In this document: one piece after another, positions 1 through 64,000 of the stretch | How positions within the stretch are numbered: the first letter of the stretch is position 1 | Layout of the letters: each line of letters begins with the position of its first letter | NCBI GenBank assembly: GCA_050633305.1 | Contig: JBOEGF010000047.1 | Location: 54,514 to 118,513 of the forward strand | Direction of reading: 5' to 3' | DNA: 64,000 nt | Source: Nannocystales bacterium | GTDB taxonomy: Bacteria > Myxococcota_A > Polyangia > Nannocystales > Nannocystaceae | Made by a program: the position numbers and the translations under genes | The notes under the pieces: model-generated | Told to the model about the DNA's origin: nothing | What the model saw: the letters and a program-made list of their open reading frames with translations, nothing else | The model's database searches: none

Positions 1-132
1 CCGCCCATCGCGACGACCTCCATCCTCGGCGGCCGTACGGCCCCGCGACCCGTCCGCAGGCGACCCACAACCTCACCCAGGCGTCGGCAGACCAAGCGTC
101 CGGCCGTTGCACCCGCACCCCTCCCGCGCGAT

Positions 133-161
133 TTGACTTTCCCACGCACGCAAACAAGAGT
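133..161 (+). promoter_or_regulatory. Putative sigma70-type promoter, probably leaderless
   Basis: TTGACT (133-138), 17-nt spacer, AAGAGT (156-161), then 6 nt to GTG 168. Confidence 0.4.
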
Positions 162-167
162 CTCTTC

Positions 168-893
168 GTGCGGTTTCCTCGCCTCGCCGCGGCAGTTCTC
201 GGCCTCGGCTGCTTCGCGGCCCCTGTTGCCGCCCACGCTGCGGAAGAACCCGGCGAGCCCGAGGGCTTCGTCGATCCGCGCGCGCGACCCTTGCCCCGCA
301 AGCATCGGTTCCGGCTGGGTCTTCAGATGGACTACATGCGGCTGTCCGCTGCGATCGACGAGGACTCGGGCAAGGTCCAACGGTTCCAGTTCATCCCGTT
401 GCAGCTCGACTTCGCCTACCAGGGCCGGATCGGCCGCTACGTCATGGTCCGGCCCAGTCTCGCCGTGGGCGCAAACCCGGCCAACACCGTCGAGGCCATG
501 CCGATGGTCATCCATCCGCAGCTGTTCACCGGCTTTCAGGGACGTCTGGTCGGCGTGGCGTTCGGCTACGGGTTCCTTGGCGCGCCCATCCAAAACAAAG
601 ACGCCGTCTCCGACATCCGGGGCGGCTTGGGGCAGCCGATTCTCAGCAACGCGCACCACATTGGTGGCGAGCTCTCCTTCACCACGCGAGTGCACCGGCG
701 CCGCGAGTCCGCCCCCGGCGCGGGCGAGCTGTCCATCATCTTGCGCGTCGCAGGGCTCAACGGCCGCACTCGACACTTCGAGATCGACACCCGTCGGTGG
801 CGAGCCATGTTCACGTTCGGCCTCGGCTGGTACTTTGGTGACGGTCGACGCGGCCAGGCCCGACGTGCGCAGCGGTCAGCCGACGGGTCTTAG
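168..893 (+). CDS. Secreted hypothetical protein, possible small outer-membrane beta-barrel
   Basis: N-terminal signal peptide (AAAVLGLGCFAAPVAAHA); amphipathic beta-strand pattern ending FTFGLGWYFG; high GC3; GTG start. Confidence 0.6.
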   Translation: MRFPRLAAAVLGLGCFAAPVAAHAAEEPGEPEGFVDPRARPLPRKHRFRLGLQMDYMRLSAAIDEDSGKVQRFQFIPLQLDFAYQGRIGRYVMVRPSLAVGANPANTVEAMPMVIHPQLFTGFQGRLVGVAFGYGFLGAPIQNKDAVSDIRGGLGQPILSNAHHIGGELSFTTRVHRRRESAPGAGELSIILRVAGLNGRTRHFEIDTRRWRAMFTFGLGWYFGDGRRGQARRAQRSADGS

Positions 894-1423
894 TGGACCA
901 CGACCGCAACAGCGAGGCGCAGGCCTGCCCACCACGATCGGCGACCGACGAAATGCATCGTCGGCTGGAGGCCGAGCTCGAAGCCACCGACATCGAGGAC
1001 GGCCCGACCATGGGTCGTGCGGCTGGCGGTGTGTTCACCATCGGCCACATCGCGCTCGCATCGGTCCTCGGAGGGGGCATCGGTGGGGTGATCCTGATGA
1101 CCGTCAACGACCGCCGAATGGAGCACCGGGCCGTGTGGCGAAGCGCCGTCGCTTACGTCATGGCGACGATGGGTGGGGCGCTGTTGCTGGGACTCGCGCT
1201 GCCTCCGGGATTCACCGCCCGCCTCGCACCCGTCCTCGCGTTGTTGCTCACCGTGATCCCGCCAATCGCGCTCGCGATCGTCTTCCAGAGACGCATGATG
1301 GCCGGGCGACCGCAGGAAGCTGAGCCCGCCCGCTCCATCGCGTTTGCGATCGCCGCAGGCTGGCTGATCTCTGCTGCCGTTTTCGGGCTGCTTCGTTCCG
1401 TCCTCCCCACGCCTCCCGCGTGA
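893..1423 (+). CDS. Hypothetical integral membrane protein (~4 TM helices)
   Basis: Four hydrophobic segments; start overlaps the upstream TAG; the real start could be ATG 953. Confidence 0.6.
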   Translation: MDHDRNSEAQACPPRSATDEMHRRLEAELEATDIEDGPTMGRAAGGVFTIGHIALASVLGGGIGGVILMTVNDRRMEHRAVWRSAVAYVMATMGGALLLGLALPPGFTARLAPVLALLLTVIPPIALAIVFQRRMMAGRPQEAEPARSIAFAIAAGWLISAAVFGLLRSVLPTPPA

Positions 1424-1505
1424 GGATTCCCGGCGCCCGGGCAGGTAGGCGTGGCTGCACGGGCGGTGCGGCCCTTGGTACTTCTGCGGCCGAGGACTGC
1501 ACCGC

Positions 1506-2894
1506 ATGACCGAGAACTTGATGAAGGGCGCCGTCGCCGACATGACCCGTGCCATCGGAGGCACGCCAATCGTCCGCCTCAACCGCGTCGCCGAGGACAT
1601 CTCCTCCGAGATCTACGCCAAGGTCGAGTACCTGAACCCGGCGGGTTCGATGAAGGACCGCGTGGGCATGAACCTGATCCGCGACGCCGAGGAGCGCGGC
1701 ATGCTCGGACCCGGCGGCACGATCGTCGAGGCGACCTCGGGCAACACCGGCGCTGGCTTGGCCATGGTCGCGGCGATCAAGGGCTACAAGTGCATCTTCG
1801 TCATGCCCGACAAGATGTCGTACGAGAAGGTCGATGCCCTTCGAGCCTACGGCGCCAAGGTCGTCATCTGCCCGACCGCCGTCGAGCCCAGCGACCCCCG
1901 CAGCTACTACTCCACCGCGCGTCGCATCGTGGAGGAGACCCCCGGGGCGTTCTACGCGAACCAGTATCACAACCCCGCCAACCCCGAGGCGCACTACCTG
2001 AGCACGGGACCGGAGATCTGGGAGCAGACCCAAGGCGACTTCGACGTGTTCGTGTCCGGCATGGGCACCGGCGGCACCCTCAGCGGCTGCGGCCGTTACT
2101 TCAAAGAGAAGAACCCCGACATTCAGCTCGTCGGCGTCGATCCCATTGGCTCGCTGTACTACGAGTACGTGAAGACCGGCCGCCTCACGAAGGCCTTCTC
2201 CTACTACGTCGAGGGCATCGGCGAGGACTTCCTTCCCTCGACGATGAACCTGGATATCCTCGACGACGTCGTCCAAGTCGACGACAAGGAGTGCTTCTTG
2301 ATGACGCGCGAGCTCGTGCGTCGTGAGGGAATCTTCTGCGGCGGCTCGTGTGGCGCGGCCGTCATGGGCGCCATCAAGTACGCCCGCACGCTCAAGGAGC
2401 CCAAGAAGATCCTCGTGCTCCTGCCCGACAACGCGCAGAAGTACCTCAGCAAGGTCTTCAACGACGACTGGATGCGCTCCAACGGCTTCCTCGACGAAGA
2501 CGACGTCGAAGGCACCGTCGCCCACCTCATCAAAGCACGGGGCGGCGACGTCATCACCGCGCAGGCGTCCTCCTCGGTACGCGACGCCATCGGCGTGATG
2601 AAGCGGCACGGCATCAGCCAGCTTCCGATCCTCGACGACAAGGGACGACACTGCGGCATGGTGGCCGAGCGAGACCTGCTGAACGTTTTGGTGGAGAACG
2701 AGGGCAGCCTCGACACCCCGCTGCGGGATCTGGCCGACGGCGACTACGCCACCGTCTCCCCGCACACGCGCATCGCGTTGCTCAAGAACATCTTCAATGA
2801 CGCCAAGGCCGTGCTCGTCACCGAGGGCGATCGACTCATGGGCGTGCTGACGAAGATCGACCTGATCGACTACCTCGCGAACCAGAAGGTCTGA
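1506..2894 (+). CDS. cbs: Cystathionine beta-synthase / PLP-dependent cysteine synthase family with C-terminal CBS pair
   Basis: KVEYLNPAGSMKDR (PLP lysine), EATSGNTG and GMGTGGT motifs; C-terminal CBS domains; SD GAGGA. Confidence 0.9.
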   Translation: MTENLMKGAVADMTRAIGGTPIVRLNRVAEDISSEIYAKVEYLNPAGSMKDRVGMNLIRDAEERGMLGPGGTIVEATSGNTGAGLAMVAAIKGYKCIFVMPDKMSYEKVDALRAYGAKVVICPTAVEPSDPRSYYSTARRIVEETPGAFYANQYHNPANPEAHYLSTGPEIWEQTQGDFDVFVSGMGTGGTLSGCGRYFKEKNPDIQLVGVDPIGSLYYEYVKTGRLTKAFSYYVEGIGEDFLPSTMNLDILDDVVQVDDKECFLMTRELVRREGIFCGGSCGAAVMGAIKYARTLKEPKKILVLLPDNAQKYLSKVFNDDWMRSNGFLDEDDVEGTVAHLIKARGGDVITAQASSSVRDAIGVMKRHGISQLPILDDKGRHCGMVAERDLLNVLVENEGSLDTPLRDLADGDYATVSPHTRIALLKNIFNDAKAVLVTEGDRLMGVLTKIDLIDYLANQKV

Positions 2895-2972
2895 CGGCAA
2901 CGACCTCGCGCGTCGTGACGGGAGCAGCACTGCTCGAGCACGACCGCGGAGGCACTGGCCGAGATCTTCCCA

Positions 2973-3012
2973 AAGACGCCGCCCCTTCAACGAGGGCGGC
3001 GTCTTCGTTTCT
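2973..3012 (+). terminator. Intrinsic terminator after cbs
   Basis: Hairpin AAGACGCCGCCC...GGGCGGCGTCTT followed by CGTTTCT. Confidence 0.7.
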
Positions 3013-3227
3013 GCGACATCCGTCGACACGCCCCGACGAGCCCGGTGACGTCCACCACGGGCGCGTATCGGCGCTCGGTGGCTCTCAGCCCTCGGTGGCC
3101 CGATGACACAGCGAAGGGGCGCACCCGTTGGCTCTGGAAACCTCGACGAAGATGCGCGCGAACGCTCAGCTCGGCACGCATCCAGGTTCTCTAACATCTA
3201 CAGATGTAATCTGAGACACTCTCCAAC

Positions 3228-4328
3228 GTGCGCCCAATCGAAACCGGCCAACCGGTCGCTTTTCAACATCCACTCGCAGACGAGGAGGAACGGTTTGAGC
3301 ACGGCCGTCGGTTGACCCTTCGCGGCCTGCTCGGCGGCCGTGATTCGGACCTTTGGCGGTGTCGGGCGGCCAACCGGATTCTCGGAAGCCTCGGGAATCC
3401 GGGCCTTGCAGCGGCGACCCACGTCGAACGTGACGCTGATCGCCGGCTCGTCCTCACCTACGAGACCGACGACCGCGAGCCCCTCTCCGCACGCCTGAGC
3501 GATGCCCCTGCCTTCGTCGAACACGTCCTCATCCAGCTGTGTGCCGCATTGGAGGCCGCCCACAGCCTTGGGATCGTCCACGGTGGGTTGACGCCTGGCG
3601 CGGTCCGCCTGGGACACGACCCTCACCGCCCCTCCGTGACCCTGGCAGACTTTGGCCTGGGGCATCTGTTCGGAGCCAAGTCAGCGCTCGAGGGCGGCCA
3701 GTCCTGGCAACCCCACAGCCCCGAGTAGGAGCAGGGACTCGAACCAACGCCCCGGGAGGACGTCTATCTGCTCGGCGCGCTCGGATACACGATGCTCACC
3801 GGGCGACCCCTGTTCGACAGCACGTCGCGGCCACAGACACTGCAGAAGCACGCGACCGAGACCCGAAGCGGAGTCACCCCGGGCAGCCTCCCCTGCGCGC
3901 CCGCCCTCGCGGCGATCGTGCAACGCTGCCTGAGCAAGAACCCCAGCGAGCGATTCTCCGGTCCCGCCGAGGTCGCGCATGCGCTGCTCGCCCGCGCCCC
4001 AGAGGCCCAGCTGCCCCCCCGCCCGGGACAACGCCCGGCGGTCGTCGGCGATGTCCTGTCGGCCGTCGCTCCATTCCCGCTGCGACCCATCCCGCCCGGT
4101 GTACCCGGAGACTCCAAACGGCTGGCCGCCATGATCATCGCCTCGACACTCGTCGTCACGGGCGTCACGTGGGCGGCTGTGTCATCCCTGCCCACGGACC
4201 CGTCTCCGCGCTCGAACGCAGCCGGTGCGGCAGATGAGCCCACGCGCGCGTCGGCAGCTGCGCCCTCCACCATCACTGCGGCGACCGAAGCAGACCTCCG
4301 CCCAGCCGCTCTCCTGCGGGGACCATGA
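3228..4328 (+). pseudogene. Membrane-anchored Ser/Thr pseudokinase interrupted by an in-frame TAG (3726-3728)
   Basis: ORFs 3228-3728 and 3792-4328 share one frame; reading through gives HSPE*EQGLEPTPREDVYLLGALGYTMLTGRPLF (kinase subdomains VIII-IX); DFG present; C-terminal TM helix. Confidence 0.7.
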
Positions 4329-4533
4329 GGTCCGGCCGCAGCTCGAGTGTCGGCGGGCAGGTGCCAACCTCGAAGGAGCGCAGCCGGACCGACGCCGGGA
4401 ACTTCGCGGCACGCGGGGCGTGGGACCCCTCGTGCTCAACCCGTGCTACGCCTTCGGGCACGAAAAAACCCGGGAGCCCGACCACCATTGCTGGTGGGCA
4501 GCGCCCGGGCCTTTCACAGTCCGAAGCAGGCGA

Positions 4534-4911
4534 TCAGCCGGCGGCGGGACCCGTGAACGTGTACGTGAACGTTGCCTGACCGTCGCGACGGTCTTCCGGC
4601 GTGAGCGCCAGACCGTCAACGGCCGTGACGACGCAGGTCTGAAGCGACTCGGGGGCGGTGGAGCCCTCGGCAGCGGTCGCGTTCATGATGGCGCCCGTCT
4701 TCTTCTCGACGGTGAAGTTCACAACAACGTCGCCCGAGAGGGCTGGGTTGTTCGCGAGCTCTTTGTCGTAGCAGCTGCGGACGTCCGCGTTGCGAGTCTC
4801 GAGAAGAGCGCGGGTGTCGGTGCGGTACTGGTCTTCGCCACGGGCGATGAACGAGCAGCCCATCGAAAGGGCGACCGACGCGAGGATCATGGAAGAGATG
4901 GTTTTACGCAT
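4534..4911 (-). CDS. Lipoprotein with AgmX/PglI C-terminal (TonB-C-like) domain
   Basis: Lipobox LSMGC; VRSCY...LSGDVVVNFTV...TCV pattern; SD AGGAG. Confidence 0.7.
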   Translation of the reverse strand: MRKTISSMILASVALSMGCSFIARGEDQYRTDTRALLETRNADVRSCYDKELANNPALSGDVVVNFTVEKKTGAIMNATAAEGSTAPESLQTCVVTAVDGLALTPEDRRDGQATFTYTFTGPAAG

Positions 4912-4938
4912 GTCGATTTCTCCTGCGGTGCAGCTGAA

Positions 4939-5565
4939 TCAGCCGCTGACCTTTTTCTCTTCGAGGACTTTCTCTTTGCCGTCTTCGGACACTTCGACCT
5001 TGGTCTGCGTGACCTCTTGCTCGATGATCACGAACTCGACGCGACGGTTCTTCTCACGACCGTCTTCGGTGTCGTTGCTCGCGATGGGCTGGGTTTCCCC
5101 GTAGCCCTTGGCCGAGAGGTGGTCCTTGGTGACCCCACCCTTACCGGTGAGGAACTTGCGAACCGCCTTGGCGCGACGATCCGACAACTTCATGTTGTGG
5201 TTGTCTCCGCCTTCGGCCGAAGCGTGCCCCTGGATCTCGATCTTCTTGATCTGGGGGTTTTCTTGAATGACCTTGGCGACCTCGTTCAACAAGTCGAACG
5301 AGACTTCTTGAATCTTGTCCGAGTTGACCGCGAACTGGATCTTCTCGTTGATGGCGATCTTGTTGTCGCGAACTTCGACCCGCTTTTGCGGCTCGGGTTC
5401 GGGGGCAGCAGCAACAGGCTCGGGCTCCGGCTCAGCAGAAGTTCCCACAATGGCGAGGGAAGCGTCGTCGCTGAACACGATCGGTCCGCAAGCGGCCGTC
5501 GTGAGGAGCATGAAGCCCGCAGCAAGCAGACCGATGGCCCGGCTGGGATTGCGTAGAGCGTGCAT
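4939..5565 (-). CDS. OmpA-family peptidoglycan-binding lipoprotein
   Basis: Start set at ATG 5565 (SD GGAG); lipobox TAAC; IEIQGHA, LSDRRAKAV, GYGETQP and NRRVEF OmpA-C motifs. Confidence 0.85.
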   Translation of the reverse strand: MHALRNPSRAIGLLAAGFMLLTTAACGPIVFSDDASLAIVGTSAEPEPEPVAAAPEPEPQKRVEVRDNKIAINEKIQFAVNSDKIQEVSFDLLNEVAKVIQENPQIKKIEIQGHASAEGGDNHNMKLSDRRAKAVRKFLTGKGGVTKDHLSAKGYGETQPIASNDTEDGREKNRRVEFVIIEQEVTQTKVEVSEDGKEKVLEEKKVSG

Positions 5566-5767
5566 GATGATCTCCGTACAGTTGGAAAAAGAAGCGGACC
5601 GCGAACGACAACAGGCCGAGCGGCGGTGCGCGCGTGAACATAGAAAACGCTCAGGAATCGTCAACCCCGGGCCTAGAGGTAGCTTCAGTTCTTCTGTGTG
5701 CGCAGACCATCGGTCCAAGCACGAAGACCGCTCGCTCATCGAGGGAGTTGGCGCTAGCCTATGGAAG

Positions 5768-6844
5768 ATGACGATGGTGAACCGGCTTGCATTGAGGGCG
5801 CTCGTAGGCGCCGGGTTTGTCCTGTGCAGCACGGGTTCGGCAGCGGCCGCGCCGGCTGATCCCGCGCCGGAGATAGCCGCACCAACCGGCGGGGAAACAC
5901 CGTCCACCCCGTCCCCTGAGCCATCAGCTCCCGCGGAGGGGCCCACAGCGGCACCCGTCGCGGACGCTGGCGCAGTGCCCGCATCGCCCCCGGCCGCAGG
6001 CGCACCCGAGAGTGCGACGGCGGTGCCCGAAGCGCCTCCCGCCGCGGAAGACGAGGGCGCGGTTTCGGCCGCAGAAGAAACCCCACGTGAGGCAACCGCT
6101 ACTAGTGCGGAGATTGAGGCAGAACGCCCCACGACCGGCCAGGAGAAATCCGACGCGATCGACCCAGATCTCCTCTCCGGGGACACGGAAGAGCCCGCTC
6201 CGCCCCCCGCTCCGACCGCCCGGACGGTCGTGCACGACCCCGGTGCGTACGACGCCGCGCTCGCGAAAGCCTATGCGGACGAGTACCGGCCCGCCGACAA
6301 CCCCGGACGCCTACATGTCGGAGCTCGGGCGCTCTTCGCCAACGCGGGCGGCGACAGCGAGATCGGCGGACGCATGGGCGGCATGCAGGTCGATGTGGGC
6401 CAAGCGTGGAACCACTTCGGCTACGCCGCGACCGCATCGGCCTGGGGAGGCCGCGTCCTGTTGGGCGATCGCGTCGCCGAGATGAACGCCCTGTTCGGCA
6501 TCGGGCCCACGATCACGTTGGGTCGCAGCGCGCTTCAGCAACGCGGCATGATCGACCTCCGGCTTGGCTACGACTTCATGTACGGCGTGGTCAACCAGCG
6601 CTCGCAGCAAGCGACCATCGTCGCTCCGCAGGACGACTCGGCCTTCGCGCTCGAGCAAACCGAAAACCTCCTGCCTCATGGCCCTCGCGCCATGCTGCAA
6701 CTGGGCCTCCTCAGCCCCAAGCGCCGCAACTACCACCACGGTATGGGCATCGTGTTTGGCTACCAGGGGTTGGTGGGTAGCCTCCGTGGCGACCTCCCCT
6801 TCACCCACATGCTGGTGACCGGTTTGCAGTGGTGGATGGGCTGA
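5768..6844 (+). CDS. Secreted protein with Pro/Ala-rich linker and probable outer-membrane beta-barrel C-terminus
   Basis: Signal peptide after ATG 5768/5774; PA/E-rich linker; amphipathic strands ending LVTGLQWWMG. Confidence 0.6.
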   Translation: MTMVNRLALRALVGAGFVLCSTGSAAAAPADPAPEIAAPTGGETPSTPSPEPSAPAEGPTAAPVADAGAVPASPPAAGAPESATAVPEAPPAAEDEGAVSAAEETPREATATSAEIEAERPTTGQEKSDAIDPDLLSGDTEEPAPPPAPTARTVVHDPGAYDAALAKAYADEYRPADNPGRLHVGARALFANAGGDSEIGGRMGGMQVDVGQAWNHFGYAATASAWGGRVLLGDRVAEMNALFGIGPTITLGRSALQQRGMIDLRLGYDFMYGVVNQRSQQATIVAPQDDSAFALEQTENLLPHGPRAMLQLGLLSPKRRNYHHGMGIVFGYQGLVGSLRGDLPFTHMLVTGLQWWMG

Positions 6845-6893
6845 GGCCGCATCCGATCCCGCAGCGGGCAACTCGCCCGGTACCATCGCGTGC

Positions 6894-7709
6894 GTGTCGT
6901 TCCTGAACATCACACGCGCCGGTCACGTTGCCCATGTCCTCTTGGACAACCCCAAGAAGCTCAACGCGATGGGGACGGAGTTTTGGACCGAGACCGCCAA
7001 GACGCTGCACGCACTGGGCGAAGACCCCGAGGTCCGTGCGGTCGTGGTGCGGGGTGCAGGCCGGGCGTTCACATCCGGGCTCGACATCCCGGACATCATG
7101 TCGAAGCTGCCGATCGACCCGACCGGAGGGCCACCGGATGGGAGCCGGCAAGCCGCACTCCACCGCTTGATCCGCGAAATGCAGGGCGCGGTCAGTGCGT
7201 TTGAACGACTGCCGGTCCCGGTTATCGCGGCCGTGCACGGGTACTGCCTGGGCGCCGGGGTGGACCTCATCACGGCTTGTGACATCCGCCTCGCCAGCGC
7301 CGATGCGGTGTTTGGCGTCCGAGAGACGAAGATTGCGATGGTCGCTGATGTTGGCACGCTGCAACGCCTCCCGCGAATCGTGGGCCCTGGGCACGCACGC
7401 GAACTGGCCTACACCGGGCGTGATTTCGATGCCGCCTACGCCGAGAAGATTGGGCTGGTCAACCGCGTCCTTCCCGACCCCGACGCGCTGTTTGCCGACG
7501 CCGATGCGCTGGCGCAAGAAATCGCGGCCAACCCTCCCCTCGCCGTCCGTGGAAGCAAACACGTGATGAACGAAGCCCAGCGGCACGATATCGACCGTGA
7601 GCTCGAGTACGTCGCGACGTACAACGCAGCGCACCTGGTCACCCAGGATCTGGGTGTCGCCATCACCGCAGCGCTCACCAAGCAAAAACCCGAGTTCAGC
7701 GGTCGCTGA
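6894..7709 (+). CDS. Crotonase / enoyl-CoA hydratase family (dienoyl-CoA isomerase-like)
   Basis: AFTSGLD, PVIAAVHGYCLGAGVDLITACDIR and ADVGTLQRLP motifs. Confidence 0.9.
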   Translation: MSFLNITRAGHVAHVLLDNPKKLNAMGTEFWTETAKTLHALGEDPEVRAVVVRGAGRAFTSGLDIPDIMSKLPIDPTGGPPDGSRQAALHRLIREMQGAVSAFERLPVPVIAAVHGYCLGAGVDLITACDIRLASADAVFGVRETKIAMVADVGTLQRLPRIVGPGHARELAYTGRDFDAAYAEKIGLVNRVLPDPDALFADADALAQEIAANPPLAVRGSKHVMNEAQRHDIDRELEYVATYNAAHLVTQDLGVAITAALTKQKPEFSGR

Positions 7710-7747
7710 GTGGGAATACGGACCCCCGAGCCTCGGTTTGGGGCGCC

Positions 7748-8272
7748 ATGCCTCCCGCAAGACGGCTGCGCGCCAGTCTCCTCTTCTTGCTCGCCTCCAC
7801 GCTCGGGACGGGCTGCGACCTCGGCACAAAACTCTGGGCAACCGAGGCCCTCGCCGGAGGTGCCCAGCCAGTCGCGGCACCGTGGGTCTCCCTGCAGCTC
7901 GCCTACAACCGCGGCACCGCGTTCAGCGTGTTCCCCAAGCTCGGGAACGCGCTGCCCATGATGGCCGTGCTTGCGCTGCTCATCTCGGTCGCCGTGGGGG
8001 TCTATGTATGGCGCAGCCGTCCCGATGGCATCACCACGTTCGCGCTGGGCAGTATCGTCGCTGGGGCGCTGGGCAATGGCTACGACCGCGCGTTTCGCAA
8101 CGCGCCCGGTGGCGGGACCGGTGTGGTCGACTTTGTCTCGGTGCGACTGCCCGGGGGCTACGTCTGGCCGACGTTCAACGTCGCGGACGTTCTGCTGGTC
8201 GTCGGCGTCGCAACACTCTTCGCGCTCAGCATCCGACGCCGTAGCGCTGCTCCCCAGGCGTCCACCGCCTGA
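7748..8272 (+). CDS. lspA: Lipoprotein signal peptidase II
   Basis: NRGTAFS, GALGNGYDR, VVDF and FNVAD motifs; 4 TM segments. Confidence 0.9.
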   Translation: MPPARRLRASLLFLLASTLGTGCDLGTKLWATEALAGGAQPVAAPWVSLQLAYNRGTAFSVFPKLGNALPMMAVLALLISVAVGVYVWRSRPDGITTFALGSIVAGALGNGYDRAFRNAPGGGTGVVDFVSVRLPGGYVWPTFNVADVLLVVGVATLFALSIRRRSAAPQASTA

Positions 8273-8275
8273 GGC

Positions 8276-9241
8276 TCAGTCGATCGACTTCACGCGTCGG
8301 TGGAAGCGAGCCACGATGTTCGGGTCCGGCGTGAGCGTGATCTGGGCATTCTCTTTTCCCTTGTAGGGAAACAGGCTGAGGATGTGCCGAATCGCGGCGA
8401 GCCGAGCACGCTTCTTGGAGTTCGCCTTGACGATGACCCACGGGCTGAAGGACGTGTGCGTCCGCGCGAACATCTCCTCTTTGTAGCGGGTGTACGTATC
8501 CCACAGGTCCTGGGCGCGATCGTCGACAGGACTGAGCTTCCACTGTTTGAGGGGGTTCTTCCGTCGGGCCTCAAAACGAGATTTCTGCTCGTCCTTGGAG
8601 ATCGAGAACCAGAACTTGACCAAGTTCAGACCATCCTCGTAGAGCATGTGCTCAAACTCGGGAACCTGCCGCACGAAGGTGTCGTACTGCGCTTGTTTGC
8701 AGAACCCGTTCACGGGCTCGACCACCGCGCGGTTGTACCAACTGCGATCGAAGAACACGATCTCGCCGGGATTGGGAAGCTGCCGGGTGTAGCGCTGGAA
8801 GTACCATTGCCCCTGCTCTTCGTCGGTGGGCTTCGGCAACGCGACGACTCGCATGGAGCGAGGGTTGAGATGTTCGGTGAATCGCCGAATCGTGCCGCCC
8901 TTTCCGGCGGCGTCGCGCCCCTCGAACAAGATGGCGATGCGCAGACCCTTGTCTTGAACCCACCGCTGCAGCTTCACCAGCTCGACCTGAAGCTGGCTGA
9001 GTTCTTCCTCGTACTGAAGCACGGAGACCACCTTCTTGAGGTTGATGTCTCGATGCCGCAGCAGCGCGATCAGGCCATCCCGCGACGTGACGCGCGAGAG
9101 TTCATCGTGTGTCAGCGGTGCCTTCCGCTTCTTCTTGGACACGTCGAGGATCCCGTCCTCGTCTTCGCTGGCCACTATCGTGGCAAGGACCTCTTCGGGA
9201 GCCCCTGCCTGTCCTCGCTTGCTCGCCGTGCTCTTCCCCAT
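8276..9241 (-). CDS. ppk2: Polyphosphate kinase 2
   Basis: FEGRDAAGKGG Walker A; WYFQRY, FDRSWYNR and WKLSPVD motifs. Confidence 0.95.
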   Translation of the reverse strand: MGKSTASKRGQAGAPEEVLATIVASEDEDGILDVSKKKRKAPLTHDELSRVTSRDGLIALLRHRDINLKKVVSVLQYEEELSQLQVELVKLQRWVQDKGLRIAILFEGRDAAGKGGTIRRFTEHLNPRSMRVVALPKPTDEEQGQWYFQRYTRQLPNPGEIVFFDRSWYNRAVVEPVNGFCKQAQYDTFVRQVPEFEHMLYEDGLNLVKFWFSISKDEQKSRFEARRKNPLKQWKLSPVDDRAQDLWDTYTRYKEEMFARTHTSFSPWVIVKANSKKRARLAAIRHILSLFPYKGKENAQITLTPDPNIVARFHRRVKSID

Positions 9242-9334
9242 TGAGAAGATCAGTGTGACGCCACCGCCCGACTCTCGTTCCGCAAATGCTGCGTCAGGCC
9301 CAACAAGGGACGCCCCAGTAGACCTGGGCCGCCC

Positions 9335-11167
9335 CTAACGCATACGTCGCTCGAGACGACGCGCGGTGTCTTCGAGGACCGCCCGGTACGTTGGCGGAAC
9401 CAACTCCACCTGGTGTCGCAGGTACGGCAGCAACTCGGAGTTCGTCAGCTCGCGGAGCGCGTGAAGGGCCAGTTCGGCGAACACCTTGTCGTTCTCGCGC
9501 AAACGGTCACACAAAAACTCCAGCGCGGGCGCGGTGTTGATCTTGCCGATCGCTCGAACGGCAGCCGTGCGCGCTTTCTCGGCATCGGGCAGGTCCCGCA
9601 TGGAGAAGATGCGACGCAAGGGCTCGAACGCATGCGGAAACACGAGCCGGGTGGTCGAAGCGGCAGCCGCCTCTCGAACGTCGGAATCGTCGTCGCGCAA
9701 GGCCTCACCGACCAGCGCGAACGACCGCTTGAAACGCAGGCTGCCCATCGCAGCACCCACGGCCTCCCGGATGTTCGCATCTGGGCTCAGGTAGAGCCGC
9801 TCGAGCGCCGCGATCACGGGATAGGCACGGATCGACTCCAGACGACGAATCACGTCCACCGCGGGGGCATCACCGCCGCGTCGTTCGAGGTCCAACACCA
9901 ACAGCAGCGCGTGTCGCCGCACGAAGTCGGGGAAGCGACGATCCGCCATCACCCCCGCAGCGATCAGCCCGGGGTCGCCCTCGAGTTCCCACTCCGCGAG
10001 GTCCACGTACCAGACCTCCTCGTACTCAGGGAGTTGCTTGAGGAACTCTGGAACGGGCACAGGCCGTGGCGCGTCCTGCTGCTCATTGCCCAGGCGGTCG
10101 ACGAGTCGGCGGTAGCGTTCGCGAACCTTGGTGGGCAACTCCAGCGCCGAGAGTCGCCCGTACACCTCGACCACCTGTCGATACGCCCGAACCGACGCGA
10201 AACCTTCGGACGCGGCCAGGAAAGCGTTCTCGACCATCTGCAGGGGATGCGAGGCCGCTTGCGCCTCGGCGGCCGTCTTCACCCATGCCTCCGCACTGCG
10301 CAGTCGAAGGTCATCCGCATACGGAAGACCCGCGCGGGTGCAGTAGTCGGCCGCCTCCCGCAGAATCCCCGCGGCGGCGTGGTGCTCTCCGGCCCGTCTC
10401 GCCAGGGTCACCAGAGCTTCGTAGAGCCGAAGGGCGTCGAGCTTGAGGCCGTCGTTGCGGAGGATACGGACGCTGTTGAGGTACCCCTCGGCGATGTTCT
10501 CGAACGCTCCGGCTTCGGCCCCGATCCGCGCCAGCAGCTGGTAGCAATCGAAGGCGCGTTCGCGCAGCCCTTCGGTCTCGAACCAGTCGGCGACCTCTTC
10601 GACCGCCGTCGTCGCGTCCGCGAGCGCGCTGCGGGCCCGCTCGTGCTTGAGACGAAGCAAGCACAGGCCGTAGTTGATCTTCGCCAATGCGAGTTCGTAC
10701 TTGCGGTCGCGAAGCTCGTCGGAGGTCATGATGACCTGCCACAACTCCGAAGCGGCCGCGTCGTCCCCGGCTCGTTCGAGGGCAATGGCCTGATGAACCG
10801 GCATTCGGGCAGCGGCGAACCACTGCGCAGCTGCGGCGTGGTGCCCCGCCCGGGCCATGTAGATGCCCTGCAAACGCATCCCCCGAAGCGCCCCCTCATC
10901 CCCCGCCTCGACGTTCGTGACGGCCGCTGAGAACGCCTCGGTCGAGGGGACCTCGGTCGCGCCCAGGTACGCAGTGCAGCCGGCCGCTTCACGCCAATGG
11001 GCAAGCGCGCGGAGGCTCTCCCCCATCGCACGCAGCCATTCTTCGTACTCGAAGTCGATGCGGTCGACGACCTCGACCAAGTGCCGCAGGTGGACGAGCG
11101 CGTCTGCGTGGCGACCCGCCCGGATGTTGGCCTCGGCCCGGACCCACAGCACCGCGGTATCGATCAC
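9335..11167 (-). CDS. All-helical solenoid protein: TPR/SNAP-like N-terminus, HEAT repeats at C-terminus
   Basis: HEAT-like units (ALRDDDSDVREAAA, RTAAVRAIGKI); Ala/aromatic helical repeats; 4-nt overlap with the vWA gene. Confidence 0.7.
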   Translation of the reverse strand: MIDTAVLWVRAEANIRAGRHADALVHLRHLVEVVDRIDFEYEEWLRAMGESLRALAHWREAAGCTAYLGATEVPSTEAFSAAVTNVEAGDEGALRGMRLQGIYMARAGHHAAAAQWFAAARMPVHQAIALERAGDDAAASELWQVIMTSDELRDRKYELALAKINYGLCLLRLKHERARSALADATTAVEEVADWFETEGLRERAFDCYQLLARIGAEAGAFENIAEGYLNSVRILRNDGLKLDALRLYEALVTLARRAGEHHAAAGILREAADYCTRAGLPYADDLRLRSAEAWVKTAAEAQAASHPLQMVENAFLAASEGFASVRAYRQVVEVYGRLSALELPTKVRERYRRLVDRLGNEQQDAPRPVPVPEFLKQLPEYEEVWYVDLAEWELEGDPGLIAAGVMADRRFPDFVRRHALLLVLDLERRGGDAPAVDVIRRLESIRAYPVIAALERLYLSPDANIREAVGAAMGSLRFKRSFALVGEALRDDDSDVREAAAASTTRLVFPHAFEPLRRIFSMRDLPDAEKARTAAVRAIGKINTAPALEFLCDRLRENDKVFAELALHALRELTNSELLPYLRHQVELVPPTYRAVLEDTARRLERRMR

Positions 11168-12642
11168 GAGCGACGACCTCCACCAGGCCGTGTCGAACGC
11201 CTCTTGGCGCGCCCACCATCGAGGTCGCTTTGGACCTCAGCGATGATCTGCCGGGCCTTGTGAGCGCGGCGCCCATGCGAGATGGCGTCGGAATCGATGA
11301 CGTGGACCCTGTGTAGCGAGTCGAGATACGGCAGTTCCAGGGGCCCGCTGGGCAGGATGAACACCCCGTAGACCGGCGCCCGGGTGCTGAGCAGCGCCAG
11401 CTCGTCGGGTGGGAGCTGACACTCGCCGTGCGTGAGCAGGTAGACCAGCGACTGACCTTCCTTGCGCCGCGGCGTCGCGAGTTCGCTGTTGAGTTGCCGG
11501 ATCACGCGGGCGTAGTTGCGACCGCGCTCCGCCCGAAACTGCAGCGCGTACGGGACCTCGGCGCTGCCCGTCCCGCTGACCTTCACCCCTTCGTACAGGC
11601 GTGAGTCAAAGAACCGCAGGCTTACATCCTCACCCAGCATCGCCAGCCGCTTGCACAGCGCCAGTGCAAGCCCCCGAGCGAACACCTCACGAACCCCGCG
11701 CATCGAGGCGGACCCGTCGACCAGCACCTGATGACGGCGCCGCTCGTTGTCCATCTGCTTCTCGTGCGTGAAGTAGAACAGCTCGTTGTCGACCAGCCGT
11801 TGCTCGAACACATCCTCGTCGTAGGCGAGCTGCGTGAGCACCAGGTCATCGAGGTTGCCGCGCCGCTCGATCGACGCGTACCCGTCGATCGAGAAAGACT
11901 GCTGCCCGCCCTCGCGCCGAACCTCGAGGATGCTGGGAAGCAACTCCATCGAGAAGTCGACAACGTCGGCCAAGGACGGCGAGATGATGACGTTGTATAG
12001 GTCGGCCAGATCGATCCCCGGCAACGCATCACCGCCGCGGAACAGCCCCAGCAACCGCAGCGCGTCGAGGTCGACCTGCTCCACCTCGAGGATCGGAAGC
12101 AGCCGATGCGTCGTCATCGTGCCCAGCCAGGCATGAGCCTCGCTCTGGTCGTAGCGGCCCCACGCGGAGGTGGGCTCGACCCGGGCGTACTGCACCACAT
12201 CGACGGGAAGCATCGTCGGTTTGAGCACCCGAAGGTCTTCGGGAAGCTGCGGAATGATGGTGGAGAACACCCGAGCCAGAACCACGCCCACCATCGCGTC
12301 GCGGTGTTTCCATCCTGCTTGGGTCCGCACGAGCTCGGACTCCCCCAGCTCCAGCAACAACCGGCGCCAGGCCTCACAGACCTCCGGGTCCCCCAGTCCG
12401 CGGACCTGTCCAGCGGGTTTTCCCAGACCCGCGATCAAGCACCCAAGGTCGTGCACGACGACCAACGGGACCGCGTAGCCAAGTCGCCCCAGGGCGTTGT
12501 GCCAGGCCACTGCCCGCATGAGCGCGAGGGCACCGGTGCCCTCGAGCTGCGACATGGCCATCGTCCCGACCTGCCGTTCGAATCCGGGGCCGGGTCCAGG
12601 TCCGGAGCCTGTGTCCGGCCCACCAGCGGTGTCGCGCGCCAT
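11164..12642 (-). CDS. vWA-domain protein, partner of the MoxR ATPase
   Basis: MIDAS-like VLVDGSASMRG, LRFFDS and YLLTHG; GYASIERRG...LFYF segment before the vWA core. Confidence 0.8.
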   Translation of the reverse strand: MARDTAGGPDTGSGPGPGPGFERQVGTMAMSQLEGTGALALMRAVAWHNALGRLGYAVPLVVVHDLGCLIAGLGKPAGQVRGLGDPEVCEAWRRLLLELGESELVRTQAGWKHRDAMVGVVLARVFSTIIPQLPEDLRVLKPTMLPVDVVQYARVEPTSAWGRYDQSEAHAWLGTMTTHRLLPILEVEQVDLDALRLLGLFRGGDALPGIDLADLYNVIISPSLADVVDFSMELLPSILEVRREGGQQSFSIDGYASIERRGNLDDLVLTQLAYDEDVFEQRLVDNELFYFTHEKQMDNERRRHQVLVDGSASMRGVREVFARGLALALCKRLAMLGEDVSLRFFDSRLYEGVKVSGTGSAEVPYALQFRAERGRNYARVIRQLNSELATPRRKEGQSLVYLLTHGECQLPPDELALLSTRAPVYGVFILPSGPLELPYLDSLHRVHVIDSDAISHGRRAHKARQIIAEVQSDLDGGRAKRRSTRPGGGRRS

Positions 12643-12669
12643 GAAGGAGCAATCAGAAGGAGAGAACCG

Positions 12670-13902
12670 TTAGACGAAGCGACTGGAGGCGAACATCGTC
12701 TCCAAGAGCTTGTCGACTTCACCGATCATGCGGCCGGCCGTGGGGTTGTCGGGCATGCGGGTGAGCGCAGCTTTGATGTCTCCGAGGTTTCGCAGCTGGC
12801 TGAACAACTGCATGTCCGAGAGCACCTCACTGCTGGTGAGGGTCTCGCGGATGACCTTGAGTTCTTCGAGGAGGTCGCTGAGGTTGGTCGGCGTAGCGCC
12901 GATCCGGGCCTGATCAGGGTGCTGCTCGTACCACTGGTCGAGCACGGGACCGACGATCTCTTGGAGGATTTCCTCCTGCTCGGGCGTGTTCCACACGTGG
13001 CGCAGCACGAAGAAGTCGCTGTCGTTGACCTTTGTTCGACCGTCGAACACGGCCGACGCTGCGAACAGCTTGAGCATCTTGACGATCCGGCGGTCGGACA
13101 GGCCGAGGCCCTCGGAGCGAATCTGAAATGCGAGGCCCTTGAAGGTGGCCAGGAACTCCTCGTTGAACGACAGCAGGTTGCCAAAGTTGCGCTGCAGCGA
13201 GCGGAGTTCGGCCGCCGTGACCACGGGGGTGAGCGCCTTGGAGTCGGGGTCCATGCCCCGTGCCTCCAGCTCGATGCCTTTTTGGAGCAACCCTCGGAAG
13301 TGATACGAGTCGAGGTAGTCGACACGCACCCGCAACAAGAAGCGGTCGAACAATGCGGAGAGCGCATCGTCGGTCGGCACCTCGTTGCTCGCGGCGAACA
13401 TCGAGATCAGCGGCACCCGAATCGACTGGTTGCCATGGGTGAAGCGCCGTCCGTTGAGGACCGTCAACAAGCTGTTGAGAATGGCGCTGTTGGCCTTGAA
13501 AATCTCGTCGAGGAACACGACCTCGGACTCGGGCAGCATCGCCTCGGTCCGACGACGATACGACCCCTGCCGGAACGCCTGAATGTCGACCGGTCCGAAG
13601 ATTTCGTTGGGCTCGGTGAATCGGGTGAGGAGGTAGTCGAAGTACTCCGCCTCGATCACCTGAGCGAAGCCACGGAGCAATGCCGACTTGGCCGTGCCCG
13701 GAGGACCGACCATCACCAGGTGCTCGCCGGCGAGCGCACTGACGAAGAGGAGCCGAATGATCTCCTCCTTGCCCAGAAACTGTTGTTCGAGCTGACGCGC
13801 TCCGTCTTGGAGTCGTCGTGCGAGGTCCGGGATCGAAGGGGGATTCGAGGGCGCGGGCGCGTTGCCGGGCGGCGGCGGCGCGGGTGACGGCTGCGTCATC
13901 AC
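12670..13902 (-). CDS. MoxR/RavA-family AAA+ ATPase
   Basis: Walker A GPPGTAKS; LLTRFTEPNEIFGP; Walker B FLDEIFKANSAILNSLL; ASNE sensor I; ALFDRF Arg finger. Confidence 0.92.
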   Translation of the reverse strand: MMTQPSPAPPPPGNAPAPSNPPSIPDLARRLQDGARQLEQQFLGKEEIIRLLFVSALAGEHLVMVGPPGTAKSALLRGFAQVIEAEYFDYLLTRFTEPNEIFGPVDIQAFRQGSYRRRTEAMLPESEVVFLDEIFKANSAILNSLLTVLNGRRFTHGNQSIRVPLISMFAASNEVPTDDALSALFDRFLLRVRVDYLDSYHFRGLLQKGIELEARGMDPDSKALTPVVTAAELRSLQRNFGNLLSFNEEFLATFKGLAFQIRSEGLGLSDRRIVKMLKLFAASAVFDGRTKVNDSDFFVLRHVWNTPEQEEILQEIVGPVLDQWYEQHPDQARIGATPTNLSDLLEELKVIRETLTSSEVLSDMQLFSQLRNLGDIKAALTRMPDNPTAGRMIGEVDKLLETMFASSRFV

Positions 13903-15071
13903 GCAGGTTTTACGATGGCGGGGACAAGGCCGGCTAGCAGATTCTCGACCGCCGCCTTCGGCACCAGCTCAGCGACGTGATCGAGGTATTCGGTCCACAG
14001 GCGATTGGCTCCCGCCTCGAAGCTCTCCAGTCCCAAACCGGCACCCCGTACCGCCGTGCCGGACAACGGCGATCCTAGCCGCGAACGCAGGGCGGGCAGG
14101 AGCAGCGGTAGGGCCAAGAACGCCAGGACCCCCGGGTCACGGCTGCCCAGCGCCAGTCCCAACCGAGCGTCAAACTCCAGCACTTTGAGGAAGTGAAGGT
14201 GGATCAGCGACCCTACGAGCGCGCTGAGAGACTCGGGGTCCGAGGCGGGTACCGCACCGGGAAGCGCGAGCATGCCTCCGGGGCGTGCGGGCAGAGGCGC
14301 CGTGGGCTTGGGTGCAACCGAGGGAAGCAGCGCCGACATCACCGCCCCACCGACCTGAATCCAGTCTTTTCCTTGCGCCCAACGGTAGACGATCGCCCGG
14401 GCCAAGCCGCGCTCGCGAAGCGCGTCTGTGGCGAGCAAGGGGGACCAGCCCGAGGGTGCTCGGCGCGGCTCGAGTAGACACGTGAGCGGCGAGGCCCGGA
14501 GCGCATCGTCGATCAGACGTCCTGCCTCCGGTGCGTGTGGCAGCGTCAGCCAGGAATGCGTCTCACGCGCCGTCCCCAAGGACGGACCGCCGAAGAATCG
14601 GCGCGGTGGCTCTTGCCCGGCGAACCGATGCTCACCACTGGCGTTGACCAGGACCGTGTCGGTGCGTTGCGACCCGAGGAATGCCCCCACGGTCACGTGC
14701 CGAGCAACGGCAGCACCGACGGAACTCGGAAACGGGAGCGTGAGGAGCGTGCGGGTGGCTCCCTCGACCCGGCGCCAGACGCTTGCGCGACTCCAAACCC
14801 TGGACCGGTCGGGATGATCGAACGCGAACGTGTTGTGCAGCCCCATCCACAACGAGAGTTCTTCGTCATCGGGCTCGGGCAACGCGGGGTGCGGCGTGAG
14901 TTCTTGGGCCCGGCGTAGCCGGAGGTACGCGAGCGCGGACCCAGCCTGGCTCACGTCACCAAGCCACTGGTCGCGCTCCCGCGTTCGCAGCGGTCGGCCC
15001 ACGTGCACCGCGCCTCCGCCGAGCAACGGCAGGATGAAACCACGGAGGAATTGGTCGAACGTTGCCGGCAC
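13899..15071 (-). CDS. Hypothetical protein, coupled to the MoxR gene
   Basis: 390-aa ORF; its TGA overlaps the MoxR start; no recognisable motif. Confidence 0.7.
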   Translation of the reverse strand: MPATFDQFLRGFILPLLGGGAVHVGRPLRTRERDQWLGDVSQAGSALAYLRLRRAQELTPHPALPEPDDEELSLWMGLHNTFAFDHPDRSRVWSRASVWRRVEGATRTLLTLPFPSSVGAAVARHVTVGAFLGSQRTDTVLVNASGEHRFAGQEPPRRFFGGPSLGTARETHSWLTLPHAPEAGRLIDDALRASPLTCLLEPRRAPSGWSPLLATDALRERGLARAIVYRWAQGKDWIQVGGAVMSALLPSVAPKPTAPLPARPGGMLALPGAVPASDPESLSALVGSLIHLHFLKVLEFDARLGLALGSRDPGVLAFLALPLLLPALRSRLGSPLSGTAVRGAGLGLESFEAGANRLWTEYLDHVAELVPKAAVENLLAGLVPAIVKPA

Positions 15072-15080
15072 TGCCGAGTC

Positions 15081-16661
15081 CTACTGTCCGGGTCCTCGCT
15101 CGTCGTCCCGACCCATGACCGGGGCCTGCCCCCCGAATCCCCACAGGGCAAAACGACCGAGCTTCTCGTTGCGGATCGAGCCCGCGGTCAAAGCCGGCGC
15201 CGACGGGTCCACAACCTGAGCATCTTCCAACGTCAAGCGGCCGATCAGAGCCGCGTCCAACGGCAGCAACTGATCCGGCCCGACGCGGATCGGGGCCTTG
15301 TCGGGTCCGAGGAACAACGCGTGGTCCTCAGGCCCCAAGCCAAGAAGCTGCCGGAGCAGCGTTGGGCGGACGCGCGGCCACAGCTCGTACCCCTCGGGCA
15401 GCAAGACACCGGGGGCCGCCTCGCCCAAGCGCTGCCCCAGCGGCACGATGACCCCTGCCCCGATGCCCGCGGCCGAGGCCGCGGTTCGAGGTCCGAGGGA
15501 CGACCCGGTGAGGACGACGACACCTTCGTCCAGCGGGACGACACGTGAGGCGGCGAGGGCACTGGGTGGGATCAGGTAGACGAGATTCCGCAGCAGGGCG
15601 ACCTGCGACCAGGCGATCAGCGTGCCGCGAGGTTCCTTGGGCGCCGTCGTGGCACGCACCTGAAGCTCGACTCGCAACGGGGCCAGTTCGGCATCGCGCA
15701 GCTGCCCGACCTCTCGCAGCTGGTTGACCCCCGTCGATTCGACGAGGTGGCGACCATCGACGAAGCGTGGAGGGCCACCGAGGCGCTCGACCCGACCCAC
15801 GCGCCCCCGGAACAGGAACATCTCCTCCCCGGGAAAACAGCTCTGGGCGGAGGACAGTGAGATCGCGTGTCGGTAGCCGATCTCGACCGCAGCCCGAGAG
15901 CTGACGGGTGCGAACAGATCGATTCCCGGAATGCCCGCGAGCACGTCCAGGGTCCGGGGCTCGGGCTGACGAAGCCGAAGCAACAGGCTGGGCCGTGCGT
16001 CGCTCTCGAGCTGCACGTAGTAGCCGGCCATCGGCACCTCGGACTGCCACAGGTACCGCAGCACCCGCTCGGCGAGCCCGGCGGAGACGAGGACCAGCGC
16101 CATCTCCCGCATGCCGAGCAGCTCCGAGTCGCGGGACACCCCGCCCAACGGCATCGGCATCGGGCGCAGCTGCAAGCGCTGGATCAGCTCGACCGGATCG
16201 ATCCGGTCCAACGTTTGGTACCGCGCCATGTGGGTTGGCTCGACCACGGTCACGTCGTCGCCCGAGGGCACGATCGGCTCCACGACGTCGTAGCCGAACG
16301 GCGCATCGCGCTCTCGCCAGCGAAGGAACACCGAGCCGGCGCCCGAATACAGCTCGCCCCGCGCGGCCATGCACAACCGGGAGATCCGGTCGACAGCATA
16401 GCCATCCCCGGCACCACACCGCATCAGCATCGCGTGTCCGCCACCTTCACGGCGCGCGTGCTCCAACGTCATCGTTGGGATGAGTTCGTCGAGGCTGGCC
16501 TCGTCGCTGTACGCCCCGAGAAAGGAGACCAGCCAGTCGATCGAGCCGAACACCAGGAGGAGTTCCCGACCCACGGCGATTCCGCGGGCGTCGGGCGCCA
16601 GGCCTTGCATTCGGAATCGCGTTTGTCCCGCCGCAACGGGCTCGAGCAGGGCTGAAGCCAC
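15081..16661 (-). CDS. Hypothetical protein, first gene of the MoxR-vWA operon
   Basis: Coding-like from about GTG 16661 (the ORF-track extension to 17222 overlaps the FHA gene); 9-nt gap to the next gene. Confidence 0.7.
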   Translation of the reverse strand: MASALLEPVAAGQTRFRMQGLAPDARGIAVGRELLLVFGSIDWLVSFLGAYSDEASLDELIPTMTLEHARREGGGHAMLMRCGAGDGYAVDRISRLCMAARGELYSGAGSVFLRWRERDAPFGYDVVEPIVPSGDDVTVVEPTHMARYQTLDRIDPVELIQRLQLRPMPMPLGGVSRDSELLGMREMALVLVSAGLAERVLRYLWQSEVPMAGYYVQLESDARPSLLLRLRQPEPRTLDVLAGIPGIDLFAPVSSRAAVEIGYRHAISLSSAQSCFPGEEMFLFRGRVGRVERLGGPPRFVDGRHLVESTGVNQLREVGQLRDAELAPLRVELQVRATTAPKEPRGTLIAWSQVALLRNLVYLIPPSALAASRVVPLDEGVVVLTGSSLGPRTAASAAGIGAGVIVPLGQRLGEAAPGVLLPEGYELWPRVRPTLLRQLLGLGPEDHALFLGPDKAPIRVGPDQLLPLDAALIGRLTLEDAQVVDPSAPALTAGSIRNEKLGRFALWGFGGQAPVMGRDDERGPGQ

Positions 16662-16883
16662 GGCGCAGGATACTAGCAGCCCGAGGTGAAACCCGGCGGG
16701 GCGGATCCCAAAGGATTTTCGAGCCCCGCGGCGAGAGTCGAAACCGCGACGAATGAGGTGTCCTGCGAGGTTTGGGGACGCGCGGAGGCACAAAACGGCA
16801 CGGGCGACCCCCTGCTGTGCTCGCCGAGTCGACCTGCTCGTCCGTCCTCGTTGCCCCCTGCCCGTGTCGGCACGCCGTTGGAC

Positions 16884-16892
16884 TGCTAAGAT
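16884..16892 (+). promoter_or_regulatory. Extended -10 element for the FHA/kinase operon
   Basis: TGcTAAGAT followed by GGAGG at 16900-16904. Confidence 0.4.
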
Positions 16893-16988
16893 CGCATCCG
16901 GAGGCACAGGCCCCTGTCGCGAGGAAACGACCCGCTCACTCACCCGGAAAACGCGCTCGCTCGGCTGGACCCCACCGGTCGTGCGCGG

Positions 16989-18248
16989 TTGTCCCGGAGG
17001 TCGACGCTGCGGCCCGAGGTTCGTGCCGCGCTTGCGCTGGAAGAAGCCGGGGAACTCGAAGAAGCCGCGCGGGTCTTCGAGCACGCAGGCGAGCACGCTC
17101 AAGCGGCGCTGTTGCGGATCGAGCACGCCCGCACCCTCCGCGATCCATCCGACCGGCTCGATGTCCTGCGAGAGGGATGCGCCCGGAACTCGGGCAACAC
17201 ACCGCAGGGCAAGACGCTGCATCTGGCGCTGGCTGAGGTGTTGCTCGACGAGCGTGACGCCGAGACCGACGCCTCCCGAATCCGCTCGCTTGAACTCGAA
17301 GCTGCGCGCGCCCTCGAGGAAGCCGGAGAGTTCGCGCGCGCCGGCGAGAGCTACGAAGCGCTCGGCTTACTGCGCAAAGCCGCCCGCGCCTACGAACGCG
17401 GCGGCGAGATCGCCAAGCTCGAACTGGTGCTGGCCGTGCTCGAACGCATCGATGACAGCCGAAAGCGCGAACGCGACCTGCTGCGCGAGTTCGACGACGC
17501 CGTCGCTGCTGGCCAACGACGCTTGGCCCAGGAGCTGCTCGCCGAACACGACACCCCGACCCTGCCCGTCCTCGCCTCCGAAGCGCATCGGACCGCCGCC
17601 GCGGGGCTGCCCCCGGCACTGCTCGAGCGACGCCAGTGGCTGCAGGGCCGGGTGCTCGACCGAGACCGGGTCGACCTCGCGTGGGGGAAGGACCGCTTGA
17701 CCTCCGTCCGGATGAGTCGCCATCTCGAGATCGGCCGCTCCCCGAGTGCCGACATCACCCTGCCCGCCCCCCGACTCTCGAGAGAACACGTTCGGCTGTC
17801 CTTGGAGACGCTGGAGGGCCGAACCCGGCTTGCTGCGACCGACCTCGGCTCAAAGGTCGGCACTTTCTGGGAGGGCGAAGCGCTCGTCCCGGGCGAACCC
17901 ACCCCCTTGGAAGAACCCGGGGCGCTGGCCCTGGGCATGACCTCCGAGCTCGAAGTCGTCCCGGTCGAGGGTAACGCAGGCGCGGTGCACGGAGCGTTGG
18001 TCCGCGCCGCCCCTGACGAAGCGTGGATGCTCTTCCTCCCCAATGGCGGGCCGCTGTGGCTCGCACCGGACATCAAGGTGCCCGCCCGGGTGTTGTTCGA
18101 CCGCGGCCTGGTCACCTTCGACCTCGCCACCGGCGTGGGCGCGACCCTGGGCGACCGTCCGTTGGGCGCGGGCGCGAACATCGAGTTCATCTTGGGCGAC
18201 CGCTTGTGCTTGGTGGGCGCCCCGCTGTGCCTCGAGGTGCTTGGATGA
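16989..18248 (+). CDS. TPR-like repeat protein with FHA domain
   Basis: Helical repeats (ARAGESYEALG, ARAYERGG); FHA motifs IGRS...LSREH...DLGSKVGTF; start uncertain (TTG 16989 or CTG 16914). Confidence 0.8.
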   Translation: MSRRSTLRPEVRAALALEEAGELEEAARVFEHAGEHAQAALLRIEHARTLRDPSDRLDVLREGCARNSGNTPQGKTLHLALAEVLLDERDAETDASRIRSLELEAARALEEAGEFARAGESYEALGLLRKAARAYERGGEIAKLELVLAVLERIDDSRKRERDLLREFDDAVAAGQRRLAQELLAEHDTPTLPVLASEAHRTAAAGLPPALLERRQWLQGRVLDRDRVDLAWGKDRLTSVRMSRHLEIGRSPSADITLPAPRLSREHVRLSLETLEGRTRLAATDLGSKVGTFWEGEALVPGEPTPLEEPGALALGMTSELEVVPVEGNAGAVHGALVRAAPDEAWMLFLPNGGPLWLAPDIKVPARVLFDRGLVTFDLATGVGATLGDRPLGAGANIEFILGDRLCLVGAPLCLEVLG

Positions 18249-19618
18249 CCGCGTCCTGGGCCCTGGAGATGGGTGGCGCCGAAACCCCGCCCTCCCCCCT
18301 GCACAATGCCGCCTCGGAAGTGATCGCCGCGTTTGCCGACGGCGCGACCACGCCCGCGGAGCATGCCCTGCTTGGGCAGTTCGCCGATGCGCTGATGCGA
18401 GGTGTTCCCATGAGCGCGCTGCGAGCCGACCTCGCGCAGCTCAACCACGAGGGCTACATCCGCGGTGCGCTGGTGAGCATGGCGGTCGCGCTGCAGCGGC
18501 ACGGCAACCCGGACGTCGCCCTCGCGCTGGGCCGCGAGCTCATGGACGCGATCGACATCGAGCTGGGCGTGCGCCTGTGCCGAGCGGTCCTCGCTCTCGA
18601 CGATGTCGACCAGCACCGACACCAGCCTGGCAGCACCTTTGTTGCGGCCAACCGCATCGTCGGCGACGCGCTGCTCGAAGCGGGCGATGCCTCCACCGCG
18701 CTGCGGCATTTTGAAGCGGTGTTGTCCGTCGATGTCGACGATCCGCGGGCGCTGCGGGGATGGTCTGAAGCCACCCGAAGCCTCGAGCGTCGCGGCGTCG
18801 CAGTCGAGCACCGAACGCGCGGGCTATCGCTGCTCGAGGGGCTCGATGAACTCGAACTCGAAGAGGGCCTGGCCGGAGAACGCTACGAGGTTCAGCGACC
18901 GCTGGGACGGGGTCGCCACGCGGTCGTCTATCAGGCATTCGACCGCCACGTCGGGCGCGACGTCGCGATCAAGCGCCTCCTGGACGCCAGCGCACGGACC
19001 TCGGCAGCGCCGCCTCGCGTGGTCGAGGCGCGATTCTTCGCCGAAGCGTCCACCTTGGCCAAAGTCCGCAGCCCGTTCGTGGTTGCCCTCCTCGACGCGC
19101 ATCCGTCCAAGCGCTTCATCGCGCTCGAGCTGTGCCGGGGTGGCAACCTGCGTCTCGCGTTGCGCCGGGGGCTTGTCGACGCATCCGATCTTCCCCGGAT
19201 CGGTGGCCAGCTCCGGTCTGCGCTCGAGGCCGTCCGCGCTGCGGGTGCGGTCCACCGAGACGTGAAGCCTGCAAACATCCTCGTCCGAGCAGCGCGGCGA
19301 GGCTCCACGATCGCACTGGGAGACTTCGGGCTCGCGGTGGGGCATGCCAAGGCATCGGGCACGGGCCGTGGCGGCACGCTGCGCTACCTCGCACCGGAGC
19401 TGCGCACGAAAGACGCGCCCAAAGCGACGGGGCAATCCGACCGTTTCAGCGCCGGCGCGGTGCTCCTGGAGCTGGCGCTGGGAAGCCTCCCCGAAGCTTT
19501 CGACCACGTCGACGACACCTTCGACGCCGCCGCATTCGTCCCCGAGGACCTCCCCGAGGCATGGACCCCCCGCCTTCGCAGCCTTCTACAGGCCGACCCG
19601 CAGGACCGCTCGTGGTGA
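18245..19618 (+). CDS. Soluble Ser/Thr protein kinase with N-terminal helical/TPR-like region
   Basis: ATGA overlap at 18245; LGRGRHAVVY, VAIK, HRDVKPANIL, DFG and GTLRYLAPE motifs; no TM segment. Confidence 0.9.
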   Translation: MTASWALEMGGAETPPSPLHNAASEVIAAFADGATTPAEHALLGQFADALMRGVPMSALRADLAQLNHEGYIRGALVSMAVALQRHGNPDVALALGRELMDAIDIELGVRLCRAVLALDDVDQHRHQPGSTFVAANRIVGDALLEAGDASTALRHFEAVLSVDVDDPRALRGWSEATRSLERRGVAVEHRTRGLSLLEGLDELELEEGLAGERYEVQRPLGRGRHAVVYQAFDRHVGRDVAIKRLLDASARTSAAPPRVVEARFFAEASTLAKVRSPFVVALLDAHPSKRFIALELCRGGNLRLALRRGLVDASDLPRIGGQLRSALEAVRAAGAVHRDVKPANILVRAARRGSTIALGDFGLAVGHAKASGTGRGGTLRYLAPELRTKDAPKATGQSDRFSAGAVLLELALGSLPEAFDHVDDTFDAAAFVPEDLPEAWTPRLRSLLQADPQDRSW

Positions 19619-20265
19619 AATCCGTCGTCACCCCACTCTCGTTGCTGCTGCTCATCGTCACCGCGGTGGGCTGCGAGGAGCAGCCGCGGCTGTACAGCAC
19701 CCGCGCCGCGACGGGCGAGGTCATCTTGCGTGAAGACTTCGACCGAGATGAGCTTGGCGAACGCTGGCACGCCACGGGCGAAGGTGCCCGGATCGAAAAC
19801 GGCCTGCTCGTCGTCGATGGTGTTCGCAACCACCCGTTGTGGCTCGAACTCGACCTACCCGACGACGTTCGGATCGAGTTCGACGCCTGGGCCACCACCG
19901 ACGAAGGAGACGTCAAGGTTGAGCTCTTCGGCGACGGGACGAGTTTCGCGACGACCCCCAACTACATCGCCAGCGGGTACGTCGTGATTTTCGGTGGTTG
20001 GAACAACACTCTGTCTGCGCTCGTCCGCAAGAACGAGCACGGTCGGCAGCGGGTCACGACCAACGAGCTGAAGGTCCAGCCCGACAAACGCTACCACTTT
20101 GTGCTGACCCGCACGGGCCGCGAGCTTCATTGGGAGGTCAACGGAGCCGAACTTCTGGTGTACGAAGACGCCCAACCTCTGCGTGGCGTAGGTCAAAACC
20201 GCTTCGCGTTCAGCGGGTGGGACGCCCAGGCCCATTTCGACAACCTCGTGATCGAAGCGCTGTGA
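19615..20265 (+). CDS. Lipoprotein with concanavalin A/LamG-like beta-sandwich
   Basis: GTGA overlap; lipobox AVGC; EDFDR...W, RIEFDAW and HFDNLVI patterns. Confidence 0.7.
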   Translation: MKSVVTPLSLLLLIVTAVGCEEQPRLYSTRAATGEVILREDFDRDELGERWHATGEGARIENGLLVVDGVRNHPLWLELDLPDDVRIEFDAWATTDEGDVKVELFGDGTSFATTPNYIASGYVVIFGGWNNTLSALVRKNEHGRQRVTTNELKVQPDKRYHFVLTRTGRELHWEVNGAELLVYEDAQPLRGVGQNRFAFSGWDAQAHFDNLVIEAL

Positions 20266-23200
20266 CCGATTCCCCCGACCTGCCGAGAGTGTTCGGCCGC
20301 TACATCCTCACCGCGCTGGTCGGCGAGGGGGGCATGGCAGAGGTCTACACCGCCACCGTGCAGGTCGCGGCGGGGCTCACCAAGCGCGTCGTCATCAAGA
20401 AGATCCGGCAAGTCTACGCCGACCACGAAGAGTTCACGCGAATGTTCGTCGACGAGGCGAAGATCGCCTTGTCTCTCAACCACGCGAACATCGTCCAAGT
20501 CTTCGACTTTGGGCAGGTTCAAGGCGCCTTCTACCTCGCGATGGAGCCCGTCGAAGGCATCGACGCGATGCGGCTGTTTCATGCGGTCCGGGACGCCCAA
20601 GAGCGTTTTCCACGGGTTGTCGCCGCGTACATCGGGCATCAGGTCGCAGCCGCCCTCGCCTACGCGCATCGCAAGACCGACGACCACGGCCAGCCCCTCG
20701 AGTTGGTCCACCGCGACATCAGCCCGCACAACGTGATGGTGTCGTTCGAGGGCCAGGTCAAGATCGTGGATTTCGGCATCGCGCGAACCGCAAACGGATC
20801 ACGCGATGCCCCGGTCCCCGGCATCGGGGAACGGACAGAGGAAACGATCAAGGGCAAGGTCGCGTACATGTCCCCCGAGCAGGCCCACGGCCTGGCGGTG
20901 GACCAACGCTCCGACGTCTACTCCCTCGGCGTCCTGCTGTACGAACTCGTCTCCGGCGAGCTCGTGTTTCGCAGCCGCGACCGGCTCGCCGCGCTCGAAC
21001 GCGTTCGCAACGAGCCTCTTCCGGCGTTGCGAGACCAGGCCGACGACGTTCCACAAGCCCTGCTGAACATCATCGACCGGGCGCTCGAACGCGACCCGCA
21101 GGATCGCTACCCCACCGCGCGCGCGATGCAGTCCGAGCTCGCGAAGTTCCTGCACGCCGCAGACCCGGTGGTCGACGACGACACCCTCTCGCAGTTCGTC
21201 CTGCGCTACTTCACTCCCACCCCACCTCCGGTCATCGACGAGAGCGCCCTTCCACGCGACGCGACACGGGGCGGACAGACCTCCTACCCGTCAGTCCGAG
21301 GGACCGCCGCGCGCGTCATCGTCGTGCACATGGCGTTGGACGCCCATCCGCTCATGCCCACCGCGGGGCCCGTCGAAGCAGAGCCCTTCTTGCGGCTGGT
21401 CGATGACGTCGCGTTCAAGCGCGACGCGGTGCTGCTGCGAAGGGATGAATCGGGCATCACGATGGCCTTTGGGGCGGTCCTACAATCCCCCGACGACGCC
21501 GACCGAGGGTTGCGCTGTGCCCTCTCGCTGCAGGATGACGTCGCCCACATGGCCCCCGGGCTCCGGGTAGGCGTGGTCGTTGCCCGCATTCGCGCGAGCG
21601 TCACCCGGGAGAGCAAGACCGTGCAGGTCAAGGTGCGTCCACAGACGGCCGACCTTCTCCACAAGGTCGCCGCGGTGGGCATGGAAGGCCCTGTTCGGGT
21701 CGCCGGTCCGCTGATCGAGGCGCTCTCGAAGGGCTGGCGATTTGGTCCCGAAGCGTTCGTCGACCCAGACGGAGCAGGAGAAACCCACTCGGCGGTGGAT
21801 CGAGAGCTGGGCAACGTCGCCCCGGTCCTGGGCCCACTCGCACCGCAGGCTCGTACCCGCGCCGCAGCCCCGGGGGGTCGAGCGCTCCTGTTCGGACGAG
21901 AGCTGGAACTCAAGGCCCTGCGCGACACCTTCTCCGAATCGATCCGGGCCCGAGAATCGCGCGCTGTGGTGGTGCTCGGTGAGGTGGGTGTGGGCAAGCG
22001 AGCCGTCGTCGAGCGATTCGTAGAATCTCTGCCCCGGACCGCCTGCTGGATCCTACGAGCATCGGGGACGTACGGCCGGCGCAACGTCCCGCTGGGCGTG
22101 GTCCTCGATCTGCTCTCTCGCTTCCTGGGTACCGACCATCGCTGCGATGAGAGCGATGTGGTGAGCAAACTGCAAAGCCACGGCGTCAGCGAGGCGCCGG
22201 TCTTGGGCGCGGCGCTCGCCTCCGCGTTGGGCCTCAAGGGAAGTGCGGCCGATGGCGGGGACGATGATCTCGATCCGTTCACGCGCCGCGACCGACTTTG
22301 GAAACTCGTCCGTCGCTTGACCACCGCGCTGGCACAACGCCGGCCGGTGCTGATCGTGATCGAAAACCTGCACCTGCACGACGAACAGAGCATCGCGCTG
22401 CTCCGCGAGTGGGTTCAGATCCGGCATCCGTACCCGATCTTGGGGGTTACGACCGGCCGACCCGGGACCCCGCGTGTCGATGCGATCCTTGGAGAGCCCA
22501 ACATCGCGCGCATCGAGTTGGGTGAGCTGGACCTGCAAGCGCGACATGAACTCGTGTCCTCACGGTTCGAAGACTCGCCTTCCGCACGAACCTTCGCCGA
22601 AGCCCTGCTGGCCCAGACCGGCGGCAATCCGTTGTTCATCGAGGAGAGCCTGGCTTCACTCCTCGAAGCCGGCGTCATCGGATGGAACGCCCAGGCCAGC
22701 GCGCTGGTGGTCAAGCAGCACGGGGCTCCCATCCGCATGCCGCCCAGCGTCGAAGCTGCCTTGGTCGAACGCATCGACCGCCTGCCCGAGGAGGACCGCC
22801 AAGCCCTCCTCGGCGCCGCAGTGCTCGGTCGACGGTTTCGCAGCCACGAACTCTCCGACCTCATCGAGCGCAGCGTCGGCCGAAGTGTCGACCACCTCAT
22901 CGAGCGCAACCTTCTCGAGCGACTCACACCGACCTCGCCCCTGGGAGAGAACGCTCGGTTCGCCACCTTGAGCCTGCACGAGGCCTGCAAGGGCATGCTC
23001 GAGACCTCCGCTGCCCACGCCCTTCATGTTCGGGCCGCCCACCTGATCCGCGAGCGGCCCGACTACGCTGCAGAGCGTGACGACGGCCCGATCGCCGACC
23101 ACCTGGTCCAGGCCGGCCGCGCATCCGAAGCCATCGCCCCAGCCTTGGCCGCTGCGCTTCGAGCCTACGACCTGGCGGGCAACGTCGAGGCCTACTACCA

Positions 23201-24557
23201 CCTCTCGCAAGCGCTGCGCGCGATGGCGGACGATGACCCGCGGCGCTGGGATGCGCTGCTGAGGCGCGAGCGAATCCTTCGCGCATGGGGACGACGACGG
23301 GCCCAGGGTGCCGATGTTCGCGCCCTGCTACATACCGCCGACTCGCTGGGCGACCCGGTCCGCCAAACGATTGCGTCGATCCGGTTGCTGCGCTTCTATC
23401 TTGAGGTTGGCCGCGTGCATCAGGCTCAGCGCCTGATCCCCCGGATCGAGGCGAGGATCGAGACCCTGCCCGCCCCAGATCCCTTCTGGGCGGTCCTTGG
23501 CGAGCTTCGCTCCGAGCTCTTCTTTTCGACCGGGGAGTTCGAGGCCTCCGAGAACACCGCTCGCTCGAGCCTGCCGTACTGCGCGAGCGATGCGAGAGGC
23601 CAGCGGCAACGTTGCAGGCTGCTGCGCAGCATCGGACAGGTCAAGGCCACCATCGGGCGGTTCGCGCAAGCGCGGCAGTGCTACACCGAAGCGCTCGGCA
23701 TCGCCCGCGAGATCGGCAACCAGCGCCTCGAAGCAAACCTCCTCAACGCTCTTGGCGAGGTTGCCGGTCGGAGCACCCACTACCAGGAAGCGGTGGACCA
23801 CTTCAAGGCGGCCCTCGCCATCGACCGCGATCTGGGAGACCGCTACGCGACCGGCCGAAAGCTCGCCAACCTCGGCATGACCTATGCCTGCATTGGCTTG
23901 GCCCGCCGTGCCGAACGGTTCTTCCGCAAGGCGCTCGAACTCCACGAAGCGGTCGGCCACCCCGGCGAGTTCAACGACGCCGCCGTTCACCTGGGCGAGG
24001 TCGTCGCCGACGGCGGGGACCCAGAGACCGCTCGCACGCTCTTGCTGGATGCCGCACGCGTGGCGGCCACCCGGGGAGACATTCGCACCGAACTTCGTGC
24101 CCGGGTCCGCCTCGCCCAAGCGCTGCGCGCCGGCACCCCGTCGGCCGAAGACCTCAAGGCCTCCCGCGTAACGGCCGAGCAGGTCCTCACCACGGCGCGG
24201 GCACAAGGGCTGCGAACCTCGACCTGCCGCGCACTCCACGTGTTGGCGCAGCTGGACCTCGCCGCGGGCAACCTCGACGCGGCCCAGGCGGGCCTCGAAG
24301 AAGCCGTCGAACTCGTTCGCGCAGGCGCCGCCCCCGTCGACGGAGTCCGTTCGATCCACCTGCTTGGGGTTCGGCTTCGCGACTGTGGGCACCACGACGA
24401 TGCGCGAGCACTTCTGCACGAAGCCGCGCTGATGGTGAAGGGCCGGCTCGATGAGCTCCGCGACAGCGATCTACGCTCCGGCTACCTCGAACAGCCCGAG
24501 GTCCGCCAGATCATGACCGACGGCGGTCTCGACGCGCCTCACGACGACCTCGGATAG
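20262..24557 (+). CDS. Multidomain kinase / cyclase-like / STAND AAA ATPase / TPR protein (NLR-like)
   Basis: GTGA overlap; kinase motifs GEGGMAEVY, HRDISPHN, DFG, YMSPEQ; cyclase-like MAFGA...DDADRGLRCAL; LFGRELEL, GEVGVGKR and TGGNPLFIEE; C-terminal TPRs. Confidence 0.88.
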   Translation: MTDSPDLPRVFGRYILTALVGEGGMAEVYTATVQVAAGLTKRVVIKKIRQVYADHEEFTRMFVDEAKIALSLNHANIVQVFDFGQVQGAFYLAMEPVEGIDAMRLFHAVRDAQERFPRVVAAYIGHQVAAALAYAHRKTDDHGQPLELVHRDISPHNVMVSFEGQVKIVDFGIARTANGSRDAPVPGIGERTEETIKGKVAYMSPEQAHGLAVDQRSDVYSLGVLLYELVSGELVFRSRDRLAALERVRNEPLPALRDQADDVPQALLNIIDRALERDPQDRYPTARAMQSELAKFLHAADPVVDDDTLSQFVLRYFTPTPPPVIDESALPRDATRGGQTSYPSVRGTAARVIVVHMALDAHPLMPTAGPVEAEPFLRLVDDVAFKRDAVLLRRDESGITMAFGAVLQSPDDADRGLRCALSLQDDVAHMAPGLRVGVVVARIRASVTRESKTVQVKVRPQTADLLHKVAAVGMEGPVRVAGPLIEALSKGWRFGPEAFVDPDGAGETHSAVDRELGNVAPVLGPLAPQARTRAAAPGGRALLFGRELELKALRDTFSESIRARESRAVVVLGEVGVGKRAVVERFVESLPRTACWILRASGTYGRRNVPLGVVLDLLSRFLGTDHRCDESDVVSKLQSHGVSEAPVLGAALASALGLKGSAADGGDDDLDPFTRRDRLWKLVRRLTTALAQRRPVLIVIENLHLHDEQSIALLREWVQIRHPYPILGVTTGRPGTPRVDAILGEPNIARIELGELDLQARHELVSSRFEDSPSARTFAEALLAQTGGNPLFIEESLASLLEAGVIGWNAQASALVVKQHGAPIRMPPSVEAALVERIDRLPEEDRQALLGAAVLGRRFRSHELSDLIERSVGRSVDHLIERNLLERLTPTSPLGENARFATLSLHEACKGMLETSAAHALHVRAAHLIRERPDYAAERDDGPIADHLVQAGRASEAIAPALAAALRAYDLAGNVEAYYHLSQALRAMADDDPRRWDALLRRERILRAWGRRRAQGADVRALLHTADSLGDPVRQTIASIRLLRFYLEVGRVHQAQRLIPRIEARIETLPAPDPFWAVLGELRSELFFSTGEFEASENTARSSLPYCASDARGQRQRCRLLRSIGQVKATIGRFAQARQCYTEALGIAREIGNQRLEANLLNALGEVAGRSTHYQEAVDHFKAALAIDRDLGDRYATGRKLANLGMTYACIGLARRAERFFRKALELHEAVGHPGEFNDAAVHLGEVVADGGDPETARTLLLDAARVAATRGDIRTELRARVRLAQALRAGTPSAEDLKASRVTAEQVLTTARAQGLRTSTCRALHVLAQLDLAAGNLDAAQAGLEEAVELVRAGAAPVDGVRSIHLLGVRLRDCGHHDDARALLHEAALMVKGRLDELRDSDLRSGYLEQPEVRQIMTDGGLDAPHDDLG

Positions 24558-24573
24558 CGGCTATTCTCCGGCG

Positions 24574-25176
24574 GTGAGCCCCGCGCGATCGGTTGCCCTG
24601 GCTGCGTGTCTTCTGGCTGGGTGTGCCAGCCGCTCGGGCATGCTCGTCGCGCCCTCGGGCGAGATGCGGCAGACCGGCCGCGACATGGAAAGCGGCGTGA
24701 CGATGGTGATCACCTCCGGCGTCTGGACCGGTGCGCCCGAGGGACTCGAGGAAGAGCTCGAGGTCCTCCACGTGCTGGTCGCCAATGACGGAGACCAGCC
24801 GATCTTGCTCGCACCCGGGGACTTTGAGTTCCACGACCGACGAGGGTTCCGCTACGCCGTCTTGGATACCGGGGCGAGCTTCCGCCCGGCAACAACCACC
24901 GAGAAGAGCACTGGACGCTACGACTTTGACCTCGAGCGGGGATACGACCCGGGCGGACCCGCACCGGTCGAGCGCATCGAACCCTTGGGGGACATTGCCA
25001 GGCTGGCGCTGCCCTGGGGTGTCCTGCTCCCCGGATCTCAGATGCGCGGCTTTCTCTACCTCGAACCCGTCGCCGAGTCGGCCAACGGCGGAACGCTGAC
25101 ATGGCGCATGACCACAGCGGCGCACCAACGCATCGCCGACGTCGTCTTCGAGATGTCCGTGGCTCGCGCCCGCTAG
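24574..25176 (+). CDS. Hypothetical lipoprotein
   Basis: Lipobox LAGC; beta-rich domain (VLVANDGDQPI, MRGFLYLE). Confidence 0.7.
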   Translation: MSPARSVALAACLLAGCASRSGMLVAPSGEMRQTGRDMESGVTMVITSGVWTGAPEGLEEELEVLHVLVANDGDQPILLAPGDFEFHDRRGFRYAVLDTGASFRPATTTEKSTGRYDFDLERGYDPGGPAPVERIEPLGDIARLALPWGVLLPGSQMRGFLYLEPVAESANGGTLTWRMTTAAHQRIADVVFEMSVARAR

Positions 25177-25213
25177 CGGTGCTCGCGAGATCCGAACACG
25201 CTCTACGCAAAGA

Positions 25214-25241
25214 GCGGCGGCACCCCGAAGGATGCCGCCGC
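25214..25241. terminator. Hairpin between convergent genes, probably a bidirectional terminator
   Basis: GCGGCGGCA...TGCCGCCGC stem with A-rich flanks. Confidence 0.6.
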
Positions 25242-25305
25242 GACTCGCAAAACTAAGACTGGGAACTGAGATTGGGACTCACCCGTGGGGGCGTCGGTCA
25301 GTGGC

Positions 25306-26265
25306 TCACTCCGGGATGGCGCAGAAGCCAACGTCCTCGTAGCTGGGGATCACCATGCCCTCGGGGAAGGCGGAGATGCACTCTTGCCCACCTGCCAGGC
25401 CTTCGCAGTCCGCGGAGGCTTCCGGCTCGGAGATGTCGCAGTAGCTGGTGCAGCAACGTGCGCTGTCACAGCCAGGGACCGCTCCTGCGCCGACACACAG
25501 CAGACTCGAATCACATGCGTTGGTGAACTCGCAGGCATCACCGTAGGCGCCCTGGTCCGGACCCGACGCATCGGGAGCGCAAACGAAACCGTTCTCGCTC
25601 GGGTAACACGCCTCGCCATCCTGACAGTTCTGCGAGAGCGGGTCGCAGGCGGGCAAGCACAACGGCAGGAACCCCTGGTTGGCGACGATGCAGGTGGTCG
25701 AGATGTCGTCACACAGCGGGGCCCCCTCGGTGCCGGTGCACAGCGGGACGCAGGTCCCGTTGTTCTGCTCGTCCGTGTTCCAACACATCGACCCGGTGTC
25801 GCAACTGTCGATGCCGGTCACTCCGCTGCCTTCGACCGTGCAAGGGTCACCGGGCTGGCCGGGTGCTGAATCGAGCGGAGTGCAACGCGAGGAGTTCCAC
25901 GAGTTGCCGCCGTCGTTCGCCCACGGCATGCACTTCTCACCTTCAGCGCAGTCCTGATCCCACAGCGAGCACTCGCCACCGCCCAGGGTGTCGTCGGTGT
26001 CGGTCGGGCAGTCCAGGAAGGTGCACTCCGGCTCCGTCTCCCCCTCGTCCGCGCCAGTGCTGCCGTCTTCCCCGCCCGTGCTCCCACTGTCCGAGTCGTC
26101 GTCGTCCGGGGTTCCAGGGTCTTCCGTCACAGCGCCTTCATCGTCCTCAGGGGTCGTCCCGGACGTCGCGCCATCAGCACCAGGGTCCTCGCCTTCCTTC
26201 GGGTCACACGCGGTCGCGCAGAGTACGAGGGCGGTCAAGCTACCGAAAATCCAGTTCTTCTTCAT
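25306..26265 (-). CDS. Cys-rich lipoprotein (paralog 1)
   Basis: Start ATG 26265 with SD AGGAG; lipobox-like ATAC; acidic linker; more than 20 Cys; core CSLWDQDCAEGEKCMPWANDGG. Confidence 0.85.
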   Translation of the reverse strand: MKKNWIFGSLTALVLCATACDPKEGEDPGADGATSGTTPEDDEGAVTEDPGTPDDDDSDSGSTGGEDGSTGADEGETEPECTFLDCPTDTDDTLGGGECSLWDQDCAEGEKCMPWANDGGNSWNSSRCTPLDSAPGQPGDPCTVEGSGVTGIDSCDTGSMCWNTDEQNNGTCVPLCTGTEGAPLCDDISTTCIVANQGFLPLCLPACDPLSQNCQDGEACYPSENGFVCAPDASGPDQGAYGDACEFTNACDSSLLCVGAGAVPGCDSARCCTSYCDISEPEASADCEGLAGGQECISAFPEGMVIPSYEDVGFCAIPE

Positions 26266-26334
26266 CGGGTGGGTCTCCTGTGGGTCGTGGCGGCTCCTCC
26301 GCCTTGCCAACACCCTATTCATAGCAAGACAGAT

Positions 26335-26389
26335 AAAACTAACAACTTAAAAAGACCATAAAACTAACACTCCTTCCAAAAAACTAACA
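26335..26389. repeat. Three direct repeats of AAAACTAACA
   Basis: Exact copies at 26335, 26360 and 26380 in an AT-rich intergenic island. Confidence 0.85.
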
Positions 26390-26440
26390 TCCTGAGAGAT
26401 CGGCGGCGCTGTTGGCGCACTTCGCCTCATGCGCTTAACG

Positions 26441-26480
26441 AAAAAAAGGAAGGGAAGCCACCAGGCTCCCCTTCCCTTTT
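26441..26480 (-). terminator. Intrinsic terminator after paralog 2
   Basis: AAAAGGAAGGGAAGCC-ACCA-GGCTCCCCTTCCCTTTT hairpin; the A7 run gives a U-tract on the minus strand. Confidence 0.8.
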
Positions 26481-26497
26481 CGAATCAGACGGTCAGA

Positions 26498-27487
26498 TCA
26501 GGCAGGAAGTGCGCAGATGCCGACGTCCTCGTATCCCGGAGGCACTGCACCCTCTTCGAAGAAGGCTTCGCAGGTCTCCATCGTGTCGCAGCCCTGGTCG
26601 GCAGGGTCAGCGGCCAGGTCGCAGACGTTCTGGCAGCAGCCGCCGGCACCGGCGGGGCAGCCCTGGACGATGGCTGGGTTCGCGCAGATGTTGCCCATAT
26701 CGCAGGCGTTGAGGAACTCGCACGGGTCGTTGTCCGCGCCTTGGTCCTCACCCGAAGCATCGGGAGCGCAGACGAATGCGTTGTCGATGGGGTAGCAAGC
26801 CTGGCCCTCGGCGCAGTTCTGCGTCAGCGGATCGCAGCTGGGCAGGCAGAGGATGAGCGTACCGCCGTTGGCGACCGAGCAGCTGGTGGTCGGGTCGTCA
26901 CAGACCGGAGCGTTCTCAGAGCCGGTGCAGAATGCGACGCAAGTACCTTCGTTGGTCTCGCCGTCGACGTCCCAGCACATGGAGGAGACATCGCAGGTGT
27001 CGATGCCCGACACGCCCGAACCTTCGACCGAGCAGGGGTCACCAGGCTGAGCGGGGTTGGGGTCGAGCGGCACGCAGCGCGTCGCGTTCCAGGAGGAACC
27101 GCCGTCGTTGGCCCATGCCGAGCACTTCTCGCCCTCGCCACAGTCCTGGTCCCAGACCGAGCACTCGATGCTCACACCGCCGCCGTCGGGGTCGGTGATG
27201 AAGCCAGTGCTGACGCCGGTGGGATCCGGAGTGTCGGTGTCCGAGCCGTCGGTGGTGTCGGTCTCCGACGTACCTTCGGTGGTCATCGAGTCCGCGGTGT
27301 CTGCGGTGTCCGCGGTGTCTGCAGTGTCTGCGGTGTCTGCAGTGTCTGCGGTGTCGCTGGTGTCCTCGGTTTCACCCGCGGTGCCATTGCTGTCGCTTGC
27401 CGCGCCAGTGCTGCCGTCGCTGTCCGCGTCGCAACCGATGACCAGAAGGGCGGAGCCCAGTAGAGAAATCAAGACCTTTTTGTGCAT
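26498..27487 (-). CDS. Cys-rich lipoprotein (paralog 2)
   Basis: Start ATG 27487; lipobox VIGC; (DTA)n linker; C-terminal domain collinear with paralog 1 (CSVWDQDCGEGEKCSAWANDGG ... YEDVGICALP). Confidence 0.85.
   Translation of the reverse strand: MHKKVLISLLGSALLVIGCDADSDGSTGAASDSNGTAGETEDTSDTADTADTADTADTADTADTADSMTTEGTSETDTTDGSDTDTPDPTGVSTGFITDPDGGGVSIECSVWDQDCGEGEKCSAWANDGGSSWNATRCVPLDPNPAQPGDPCSVEGSGVSGIDTCDVSSMCWDVDGETNEGTCVAFCTGSENAPVCDDPTTSCSVANGGTLILCLPSCDPLTQNCAEGQACYPIDNAFVCAPDASGEDQGADNDPCEFLNACDMGNICANPAIVQGCPAGAGGCCQNVCDLAADPADQGCDTMETCEAFFEEGAVPPGYEDVGICALPA
27290..27355 (-). repeat. 9-bp coding tandem repeat (Asp-Thr-Ala)x7
   Basis: GTC(C/T)GC(G/A)GT units in tandem. Confidence 0.85.
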
Positions 27488-27690
27488 TGTTCGTCCCTTG
27501 CGGTTTGTGGGTAGCTCGCTTGCGCGGTCGAAGAGCCAGTCCCCGAGGCTCTCTTTGCTCGTTCGTCTGAGCCGCCTTTCAGACGGGTTGACGAGGTGGA
27601 GCGGAATGACGTTGTGGGCGAGTCCTTTGGTTCTGCGAGTGGCGAGGGGTCGAAACAACGGGTCACGACCGTGACACCACGGCTGACGGA

Positions 27691-27719
27691 AGAATCCACA
27701 AAAAACTGCCGCCCAGCAA
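27691..27719 (-). promoter_or_regulatory. Putative promoter of paralog 2
   Basis: Minus strand TTGCTG, 17 nt, GATTCT; immediately preceded by TATTAGTTTT. Confidence 0.4.
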
Positions 27720-28028
27720 GCGAAAACTAATAAAAAAATGTGAGAAAGCTACCGAGGGCGACTTCGCGCATCGGAGACAAGATTCCCGAAAAGCCTCATC
27801 ATCATCGACACCTAGGCCAAGCGACGCGCATGCGCCACCTGCGCACCCGGCGCGAACGTCGATACTTTCGTGCGTTTCGAGGATCCTACCGCCCGCCGCT
27901 GTGCGCACATGCGCGCATCGTCAGCAGACCGACACTGAGGTGACGGCCCGGCCCGGGTCGCCCCGGCGCCAAGCCCCCGCGCCCTCTGCGTCGAGCACAC
28001 GGTCCGCCGCTTGCACTCGTTGTTGGGA

Positions 28029-29078
28029 ATGCCTGACGCACCGTGTTGTCCCCTCTGTCAGCAGCCCTCGGGTGAGAGCAACACCCACGCGCGCATCATG
28101 CCTGTAGAGGACATGTCCGTCCGGGTGTGTGAAGCGTGTACGTGTGTGTTTCATGGTGTCCAGGTCCCACGAGTGGAGGACTGCTATCGCGCGCGGGTTT
28201 GGGGAGGACCGCCGCGTGCGGGCTTCACAGAAACCGGCGAAGGGTCGATTCGCCGCTCTCCCCCTGCGGCCCGCGCAGCACGGACTTCCGCCAAGCTGCA
28301 TGCGCTTCGTGCCGCACTCCGGCGTGGTGCAGTGTTGTCCGCCTCCGTCCTCGAGGTGGGATGTCGGGACGGCGAGTTCTCGGCCGCTGCAAGGGATCGC
28401 TTTCGCGGACTCGAACTCGCAGCCTTGGAACCCTGGCTTCCTTGGAGAGACGAGGCCGCGGCGCGGGGGCTCACCGTGACCCCGGCCATCGCCGAGGCCG
28501 TGGACGGGGGCAGCGTCGATATCGTCGCAGAGTTCGATCTACTCGATCACTTCACCGACCCGGTCGCCCACCTCCGAGCGCTCACACAACTCATGAAACC
28601 CATGGGGCACCTCGTCCTGGGCGTGTCCAGCATCGAGACCTGCGCCGGAACGCTGCACCCGCACCGACTACGCCTCGACACCCCGATCGGGTTCACACCA
28701 CGCTCCTTGCGGGCCGCCTGCACTGCCGCGGGGCTCGAAGCGAGGATCTGGGAAGAAGGCCCGACCCTGTTCGCGGTCTGCGAACGCGGGGATGTGAAAC
28801 CAGAAGCCGCCCCACCCGGCGAGGCCGATGCACTGTCGCTCGCGCTCGCAGAGAACGACGGTCGGCTGTTGCTCAAGCGTGCCTTGGCCAAACACGGGGC
28901 CACCGATGCAGCGCTACGAGCCGCGGGCGTGGCTGCGCGAGCCTGCCGCACCCCGGCGTGTTACGTGGCGCTGTGCGAAGACGTTGCGGCGGCGTGCCGG
29001 CGTGACCAACGTAAGGACCTCGCAGCCCAGTGGTCGGCCTACGCACACGAGCGCCCCACCTCACAGAATGTGGCGTGA
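28029..29078 (+). CDS. Class I SAM-dependent methyltransferase with N-terminal CxxC...CxxC zinc ribbon
   Basis: CPLC...CEAC; motif I VLEVGCRDG; LLDHFTDPVAHL. Confidence 0.7.
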   Translation: MPDAPCCPLCQQPSGESNTHARIMPVEDMSVRVCEACTCVFHGVQVPRVEDCYRARVWGGPPRAGFTETGEGSIRRSPPAARAARTSAKLHALRAALRRGAVLSASVLEVGCRDGEFSAAARDRFRGLELAALEPWLPWRDEAAARGLTVTPAIAEAVDGGSVDIVAEFDLLDHFTDPVAHLRALTQLMKPMGHLVLGVSSIETCAGTLHPHRLRLDTPIGFTPRSLRAACTAAGLEARIWEEGPTLFAVCERGDVKPEAAPPGEADALSLALAENDGRLLLKRALAKHGATDAALRAAGVAARACRTPACYVALCEDVAAACRRDQRKDLAAQWSAYAHERPTSQNVA

Positions 29079-30428
29079 GAGGTCCTGATCTTCGAGCAGA
29101 TCGCCGACCCGCTTGGCGACGTAGTCGGCAGTGATCCGGACCTCCTGCGCTCCCACTTCGCTCGCCTCGAAGCTCAACTCCTCGAGAACACGTTCCAGCA
29201 CCGTGTGCAGACGTCGGGCCCCGATGTTCTCCAGCGTCGCGTTGGCTTTCCACGCGATGTCGGCGACCGACTCGATCGCGCCATCGTCGAAGACCAACTG
29301 CACGTTTTCGGTCTCCAACAGGGCTGCGTACTGTTTGAGCAACGAGTTCTCGGGTTCCCGCAGGATGCGAACGAAATCGTCCGCACGGAGGGACTCCAGC
29401 TCCACGCGGATCGGAAAGCGTCCTTGCAGCTCGGGAATGAGGTCGCTGACCTTGGAGAGGTGAAAAGCCCCGGCCGCGATAAACAGAACGTGGTCCGTCC
29501 GGACCGGTCCGTAGCGTGTCGAGACGGTCGACCCCTCGACCAGCGGTAGCAGGTCCCGTTGCACGCCCTCGCGAGAGATGTCCCCACTCCCGACCTTTTC
29601 GCGGCCACAGATCTTGTCGATCTCATCGAGGAACACGACCCCCAGCTGCTCGGTGCGAGAGACCGCTTCCTTCGAGACCGCGTCTCGGTCGACGAGCGAT
29701 GCAGCCTCCTCATCGGCGAGGAGGTCCAGCGCGACCTTGACCGTCACAGTTCGCTTCTGCGATTTCTTTCCGAACTGGCCGAACAGGTCCTTGAGCTGTT
29801 GCATCTGCCCCCCCATGTCCATGCCAGGACCTCCGCCCATCATCGGCGGCGGCGTCGCTCCACGCTCGGTCACCTCGACTTCGACCTCGCGCTCATCCAG
29901 CTTGCCTTGGGTCAGCAAGTCACGAAGCTTCTCTCGGGTGGCGCTGCTCGCCTTGGGAGGCTCTCCAGGTCGATCCGTGTAGGTGCGCGCCGCGTCTTGA
30001 GCAGGCGGAAGCAACAGGTCGAGAACGCGTTCCTCGGCCGCGCTCTTGGCCTTCCCCTGGACCGAGCGTTCCATCTCGGCTTGTACGATCTGCACGGCGG
30101 ACTCCACGAGGTCGCGGACGACCGAGTCAACGTCTCTGCCCACGTACCCCACCTCGGTGAACTTGCTGACCTCAACCTTGACGAACGGCGCCCCCGTCAA
30201 CCGGGCGAGCCTCCGCGCAATCTCGGTTTTTCCGACGCCGGTCGGGCCGACCATGATGATGTTCTTCGGCGAGATTTCATCCCGCATCGGATCGGGGACC
30301 ATCTGCCGTCGCCACCGGTTGCGCATCGCGATCGCAACCGCACGCTTGGCCGCATGCTGTCCGATGATGAATCGGTCGAGTTCCTCGACCACCCGGCGTG
30401 GGGTGAAAGCCTTGGCTTCGGTGTTCAT
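29061..30428 (-). CDS. hslU: ATP-dependent protease ATPase subunit HslU
   Basis: [40 protein letters not shown] and ENIGARRL motifs; C-terminus LSRHIL. Confidence 0.97.
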
Positions 30429-30991
30429 TTCGATTCTCCTTCGCCCAGTGTGAGCACCGTGTGCTCGAGATTGGTGAAGACACAGATCTCGCCAGCGACA
30501 CGCAGCGACTCCGAGACCACCTCCGCCGCACTCATGTCGGTGTGACGCACGAGCGCCCGGGCGGCGGCGAGGGCGAAGTTTCCGCCCGAACCGATCGCCA
30601 GGACCCCGTCATCGGGCTCGATGACATCGCCGGTCCCGGAGAGCAGCAACGAACGCTCTGCATCGCAGACGATCATCAGCGCTTCGAGCTGGCGGTACCG
30701 CCGCTCCATCCGCCAGTCCTTCGCCAACTCCACGCACGCGCGGGTGAAGTTTCCGCCCACCTTCTCGAGCTTGCCCTCGAGCAGCTCGAACAGGGTCAAG
30801 CCATCCGCCGCCGAGCCCGCGAAGCCCCCGAGGATGCGACCTTGCGCGAGTGTACGGAGCTTGCGCGCACGACCCTTCATGATCGTGTTTCCCATCGAAA
30901 CCTGGCCGTCTGCTCCGAGGGCGACCGAGTCGCCGCGACGTACGCACAGGACGGTTGTGGACCGAATCTCAGGACGTGCAGGGTCCGTCAT
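30425..30991 (-). CDS. hslV: ATP-dependent protease peptidase subunit HslV
   Basis: STTVLCVRR (catalytic Thr), GFAGSAAD and AIGSGGNFA motifs; start ATG 30991. Confidence 0.95.
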
Positions 30992-31052
30992 GCCGGGAGT
31001 ATACGGCGCACCAGCCAAAAACCGACCGCGACAACGCCATCCAACGGTCCGC

Positions 31053-31081
31053 TTGACCGCATTCGTCCCGCCGACGACTCT
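31053..31081 (+). promoter_or_regulatory. Putative sigma70-type leaderless promoter of purN
   Basis: TTGACC, 17 nt, GACTCT, then 6 nt to GTG 31088. Confidence 0.5.
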
Positions 31082-31087
31082 TCGGCC

Positions 31088-31663
31088 GTGCTTCGCCTCA
31101 GCGCCTTCGCTTCCGGACGAGGATCCAACGTCGCGGCCCTGCACCGGGCGACGCAACGCGGCGAGCTGAACGCGGAGCTCGCCTTGGTGGTCTCGAACAA
31201 CTCCGGCGCCAAGGTCTTGGCGTACGCGCGCGAACACGGCATCCCCGCGCTCCACATCAGTAGCAAGACCCACCCCCATGAGGGAGATGCGCTGCTCGAG
31301 GCGCTGGCGTCCGCGCGTACCGACGTCCTTGTCCTCGCCGGCTACATGAAGAAGCTCGCGCCCGAGGTCGTGGCGGCCTACGAGGGCCGGGCCGTGAACA
31401 TCCACCCCGGCCCCCTCCCCGAGTTCGGTGGGCGCGGCATGTTCGGACAGCACGTCCACGCCGCGGTGCTCACTGCCGGGCGGGCGGAGTCCGGGCCCAC
31501 GGTCCACCGCGTCACCGCGGAGTACGACGAAGGCGCGACGCTGGGTTTTCGGCCGGTGCCTGTGCTCCCCGACGACACGCCCGAGACCCTCGGTGCCCGA
31601 GTCCTCGTTGCAGAGCACGACCTCTATTGGCGCGTCATCGCGGACACATTCGCGCGCCCCTAG
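31088..31663 (+). CDS. purN: Phosphoribosylglycinamide formyltransferase
   Basis: [21 protein letters not shown] and [12 protein letters not shown] motifs. Confidence 0.93.
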
Positions 31664-31969
31664 CGTGCTCGTGCCGGACTCGCCGCGCGGGCCTCACGGC
31701 GGATCAGCGCTCGGTCCGTCGCGCCGCGATGGCGACCTCGGGAAGCTTCGAGACCCGCACGCGCGCCCCAGCCCGCTCGGTCATCGCGACGAGCCTCGCT
31801 TCCCTCAGGGCGTGAGGCTGCGGTAGGAGACGCATCTTCGAGCCCATCCACAACGCCCCGCGCAAGACCGCCCCCGAACGGTCGCCCGCCGGGGATGATA
31901 CGCAGCCCCACCGCCGGTCCAAGCACAGGACGCAGCGGTGCAGCAGCGAACCGCGGATGTCGAAACGGG

Positions 31970-34900
31970 TCAGGCCTTCTCGATGGTCGTCAGCGGCGGC
32001 AGAACACGACGGAGCCAGTCATCGAGCATCACCAGGCCCGAGATCGTCACCCCGGTATCGACCTCTTCGCGAACCCGCTGGTTGAAGTCGCCGAGTCCAT
32101 ACTTCTCGACCATGCCCGCGACGTCGTCACCGTCGACCAGACGCACGAGTTTGTGCAGGTGGAAGTTGAGCTGTCGACGGAGCGCGTTGACGGCGGGTCC
32201 GTCCCAAGGCGTGGCGATCTCCATGTGATCGATGGCCTGGTTGAGATACAGGAAGCCCATCACGTCGGTGACCTTCAGCCGCAACGCGAGCCACTCCTCA
32301 GGGGTGCGCCCCAAAAGCATCGCGAGCCGAACCGCATCGAGCACGGGCGTCAGGTACCGCAACCGAACCAGACGGTGCGCGAGGGACTTCGGCACCCCTG
32401 CCTCGACGAGCCGGGCCGTTCGTCCCTTGGTGCGACGCTTGGAGCCCGTCGGCAGGACGTCGTCGACGTGGGACAACAGCGCGAACGTCTTTTTCGCGGC
32501 GTCGTCGTTCATCGCCGGAAGCGGCATCTGATCGAGCAAGTAGTACGTCGCATCTTCGAGCCACGTCTGGGCCAGCGTCATGCACCGGTACACCGCGGTC
32601 TGCGTCTTCGACGTCTCGGTCGCGTACAGCTCGGTGCACAACTCGTCCCACTCGCATGCCGCCGCCGCGTGCATGTACGAAAGCGCGATGTCGCGGGTCG
32701 AGCTCCCGGTCGCCAGTGCGACCTCGCCGAGCATGCTCCCGCCCGCGTTGTCCACGATGTTGTTGACCAGCATCGTGGTCCCGATCTCGCGCCGCAGGAG
32801 GTGGTTCTCGACCGCATCCGTCCCGGCGAGTTCGAGTACGCGCTGCGGGAAGTAGTCCCGCACCATCCGGCGCACGAGTCCATCGGGGAGCGGTTCATCC
32901 TCGAGGAGCTCCCGGTACGCCAGCATCTTTGCGTGTGCGCACAGAACCGCGGCCTCGTGTTTGATCAGCCCTTGGCCGCGGCGTGAGCGGCTCTGCAGTT
33001 CCTCATCCCCGGGCATCGCGAACATGTCTGGGTTGAACGGGACGGCGTCGGCGAGGAATCGCAACGCACGCGAGTAGCGGAACACATCTTTGCGGCTGCG
33101 CTCGACATCGAAGGAGACCATTCGGCTCTGAGAACGGTTGTTCTCCAACACCATCTCCACGACCTCGTCCTCGCAGTCCTCCAGCAAGGTGTTCCGCGCA
33201 TCCCGGGAGACGTCGCCGGACTTCAGAAGCGGCGCGAACAGAATCTTGATGTTCACCTCGTGGTCGGAGGTGTCGACGCCGCCGGAGTTGTCGAGGAAGG
33301 CGTTGTAGTTCTGGCCACCACGCTTCGCGAACTCGACCCGGCCCCGGTCTGTGATCGCCAGGTTGGCGCCCTCTCCGAGCACCCGACACTGCAGTTCGTT
33401 GGCGTTGACTCGGACCGAGTCGTTGGCTTTGTCCCCGGCCTCGACTTGGCTCTCGTCCTTGGCCTTGGCGTACGTCCCGATACCGCCCATCCACAGCAGG
33501 TCCACCTCGAGCTTCAGGATTGCGCTGATGGCTTTGTCGCCGTTGACGACCTCGTCGGGACCGAACCCGAGCAGTTCTCGGGCCTCCGGGCTCAGGTCGA
33601 GTTCTTTCGCCTTGCGCAGGAAGACGCCCCCGCCCTTGGAGAGCAGCGCTTTGCTGTAGTCCTCCCAGCTGGACCGCCCCATCTCGAACAGACGAAGCCG
33701 CTCTTCGTAGCTCTTCGCGGGATCGGGATCCGGGTCGATGAAGACGTGCATGTGGTTGAAGGCACCGACGAGTTTGATCGTCTTGCTACGAAGCAAGCCG
33801 TTGCCAAACACATCCCCACTCATGTCCCCCACCCCCACCGCGGTGATGACGTCCGCTTCGGGGTCGATGCCAAGCTCACGGAAGCTCCGCTTCGAGACCT
33901 CCCACGCGCCGCGGGCGGTGATCCCGGTCTTCTTGTGGTCGTACCCATTGGATCCGCCCGAGGCGAACGCATCGTCCAGCCAAAAGCCCTGGTCGGCACT
34001 GATTGCGTTCGCGGTGTCGGAGAGGTGGGCCGTGCCTTTGTCGGCCGCCACCACGAGGTACGGATCCTCGCCTTCGAGGAACGGGATGATGCCCTCGGGG
34101 TGTTTGGCGACGCCATCGACGACGTTGTCGGTCACCGACAGCAGCGCCCCGATGAAGCGCTTGTAGAACGCATCGCCCGCAGCCCGAAGTGCGTCGCGCC
34201 CTGCGGGTGGGTTGCGCAGGACGAACCCGCCCTTGGCCCCCATGGGCACGATCAGGACGTTCTTGACCATCTGTGTGGCCATCAGGCCGTGAATCTCGGT
34301 CCGGAAGTCCTCGGGACGGTCGCTGAACCGCAGACCACCACGCGCCACCCGGCCACCGCGGAGGTGCACGCCCTCGAAGTCGGGGTGATAGACCCAGATC
34401 TCGCGGAACGGCTTGGGGTCACGACCGAAGCTGAGGGTTTCGGCAGCGATCTTGAACGCGAGCGCTTTGCCCTGCTCAGCAACCCACGCGTTGGTCCGGC
34501 GAACCGCTCGCACCACCTCGGCAACGTTCGCGAGCACTCGGTCCGCGGTGTAGTCGGTGACTTGCCGAAGCTCGGCCGACAGCGCGGACTCGGAGGCGTC
34601 GCGGGTGTCGGTCGACTGCGCGCGGGGATCGAAGCGTGCGGCGAGCCATCCGACGAGCGCTTGCGCGACCGAAGGGTGATCGACCAACACCTGCCGGATC
34701 ACGTCCGGACCGAACGGGACCTGCAGCTGGTGCAGGTAGGCCACGAAGGCGCGAAGGATCTCGACATCGCGAGCGCCCAGGTCGCTGACCACCACCAAGC
34801 GGTTGAGGTCGTCGTCTCCAGCACGCCCTGCGAACACGTCGCGAAGCGCGGAGACGATGTTGTGCCGCCGCCCCATGATCTGGCCGATCCGGTCGGGCCG

Positions 34901-36703
34901 AATGTCGAACCGGAAGTTGTCCATGTCGATCGTCGGCAGCCGAGCGATGTTGATGTCGCGGCTGTATTCGTCGACGACCTCGAAGCCAAAGTTGGTGATG
35001 ACCGGAAGCTCGCGGCTGAGATTGAGAGCTTCACGCGAGAAGATCCGCAGGTTCAGGCTGCCGGGGTGTTCCCCGAACTCAGAGCTGTACAGGTCGCAGT
35101 CGATGTCGAGGTCGCCCGAGCGCAGACGCTCGAGGCAGCGGATGTCGCCTTCGATGCGCCGCACGCTGCAACGCCGCTTGTGCTCGTCGTTGAACGCATC
35201 GGTGTACGTGTCGATGAGCTCATCCTTGCGAGTCTCGTCGACCGCGTCCGCCGCTTCGCCCAGCCGGTCGCTCCACGAACGCGCGTGCGCGAGGATCTTG
35301 ATCCGCAGCTCCTCCGTGTCCACCTCGCGCAGCGCACCCACGCCGGTGACGTAGTAGTGGATGACCGCGTTGTCGTACCGGTCGATGTAGACGCCGTAGT
35401 CGGCGTACGTCCCCGTGAGGTCCTCGAGCAGGATCGACTGGACCTCGCGACGGAGTTCTTCGCTGAACTGCCAACGGGGTAGCGCGACGACCACAAACGC
35501 AAACCGAGCCTGATCACCGATGCGGATGTGAACATCGGAGCCCCCTTCGGCCTCGGCCCGCAGGATCTGGTCGGTGAGCTCCCAGATGCTCTCCCGGTCC
35601 TGCATCAGCAGGTACTCCAGCGGCAGCGAGTTGAACGCGTTCGTGATGTTCTTCCCGCGGTTGCTGTGCTCGGAGACCTTTCCGTCGGTCAGCAAGTCTT
35701 GCAACGAACGGCGGATCACGGGGATCTGCTCGGGCGGGGTATGCAGCGCTTTGTAGGTGAAGAGGCCGTCGATGATGATGCAGCCCCCCGGCGTACCGTC
35801 CTCGGCGAACGTCGTCACGAGGAAGTGGCCGAGCTTGCCAGCACGGTGCACCGGCGACTCGACGCCAGATCGCAGGTAGCGGACGTGTCGCCCCTCCCCT
35901 TTGGCCGCGGCCGCGACGAGTTCGGCGTCCCGCTCCGGCTGGTGGATGCGGCTGGTTCCCAGGGCCACGGCGCGGTTGCCCTTGGCGTCGTACTCCTCGA
36001 CCGCGAGCAACACGAAGCTCTCCTCGCACAGCCAGCGGAGCAGTTCTTCGGCTTCTCGCAGGGACGTCGAGACCTCACCACGCTCGGCCGAGGCCGCGGC
36101 GAAGTAGCCGTCGGCGACGGACGCGATGCGTTCCCCCATCGCGCCGAAATCCTCGACCATCGCTTGGGCCAACCGCAGCCGCTTCTCGATGCGCTCGACC
36201 ACGCCAGCAGGAATCGCGGAACCGGCTTCGTTCCCAGCCGACGCGCGCATGCTGACCTCGGCCCGCATGAGGGACTCGGCCTGGCCTGCACCGATCGAGA
36301 GCATTCGTCCGGCGGGGTCACGGCGGACGCGAATGATCGCGTTGAGGAAGCTCTTGATCTCGTACTGCTCGTTGGCCAATGCCGCGCGAAGGGTCGACAC
36401 CAAGAACGGCTGGTCGTCGAGACACGACTCGACGACAAGCAGGTCGCGCTCGACGTCATGACGAATCTCGACTTTGATCTCCGCACGCTTGCGGTCTCGC
36501 ATCAAGGCGAGCATGTCCTCGAGTTCCACGACCAGCGTGTCGGGCGAGACCCGCTTGAGGTCGCGAACGTCGACCGAGGCGAGCACGTCTCTGGCCAAAG
36601 AGGCGAGTTGTTCCCGGTCGGTGTTCTCGCGGCGCGGCGAGAATGCAGACACGGCTTTTTGAACTTCGAGGATGAGCCGACTCGTCAGCTGGCGGGCAGA
36701 CAT
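31970..36703 (-). CDS. gdhB: Large NAD-specific glutamate dehydrogenase
   Basis: EGVHLRGGRVARGGLRFSDR, DPYLVVAADKGTA, GVGDMSGDVFGNG and DNSGGVDTSDHEVNIKI motifs; start set at ATG 36703. Confidence 0.93.
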   Translation of the reverse strand: MSARQLTSRLILEVQKAVSAFSPRRENTDREQLASLARDVLASVDVRDLKRVSPDTLVVELEDMLALMRDRKRAEIKVEIRHDVERDLLVVESCLDDQPFLVSTLRAALANEQYEIKSFLNAIIRVRRDPAGRMLSIGAGQAESLMRAEVSMRASAGNEAGSAIPAGVVERIEKRLRLAQAMVEDFGAMGERIASVADGYFAAASAERGEVSTSLREAEELLRWLCEESFVLLAVEEYDAKGNRAVALGTSRIHQPERDAELVAAAAKGEGRHVRYLRSGVESPVHRAGKLGHFLVTTFAEDGTPGGCIIIDGLFTYKALHTPPEQIPVIRRSLQDLLTDGKVSEHSNRGKNITNAFNSLPLEYLLMQDRESIWELTDQILRAEAEGGSDVHIRIGDQARFAFVVVALPRWQFSEELRREVQSILLEDLTGTYADYGVYIDRYDNAVIHYYVTGVGALREVDTEELRIKILAHARSWSDRLGEAADAVDETRKDELIDTYTDAFNDEHKRRCSVRRIEGDIRCLERLRSGDLDIDCDLYSSEFGEHPGSLNLRIFSREALNLSRELPVITNFGFEVVDEYSRDINIARLPTIDMDNFRFDIRPDRIGQIMGRRHNIVSALRDVFAGRAGDDDLNRLVVVSDLGARDVEILRAFVAYLHQLQVPFGPDVIRQVLVDHPSVAQALVGWLAARFDPRAQSTDTRDASESALSAELRQVTDYTADRVLANVAEVVRAVRRTNAWVAEQGKALAFKIAAETLSFGRDPKPFREIWVYHPDFEGVHLRGGRVARGGLRFSDRPEDFRTEIHGLMATQMVKNVLIVPMGAKGGFVLRNPPAGRDALRAAGDAFYKRFIGALLSVTDNVVDGVAKHPEGIIPFLEGEDPYLVVAADKGTAHLSDTANAISADQGFWLDDAFASGGSNGYDHKKTGITARGAWEVSKRSFRELGIDPEADVITAVGVGDMSGDVFGNGLLRSKTIKLVGAFNHMHVFIDPDPDPAKSYEERLRLFEMGRSSWEDYSKALLSKGGGVFLRKAKELDLSPEARELLGFGPDEVVNGDKAISAILKLEVDLLWMGGIGTYAKAKDESQVEAGDKANDSVRVNANELQCRVLGEGANLAITDRGRVEFAKRGGQNYNAFLDNSGGVDTSDHEVNIKILFAPLLKSGDVSRDARNTLLEDCEDEVVEMVLENNRSQSRMVSFDVERSRKDVFRYSRALRFLADAVPFNPDMFAMPGDEELQSRSRRGQGLIKHEAAVLCAHAKMLAYRELLEDEPLPDGLVRRMVRDYFPQRVLELAGTDAVENHLLRREIGTTMLVNNIVDNAGGSMLGEVALATGSSTRDIALSYMHAAAACEWDELCTELYATETSKTQTAVYRCMTLAQTWLEDATYYLLDQMPLPAMNDDAAKKTFALLSHVDDVLPTGSKRRTKGRTARLVEAGVPKSLAHRLVRLRYLTPVLDAVRLAMLLGRTPEEWLALRLKVTDVMGFLYLNQAIDHMEIATPWDGPAVNALRRQLNFHLHKLVRLVDGDDVAGMVEKYGLGDFNQRVREEVDTGVTISGLVMLDDWLRRVLPPLTTIEKA

Positions 36704-36801
36704 GCACCGGGAGCGTCCCGCAGCAGGGTGCTCCACGCAAGCCGGAGCGCCTGTGAGACTGACCGCGCGCAAACCGTTGCGCGCCCCCTGCGGGCCCCCT
36801 C

Positions 36802-36918
36802 TCAGGCGAGCGATAGCACGGCGATTGCACCGAGCAGCGCGGCGCCCAGCGGCCCCGCCAACGGGAGCACGAAGCGAGGCGTATCGCGCAGCACGTAGGG
36901 CGAGTCGTCGAGCGTCAT
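36802..36918 (-). CDS. Candidate 38-aa small membrane protein (not in the ORF track)
   Basis: MTLDDSPYVLRDTPRFVLPLAGPLGAALLGAIAVLSLA*; 32 of 37 non-start codons end in G/C; C-terminal hydrophobic helix. Confidence 0.45.
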   Translation of the reverse strand: MTLDDSPYVLRDTPRFVLPLAGPLGAALLGAIAVLSLA

Positions 36919-37005
36919 ACGGCAGCCATCGTCGCCGATGCGCCCGCACCGTAGCTCGGGTATGGGCCGCAGCGTCCCACGATGGCAGTGCTACTCTGCG
37001 CGCCG

Positions 37006-38370
37006 ATGCGTGTGTCTTCGGCCCGCTCTGGCGCTGCCTGTGGTGACCAACCCCGACCCAGCGCGGATGCTTGTGCGCAGCGGCGCGCCCGAGTCGCGTC
37101 GATGCTGGGGCCGGACGAGGCGCTGATCCTCTCTGGCGGGGCCGTCCACACCCGCTCCAACGACACCGAGTTCCGGTTCCGGCCGGACTCGGACTTCTAC
37201 TATCTGACCGGCATGGCCGATCCCGGCGCCGTCCTGGTGCTGCGTCCAGGACATGAACCGGAGTTCACCATGTTCGTCCGACCCAAGGACGCCGACGCCG
37301 AGGTCTGGTCCGGCCGCCGCGTGGGCCCCGAACTGGCCTCCGAACGATTTGGCGCAGACGCGGCCTTCGCTCAACCGGAGCTGGCGAGCGAGCTTCCCGC
37401 GCTTCTCGACGGCGTCCGGCGCGTCCACCTCCCCCTCGAAGATGCCGCCCTTCAACGCCGCGTGCTCAAGGCTCGTACCGTGCTCCAGCGCCGAAACCGG
37501 ACGGGTGCGATGCCGCCCGAAGGCTTCACCGACGCCCGCGTCACCGTGGGTGAGGACCGGATCCGCAAGGATACGGCGAGCCTCGCCTCCCTACGCCGCG
37601 CGATCGACATCACCGTCGCCGGGCACGAGGCAGCGCAGCGCAGCGTGCGGCCCGGCATGCACGAGTTCGAGGTCGAAGCTCGGATCGAGTACGAGTTTCG
37701 GCGCCGCGGTGCCTCCGGGCCCGGCTACGGCAGCATCGTCGGCTCGGGCGCGAACGCGACCATCCTTCACTACGTCGACAACGACGGCCCGCTGTCCGAC
37801 GGTGAGCTCCTGCTGATCGACGCAGGCGCCGAGTTCGACCTCCACAGCGGCGACCTCACCCGAACCTTCCCCGTGGGCGGAACGTTCAGCCCAGCCCAAC
37901 GGGACCTGTACGCCGTGTGCCTCGAAGCCAACATGGCGGGCATCGCGGGAACCCGGGTCGGGCAGACCATCGAGACCATCCACAAGACGTGTCTGCGCGT
38001 CCTGTGCCAGGGCTTGATCGACCTCAAACTGTGTGAGGGACCCGTAGACGCTCTGCTCGAGTCCGAGGACTACAAGCGCTACTACATGCACCGCACCAGC
38101 CACTGGCTGGGGGTCGACGTCCACGATGCGGGGTACTACTCCGTCGAGGGAACGCCCCGCCCGCTTCAGCCAGGCTACGTGTTGACCGTTGAGCCGGGGT
38201 TGTACGTGTCCGCCGACGACGACCGGGCACCGCAAGAATTGCGCGGCACCGGGATCCGCATCGAGGACGATGTGCTGGTCACCGACGGCGATCCCGAGGT
38301 TCTGACCGCGGCATCCCCCAAGACCCCCGAGGCGATCGAAGCTCTCATGGCTCGCGGTCCGGCAGACTGA
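37006..38370 (+). CDS. pepP: Xaa-Pro aminopeptidase (aminopeptidase P)
   Basis: FRPDSDFYYLTG, LIDAGAE, DLTRTFP, HWLGVDVHD, TVEPGLY and GIRIEDD motifs; start 36982 or 37006. Confidence 0.92.
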   Translation: MRVSSARSGAACGDQPRPSADACAQRRARVASMLGPDEALILSGGAVHTRSNDTEFRFRPDSDFYYLTGMADPGAVLVLRPGHEPEFTMFVRPKDADAEVWSGRRVGPELASERFGADAAFAQPELASELPALLDGVRRVHLPLEDAALQRRVLKARTVLQRRNRTGAMPPEGFTDARVTVGEDRIRKDTASLASLRRAIDITVAGHEAAQRSVRPGMHEFEVEARIEYEFRRRGASGPGYGSIVGSGANATILHYVDNDGPLSDGELLLIDAGAEFDLHSGDLTRTFPVGGTFSPAQRDLYAVCLEANMAGIAGTRVGQTIETIHKTCLRVLCQGLIDLKLCEGPVDALLESEDYKRYYMHRTSHWLGVDVHDAGYYSVEGTPRPLQPGYVLTVEPGLYVSADDDRAPQELRGTGIRIEDDVLVTDGDPEVLTAASPKTPEAIEALMARGPAD

Positions 38371-38800
38371 GCCGGGGCTTGATTCGAGCCAGGGTTCGCG
38401 GACCGACCCCCTTCACCTCGAGCAACGCCTCGGCGTCGGGGTATGGACGCCCTTGGACGATGCGTGTCGCGAGGACCGGGCCGATCCCCGGCAGGCTCTG
38501 CAGCTCGTCGGCATCGGCCTGATTGGGATCGACCTCGATGCCGAGCGCGGCAAGATCCTCGGCGGCCATCCGCCCGACCTCACACCCGTGGAGCGCATCC
38601 CCGGCCCGCAGCCGGTGCCCCTGACCACAGGCGTCTTCGAACGTCCGTTCCCCGGCGCAGACCAAACGCCCGTGAGCCGAGGCGACGGACTCGCAGACCG
38701 CCGAGCTTGCGTCCTGACGCGGCGCTGGGTTGAGACTCCACGCGATCCCCACGGCCCCGAGGACCGCGACAACCCACGGAAACCATCTAGGTTGGGGCAT
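38345..38800 (-). CDS. comEA: ComEA-family helix-hairpin-helix DNA-binding protein
   Basis: N-terminal TM; DPNQADADELQSLPGIGPVLA and LLEVKGVGP HhH motifs. Confidence 0.8.
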   Translation of the reverse strand: MPQPRWFPWVVAVLGAVGIAWSLNPAPRQDASSAVCESVASAHGRLVCAGERTFEDACGQGHRLRAGDALHGCEVGRMAAEDLAALGIEVDPNQADADELQSLPGIGPVLATRIVQGRPYPDAEALLEVKGVGPRTLARIKPRLSLPDREP

Positions 38801-40100
38801 CGAGCCCGAACGCCGAATGGAGGCTTCGGAGCGCGAGCTCTCCGTACCGTTCTTGGACGACGACCGACATCTTCAGCTCGGAGTTGCTGACCATCTGCAC
38901 GTTGATGTTTTCGGTGGCCAGGACCGAGAACACCCGCGCCGCAACCTCGGCATGCGAGCGCAGTCCAAGACCCACGACCGAGATCTTGGCGATGCTCCGG
39001 TCGGTTTCCAACGTGAGCGACTCGTCTCCGGGACGCAGGCGTTCGAGCACCTCGCTCGCGGCTTCGAGGTCCGCGTTGCCGACGGTGAACGTGATGTCCG
39101 TCCGATCGTTGCGGCTCGCGTTCTGCAGGATCATGTCGACCGACACCCCCGCGGCACCCAAAGCCCCAAACACCTCGGCGATGACCCCGGGGATGTCGGG
39201 CACGCCGACCAGAGTGACCTTGGCCTCGTCGCGTTGCAGTGCGACGCCGCTGACTTCGATGGCTTCCATGGCAGGGTCTGCTCTCTGTGTGCGGATGCGG
39301 GCGACTTCTTCGGGAGCGACGATCATCGTGCCCGGGCCGTCGTGGAGGCTCGAACGGACGTGCACACGCACGCCGTACTTCTTGGCGAAGGCGACCGAGC
39401 GAATCTGAAGCACCTTGGCGCCGAGCGAGGCGAGCTCGAGCATCTCGTCGTAGCTCATCGCGTGGACCTTCTGTGCCCGGGGCACAATGCGCGGGTCGGT
39501 CGTGTACACACCGTCGACATCGGTGAGGATTTCGCAGACATCGGCCTTCAGCGCCGCGGCCAGCGCGACTGCAGAGGTGTCCGAGCCTCCGCGCCCCAGC
39601 GTCGTGATGTCTCCGCGGTCGTCGATGCCTTGGAACCCAGCACACACGACCACCCGGCCCTGCGCGAGCTCAGCCCGAATCCGCTGCTCGGAAATGTCGG
39701 TGATCTTGGCGCGCGTGAAGCTGCGGTCGGTGTGCATGCCGAGCTGATGCCCCGCCAGGGACACGGCTCGACCGCCGCGAGCCGAGATCGCCATCGCCAA
39801 CAACGCCGCGGAGACCTTCTCCCCGGTGGCGACGAGCTGGTCGAGTTCCCGATCGTGCTCGGGGGACCGGCGTGCCGCCGTCACGTAGTCTCCTCGGCCC
39901 GGATCTGCGGAGACGTTGGACGAGTCTTGCACCAAGGCGTTCGCCATCGCGATGAGCCGATTGGTCTCCCCCTTCATGGCGGAGACGACGACGACCAACC
40001 CCTGATGGGCACGAGCCGTCGCCACGCACCGATCGGCGCATGCCCGGATCCGATCGAGGTCTGCAACCGAGGACCCTCCGTATTTCTGCAGTACGAGCAT
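38787..40100 (-). CDS. lysC: Aspartate kinase
   Basis: QKYGGSS, VVVSAM, TTLGRGGSDTSA and DVDGVYTTDP motifs; two ACT domains. Confidence 0.95.
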   Translation of the reverse strand: MLVLQKYGGSSVADLDRIRACADRCVATARAHQGLVVVVSAMKGETNRLIAMANALVQDSSNVSADPGRGDYVTAARRSPEHDRELDQLVATGEKVSAALLAMAISARGGRAVSLAGHQLGMHTDRSFTRAKITDISEQRIRAELAQGRVVVCAGFQGIDDRGDITTLGRGGSDTSAVALAAALKADVCEILTDVDGVYTTDPRIVPRAQKVHAMSYDEMLELASLGAKVLQIRSVAFAKKYGVRVHVRSSLHDGPGTMIVAPEEVARIRTQRADPAMEAIEVSGVALQRDEAKVTLVGVPDIPGVIAEVFGALGAAGVSVDMILQNASRNDRTDITFTVGNADLEAASEVLERLRPGDESLTLETDRSIAKISVVGLGLRSHAEVAARVFSVLATENINVQMVSNSELKMSVVVQERYGELALRSLHSAFGLDAPT

Positions 40101-40163
40101 CGTGTGCGCGAGCAGGCTACCCCGCTTGGGGTCGGCCACAGTCCGGCTGTGTTGCAGAAAAAG

Positions 40164-40406
40164 TCATCCGTCGGACCCACTGCCGAACAGCCGCAGCTGA
40201 TCGAGAAGGGCGGCGGGCAGTGGCTTGCGAGCCTGGGCACGCAGCCACTCCTCGAGCAGAACCTCGATGCCCCCACGACAGCTTCCGCAGCCTGTCCCAG
40301 CTTCGCAGCGCTCGCCGATCTCATCGACCGTATGCGCCCCCGCCCGGATGGCCCGTTTGATCTCGGCCTCGGTCACGTTGAGGCACTGACACAGCACTCG
40401 ACTCAT
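40164..40406 (-). CDS. BFD-like [2Fe-2S] protein
   Basis: LCQCLNV...AGTGCGSC motif; SD GGAG. Confidence 0.85.
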   Translation of the reverse strand: MSRVLCQCLNVTEAEIKRAIRAGAHTVDEIGERCEAGTGCGSCRGGIEVLLEEWLRAQARKPLPAALLDQLRLFGSGSDG

Positions 40407-40427
40407 CGGATGCTCTCCACAGTAGCG

Positions 40428-43007
40428 CTATCCAGCGTCGGCGGCCCGTGCAACGGCGTCGCCGCCCCTCCGGGCGAGTTCACGCACCACCTCTGGATGC
40501 GCTGAGAGGCCAGGATCCCGCTCCAAGAGGCCCCCGGCGGCCTCGCGTGCGGCGACGAGCAGCTTGGTCCCCTCGCCGGCAAATCCGGTGAACCGCAGAC
40601 GCGGCGCCCCCGCCTGGCGAGTCCCGAACACCTCGCCGGGGCCGCGGAACTCGAGATCCCGCTCGGCGACCGCGAAGCCATCCCCGGTCTCGGTGAGGAC
40701 GCCGATGCGTTTCGCGGCGTCCGACTGTGGGCCGCCCGAGGCGTGCAACAAGCAGAACGACTTTCCGCCGCCCCGCCCCACCCGTCCACGCAGCTGGTGA
40801 AGTTGGGCCAGCCCGAACCGTTCGGCATGCTCGATCGCCATGACGGTAGCGGCTGGGACATCGACGCCCACTTCGATGACGGTCGTCGCCACCAGAACCC
40901 GCGCGTCCCCTTCTCGAAACCGAGACATCACCGATTCTTTGTCTTTGGACGACATGCGCCCGTGCACCACGACGATCTCGGTCTGTGGGATCTGGCTGCG
41001 CAGCTCAGCCGCGGTGGCCTCCACGTCCGTCGCCTCGAGCGCGTCACTGGCCTCGACCAACGGACACACCACGAACACCTGACGGTCCTGGCCGACCGCC
41101 TTGGCCACCGCGCGGCGCAGCGCTCCCAGCCCGCGTTTCCCGGTGTAGAGCTTCGTGAGCGTCGGCTCTCGTCCCGGCGGCATCTCATCGATCACCGAGA
41201 CATCCAGCTGACCGTAGGCGCACAACGCCATCGTCCGAGGGATGGGTGTCGCGGTCATGACGAGCAAGTGTGGCTGATCGCCTTTGTGCCTCAGGATTGC
41301 GCGCTGTTCGACCCCGAAGCGGTGCTGCTCGTCCACGACGACCAGGCCCAGATCGGAGAAGTGCACATCGTCGGTCAACAACGCGTGCGTCCCGACCAGC
41401 AGGTCGATCTTGCCGCTGGCCAGCAACGCCATCTTGCTCGTTCGTTCGGCTCGCGGCGTGGACCCGGTAAGCTTGTCGATCCGTAGACCTGCAGCCTCGC
41501 ACCATGGCCTCAACGTGCGCAGGTGTTGGTCCGCCAGGACCTCGGTCGGAGCCATCAACGCGGTTTGAGACCCCCGCGTTGCGGCGGCCATCGCCAGGCA
41601 AAACGCGACCGCGGTCTTGCCCGACCCCACGTCCCCTTGAAGCAACCGCATCATGGGCTGGCCCGAGGCCATGTCCGCGACCAACTCGTCCAAGACCCGC
41701 CACTGTGCGCCAGTTGGTTCGAAGGGCAGCGCCGCACGGACCATCTCGGGATCCAGCGAGCCCTCGAGCAGGGTCAAGGACGCCGCGAGCGATCTGTGCT
41801 GGGCCCTCTCGCGGAGCAGCGCCAGCTGAAAGAAGAAGAACTCGTCGAACGCGAGGCGGCGGTGCGCTTCGGAGGCTCCTCGCACCAGGGCGTCGACAAC
41901 CTCTTCATCGGCATCGTCGTCCGGAAGGTGGAGCTGACGCAGCGCGTCGAGTTGCCCGGGCAACCCCGCTTCGGAGGCGATGTCGGCTGGGAGTGCGTCG
42001 ACGAACCCGGGCACATCGCCCAACCCTTTGACCGCCGCTCGCACGACTTTGGCCAACGTCCGTGGCGCCACGCCTTCCACGCTCGGGTACCGCACGCCAA
42101 TGGCGGGTCCGGGATCGCTGGGGTCGCGCAGCTCGGGATGCGCGAGCGAAAGCTGGCCCTTGTACCAACGCGCTGGGCCAACGGCGAGAACAGTGCCGCC
42201 GGCCCACTTCTCCAGGCCCCCCATCCGATGGAACCAACGCGCGAGGACGGTGTGCTCCGTCCCGTCGTCGTCCATCACACGGATCTCGACGGAGGCTAGG
42301 AACCGACCGCGCGCGAACCCCTGACGGATGCTACCCACCTCGCCTTCGATCACCGCGACCTCGCCGTCTTCGATCGAATCGACCGGCTTTCGGTGGCGGC
42401 GATCGTCGTAGCCGGAGGGCAACACGTAGGCGAGGTCGACCACCGACTCCAAGCCGCGCGCCTCGAGCTTCTTTGCAGTGGCCGGACCGACACCCGACAG
42501 CGAATCGATGCGAGGAAACACCGGGTCGAGCGACGGAGCCTCGGCCGGAGCCTCCGACTTTGTCTTCGTTTTCGACTTCGTCGTCGTCTTTGGTGACGAC
42601 GCTCCGCGCGGCTTGCGTCCGCGGGTCCGTGTCACCTTGGCCTCCGGTTCCGATGTTTTTTGTCGCCGCGGCTTGGGGGCGACCTCGGGAGGGGGACGGG
42701 ATGCAGCGCCGAGCCTCATGCCACGCGCGACGAGGACCGAGCGGTCTTGTCGGCCGAGGCGTTCGAAGCCATCCAGGCGCGCCCTCCAGCGACGGATCTC
42801 AGTCGGCACGTCGGGGAGCGTTCCGATCCAACTGTCTGCTTGGGACAGGACGCGTTCCGCGAGGCCCGGCTCGGCAATGCCAGCGAAGCCGTCCACCATC
42901 GCGTTGCGGAGCGAGGCGTGCAACGTCGCCCAAGCCTCTGCTTGGGACGGGTTGGTCGAGGTGCCCACGGTGGACGCAGGTTGGCCCACCCGAGGGGGCC
43001 TTGGCAA
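40428..43007 (-). CDS. recG: ATP-dependent DNA helicase RecG with N-terminal extension
   Basis: QGDVGSGKT, VDEQHRFG, MTATPIPRT, QLHQLRGRVGRG and RGPGE motifs; start uncertain. Confidence 0.93.
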   Translation of the reverse strand: MPRPPRVGQPASTVGTSTNPSQAEAWATLHASLRNAMVDGFAGIAEPGLAERVLSQADSWIGTLPDVPTEIRRWRARLDGFERLGRQDRSVLVARGMRLGAASRPPPEVAPKPRRQKTSEPEAKVTRTRGRKPRGASSPKTTTKSKTKTKSEAPAEAPSLDPVFPRIDSLSGVGPATAKKLEARGLESVVDLAYVLPSGYDDRRHRKPVDSIEDGEVAVIEGEVGSIRQGFARGRFLASVEIRVMDDDGTEHTVLARWFHRMGGLEKWAGGTVLAVGPARWYKGQLSLAHPELRDPSDPGPAIGVRYPSVEGVAPRTLAKVVRAAVKGLGDVPGFVDALPADIASEAGLPGQLDALRQLHLPDDDADEEVVDALVRGASEAHRRLAFDEFFFFQLALLRERAQHRSLAASLTLLEGSLDPEMVRAALPFEPTGAQWRVLDELVADMASGQPMMRLLQGDVGSGKTAVAFCLAMAAATRGSQTALMAPTEVLADQHLRTLRPWCEAAGLRIDKLTGSTPRAERTSKMALLASGKIDLLVGTHALLTDDVHFSDLGLVVVDEQHRFGVEQRAILRHKGDQPHLLVMTATPIPRTMALCAYGQLDVSVIDEMPPGREPTLTKLYTGKRGLGALRRAVAKAVGQDRQVFVVCPLVEASDALEATDVEATAAELRSQIPQTEIVVVHGRMSSKDKESVMSRFREGDARVLVATTVIEVGVDVPAATVMAIEHAERFGLAQLHQLRGRVGRGGGKSFCLLHASGGPQSDAAKRIGVLTETGDGFAVAERDLEFRGPGEVFGTRQAGAPRLRFTGFAGEGTKLLVAAREAAGGLLERDPGLSAHPEVVRELARRGGDAVARAADAG

Positions 43008-43080
43008 CGCATCCTCTGATCGTGATCACCCCCGTGATCGTGCTCGCCCGCGCCCGGTCGGCCCGGGTTTCGGCCGAAGC

Positions 43081-43689
43081 CTACGAGGGCGGGATGAACG
43101 AGAAGCGGATCTCGTGGTCACACAGGCGGTAGGACGTGCCCTCTTGAATCAAGTGATTGTCCACGCGCTGACCGTGGAACTCGACCCCGTTCGTGCTCTC
43201 GAGGTCCTTGATGTAGTACTGGCCGTTTCGACGAACGACGGCGCAGTGGCGACGCGAAATGTTTGCGTCTTTTATGGGCAGGTCGGAGTACTTGGAGCCG
43301 CGGCCGATGACGAACTGGTCTTGGTCGACCTCGTACACTTGACCGTCGTAGTACAGGTACAGCGGTCGCGCTGGCGCGGCAGCGGGTGTCGCCGGGGGTG
43401 GGCGTCTCGGTGCGGCGGGGCGGCCTCCCGGTGGCGGGAGACCAGCAGGCGGTCGTGGCCGAGCCCCGTTGGCCCCGGCGCCGCCCGATGGCCGCGGTTG
43501 AGGAGGCTTGGGACGGGTGGGAGCCGGAGGTGCGGCCGACGGAGACTCCGTCGTCTTCTTCCGGCTGAACAACTGCACGAGAGCGGCCTGCACCACGTCA
43601 TCGGTGGACATGCCGCGTCGCTGGGCAAGCGCCTCGACGCGAGCCCACACGTCGTCCCTACACTGAAACTCCCGCAGCGATTTTCCCAT
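43081..43689 (-). CDS. Ribbon-helix-helix-like domain, Pro-rich linker, FHA domain
   Basis: REFQCRDDVWARVEALAQRRGMSTDDVVQAAL; FHA IGRG...ISRRH...DLESTNG; start ATG 43689. Confidence 0.8.
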   Translation of the reverse strand: MGKSLREFQCRDDVWARVEALAQRRGMSTDDVVQAALVQLFSRKKTTESPSAAPPAPTRPKPPQPRPSGGAGANGARPRPPAGLPPPGGRPAAPRRPPPATPAAAPARPLYLYYDGQVYEVDQDQFVIGRGSKYSDLPIKDANISRRHCAVVRRNGQYYIKDLESTNGVEFHGQRVDNHLIQEGTSYRLCDHEIRFSFIPPS

Positions 43690-43868
43690 GGTGGGTCTCG
43701 AACATAGGGCCGACAGCGCGACCCCTGCCCATCCTAGGTTCTTGCTCGCGCTCGGGTCAACTGCGTGAGGATTCAGGTAGGCGTCACACTGCTGGGACGT
43801 CGAGCCGTCCGCGGACAGGCGCTCGACCCATCCGAGCACCGATGGGGCTATGCTCCCGCGGCCGACCG

Positions 43869-45491
43869 ATGGCTACCGCGCTCCCCCACCGATCGCTGCG
43901 CCGCTGGACCGCGCGCGGCTGTGCCCTCGTGGCCGGCCTTGCCGCGTGGGGCCCAGCGACGGGTGCCGAAGCTGCACCTGGGCAAGCGATCCGTCTTGGG
44001 GGCGTGGAGGCACAAGGACCCGCGACCCGCGCAGTCACCGCGATCCATCACAACCCGGCGATGCTCGGGGCACTTGGCGGAACAGCCGTACAGCTGAGCG
44101 GAAACATCGGGTTCGAGCAGCTACGGACCCGGCGCTACGGGATCGACGCGAGCACCGGAGCCCCCAACGGCAGCCTCGAGGCCCCCGTCTCGGTAGCAAA
44201 CCCGGCGGCCGGATACTTCGTCGGCGCCAGCGTGTTCTTCGATCCGATCGCACTCGGGGTCGGGGTCTACGATCTCGGCACGCGCTTCCGCATCGCCAGC
44301 GCCGATCCGCTCCGCTTCCAACTCGCGCCGGACCCCGAGCGGTGCGCCTCGCTCGGACTGTCGACCTGCCCACCCGATGGGGGCGCAGCGCGGGTCCGCC
44401 AGGACATCTCCCTCGCCCTCGCATTCACCCGAGGCGCGCTGAACTTCGGGGTCGCTGTGCACCTTCCCCGTCTACGGGAACGGTTCGCGTTCGACAACGA
44501 CACGGAATTGACCCCGGCGCCCGAGGAGATCACCACCGCGCGATGCGAGGACAAAGAAGACCCAATCTGCGCGGAGCGGGTCGGCTTCAAGGGGTGGAAC
44601 CGTTGGATCCCGCGAACCGGTGGGGTGCCTGGACTCGACGCCGCGGTGACCGTCGGGTTTGCGATTCAGCTTCGGAACGACACGCTCACACTCGGGGCCC
44701 GCTACCGCACGTTCCCCTTGCGTCGTTCCGGCGAGATCGCACTCGATGGGGTCAGCTTGGTCTGCCGGCCCTCGGTCGAGCTCGCCAACGGCGCCGGACA
44801 GGACGTTGTGCCGCCGTGCTCGGTCGCGGATCCCGTGCGCGCGAGTCTCCGTGAACGCCTCCCCCAAGAGGTTGCACTGGGAGCATCCTTCGTCCTGGGT
44901 CGTTCCCGGCTTTGGCGTCTGGATACCAATCTCTACTGGATGGACCTGTGTCCCGGCGGAGTCCGCCCCGGTTCCTGCGGAGGCCGCGATGGCCAAACCC
45001 TGCGCCTGGTCGGGCTGGACCGCAACAGCTTCGTTCCCCCTGAGTTTGTCCGCTACCGCGGAGCCCAAGACCTTTATGGGTTGGAGCTGCACGCCTCGTA
45101 CCGGGTGCGCTCGAACATCGCACTGCTGATGCAGTCGGCGGTGTCTTCTCCCTCCGTTCGGCGCGGTGCTCAAACCGCAGCCAACGGCGAAGGGTGGCGG
45201 GCGGGTCTCGGTGGCGGAGCCCGCATTCGCGTCGGCTCCAACAATGTCCTGCTCTCCCCGGGCTACGCGTTCGACCTCCTGATGCCGCGCAATGTGACCG
45301 CGGACCGAGCCGCGCTCGACCCCACCGCCGCAACCGATTTTGCCGCTTCGGGCGGAGACCTCAACGCGCAGGGCGCAGACGCGTTCTTGGATGGGCGCGC
45401 ACGGCCCACCAACGCGGCCCGCTACTTCGGCCAGCTTCACGTCCTGACCCTGACCCTGAGCTGGGGAGAAGCACCCAGGGTGCTGGAATGA
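43869..45491 (+). CDS. Outer-membrane protein, FadL/OmpP1-like barrel
   Basis: Signal peptide; AIHHNPAML resembles the FadL NPA hatch motif; amphipathic strands ending LTLTLSW. Confidence 0.6.
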   Translation: MATALPHRSLRRWTARGCALVAGLAAWGPATGAEAAPGQAIRLGGVEAQGPATRAVTAIHHNPAMLGALGGTAVQLSGNIGFEQLRTRRYGIDASTGAPNGSLEAPVSVANPAAGYFVGASVFFDPIALGVGVYDLGTRFRIASADPLRFQLAPDPERCASLGLSTCPPDGGAARVRQDISLALAFTRGALNFGVAVHLPRLRERFAFDNDTELTPAPEEITTARCEDKEDPICAERVGFKGWNRWIPRTGGVPGLDAAVTVGFAIQLRNDTLTLGARYRTFPLRRSGEIALDGVSLVCRPSVELANGAGQDVVPPCSVADPVRASLRERLPQEVALGASFVLGRSRLWRLDTNLYWMDLCPGGVRPGSCGGRDGQTLRLVGLDRNSFVPPEFVRYRGAQDLYGLELHASYRVRSNIALLMQSAVSSPSVRRGAQTAANGEGWRAGLGGGARIRVGSNNVLLSPGYAFDLLMPRNVTADRAALDPTAATDFAASGGDLNAQGADAFLDGRARPTNAARYFGQLHVLTLTLSWGEAPRVLE

Positions 45492-45533
45492 CGACACGCG
45501 GGCGCGGACGCCCTGGCTTGATACACTGCAACG

Positions 45534-47723
45534 GTGCTTCGAAGGCCCGCGCTCGCCCTGCTGATCCCGCTGCTCTCGATGGCGCCGGCCGCATGCAAAA
45601 CCTCTGCGACCACCGGGTCAGAGCGACCTGCACCGCCTGAGTCGGTCGCCAGCCTCGACGATTTCCAAAACGCCTACAACGCCTACGTGCTCGTCCCCGA
45701 AGGGACACCTCGGCGGGCGGACTACCGCGGCGTGCTTCTACCGTTCCTCTTCGAGTATCTCGATCAAGCGATCGAGGCGAAGGACACCGAGGAAGCCATG
45801 AGCGCGCTGCAGTACACAGTGTCGCTGTTCACCCCGGTCGAGCTGCGGGCCTCGGGTCCGAAACCGGGGCTGGCGCGCCGCGCGGACGCTGTGTACAGCC
45901 TCGTCGCAAAACGCAGCGCCGAAGAACCGGCATTGCTGTGCCTGGCGGTCGCGGAGCATTTCGGCGATCCCGCCATGCGCAAGGACGCCACCGAGAACTG
46001 GAGGCTCATCGAGCGCTGGCTCGTCGACAACGGCCCCTATGCCGCCGACCCGCTTCTGCGCGAAGAGAGTCTGGAGCGCACCCTCGAGCAGGTTTCCTCC
46101 CTATTTCCCTCCCCGTTCGTGGTCAAGCAGCTCGAGGCGCTCTACGTCGCGCGATACGAGGTCGCCAAGTCCACCGGCGACAGTCGCACCGTCTCCAGCA
46201 CGGTGGCGATGCGTCGGCAGCAGATCACAGGCTACCTCCTGCTCCGCCTCCACCTGCGCGCGGACGACCTCGAACACGCGGTCGCCAGCCTGGAACATGT
46301 CGATGTCGAGGTCCCGGTCGCGACGCTCGGAGAGATGACGCAAGAAGCGTTGCAGACCCGCCGCTCCGCCGCCCCCCTTCTCACGCTCGCCGACCAGTTC
46401 GCCCCGGAGCCGGAGGCTGACCCCAACGACCCCTACGTCACCCAGGGCTGGGGCATCGTGGACAACCTCTCCCGGCGGGCCGTCCGCGCTCACCCCGAGG
46501 ATGCCTACGCCCATCTGATGCGGGCGCGTGCGCTGTCGAATGCCGGCCTGCGGGAAGCCGCCGTCGTGCACCTACGCTGGTCGATCGACCGCAAAGAGGA
46601 CGTCTTCGACGCCTGGCAGGCCCTTGCCCAGCTTCAGCAGGATGTCCTCGCCGACCAGGCAGACCGCGACCCCCAGCGCGCGTTGGGCATGTTGACCGAC
46701 GTCGAGGCGATGCACGCCCGTGCGACCGAGCTGTGGCAGGACCGGCCCGTGCAGCCCGGACTCCCGGAGGCTTTCTACACAGTCGCCGAGGGCCTGTACC
46801 AAAGCGGTGATGTCGCCGAGGCCACCAAGCTCCTCCAACGCGGCATCGCCATCGAGCCTGCACCGTCGTCCCTCGACCTGCTGGGCACGATCGCCCTCAA
46901 GCGCGATGAGCTGACCGCCGCCCGCAGCCACTACAAGGACCTCGAAGACCTCCCCTACGCCGACGAGCTCTCTCAGCTGCTCTGGGAAGCGCGTGCTCGC
47001 CAACAGCTCGGAGAGATCGAACTCCGCGACGGCGACGGCGCGGCCGCGACCAAGCACGTACGGGTGGCGCTACGCCACAACAACGACCTGCTGGCTCGCG
47101 CCGCTGCCAGTCCCCGCGCGCGGTCCGAACGATACGTCGAACGGGGAAAGCTCCTGTTCACGCTCGGCGATCTTCGAGCCGCGATGACCGACTTTCGCAA
47201 GGCAGCCGAGCTGAACCCCGGTGGGGTCAAGGTGTATGCCGACCCGCTGCGGCTGATGGTCGCGCACGGCTACTACGAGGAGGCGACCGAGGTCTTCCGG
47301 CGCGCCATGGCCCAGGGCTCCCTTTCAGACAACCTCAAGCTGTACTTCAGCCTGTGGGTCCGCGAGCTCGCCCTCCGGCAGGGACAAGGCAGCCCGAGCG
47401 AAGCCGACGCATTTCTCGCCGAGTACGCGGGAACCAAGTGGGGCGAAGCCCTCTCTAGTCACGCGCGCGGCACGATCGGGTTTGAGGCGCTGCTCGAGGC
47501 GGCCGCCAACCGCGGTGAGCGGGCCGAGGCCTACTTCTACGAGGGGCTGCAGCGCTGGGGTTCGGGCAACGCCAAAGGCGGGGCGGACCTCATGAGCAAG
47601 GTCGTCGACAGCCAGATGATGGGGTTCTTCGAGTTCGACATGGCGCAGCGATACCTCCGGTGGGGAGGCCCGCCTCGAGCAGCGCGAGTCCCCCTGCCCG
47701 CGCAGCTCTCGCAGCAGCCCTGA
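45534..47723 (+). CDS. TPR-repeat lipoprotein
   Basis: Lipobox-like PAAC; multiple TPRs; NlpI-like C-terminus EAYFYEG. Confidence 0.75.
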   Translation: MLRRPALALLIPLLSMAPAACKTSATTGSERPAPPESVASLDDFQNAYNAYVLVPEGTPRRADYRGVLLPFLFEYLDQAIEAKDTEEAMSALQYTVSLFTPVELRASGPKPGLARRADAVYSLVAKRSAEEPALLCLAVAEHFGDPAMRKDATENWRLIERWLVDNGPYAADPLLREESLERTLEQVSSLFPSPFVVKQLEALYVARYEVAKSTGDSRTVSSTVAMRRQQITGYLLLRLHLRADDLEHAVASLEHVDVEVPVATLGEMTQEALQTRRSAAPLLTLADQFAPEPEADPNDPYVTQGWGIVDNLSRRAVRAHPEDAYAHLMRARALSNAGLREAAVVHLRWSIDRKEDVFDAWQALAQLQQDVLADQADRDPQRALGMLTDVEAMHARATELWQDRPVQPGLPEAFYTVAEGLYQSGDVAEATKLLQRGIAIEPAPSSLDLLGTIALKRDELTAARSHYKDLEDLPYADELSQLLWEARARQQLGEIELRDGDGAAATKHVRVALRHNNDLLARAAASPRARSERYVERGKLLFTLGDLRAAMTDFRKAAELNPGGVKVYADPLRLMVAHGYYEEATEVFRRAMAQGSLSDNLKLYFSLWVRELALRQGQGSPSEADAFLAEYAGTKWGEALSSHARGTIGFEALLEAAANRGERAEAYFYEGLQRWGSGNAKGGADLMSKVVDSQMMGFFEFDMAQRYLRWGGPPRAARVPLPAQLSQQP

Positions 47724-47784
47724 GCCGGCGAGATCTCGGTGGGGCCTGAGCGCCTCGCCGGGCCGGGTCCGATACCGGCACATG

Positions 47785-47820
47785 AAGAAGCCGCCTCCGA
47801 CGTTTCGGAGACGGCTTCTT
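47785..47820. terminator. Bidirectional intrinsic terminator
   Basis: AAGAAGCCGCCTCCGA-CGTT-TCGGAGACGGCTTCTT hairpin between the TPR gene and the tRNA. Confidence 0.75.
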
Positions 47821-47833
47821 TGATTTCGTTCGT

Positions 47834-47908
47834 TGGAGGCCTGGGCCGGATTCGAACCGGCGAATGGAGCTTTTGCAGAGCTCTGCCTTACCACTTGGCC
47901 ACCAGGCC
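47834..47908 (-). tRNA. tRNA-Cys (GCA)
   Basis: GGCCTGG acceptor stem, D-loop TGGTAA, anticodon arm GAGCT-CTGCAAA-AGCTC, GGTTCGAATCC, encoded CCA. Confidence 0.97.
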
Positions 47909-48057
47909 GATGGTGGGCGCAGTGTCTACCACGCGTAGATCGAGGTGGCAACGAAAAGCGACGGCCCCGACTCAATGTCGAAAACCGCCGCTTGGTGGAG
48001 CCTGACCGCAACGCCCACCACTGAAGACGGGTGAAGGCGCGGAGGACGGGCCGGGGC

Positions 48058-48888
48058 CTAGAGCCCGTCGAGCGGGTCGTCCCCGCTGCCGAGGTTGATC
48101 TTCTTCTTGCGGACTTTGGTGACCGGAGCCGGATCGTCCGAGGCTGCCTTCGGCTTGGCAGCCTTCGACTTGGCGCCACCCCGGGACTTCTTCTTGCCCG
48201 TCTTCTTCTTGGTGGTCTCTTGCTCTTCCTCGGTCGCGGCGATCTTCGCCTCGAGGGCCTGCTTCTCGGCGAGCAGCTTTGCACGCTCGGCGTCACTCTT
48301 CGTTTCGCTGAGCTGCTTGTTGATGCCGGCCAGCTTCGCGTCCTGCTTCTTGCGCTCTTTTTCGAGTCGCTCCAGCGTCGCCTGGAAGCTCGCGCGATCT
48401 GCCGCGGCCTGCTCCTCGATCTTCGCCCGCTCAGCCGCCGCAACCGCAGCTTTCTCGGCGGCTTCTTTCTGGCCGCTGTAGTACATGAAACCGAGTCCGC
48501 CGAGGCCCAGGACGAGCAGCGGGACGACGAACAACGGCCACTTCGGCTTCGACTTCTGCTCCGCGAGCTTCATCTGCGCGTCGATGCGCATCTGCTCCTC
48601 GGCCAGACGAGCTTCTTGCTCTGCGCGGCTCCGCGCTTCGGCCTCGGCGACGCGGATTCGTTCTTCACGCTCCCGAGCTTCACGCGCGGCCTGCTCTGCG
48701 GCGAGACGCTCGGCCTCTTCGCGAGCCTGCTGCTCGGCGATTTCCCGAGCCTGACGCTCGGCAGCCTCTTGAGCGAGGCGCTTGGCTTCGATCTCCGACT
48801 GATGGTCTGCATGCACCTGCGCGACGCGATCCGCCTCGAGGTTCTTGAGCTCTGACAGCGCCATAAGCGCTGAGTTTTCCGAGTTCAT
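48058..48888 (-). CDS. Bitopic coiled-coil membrane protein (TolA-like composition)
   Basis: SD GAGGAGGAG; A/E/R coiled coil, one TM, K-rich tail ending GDDPLDGL. Confidence 0.8.
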   Translation of the reverse strand: MNSENSALMALSELKNLEADRVAQVHADHQSEIEAKRLAQEAAERQAREIAEQQAREEAERLAAEQAAREAREREERIRVAEAEARSRAEQEARLAEEQMRIDAQMKLAEQKSKPKWPLFVVPLLVLGLGGLGFMYYSGQKEAAEKAAVAAAERAKIEEQAAADRASFQATLERLEKERKKQDAKLAGINKQLSETKSDAERAKLLAEKQALEAKIAATEEEQETTKKKTGKKKSRGGAKSKAAKPKAASDDPAPVTKVRKKKINLGSGDDPLDGL

Positions 48889-49156
48889 GTCCTGGTCTCC
48901 TCCTCGTTCTACACACGGCCCGAAGCCGCCGATGTTCCCAAGTCCGTGGTGTGAACTTGGACGCCCCGCCGGGCATGGCTGGTTTGCGCCACACCGCCGG
49001 GAAGATTCCAACGCCCGCGGGGGGCGAGTCGGTCTTGGGCGAGCAACACGATTGATTCCGTTCGTAGGTCTGAACCCCCACCCCGGAGGACATCCCAACC
49101 CGGACAATCTGCCGAAATTTTGGGGCAATGACCAGCCCCTCGCTAGCGTCGGCTCG

Positions 49157-49699
49157 ATGTTCGCGCGAACCCCACGCTCCTGGCACTGCGCTCTGTGGGG
49201 CGCCGCGTTGCTGCTGCTCCCAGCAACCGGCCCTGTCGCGGCGCACCCGACTCCCTCCCGCGGCGAGCCCGCGGGCACGAAACTCTCTCAGAGTCGCGTG
49301 CTTCCCTACCCCGTCGAACAGGTCTGGGGTGCGGCGATTCGGTACCTGCGCGTCGATCGGGACTACGCGATCGTCGATCGGGACCCGGACACCGGCTACA
49401 TCGTGTTTGAAATTCCCCTGGGCGAGGTCCGAGGCCGTGGCGCGCTCGAAGCGTTCTCGACCACGGACCCCTCTGGACGGGTGAGTACCCAGATTCAGAT
49501 CAGCACCGAGGCCGGGCCCACCCACCTGCCGCACACCCTCATCGAGGGCATCGCAAAGAAGGTCCGAGGCGAGCGCGGGCAAGCGCCGAGCGCACCCGCC
49601 CCGAAGCCGCCGGCGTCCCCGCCCAAAAAAGATGAGAACGACGGGCACGCCCCGACGATGCCGGCGCCGGCAGAACCGAACCAGTTGCTGCTCGAGTAG
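49157..49699 (+). CDS. Secreted hypothetical protein
   Basis: Signal peptide; YPVEQVWGAAIRYLRVD helix-grip-like start; Pro-rich tail. Confidence 0.65.
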   Translation: MFARTPRSWHCALWGAALLLLPATGPVAAHPTPSRGEPAGTKLSQSRVLPYPVEQVWGAAIRYLRVDRDYAIVDRDPDTGYIVFEIPLGEVRGRGALEAFSTTDPSGRVSTQIQISTEAGPTHLPHTLIEGIAKKVRGERGQAPSAPAPKPPASPPKKDENDGHAPTMPAPAEPNQLLLE

Positions 49700-49702
49700 C
49701 CG

Positions 49703-50764
49703 GTGGGGTACGGGCTCTTCGTGGCCCGAACGTTCGATCTCCGCAGCGACACCGTCACCCAGCCGACCGATGCGATGCGGGCCGCGATGGCCGGCGCGCC
49801 GGTCGGCGACGATTGCTACGGGGACGACCCCAGCGTCGCGGCCCTGGAGCGCACCGTCGCCGACGCGCTCGGTCGGGACGACGCAGTCTTCTTGCCCTCC
49901 GGCACGATGAGCAACCAGCTCGCGGTACGGCTTCACGCCCAACCCGGCCAAACGATCGCCTGTCACGAGACGGCCCACGTCCGCATTCATGAGGACGCTT
50001 CCGCCGCGGCGCTGGGCGGGGTCCAGCTGATGCCACTGGGCGGGCGCACCGGGTATGACGTGGCGCAGCTCGAGGCATTGGTGCGAGAGGAGAGCTGCGG
50101 ATGGCCTCCAGTCGCGACCGCTTGGCTGGAGAACACCCTCGGAGACGCGGGCGGCGTGCCTTGGCCGCTGGACCGAGACGGCGCAGGTCTGCAGCAGGTC
50201 GCGGCTTGGGCGCACGCCCACGGACGCACGGTGCACCTCGACGGTGCTCGTCTATGGAACGCCCACATCGCAACGGGGACCTCGCTCCGGGAGCTGGCGG
50301 CGGTGGGCGACACGGTCAGCGTCTCGATGAGCAAAGGTCTGGGCGCCCCGGCGGGCTCGCTCCTCGCCGGAGACCAAGCATGGATCGACCGCGCGCGGGC
50401 GATGCGGCACGGGATGGGCGGCAGCATGCGGCAGTCGGGCATCTTGGCCGCTGCCGGCCTCTACGGGCTGGAGCACCACCTCGACCGACTCGCCGACGAC
50501 CACCGTCGCGCGAGCACACTGGCAGCAGCACTCCAGGACGTCCAAGGTCTCCGCGTCCGTGCGTCCACGACGAACATGGTCCTTGCTGAGGTCGAAGGCC
50601 TCCCTGCCGAAGCGCTCTGTGCTCCCCTCCGCGAAGCTGGCGTGTTGTGTCACCCCAACCGCTACGCCGAGGTCCGATGGGTGTTCCACCTGGGCATCGA
50701 CGACGACGCCCTCAGCCAGATCGCCGCGACCATCCGGACGGTCGCGGCGGGCTTGCATCGCTGA
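49703..50764 (+). CDS. ltaE: Low-specificity L-threonine aldolase
   Basis: DLRSDTVT, PSGTMSNQ, HLDGARLWNA and SKGLGAP motifs; start may be GTG 49721. Confidence 0.9.
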   Translation: MGYGLFVARTFDLRSDTVTQPTDAMRAAMAGAPVGDDCYGDDPSVAALERTVADALGRDDAVFLPSGTMSNQLAVRLHAQPGQTIACHETAHVRIHEDASAAALGGVQLMPLGGRTGYDVAQLEALVREESCGWPPVATAWLENTLGDAGGVPWPLDRDGAGLQQVAAWAHAHGRTVHLDGARLWNAHIATGTSLRELAAVGDTVSVSMSKGLGAPAGSLLAGDQAWIDRARAMRHGMGGSMRQSGILAAAGLYGLEHHLDRLADDHRRASTLAAALQDVQGLRVRASTTNMVLAEVEGLPAEALCAPLREAGVLCHPNRYAEVRWVFHLGIDDDALSQIAATIRTVAAGLHR

Positions 50765-50895
50765 ACGAGGCCACTCGCATCATGCGGCGGCCACACACGA
50801 GAGCGCCCCGGCCGTAGACGCGGAACCGGCTTGTCCCGGAGGGAGGGCCCCCCATCGACGAATCCGGGCCGCGGCGAAGGGACGCTCTCGGACCA

Positions 50896-51396
50896 TCACC
50901 GAGGTTCTTCTTCGACCCAGAAGTGCAGCCTGCACTCCCGATGGGGAACACTGGCCCCCGCGTGCGCGAAGTCGTTGGGCGAGTCCGCGTGGACAAAAAC
51001 GGACACCTTGCCGGTGCCTGTCGCGCCGCCCACCGTCCCCGCCGACAGTGTGTGGGTCTGCGTGATGGACTGACCGGGAAGCAGGGTGAGCGTCTGGTCA
51101 AACGGAGCCACATACGAAACACCTCGAACTCCGGTCAGGATGGCAAAGGTATTGACGACGTCCTCGGCAGCATTCGTGCCGACGTTATGCACAGACATCG
51201 TCACCTCGACGTCGGTCCCGAGGAAGGCGGTTCCATCCTCGCTGATCGAGTGCACCACACCATCGTTGAGATACGTTGCGGAGACCTCACAATCGAGCGT
51301 TGCCGTTGGTTGGGCGGGGCCGCCTCCGGGTGAAGGCGCGGCCCCCGGGGACACGAAGAGTTGCGAGAAGAATGCGAATAGGAGTGTGGAGAACAC
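50896..51396 (-). CDS. Secreted protein with Ig/CARDB-like fold
   Basis: Hydrophobic N-terminus; VEVTMSVHNVGT...LLPGQS...VFVHADSPN pattern; two Cys. Confidence 0.55.
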   Translation of the reverse strand: MFSTLLFAFFSQLFVSPGAAPSPGGGPAQPTATLDCEVSATYLNDGVVHSISEDGTAFLGTDVEVTMSVHNVGTNAAEDVVNTFAILTGVRGVSYVAPFDQTLTLLPGQSITQTHTLSAGTVGGATGTGKVSVFVHADSPNDFAHAGASVPHRECRLHFWVEEEPR

Positions 51397-51677
51397 GATC
51401 TGGGGATGCGAGGATCAGAATGTGTGACCCGAAATTCGTCCGACCTTTCTTCGAGGTTTGCGCAGGGCCAACCGAACGGCCGCTCCCGCCTCCCGCGGCT
51501 GCGAAGATCCACGCCAAGCCGCATCGTCAATAGAGGAGCCATTTGCCCAGAACAATCCGCGTCAGAGACGACATTCGGAGGCCACAATGCAAGGGTCACA
51601 TCGGGCGTGTAGCCGCATCGTCTTGTCGATGGACGAAAGCCCGGTCCGATGGCAGACCGCGCGCTGTAGCCCCGGCC

Positions 51678-52292
51678 TCAGGCCTCGGAGCGCTCGTGCG
51701 CTCGGCGTGCCCGCAGCGCGTCGGCAAGTCGAGTCTTCGCCCGGGAGAAGCGTTTGCGCAACACCACACTCGTCCGCTGTAGCTGCTCCGGACCAGGCTC
51801 CTCCTCCTCGCTCAACACCCGCGCGACGTCATTCCACGCCAGTTCTTTGTCGACCCGAAGCACCAGTAACAGCTGGTCTTCGGGAGAGAGCAACGCTCGA
51901 ATCTCCCGAAGTTCCTGTTTGTATGTGGTGCGCAGATACGGCGCTGTGGTGCTCGCGACCCGCTGGACAACATCGGGAAGGTCCGAGGCAGAACAAGGGC
52001 GGTCGGGGGCGGCCCGACGCCTGCGCATCAACCCAAACAGTGACCGCTTGGCGATCGTGTACGCCCACGCTCGGCACGGGCATTCGAAGCGGAAGTTCGG
52101 CATGCCCCGCCACACCTGCTCACAGAACATGCTGTAGGCCTCTGCTGCCTGTGACTCGTCGCGGGCCATCGCAACCAGGACCCCGAGGATCTCCGAGCCG
52201 TACGCCCGCAGCAACGCCGCCGTCGCGTCATCGTATCGCCCCTCCCCGCACAGCGGCTCGATCATCGACTCCATCGCCTGGGCGTCAGACAT
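51678..52292 (-). CDS. ECF-type RNA polymerase sigma factor
   Basis: Region 2 (WRGMPNFRFECPCRAWAYTIA) and region 4 (LSPEDQLLLVLR...LAWNDVA...RKRFSRAK); start ATG 52292. Confidence 0.85.
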   Translation of the reverse strand: MSDAQAMESMIEPLCGEGRYDDATAALLRAYGSEILGVLVAMARDESQAAEAYSMFCEQVWRGMPNFRFECPCRAWAYTIAKRSLFGLMRRRRAAPDRPCSASDLPDVVQRVASTTAPYLRTTYKQELREIRALLSPEDQLLLVLRVDKELAWNDVARVLSEEEEPGPEQLQRTSVVLRKRFSRAKTRLADALRARRAHERSEA

Positions 52293-52412
52293 TGCGGCCC
52301 AGGGTACTCGACGCAGGCACCTGTCGCCGGCCACTCGAACCTCGTACGGTGCTCGTATGGCGCGGGGTCGGCAAAGCCCCCTCCGCGAGAACCGGCCCGG
52401 CGTCCCTCTGCG

Positions 52413-55079
52413 ATGTCCAAGACCCCTGAGTACGAAACCGACGATGCGCTCGAGGACGAGTTGCGCGCCCTCTTGCGAGTGCCGCGAATCGACCCCGAGG
52501 CCTTGTTGGAACAGCTCGCGCCCTCGATGCTGGGCCCCGGCGTTCGTATCGATGACGCCTTCGTCATCGAGCGGCGCATCGCCCAAGGAGGAATGGGCGT
52601 GGTCTACCTGGCCCGCCACGAGCTTCTGAATCGCTCGGTTGCGATCAAGCTGTGTCGCCGACGAGCCACCGGGCCACAGACCCGTCGTCTCCTGCAGGAG
52701 GCGAGAACGATGGCAGCTCTGGACCACCCCAACGTGGTCCAGGTGCACCACGTTGGGATGTTCGACGACCAAGTTTACATCGCGATGGAGTTTGTCGACG
52801 GGGGAACGCTGACGGCGTGGTGCGCCGAACGTCCGCGCCTCCCCGCGGAGCTGATCGCGGCGTTCGTCGCCGCAGGTCGTGGACTCGAGGCCGCCCACGC
52901 CCTCGAGTTCGTTCACCGCGACTTCAAACCCGACAACGTGCTCGTCGGCGCCGACGGCCGGGTCCGGGTCGGCGACTTCGGTTTGGCCGCTGCGAACCGC
53001 GTGTCGGTCTTGGAAGTCGACGCAGCAACGCAGACCGACGACAGCGCCTCCGGAGTCGCTGGGACCCCGCACTACATGGCTCCGGAGCAACGTGCGGGTC
53101 TACGGGTCGGCCCAGCCGCGGACCAGTACGCCCTCTGCTTCTCGCTGCTCGAAGCGCTCGACGACGCGGCAAAGCGCCGCAAGGCCGCAGGGGACAAGGA
53201 GGAGCACGTACCTCGGCGGGTCCGAGCGGCGTTGGAGCGAGGGATACTCGCCGAGCCTCAGGACCGCCATGCGGATGTGTCCGCTTTGCTGAAGGTGCTG
53301 CAGGCCCGCCGACCGTGGTCGAGCTCGCGGGGGCTCGCGGGGGTGCTGGGCCTCGTCGGGCTCACAAGCTCGCTCGCGTGGTGTGCTGCAGCACCACCCA
53401 CGGTGGAGTGCCCGTCGTCGAGCCAGCGCATGGCTACGGTCTGGAGTCCGCACCGACAGCGCGCTGTGCTGGATTCGGTCCCTCGGCAGGAATCCCGGCG
53501 GCTGCTTTCGGAGGGGCTCGACCGATTCGCACATCGATGGAGTCAGGCCCACGCACGTACGTGTGACGCATCAGAGTTCCCGACGTCCGCCTTGCGCAAC
53601 GCATCACGAGCGTGCTTGCACGAAGCGAGCGCGCACTTCGACACCACCCTCGAAGCTCTCCTCGACCCCGACGGAGACGTCCGCGTGATGCAGGGCCTGT
53701 ACGCACTGCCAAACCTGCAACCGTGCCTCGACATTGCCACCCTCCAACGTCGTCTGACACACCAACGCAAGCCCGGTGACGCCGACCGTGCGGCGGAGCT
53801 CCGCGTCGAGTTGGCCCGAATCCGCGCCGGGGTCCAGTTCGCTGGGCAGCGATCGAACGTCGGCCGGATCGACGCTGCGATCCGTGGCGCACGTACACTC
53901 GAGGACCGCTCCATCTTGGCGCTCGCGCTGCTGCTTCGGGCCCGCGCCGCAGACGACGGGCCCTCCAACGCCGTCGAGTGGCTCGAACGAGGGTTCTTCG
54001 AGGCGGAGGCGGCGGGCGACGATCGCTTGCGCGCAGAGATTGGAACCCAGCTGGTGTACTTTCTCGGTGTCGTACGGGGCCGCCACCACGACGCGCTGGC
54101 ATGGGCGTCGCGGACCGAGGCCGTCGTGGCTCGACTCGGCGACGCGGGAGCCGCCGAGGCTGGCGCCCTCTTCGACAGCCTTGGATGGGTGCACCTCGAA
54201 CACGGACAGCTCGAGGAAGCGACCTCTGCTCTGCAACGTGCCGAGACGTTGAAAGTCGCCGCCCTGGGATCCGAGCACCCTTCCACATCCGCAACCCGGC
54301 TCGCGCTGGGACGCACCTGGCTCCGGCGTCGGCGCTACGCCCTCGCCCGAGAGGCTCTGGCCGCCGCATACAACGGTTACACCCACGCTGGAGATCTTCG
54401 GCACCCTGGCATCGCGAGAACACAGCTCTTGCTCGCCGAGCTTGCCGAAGAGCGGGCGGACGACCGCGAAGCGGTTCGCATGTTTCGCGCGGTCTTGGAG
54501 CGGTGGGAGGTCGAGTTCGGGCTGCACCATCCACGCCTGATCCTCCCGCTGAACAGTCTCGGCCGCGTGAAGGCACGGGTCGGAGACTTCGATGAGGCTA
54601 TCTCCGCCTACCGCAGAGCGCGTGCGCTTGCCGAACGCTCACTCGGCCCCGACGATGTGCAGACCGGCTGGGCGCTCGGCAACGAAGCGGAGGGCCTCCT
54701 CGCCGCCGGGGCGTACGTGCCCGCGCTCCAGGTGTTCGACGCCGCCGTGACGCACATGAGTGCACAACCCAGCCCGCTCGGCGGGCTCCTGACAGAGGCC
54801 CTGTCCGGACGCGCCGAAGCATCCCTCGCCCTCGGTCGCTTCCGCGCCGTGCTGCAAGATGCCGAACAGGTCATCGACACGTGCGAGACGGCGCCATGCG
54901 AGCCAGCCATCCTCGCTCGAGCCAGGTTCGCTCGGGGCCGCGCGCTGCGGGCCCTCGGCCGGCACGCACAGGCGCTTGCCCAAGTGCGCGTCGCGTTGAC
55001 CGAGCTTCCCGACGGGCGCAGGACGCAGCGAACGCTACGCCGGGCGATCGAACAGTGGCTGGCGCGCCACGGTCCATGA
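52413..55079 (+). CDS. Membrane Ser/Thr kinase with C-terminal TPR domain
   Basis: AQGGMGVVY, VAIK, HRDFKPDN, DFG and GTPHYMAPEQ motifs; TM segment; TPRs (LGSEHP, LGPDDV). Confidence 0.9.
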   Translation: MSKTPEYETDDALEDELRALLRVPRIDPEALLEQLAPSMLGPGVRIDDAFVIERRIAQGGMGVVYLARHELLNRSVAIKLCRRRATGPQTRRLLQEARTMAALDHPNVVQVHHVGMFDDQVYIAMEFVDGGTLTAWCAERPRLPAELIAAFVAAGRGLEAAHALEFVHRDFKPDNVLVGADGRVRVGDFGLAAANRVSVLEVDAATQTDDSASGVAGTPHYMAPEQRAGLRVGPAADQYALCFSLLEALDDAAKRRKAAGDKEEHVPRRVRAALERGILAEPQDRHADVSALLKVLQARRPWSSSRGLAGVLGLVGLTSSLAWCAAAPPTVECPSSSQRMATVWSPHRQRAVLDSVPRQESRRLLSEGLDRFAHRWSQAHARTCDASEFPTSALRNASRACLHEASAHFDTTLEALLDPDGDVRVMQGLYALPNLQPCLDIATLQRRLTHQRKPGDADRAAELRVELARIRAGVQFAGQRSNVGRIDAAIRGARTLEDRSILALALLLRARAADDGPSNAVEWLERGFFEAEAAGDDRLRAEIGTQLVYFLGVVRGRHHDALAWASRTEAVVARLGDAGAAEAGALFDSLGWVHLEHGQLEEATSALQRAETLKVAALGSEHPSTSATRLALGRTWLRRRRYALAREALAAAYNGYTHAGDLRHPGIARTQLLLAELAEERADDREAVRMFRAVLERWEVEFGLHHPRLILPLNSLGRVKARVGDFDEAISAYRRARALAERSLGPDDVQTGWALGNEAEGLLAAGAYVPALQVFDAAVTHMSAQPSPLGGLLTEALSGRAEASLALGRFRAVLQDAEQVIDTCETAPCEPAILARARFARGRALRALGRHAQALAQVRVALTELPDGRRTQRTLRRAIEQWLARHGP

Positions 55080-55119
55080 CCCCGGCCCTTCGAACGTGCG
55101 CGCTGCCCCACCCCCCATG

Positions 55120-55154
55120 AAAAAGCCCCGCCTGCCGAAGCAGCGCGGGGCTTT
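55120..55154. terminator. Bidirectional terminator
   Basis: AAAAGCCCCGC...GCGGGGCTTT hairpin between convergent genes. Confidence 0.7.
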
Positions 55155-55172
55155 GCGTTCCGGCGAGCGGCG

Positions 55173-56927
55173 CTACATCGTGAACGGATAAACCGCGCCG
55201 AGTTGCGACTTCTGGAACTTCTTGAACTTCGCCTTCTTCACGGCAGCCGCGACGCAGTTCCCCAGCGGGGTGCCGTTGTGCGGCGACTGTGCGGACGCCG
55301 ATGCGACGGTCCCCGTCGCGCCCGAGATCGAGAGCTTGACCTTCACCTTGGTGCCCTTGGAGGCGCTGTGCTTACCGCCGCAAGCTTTGGCCGCCGCCTT
55401 GTACGGTGCAACGCCGGCCCGAATGTCGGAGCTTGTCAGCGTGGCAGGCAGGTTGGAGTCCGCGGCAGGCTTGCTGCCGCCCGCGGGCTTCTTGCTTCCG
55501 CCCTTCTTGCACTTGCTGGGGTCGAGGATGCAGTCGACGCTGACGTCGCCCTTCTTCTTGCCAGCGGCCGGTTTCTTCCCGCCGCTCTTGGGCGGCGGAT
55601 CGCCGAACCCAGCGAGCGGGTCGTTGCCTGCAGGCTTCTTGCTCCCGCCCTTCTTCCCGCCCTTGGTCTTGCGAGGCTTCTTGCCCGCGGATCCTGCACC
55701 TGTGAGGGCGGCATCAGCGTCCGCATCGGCCTCACCTGCCGTTGGCTCGCCGTCGCTCTCCTCTTTGTCCTCGTCTTTGTCGTCGTCCTTGTCCTTGTCC
55801 TCGTCTTTGTCCTTGTCGTCGTCCTTGTCTTTGTCTTCGTCTGAGACAGACGGGGCGGCGCCCGGGACTTCCTTGACGATGACCTGCGGCTGCTGATCAG
55901 GCTTGAGCAGGATGTAGGCCGCCAACCCGCCCAGGGCGAGGATCAGCAACACCATGAGGATGTAGATCGGGGCGTTGGAGCGCTGCGGTGGCGGCGGTGC
56001 AGCTGCGGCTGCGGCTGCGGCTGGCTCCGGCACAGGCGAGACCACCAGCGGCGCGGCGGCAAGACCCCCGAGTCCACTGCCACCGAAGCTCGGGAGCGCA
56101 GCGTCATCGGCCGCGGGAGCTGCTGCCGATGCGGCCACTTGCTGTTCATTGCCGACCATCGAGCCCAGCGCGCGAATGTCGATCAGCCCGGAGCCTTCGG
56201 AACCCGGTGCAGCAGTGGCGAGGCCCTTGGTCCCAACTTGTTGGTTGGATCCGGCGGTCGGCTTGTTCTGCTGCGCTTGCGCGGCGCCCGGAGACGCCAA
56301 CGCCTGGAGCGAATCCAGCGAGAACAAGACGGAGTTCTCGTTGCGCTGGCCGGTCAGGTTGGAGACGCGCGGCGAAGCCTGCCCGGGACCCTGGCCAAGA
56401 TCTTGGGCCGGGGCAGCGGCAGCTACCGCGGCGGTCGCTGCAGCCGCAGCACCGGCCGCATAGTCTTCTTGGTTCGCGTTCGCGAACGGGTCGTCGTCGT
56501 CCTGCGGCTGGCCGTACCCGTCGTCATACCCGGCCGCGGCCTGGCCATCATCCTGCCCTGCATGTCCTGCGTGGACACCGTCGGGGAGATCGGCGAAGGA
56601 CGGAACGTCACCCAGAGGGATCCAGTCCTCAAAGCCCTCCTGCCAGACGGCAGTGTCCTTGTCGATTTCGCCAGCGCTGTAGCGAGCACGGACGTCGTCT
56701 TCGGCGAGCGGGCCAACCGTCTCTCCGTTGATGGCGAGGTGCCACCCCGGAGCGCCTTGGTCGGCATCGGCGTCGGCACCGGCATCGGCGGCATCGGCGG
56801 CGACGCCCTTGTCCCGAACGATGATGACGTTGCCGCACTTCTTGCAGCGAATCTTGAAGGTTTTCCCGCGGACCTTCTCATCCGCGATGGAATACTTCGC
56901 AGCACACTTGTCGCATTCGATCTTCAT
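55173..56927 (-). CDS. AgmX/GltJ-like protein: zinc ribbon, GYF_2 domain, TM, C-terminal TonB-C-like domain
   Basis: MKIECDKC...IRCKKC; GYF_2 motif WH...GP...VWQEGFEDW; TM; C-terminal C...VKLSI...GNCV domain. Confidence 0.8.
   Translation of the reverse strand: MKIECDKCAAKYSIADEKVRGKTFKIRCKKCGNVIIVRDKGVAADAADAGADADADQGAPGWHLAINGETVGPLAEDDVRARYSAGEIDKDTAVWQEGFEDWIPLGDVPSFADLPDGVHAGHAGQDDGQAAAGYDDGYGQPQDDDDPFANANQEDYAAGAAAAATAAVAAAAPAQDLGQGPGQASPRVSNLTGQRNENSVLFSLDSLQALASPGAAQAQQNKPTAGSNQQVGTKGLATAAPGSEGSGLIDIRALGSMVGNEQQVAASAAAPAADDAALPSFGGSGLGGLAAAPLVVSPVPEPAAAAAAAAPPPPQRSNAPIYILMVLLILALGGLAAYILLKPDQQPQVIVKEVPGAAPSVSDEDKDKDDDKDKDEDKDKDDDKDEDKEESDGEPTAGEADADADAALTGAGSAGKKPRKTKGGKKGGSKKPAGNDPLAGFGDPPPKSGGKKPAAGKKKGDVSVDCILDPSKCKKGGSKKPAGGSKPAADSNLPATLTSSDIRAGVAPYKAAAKACGGKHSASKGTKVKVKLSISGATGTVASASAQSPHNGTPLGNCVAAAVKKAKFKKFQKSQLGAVYPFTM
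55764..55841 (-). repeat. Low-complexity (D/E)-K coding repeat
   Basis: DEDKDKDDDKDKDEDKDKDDDKDEDK. Confidence 0.7.
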
Positions 56928-57160
56928 TCGGGGGTCTTCCGCCGGGAGACGAGCCGCGCTGGGGCCGGTCTCCGCTGTCCGTTCAAGGTTTTGCTTGCAA
57001 CTTCCGAGGGTTCCAAGCGTGGGCAGTATACGTGCAGCCTCACGTCGCACACAACCGCGCAGCCGCGCAGGTAGCCAGGATCAGCACCCACCTTTGTGTT
57101 CACTGTGTGCATGGTGAGGGCCGAGAGAGCCCCCACCCATCCGAGGGGTCGCGCGAGGGC

Positions 57161-58456
57161 TCAGCCTTGGAACGCTTCGCTCAGCGCGATGGTCTCTTCG
57201 CGGCCTGGACCCACCGAAGCCAGGACCACCGGCACGCCCACCGCGTCGCTGATCCGGTCGAGGTAGGCCCTCACCGGCGCGGGAATCTCATCGCGGGTGC
57301 GGGCGGCGCGAAGCTTCGGCCCCACCGAGGGATCGTCCCAGCCCTCGACCGTCTCCAGAACGGGCCGTGCGAGCGCGAGATCGTCCTTGCCTGGGCTCCG
57401 GCCATCCTCGTACGCCGTGCACAACTGGATCCTCGGAAGCTCAGCGAGCACGTCGAGCTTGGTGACACACAGCCCAGACATCCCGTTGATGCGAGCCGCG
57501 TACCGGAGCGCGGGAAGGTCGAGCCAGCCGCAATCGCGGGGCCGGCCGGTGGTGGCGCCGAATTCCTTGCCCGCCTTCCGCAAGCCGTTGCCCTCGGCTC
57601 CCTCGACGCGGGTGGGGAACGGCCCGGCCCCGACTCGGGTCGTGTAGGCCTTGGAGATCCCCCAGACCTCATCGATCTGCGTCGGACCGACGCCGATTCC
57701 GGTGCACACGCCGCCGGCGATCGCGTTCGACGACGTGACGAACGGGTACGTGCCGTGGTCCACATCGAGCATCGCCCCTTGTGCGCCCTCAAACAGGACG
57801 CGCTTGCCCGCGTCGATGCTCTCTTGGCAGACCTCGCCAACGTCCGCGGCCATCGGCTCGAGCCAGCGAGCCCAACCGGCAGCGTCCGCCAGCAGTCGGT
57901 CGACGTCCACCCGGTGATCGTGGCCCAGACGCTCGAACTCAGGATCGACGACCGCCTTGCACTGCAGCAGCCGGTCCCGCAGACGGCTGGCGTCGAACAG
58001 GTCGCGCACCCGAATGCCGCGCCGCCCAGCCTTGGCCTCGTACGCCGGCCCAACGCCGCGCCGCGTGGTGCCGATCTGGTTGTCATGGGTGCTCGCCCGG
58101 TCCTCGCGGAGTCCGTCGAGCGCACGGTGGAAGTCGAAGATGAGGTGGGCACCCAACGACACCCGCAGCTCGTTGTTCTGCAACAGCCCCAGCGCCTGGA
58201 GTCCCTCGACCTCTTCCCGAAACACCACCGGGTCGATGACCATGCCCGAACCGAGCGCGCAGATCGTCCCCGGGTAGGTGCAACCCGAGGGAACCAGGTG
58301 CGTGATGATCTGCTGGCCTTCGACGACCAGTGTGTGGCCAGCGTTGTTGCCTCCGGCGAACCTGGCCACGACGTTGGCCTTGGAGGCGAGCACGTCGACA
58401 ACCTTGCCTTTGCCCTCGTCTCCCCACTGCGCTCCCACTACAACCAAAGTCGGCAT
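57161..58456 (-). CDS. purA: Adenylosuccinate synthetase
   Basis: GAQWGDEGKGK, GGNNAGHT, EGAQG, HGTYPFVTSS and GATTGRPR motifs. Confidence 0.97.
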   Translation of the reverse strand: MPTLVVVGAQWGDEGKGKVVDVLASKANVVARFAGGNNAGHTLVVEGQQIITHLVPSGCTYPGTICALGSGMVIDPVVFREEVEGLQALGLLQNNELRVSLGAHLIFDFHRALDGLREDRASTHDNQIGTTRRGVGPAYEAKAGRRGIRVRDLFDASRLRDRLLQCKAVVDPEFERLGHDHRVDVDRLLADAAGWARWLEPMAADVGEVCQESIDAGKRVLFEGAQGAMLDVDHGTYPFVTSSNAIAGGVCTGIGVGPTQIDEVWGISKAYTTRVGAGPFPTRVEGAEGNGLRKAGKEFGATTGRPRDCGWLDLPALRYAARINGMSGLCVTKLDVLAELPRIQLCTAYEDGRSPGKDDLALARPVLETVEGWDDPSVGPKLRAARTRDEIPAPVRAYLDRISDAVGVPVVLASVGPGREETIALSEAFQG

Positions 58457-58468
58457 CGTTTGTTCTCT

Positions 58469-59728
58469 CTACTCTCGGGTCCAATTGGATGGGGTGTCTT
58501 GAACTCGGCGGAACCGAAGCGCCGCCACGCCGCCCGCTTCGTCGGGCTGAAGATAGGTGAGCGCATCGGCCTCGGCATCGAGCGCGACCACTTGCGCGTC
58601 TTTCAGCGAGAGGCCGCTGTGAATCCACGCTCGCTCCCCGGCCGCGCGCGCTGCCGCAGCTTGCCGAGAGGCCTCGATGCGAGCGGCGGGCGCACAATCC
58701 GGGTGCAGGGCGAGCAGGCGGCCCGACCGTCCCTGCCCCGCGGGTCCGCGCTCGCCGAGCGCCTCTTGCAGCGCATCGAGGTCCAACGCAAACCCGGTGG
58801 CAGGCGCGCCCTCGCCAAAACGACCGACCAAGTCGTCGTACCGTCCACCACGAAGAACCGGCGCAGCGACCCCCGGAGCCCACGCTCGTAGACGCGTCCC
58901 CGTGTAGTAGTCGAATCCGCGGACCTCACCGAGGTCGACATCCAGCAGCTCCGCCGCCTGGGGAGACGCCGCGCGCACGTGCTCCACGATGGCCGCCAGT
59001 GTTCGAAGGCCTGCGCCCTCCCCGGCCAGCTCGGTCCTCTGTTCGATGACCTCCGGTCGGCCATATGCATCGCACAGCGAACCGACAGCAGTGGCCTGGG
59101 CGGGAGCGACGCCCTTGCCGAGAAGCAAAGCTTCGAGCCCGCCGCGGTCTTTCCGCGCCAGTCGGGCTTCGACAGCCTGGCGGTCGTCCGAATCCAAGCC
59201 CAGACCATCCAGCACCCGGTGGGCGATGCCCCTATGAGACATGTCGAACCGAAAGCCCCGAAGTCCAACGGACTGCAGCGCCGCATGGGCCAGCCCCACC
59301 AACTCCGCATCCGCAGCCGGGCTCGCGTCCCCGACGAACTCGACACCGACCTGATGCTGTTCCGTCTTCTCCCGGGTGTCTGCCGGCTGACGCACGACAT
59401 CCGCGGTGTAGGCCAAGCGCAGCACGGCATCAGCCGGCCAGGTCGTGCCTCGATGGTGCGCGACCATCCGGGCGATCTGAGGTGTGACGTCGGAGCGCAG
59501 GGCGACCACCTGAGAGGCGGGTCCGGACACGAACCGTACCACGTGGGCGCGGTCGGCCTCAGACAGGCCGGCCGCGAGCACCTCGTAGCGCTCGACCGTC
59601 GGTGTGACGACCTGCCGGTAGCCCCACGCAGCGAAGGATCCAAGCAACGCGTCGACCAACGCACGGCGACGCGCAGCCGCGCGGGGCAGCAGGTCGATGC
59701 CGCTGTCGGTACCGTGAGGACCCCGCAT
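58469..59728 (-). CDS. hisZ: ATP phosphoribosyltransferase regulatory subunit
   Basis: HisRS-like motifs LRSDVTPQIAR, QVGVE, DYYTG and GGRYDDL; adjacent to purA; start 59728 or 59758. Confidence 0.85.
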   Translation of the reverse strand: MRGPHGTDSGIDLLPRAAARRRALVDALLGSFAAWGYRQVVTPTVERYEVLAAGLSEADRAHVVRFVSGPASQVVALRSDVTPQIARMVAHHRGTTWPADAVLRLAYTADVVRQPADTREKTEQHQVGVEFVGDASPAADAELVGLAHAALQSVGLRGFRFDMSHRGIAHRVLDGLGLDSDDRQAVEARLARKDRGGLEALLLGKGVAPAQATAVGSLCDAYGRPEVIEQRTELAGEGAGLRTLAAIVEHVRAASPQAAELLDVDLGEVRGFDYYTGTRLRAWAPGVAAPVLRGGRYDDLVGRFGEGAPATGFALDLDALQEALGERGPAGQGRSGRLLALHPDCAPAARIEASRQAAAARAAGERAWIHSGLSLKDAQVVALDAEADALTYLQPDEAGGVAALRFRRVQDTPSNWTRE

Positions 59729-59735
59729 CAGCCGA

Positions 59736-61034
59736 CTAGCCCTCTTCGCTGGGGGCAAGGTCGTAGAAGACCAGGCCGTTGGGGATCTTCGGGAAGAAGA
59801 ACGTGCTCTTCTGCGGCATCACTTCTCCGCTGTCACAGACCGCCATGACATCTTTGACCGGCGTCGCGTTCATGAAGCAGACCAGCTGGGTCTTGTCGTC
59901 ACCCGACTGCGCCACGGCGATCGACTTCTCGTACGACTTGAAGTAGCGCAGGTTGGTCTTGGCGGCCTGCGCTTCTTTGGTGATGCCCAGGGCACGCTCG
60001 AGGACCAGCTCATGAAGAAGCGCCACGTCGAGATGCTGCAGCGCGGCCGCGACGTCACCGAGTCCGGCAGCCGCGGGGTCGAAGTCGGCCCGGAGCGTGA
60101 GCACCGTGAGCTGCCCCGAACCGGGGACCGTCAGACCGAATGCTGCGCGTTCCTTGCCCGCCTCGGACATGCGGGCCCGCACCGCTTCCGTGTCAGCCGG
60201 CAGGGGCTCGGTGACCACGTCGAAGAACGGCTTGGCCTGCGAGACGACCGCGTCCAGGTCGACGTTCTCCAACCCGTGCACCAGCCGGTGCGTGGGCAAG
60301 ACGACGAGGCCTGGGTCGTCGAGGTTGCTGAGGTAGATCATGCCGTACGCCGCCGAGGGATGGCCGCGCCCCTCGAGCTCATCTCGGAACGCGCACATCG
60401 TCTCGTAGCGATGGTGACCGTCGGCGATGTAGATCGACTTGTCCGCGAGCACGCCCTGTAGCGCCTCAATGGCGGCGGCATCGTCGACCTTCCAAAGCTT
60501 GTGGTCCACGCCCTCGAAGTCGGCGCTGAGGACCGGCTCGCCCTTGACCGGGTCGACCGCGTTTTCCCAAGTCTTGTCCGGGTCGGAGAACATCCCGAAC
60601 ACCAACTCGAGGTGTGCTTCGCAGGCGCGCATCAGCTTGAGCCGGTCCATCTTCGGGCCACTGAGCGTTCGCTCATGGGCGAGAACCGGACCGTTGCCGA
60701 AGCGGGTCAACTCGACCAGTGCCACCAAGCCCTTGCGGGTGTAGGCGGTGCCCAGCGCCTCGAAGCTTTGGTGGTAGACGTACACGCCCGGCTTCTCGTC
60801 CCGGGTCATCGCCTCAGAGACGATCGAGCGAAACGCCGAGGCCCCGCGCGCGTACTTCTCGTCGCCTTCGCCCTCGGGAAGAATGAACCGCATCGCATTG
60901 TGCTCGCTGCGGGCCACGAGTTCCGCCCTTCCCTCCGCGTCGACGACGTCGTAGGGAGGCGCCATCACCGGCGTTGCCGAGGCTCCAGCTTCGAGCGTGT
61001 ATCGCAGGCCGCGGAAGGGACGAATCTTCGCCAT
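59736..61034 (-). CDS. DUF1015 family protein
   Basis: MAKIRPFRGLRY, PPYDVV, HERT, IADGHHRYET and MPQKSTFFFPK motifs. Confidence 0.9.
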   Translation of the reverse strand: MAKIRPFRGLRYTLEAGASATPVMAPPYDVVDAEGRAELVARSEHNAMRFILPEGEGDEKYARGASAFRSIVSEAMTRDEKPGVYVYHQSFEALGTAYTRKGLVALVELTRFGNGPVLAHERTLSGPKMDRLKLMRACEAHLELVFGMFSDPDKTWENAVDPVKGEPVLSADFEGVDHKLWKVDDAAAIEALQGVLADKSIYIADGHHRYETMCAFRDELEGRGHPSAAYGMIYLSNLDDPGLVVLPTHRLVHGLENVDLDAVVSQAKPFFDVVTEPLPADTEAVRARMSEAGKERAAFGLTVPGSGQLTVLTLRADFDPAAAGLGDVAAALQHLDVALLHELVLERALGITKEAQAAKTNLRYFKSYEKSIAVAQSGDDKTQLVCFMNATPVKDVMAVCDSGEVMPQKSTFFFPKIPNGLVFYDLAPSEEG

Positions 61035-61042
61035 GGCGCGCT

Positions 61043-62311
61043 CTATACCACCGTCGCTCGGCGTCCGATATCCCGGCGGAACTGCATCCCGTCGAAGTGA
61101 ATCGTTTCCACCGCCTCGTACGCCCGGCCCAACGCGTCCGTGAGGGCGTCGGCGGTCGCACAGACACCCAGCACCCGGCCCCCCGCGGTTTCGCACCCGC
61201 CCTCCGCCGTCTCGCGCGTCCCCGCGTGAAACACGGTCACCCCGTCGACCGCCGCTGCGTCCTCGAGCCCGCCGATCGCGTCCCCTTTGTGAGACGACGT
61301 CGGATATCCCGCCGAAGCGAGCACCACGCTGGCCGCTGGTGTCCCCGTGAGCCTCCCCTCGCGCAGGGTCCCGGCGACCGCCGCCTGGAGCGTCTCCCCC
61401 AGCGGGGCCTCCAACCCGAGCATCAGTGGCTGGGCTTCGGGGTCACCGAAGCGCACGTTGTACTCGACGACCCAAGGGTCTTCGGCCTCATCGATCATCA
61501 GGCCGACAAACAGCACGCCGACAAACGGGCGGCCCTCGCTGCGCAGCCCCTCCAGCGTCGGCCGCACGATCCGGGCCATCGTCTTGTCGCGAACCACTTC
61601 GGTGAAGATCGGGGCCGGCACGTACGCGCCCATGCCCCCGGTGTTCGGCCCGGTGTCGTTCTCCCCGATACGCTTGTGATCCTGCGCCGGAAGCATCGTC
61701 GCGGCGTGCGTCCCATCGGAGATTACGAAGAAGCTGACTTCTTGGCCTTCGAGCCGTTGCTCGAGCACGACCGTTGCTCCCGCGTCTCCGAATGCTCCGC
61801 CTTCGAGGCAGTCCCGAAGCGCCGCGTCCGCTTCGTCGTGGCTCTGCGCGACCGTCACGCCCTTGCCCGCCGCGAGCCCGTCCGCTTTGACGACCGGTGG
61901 CACCGCAAACGTACGCACGGCAGCCAGCCCCTCCGCAAGCGACGAGACGGTCACGTGACGCGCCGTCGGGATCCCGTGCGCCGCCATGAAGGCCTTCGAC
62001 TCGGCCTTGCTCGCCTCGAGTCGGGCCGCGGCCGCCGAAGGGCCAAACACCGCGACCCCTGCCGCCCGCATCGTGTCCGCCAGACCGTCGACCAAGGGCT
62101 GTTCGGGGCCGACCACGACCACGTCCGCGCCCAAGTCTTGGGCGAGCTGAACCAGGCCCGCGTGGTCCCCAACGGCGAGCGGGTGGTTGGTCCCCACCGC
62201 CGCCAGCCCCAGGTTGCCCGGCGCCGCATGAACCTCGTGGCCCTCGCGATGCAGACGCCAGCCGATCGCGTGTTCTCGACCGCCACCACCGATGATCAGA
62301 AATTTCGCCAT
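61043..62311 (-). CDS. purD: Phosphoribosylamine-glycine ligase
   Basis: GGGGREHA, VGPEQPL, KADGLAAGKGV, QDHKR and GPNTGGMG motifs. Confidence 0.97.
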   Translation of the reverse strand: MAKFLIIGGGGREHAIGWRLHREGHEVHAAPGNLGLAAVGTNHPLAVGDHAGLVQLAQDLGADVVVVGPEQPLVDGLADTMRAAGVAVFGPSAAAARLEASKAESKAFMAAHGIPTARHVTVSSLAEGLAAVRTFAVPPVVKADGLAAGKGVTVAQSHDEADAALRDCLEGGAFGDAGATVVLEQRLEGQEVSFFVISDGTHAATMLPAQDHKRIGENDTGPNTGGMGAYVPAPIFTEVVRDKTMARIVRPTLEGLRSEGRPFVGVLFVGLMIDEAEDPWVVEYNVRFGDPEAQPLMLGLEAPLGETLQAAVAGTLREGRLTGTPAASVVLASAGYPTSSHKGDAIGGLEDAAAVDGVTVFHAGTRETAEGGCETAGGRVLGVCATADALTDALGRAYEAVETIHFDGMQFRRDIGRRATVV

Positions 62312-62381
62312 GGAGAGCTGCTCTTGCCGGCTGTGATGCCGCCCTTGGTATTGCCTGGCCGTGTTGCCTGGAGTTCCGCCG

Positions 62382-64000
62382 CTAGTGTCGGAAGTGACGC
62401 TCGCCGGTCATGATCATCGCGATCCCGTGCTCGTCGGCGGCGGCGATGACCTCGGCGTCTCGCTTGGACCCTCCCGGTTGCACGACCGCGGTCACACCGG
62501 CCGCCGCCGCAGCGTCGACCCCGTCGCGGAACGGGAAGAACCCGTCCGAGGCCAGTACGCTGCCCTGCGCCCGATCGGCCGCCCGTGAGACCGCGCCCCG
62601 AGCAGCCTCGACGCGCGAGGTCTGACCTCCGCCGATGCCCACGGTGGCGCCGTCTTTGGCCAGCACGATCGCGTTGCTTCGGACGTGCTTGGCAACCCGC
62701 CATGCGACCTCGAGTGACGCCATCTCCACGGCGGTGGGAGCCCGCTTCGTGGCCACAGTGGCATCCGTCGGTGCGACGCCCAAACGGTCCTCGCGTTGGA
62801 CGAGGAGCCCGCCGAACACGGTCCGAACCTTCAGCGGGGGAACCGGTCCCCCCGCGTCAAACATCCCGGGCAACTCCAAGACCCGCAGGTTCTTCTTGGC
62901 CCGAAGAAGCTCGAGCGCTTCCCCGGAGAACGCGGGGGCGATGACGACCTCGATGAACGTCTCGACGACCTTCGCCGCCGTGGCGGCGTCCATCGCTTCG
63001 GTCAACGACACGATGCCCCCGAACGCACTCTCGGCGTCCGCCTCTCTCGCCGCCTCGTAGACTTCGGCGAGCGACTGGGACCCATGGGCGATCGCAGCTC
63101 CGCACGGCGTGGCGTGCTTGAACACGGCCGCGGCCCGCCCCAGAGGCTGAAGGTCGCGGATGATGTCGATGGCCGCGTCGACATCCAGCAGGTTGTTGTA
63201 CGAGAGCGCCTTGCCCTGGTGGACGCGGGCGTCCGCAATACCGGGCCGGCTGTCCGAGCCCGGTGTGGCGATGAAGGCCGCCGATTGATGCGGGTTCTCG
63301 CCGTAGCGAAGTTCGCCCTGCACAGGGCGCGGACCGTCGGCCTCGCGCGTGGGAGGCTGCTCCCCACCCACGAACACCATGCTGGGCACACCCGCCGCAC
63401 CCATGGCAGTGCCAGCATCGTCGTGCCGCGCAAGGTATTGGGCGATCGCGGCGTCGTAGGCCGCAGTGTGCCCGAAGGCCTTGCGGCTCAAGGCCCGCCG
63501 AACCGGGTCGGGCACCGTCCCCTCGTGCTCCCCGAGGGCCGCGCCCAGCTGCGCGTAGTCGTCGGGGTCCACGACCACCGTGACCCGCGGCCAGTTCTTC
63601 GCCGAGGCCCGCACCATCGTGGGGCCACCAATGTCGATGTTTTCGATCGCGGTCTCGAAGCTACAATCCGGCTTCGCGATGACCTGGGTGAACGGATAGA
63701 GGTTCACCACGACGAGGTCGATGGGCGGGATGTCGTGCTCCGCTGCCTCGGCCGCATGCTCCGGGGTGGGCAACGCCAGGATGCCGCCGTGAATCTTCGG
63801 ATGCAGGGTCTTGACCCGGCCGCCCAACACCTCGGGCGAGCCCGTGTAGTCACTGACCTTGACTGCCGCAACACCCAGCTCGGTCAGCGCCTTGTAGGTG
63901 CCGCCGGTCGAGAGCACCTCGACTTTGTGCTCGACCAAGACCTTGGCCAGGGTTGCGAGGTTGCGTTTGTCGGAGACACTGACGAGGGCTCGACGGATCC
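62382..64000 (-). CDS. purH: Bifunctional AICAR transformylase / IMP cyclohydrolase (5' end beyond the window)
   Basis: [40 protein letters not shown] and TGERHFRH motifs. Confidence 0.96.

Follow-up and report, generated by a model that had tools for sequence, protein, structure and literature searches.

Architecture of the locus

The locus occupies positions 9335..25176 of the window, the whole 64,000-nt stretch of Nannocystales bacterium DNA that was analyzed, and comprises ten ORFs, all found where the initial annotation had placed them (Table 1). The gaps listed there, 9, −4, 27, and −4 nt on the leftward arm and −4, −4, −4, and 16 nt on the rightward arm, are exact. The divergent spacer measures 327 nt (16662–16988), with X1 starting at GTG 16661, a start that is backed by the N termini of homologues; it shrinks to 252 nt if TPR-FHA begins at the conserved CTG. 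By-eye reading of a seven-row DNA alignment reveals an extended −10–like site on the minus strand (16670–16678), 8 nt upstream of where X1 starts, and another on the plus strand (16884–16892), followed by GGAGG at 16900–16904, these elements being conserved in about six rows. The −10–like sites are not picked up by a sigma-70 scan, and the results of sigma-70 and terminator scans of the locus are at chance level. Purifying selection acts on all ten genes (dN/dS of 0.025–0.24 across the reading frames, against up to five close loci). Regarding the domains initially assigned, Pfam confirms HEAT, bpMoxR/AAA_5, FHA, two kinases, AAA_16, and TPR. Distribution was determined in 201 genomes of the phylum and in 151 genomes of the class (Polyangia myxobacteria).

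Table 1. Genes and control region of the locus in window coordinates
Feature	Position	Strand	Description
TPR-HEAT	9335..11167	−	Core; 610 aa; TPR/SNAP-like + HEAT solenoid; predicted to be bound as client by the vWA metal site
vWA protein	11164..12642	−	Core; extended N-terminal region; possible alternative start at 12561
MoxR	12670..13902	−	Core; AAA+ ATPase, bpMoxR/RavA-related; own clade
X2	13899..15071	−	Core; 390 aa; largely helical; weak, remote kinship with fvmX1
X1	15081..16661	−	Core; 526 aa; ferredoxin/ACT-like units in repeats; putative kinship of the C-terminal half with fvmX7 and bpX2
Divergent control region	16662..16913		Between X1 and TPR-FHA; inferred function
TPR-FHA	16914..18248	+	Core; FHA protein with TPR-like part; CTG 16914 as probable start, 16989 as first standard one
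KinA	18245..19618	+	Core; TPR-like N terminus + Ser/Thr kinase; no transmembrane segment apparent (hydropathy)
Lec	19615..20265	+	Peripheral; lipoprotein with ConA/DUF6250-like domain; widespread in phylum
Kinase-STAND-TPR	20262..24557	+	Peripheral; 1431 aa; kinase + degenerate cyclase-like + degenerate STAND + TPR (Pfam)
Lipoprotein	24574..25176	+	Peripheral in the loci seen; no known family

The ATPase, the vWA protein, and the predicted client

MoxR matches the Pfam family bpMoxR at an E-value of 9.9e-77, and an orthologue at E ≤ 4e-121 is present in 18 of the 201 genomes, the next best match lying at 8e-71. In a quick tree, the family forms its own clade (27 rows, SH-aLRT of 99) with grouping that follows bacterial family, the sister clade not being resolved. 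The P-loop GPPGTAKS at residue 66 is of the GxxxTAKS type, which occurs in all 41 tree rows and is thus not discriminating. The nearest solved sequence is RavA (E 1.3e-48), the match to which ends near RavA residue 321 of ∼500.

The vWA identity proposed for the neighboring protein draws on an intact DxSxS motif together with weak ivWA and VWA_2 matches. Its MIDAS is formed by D282-x-S284-x-S286, N349, and an invariant H378; a MIDAS usually has T and D where the latter two are found. The family occurs in 18/201 genomes with a single match in each. The vWA domain is C-terminal in all 16 rows shown, with no domain behind it. The ivWA family matches 10 of 16 rows weakly (best E of 0.0046, below cut-off), and hhalign of the family against the ivWA protein of the FtsH system in genome G191 yields 66% (E 5.6e-5). 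No match to PDB sequences was found with the vWA profile, nor any propeller or bpX0/bpX1 match in the vWA rows by profile search.

TPR-HEAT belongs to a family found in 19 of the 201 genomes. HEAT_2 is matched in 42/42 rows, the domain matches in these being of the TPR, SNAP, and HEAT types only, and E223, E227 (codon 10487–10489), and N231 are invariant in all 42. The maximum 19-residue hydropathy is 0.89. Among viral contigs, no relative of TPR-HEAT or of the vWA protein was found, the first search being by single-sequence query. On plasmids, X1 is absent, and the single, partial vWA match belongs to a bpX0–bpX4 locus.

Complex prediction for the vWA protein and TPR-HEAT gives a score of 0.69, compared with 0.00 for the best of three controls. 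The mark for this score is reached by 116/157 solved complexes and 2/215 mismatched pairs, a rough calibration with own alignments. At least 88% of contacts are shared between runs, with a partner pLDDT of at least 69, and the closest predicted pairs join TPR-HEAT E227 with S284, A285, and S286 of the vWA protein, which was modeled without metal. Hence, the invariant E227 is predicted to sit on the vWA metal site in the mode of known MoxR clients.

Two points count against this model: solved vWA complexes may have taught the predictor such a vWA–ligand pose, and the MIDAS is divergent in H378.

The known mode of MoxR–vWA client binding places an acidic residue of the client at the MIDAS, and for CbbO both the MIDAS and such a residue are needed for remodeling, as described in the available part of the account (PMC5437159).

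The families X1 and X2

X1 is found in 19/201 genomes of the phylum sample and in 76/151 of the class. Of 92 homologues, 30 match fvmX7 and 38 match bpX2 (best E 6e-9). X1 lies over the fvmX7 cut-off in two of five genomes, the window's own X1 not being over it and matching bpX2 at an E-value of 0.23. By hhalign, X1 aligns with a real bpX2 at 74% (E 2.9e-5) and weakly, at 12%, with the fvmX7 of G191. The model (pLDDT of 85.4) gives a best Z of 8.0 for residues 180–250; a Foldseek search returned no match, the ESM Atlas provided no usable relative, and fold comparison otherwise yielded generic ferredoxin-like folds only.

X2 likewise occurs in 19/201 genomes. Four of 108 homologues match fvmX1 (best E 1.3e-6), with none in the five genomes, and hhalign against fvmX1 is weak at 4.6%. 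For the model (pLDDT of 91.9), Foldseek against the PDB and a viral library gave no match at E ≤ 0.001, which is not proof of a new fold; fold comparison gave a best VIA Z of 5.2, and the ESM Atlas held nothing at or above 0.9. As judged by these profile matches, X1 would be a remote relative of the ternary-system domains fvmX7 and bpX2, and X2 would be a weak one of fvmX1.

The TPR-FHA protein and the soluble kinase

In TPR-FHA, the FHA domain is matched in 11/11 rows with conserved G-R and S-R-x-H. Long matches are present in 18 carriers (partial in G059 and G075) plus G165, and in 78/151 genomes of the class. TPR-FHA aligns with TPR-HEAT at 51% in hhalign, which may be generic repeat likeness; TPR-HEAT aligns weakly (8.9%) with the TPR protein of a sister locus.

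The catalytic residues K243, D339, and N344 of KinA are intact and, like the DFG motif, invariant in 18 rows. Its catalytic loop is non-RD in 8 of the 18 rows, a type of loop that is linked to immune kinases. The gene adjoins TPR-FHA in 12/18 loci. Presence was checked in the seven other carriers, each of which has a stand-out full-length match, and in three noncarriers, which have none.

Inheritance of the core genes

TPR-HEAT, the vWA protein, MoxR, X2, X1, TPR-FHA, and KinA constitute a core of seven genes. The five left-arm genes, TPR-FHA, and the soluble kinase are found in the same 18–19 of 201 genomes, even when megabases apart. In G140, for instance, core genes lie at 0.94, 3.69, 5.95, 6.15, 6.60, and 6.67 Mb of one contig. 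The presence or absence of X1 matches that of TPR-FHA in 145/151 class genomes (74 with both, 71 with neither), although genomes are related by descent, so that such counts overstate independence, and several search profiles included carrier-genome sequences. The head-to-head order of the two genes is kept in 38 of 74 carriers from 9 of 16 families and recurs outside the class in G061. The core genes are mostly single copy, the mean identity of the seven proteins across as many as 16 Nannocystales-like loci is 52 to 82%, and roughly half of the class carries the system. Carriers include the cultured Enhygromyxa salina, Plesiocystis pacifica, and Paraliomyxa miuraensis. G191 (96% complete), which has a separate FtsH system, holds the other five core genes; its MoxR and vWA orthologues were not found.

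The seven core genes are inherited together. The initial annotation had tied the two arms by adjacency only and had named a lack of co-conservation as one refutation; the core of both arms is co-inherited, also when unlinked, with the TPR-FHA/kinase pair tracking the left arm. Its proposal that the left arm is wired to phosphothreonine signaling and to an NLR-like sensor is supported as to the co-inheritance of this pair and not supported for the sensor as a core part.

Peripheral genes

Lec and the kinase-STAND-TPR gene had likewise been counted as parts of the system, but both are common in genomes that lack it. Lec occurs in 117/201 genomes, mostly without the core, and within the locus in 19/21 Nannocystales-like and 0/35 Haliangiales-like loci. 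Its C20 is invariant in 11 rows, and its lectin-like character is weak (DUF6250 E 2e-4, Laminin_G_3 E 0.12, levanase CBM E 0.019). The kinase-STAND-TPR protein is found in 72/201 genomes, again mostly core-less, including 19/19 of one core-less family (f15); three candidates were scored per genome, and orthologues and paralogues are not separable in this count. It is part of the locus in 10 of the 18 Nannocystales-like loci that are informative on this point, and in 0 of 30 Haliangiales-like loci. AAA_16 and TPR pass the Pfam cut-offs. The cyclase and STAND regions that had been assigned to it are present but degenerate across 12 orthologues: the cyclase-like region has no conserved metal-binding Asp, the Walker A motif reads GxxGxGKR/H, and the Walker B motif has E-N/R/A/T/D. 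A canonical Walker B has Asp where this E stands. ATP turnover by the STAND region is doubtful because of the K-R/H of Walker A and the E of Walker B across the 12 rows. The last lipoprotein is without a Pfam or NCBIfam match and is found in 11 of 17 informative Nannocystales-like loci. The "NLR sensor" is probably an add-on to the system.

Comparison with known systems

The following comparisons refer to the available portions of the cited accounts. Ternary MoxR–vWA systems with FtsH or β-propeller components have been proposed to act in conflict (Kaur et al. 2020, PMC7159879). In these portions, ternary systems are predictions, the vWA client is not named, and the conflict systems combine a constant core with a highly variable effector or sensor module (PMC7159879). 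The inheritance pattern of the present system lacks variable effectors of this kind.

Like the simple subtype of the FtsH ternary system, which also occurs in myxobacteria, the locus has a bpMoxR-type ATPase and a divergent vWA protein with a large N-terminal region (PMC7159879), and X1 may be related to fvmX7 and X2 weakly to fvmX1. Unlike it, the locus contains TPR-HEAT, TPR-FHA, and a kinase instead of a double-AAA FtsH, fvmX5, radical SAM, and a peptide or ubiquitin-like module. No third component carrying two AAA domains of FtsH type, of which the first is inactive, was seen in the locus, and the ten genes gave no Pfam or NCBIfam match to NEFF1/radical-SAM, ubiquitin-like conjugation, or caspase families. 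The N-terminal part of FtsH, with the G191 protein as single-sequence query, matched 2/19 carriers (G191 and G120), and fvmX5 was found in 2/19. With the β-propeller ternary system, the locus shares bpMoxR, a putative relation of the C-terminal part of X1 to bpX2, and the lack of a conventional effector (PMC7159879); it differs in having no propeller on the vWA protein or a third component and a core without an apparent membrane segment. As to VMAP, iSTAND, iSTAND2, and TERNS3 components, the sole corresponding Pfam match was VMAP-M0 in 1/108 rows (E 0.009), with a library that may lack iSTAND2 and TERNS3 models. The initial view of an FtsH-less and β-propeller–less relative of the ternary systems is supported.

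Esr of Actinomycetales is an experimentally described MoxR–vWA–kinase–FHA pathway that relays a threat signal by threonine phosphorylation (PMC13622651). By gene set, the locus resembles it in bringing together MoxR, vWA, a Ser/Thr kinase, and an FHA protein. Differences are a soluble kinase and the lack of a secreted β-propeller sensor, transglutaminase, or phosphatase among the ten genes. CbbQ–CbbO and RavA–ViaA resemble it in pairing a MoxR hexamer with a vWA adaptor, the N-terminal part of which binds the ATPase in those systems (PMC5437159, PMC9489729). Unlike these, the locus has a nonenzymatic solenoid as predicted client, the additional X1 and X2, a kinase–FHA pair, and a MoxR below the RavA cut-off. 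The available literature on MoxR–vWA in myxobacteria does not describe the gene set, and Figure 1-source data 1 of Kaur 2020 may list these loci. The seven genes seemingly represent an undescribed branch of the proposed bacterial threat-response systems.

Proposed mechanism and alternatives

We lean, by a little, toward a vertically inherited MoxR–vWA remodeling switch that acts on TPR-HEAT and is tied to phosphothreonine signaling. It would share its ancestry with the FtsH and β-propeller ternary systems. The vWA protein would serve as adaptor, its metal site gripping E227 of TPR-HEAT as predicted, and by analogy with CbbQ–CbbO and RavA–ViaA a MoxR hexamer would bind the N-terminal region of the vWA protein. 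MoxR could then use ATP to pull on and remodel TPR-HEAT and the assembly scaffolded by it, probably with X1 and X2. As for substrates, trigger, and output, we infer that KinA may phosphorylate a threonine within this assembly or close to it, a mark that TPR-FHA would read, gating or relaying the switch. As in Esr, such a cytoplasmic relay would most likely mediate a regulated reaction to a threat or to contact between cells rather than act as a toxin cassette. A defense role is plausible by descent. More tentatively, and with some doubt, a MoxR–vWA conflict machine may have been domesticated into the Polyangia core genome to serve as a switch for threat or contact that is gated by phosphothreonine, with TPR-HEAT as client held via E227 by a His-substituted metal site and an X2 fold without a clear solved counterpart.

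Counting against the remodeling switch, the core contains no receptor, phosphatase, or output gene, and G191 has the other five core genes but yielded no MoxR or vWA orthologue.

An unlikely reading is that of a ternary system aimed directly at invaders (anti-phage or abortive), in which an invader trips the complex and MoxR frees an effector whose action contains the infected cell or kills it. It draws on the common ancestry with systems proposed for conflict, on the non-RD loops of KinA, and on the classing of TPR/HEAT repeats as effectors in the available part of Kaur 2020 (PMC7159879). However, no variable or enzymatic effector and no recurrent effector slot was seen in the loci, and the genes inserted in Haliangiales-like loci mostly differ by locus and are not identified as effectors. 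Also against it, dN/dS of the core genes is 0.025–0.23 (up to five close loci), the system is universal in two families (17/17 and 16/16 genomes), the MoxR tree groups by family, and PADLOC returns generic kinase matches and one weak TPR-HEAT match (E 0.0012) and nothing else from the locus.

Rather improbable is a RavA–ViaA/NorQ–NorD-like maturation or developmental chaperone for a Polyangia housekeeping complex, tuned by the kinase–FHA pair and with no conflict role. RavA is the nearest solved relative, the C-terminal vWA domain follows a long N-terminal region as in the accessible description of ViaA (PMC9489729), and single copy, strong purifying selection, and chromosomal dispersal are typical of core genes. 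Nonetheless, the NCBIfam RavA score of MoxR, 198 bits, falls short of the equivalog cut-off of 681, there is no linked enzyme client, the predicted client is a solenoid, X1 and X2 come from ternary-system families, and searches of roughly half of the class and of most of the phylum sample did not find the system.

A full ten-gene unit with Lec and the NLR-like kinase-STAND as sensors is very improbable: translational coupling in the window, the frequent presence of Lec in Nannocystales-like loci, the joint occurrence of the three neighbors in G090 of another family, and Lec and kinase-STAND ∼15 kb from TPR-FHA in G150 speak for it, but the abundance of both genes in core-less genomes and the degenerate STAND and cyclase motifs oppose it.

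Significance

For the remodeling switch, the predicted client and contact residue make the remodeling step testable by means of just three soluble proteins and their single mutants. Neighborhood-based screens would miss the system because its genes are scattered in many genomes. If the domesticated-switch reading is true, the FtsH/β-propeller ternary family would gain a MIDAS client known by name, as well as a counterpart of Esr in Gram-negative bacteria. Because all sampled genomes of two families and cultured species carry it, the system may govern a basic trait by which these myxobacteria differ from other members of the phylum.

Organization of the locus

The locus consists of two divergent arms (see table), of which X1, X2, MoxR, vWA, TPR-HEAT, TPR-FHA, and KinA are herein called the core and Lec, kinase-STAND, and Lipo the peripheral genes. 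All ten genes are present, and all eight intergenic gaps agree exactly with the values of the initial annotation. Apart from the kinase genes, every gene is represented by a single orthologous copy genome-wide; MoxR has two further, distant paralogues. The nearest named homologues are labelled Nannocystaceae, with 95-96% identity in the case of X1, which makes this the probable family of the host. Compared with up to five close loci, all ten genes are under purifying selection, with dN/dS of 0.025-0.24 by a simple NG86 estimate in which dS is near 1 and one gene-locus pair is left out; the flanking genes ECH and OmpA reach 0.07-0.14 and 0.17-0.24, respectively.

The two extended -10-like sites between the arms resemble each other and point outward. 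Judging from the 8-nt distance of its site to the start, the X1 message may be near-leaderless. On the other side, an in-frame CTG, kept in six of seven aligned rows, is the probable non-standard start of TPR-FHA. The window also holds a tandem pair of cysteine-rich lipoprotein-like genes from a large paralogous family (39 tblastn matches in the genome), neither of which has a Pfam match.

Coordinates of the locus genes, putative promoter sites, and additional features in the window and in other loci
Feature	Location	Strand	Remark
TPR-HEAT	window 9335-11167	-	left arm
vWA	window 11164-12642	-	left arm
MoxR	window 12670-13902	-	left arm
X2	window 13899-15071	-	left arm
X1	window 15081-16661	-	left arm
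Region with extended -10-like site, X1 side	window 16659-16678	-	site 8 nt before X1 start
Region with extended -10-like site, TPR-FHA side	window 16884-16916	+	site, then GGAGG and in-frame CTG
TPR-FHA	window 16914-18248	+	right arm
KinA	window 18245-19618	+	right arm
Lec	window 19615-20265	+	right arm
kinase-STAND	window 20262-24557	+	right arm
Lipo	window 24574-25176	+	right arm
Cysteine-rich lipoprotein-like pair	window 25306-27658	-	tandem
FtsH ternary system	L329:4465-15404		genome G191
Sister arrangement	L321:8817-15971		genome G026
Sister arrangement	L323:6218-11175		genome G087
Extra 573-aa gene	L035:7188-8906		genome G061
Small receiver-like gene	L019:4946-5335		also in eight other loci

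Co-inheritance of the core genes

The link between the two arms, for which the initial annotation had only adjacency, is supported by the co-inheritance of TPR-FHA and KinA with the left arm. In a phylum sample of 201 genomes, X1, X2, and TPR-HEAT each matched the identical set of 19 carriers, with the TPR-HEAT count, from a stricter first look, being a lower bound. vWA has a match in 18 of these, and MoxR at E<=4e-121 marks the same 18 genomes (next best 8e-71), while some MoxR at 1e-40 occurs in 55/201. TPR-FHA was matched in 21 genomes, namely 18 carriers and three non-carriers in which the match is confined to the FHA domain region (about 1e-16); in the nineteenth carrier, G165, it was detected on a deeper look. 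KinA, searched for in the carriers and in three non-carriers, directly follows TPR-FHA in 12 of 18 loci. In the other seven carriers a single full-length match stands out (E<=3e-87), which in three of them lies <=1.6 kb from TPR-FHA; the non-carriers give at best 1.5e-65, in the kinase part only. Several profiles included carrier-genome sequences; for vWA and MoxR, the query was in each case the window's single protein. The sampled genomes are kin, and the co-occurrence counts are thus not independent.

The exception is G191, which contains five core genes, and a search for MoxR and vWA orthologues there found none. G191 also possesses a genuine ternary system of the FtsH type, comprising radical SAM, fvmX5, FtsH with M41 peptidase, MoxR, a long fvmX7 protein, and ivWA; the MoxR/vWA pair of this system might stand in for the missing one. 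In G140, the core genes lie at six places spanning 5.7 Mb of one contig.

Within the class, X1 occurs in 76 and TPR-FHA in 78 of 151 genomes: both in 74, X1 alone in two, TPR-FHA alone in four, and neither in 71. Some families are wholly positive (f1, 17/17; f8, 16/16), others wholly negative (f51, 0/18; f59, 0/11). The pair is arranged head to head, with ends within 600 nt, in 38 of 74 genomes and 9 of 16 families, the piece closest to the gene start being taken in six genomes where a gene matched in pieces. Among the best 80 of 168 named loci, TPR-FHA lies upstream of X1 in 24/25 informative Nannocystales-like loci versus 2/44 Haliangiales-like ones. Whole genomes of f8, a family that clusters with Haliangiales-like loci in the MoxR tree, still contain the pair at other places.

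Individual loci vary further. Locus genes occur in two copies in two assemblies (loci L040 and L041; contigs C14 and C20 of G232), by duplication or mixed bins. One left arm carries an extra gene between TPR-HEAT and X2, by eye a TPR plus a degenerate kinase, without a Pfam match. A small receiver-like gene, mostly between MoxR and vWA, recurs in Haliangiales-like genomes.

Relation to ternary systems

The best-scoring family for MoxR is bpMoxR. In a quick tree of 41 rows, MoxR falls into its own 27-row clade (SH-aLRT 99), whose sister clade was left unplaced. Inside it, rows group by family—ten f2 genomes (95) and six Nannocystaceae-like rows (100)—as expected under vertical descent. Homologues of X1 match fvmX7 in 30/92 (best 8e-14) and bpX2 in 38/92 (best 6e-9), and those of X2 match fvmX1 weakly in 4/108. 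For vWA, ivWA matches are below the cut-off; it aligns with ivWA of the FtsH system in G191, and its sole match on plasmids lies inside a complete beta-propeller system of Hymenobacter.

Kaur 2020 (PMC7159879) proposes a common ancestor for the FtsH and beta-propeller systems, and Kaur 2021 (PMC8195603) adds iSTAND2 and TERNS3 systems. We class the core as akin to the former two, yet a member of neither. The ternary FtsH N-terminus, searched for with a single-sequence query, was found in only two of 19 carriers, G191 and G120, fvmX5 likewise in only two of 19, and the propeller is absent, as the initial annotation had proposed of its make-up; because of this, we read the gene content as pointing to a third branch. 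Contigs C32 and C98 of G120 contain FtsH-system parts alongside the full core. Another FtsH-less sister arrangement, with fvmX1, MoxR, TPR, and an X1-like protein, occurs in two genomes, in one of which (L321) it additionally holds a WD40-vWA fusion. No description of this gene set was found in the literature searched, which excluded subscription papers and the Kaur 2020 neighborhood list.

Structural models

The X2 model (pLDDT 91.9, pTM 0.90) is mainly helical with a beta insertion and has no clear match among solved structures. X1 (pLDDT 85.4, pTM 0.60) shows repeating beta-alpha-beta-beta-alpha-beta units, the middle one of which resembles domains of the ferredoxin/ACT type (best match over 60 residues, with Z 8.0 and rmsd 2.0).

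Complex prediction with TPR-HEAT residues 95-608 and vWA residues 1-445 (42-row alignment each) supports binding between the two. It scored 0.69 versus 0.00 for the best control, a mark met by 116/157 solved complexes and 2/215 mismatched pairs, with calibration only rough here. Contact agreement between runs was at least 88% and partner pLDDT at least 69. The best-placed predicted contacts connect E227, A226, and E223 of TPR-HEAT to S284-A285-S286 of vWA, and D194/E190 to N349; E223 and E227 as well as D282, S286, and H378 of vWA are invariant in 42/42 rows. The pose may have been learned from other vWA complexes. In CbbQ-CbbO (PMC5437159), neither MIDAS nor an acidic residue of the client is dispensable, and a residue of this kind generally acts as the fifth ligand of the metal. 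The N-terminal part binds the ATPase in CbbO (PMC5437159) and ViaA (PMC9489729).

The catalytic residues of KinA are intact; HAD, HGD, or HLD replaces HRD in 8/18 orthologues, and the activation loop is short in many. TPR-FHA conserves the FHA core residues, which presumably bind phosphothreonine. Conserved threonines that are candidate targets of KinA are T197 of X2 (89% of 108 rows), T65 of X1 (79% of 92), and T545 of TPR-HEAT (88% of 42).

Peripheral genes

Lec and kinase-STAND had been counted as parts of the system, which their distribution does not support. Lec, for which no confident family assignment was obtained, is mostly single-copy and occurs in 117/201 genomes, including families without any core gene. 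The C-terminal part of kinase-STAND, with three candidates scored per genome, occurs in 72/201, including 19/19 of the core-less family f15 and 16/19 carriers; its cyclase-like and STAND motifs are degenerate. Since both genes are neighbors in G090, G115, and G150, they look like a separate unit that joined the locus in some lineages. Lipo is found in 11/17 informative loci. With Lec and kinase-STAND so widespread, a full ten-gene unit is very improbable.

Proposed function

We lean toward the core being a regulatory switch. A direct anti-invader system is unlikely: the genes are single-copy, present throughout families, and under purifying selection, no effector slot was seen at the loci, and no relative of vWA or TPR-HEAT was found in viral contigs, all of which speaks against a classical defence island. 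A housekeeping chaperone appears less likely again.

For the switch, the Esr pathway (PMC13622651) offers a precedent in which a MoxR-vWA-kinase-FHA set is able to relay a threat signal; the sensor, transglutaminase, and phosphatase named there are not in this locus. The core proteins have no clear membrane segment (19-residue hydropathy <=1.70), hence the trigger would be intracellular or act via a receptor encoded elsewhere. Most likely, vWA would connect TPR-HEAT to the MoxR ring, which would use ATP hydrolysis to remodel this scaffold together with X1 and X2 as its partners, with KinA and TPR-FHA gating or passing on the state of the assembly.
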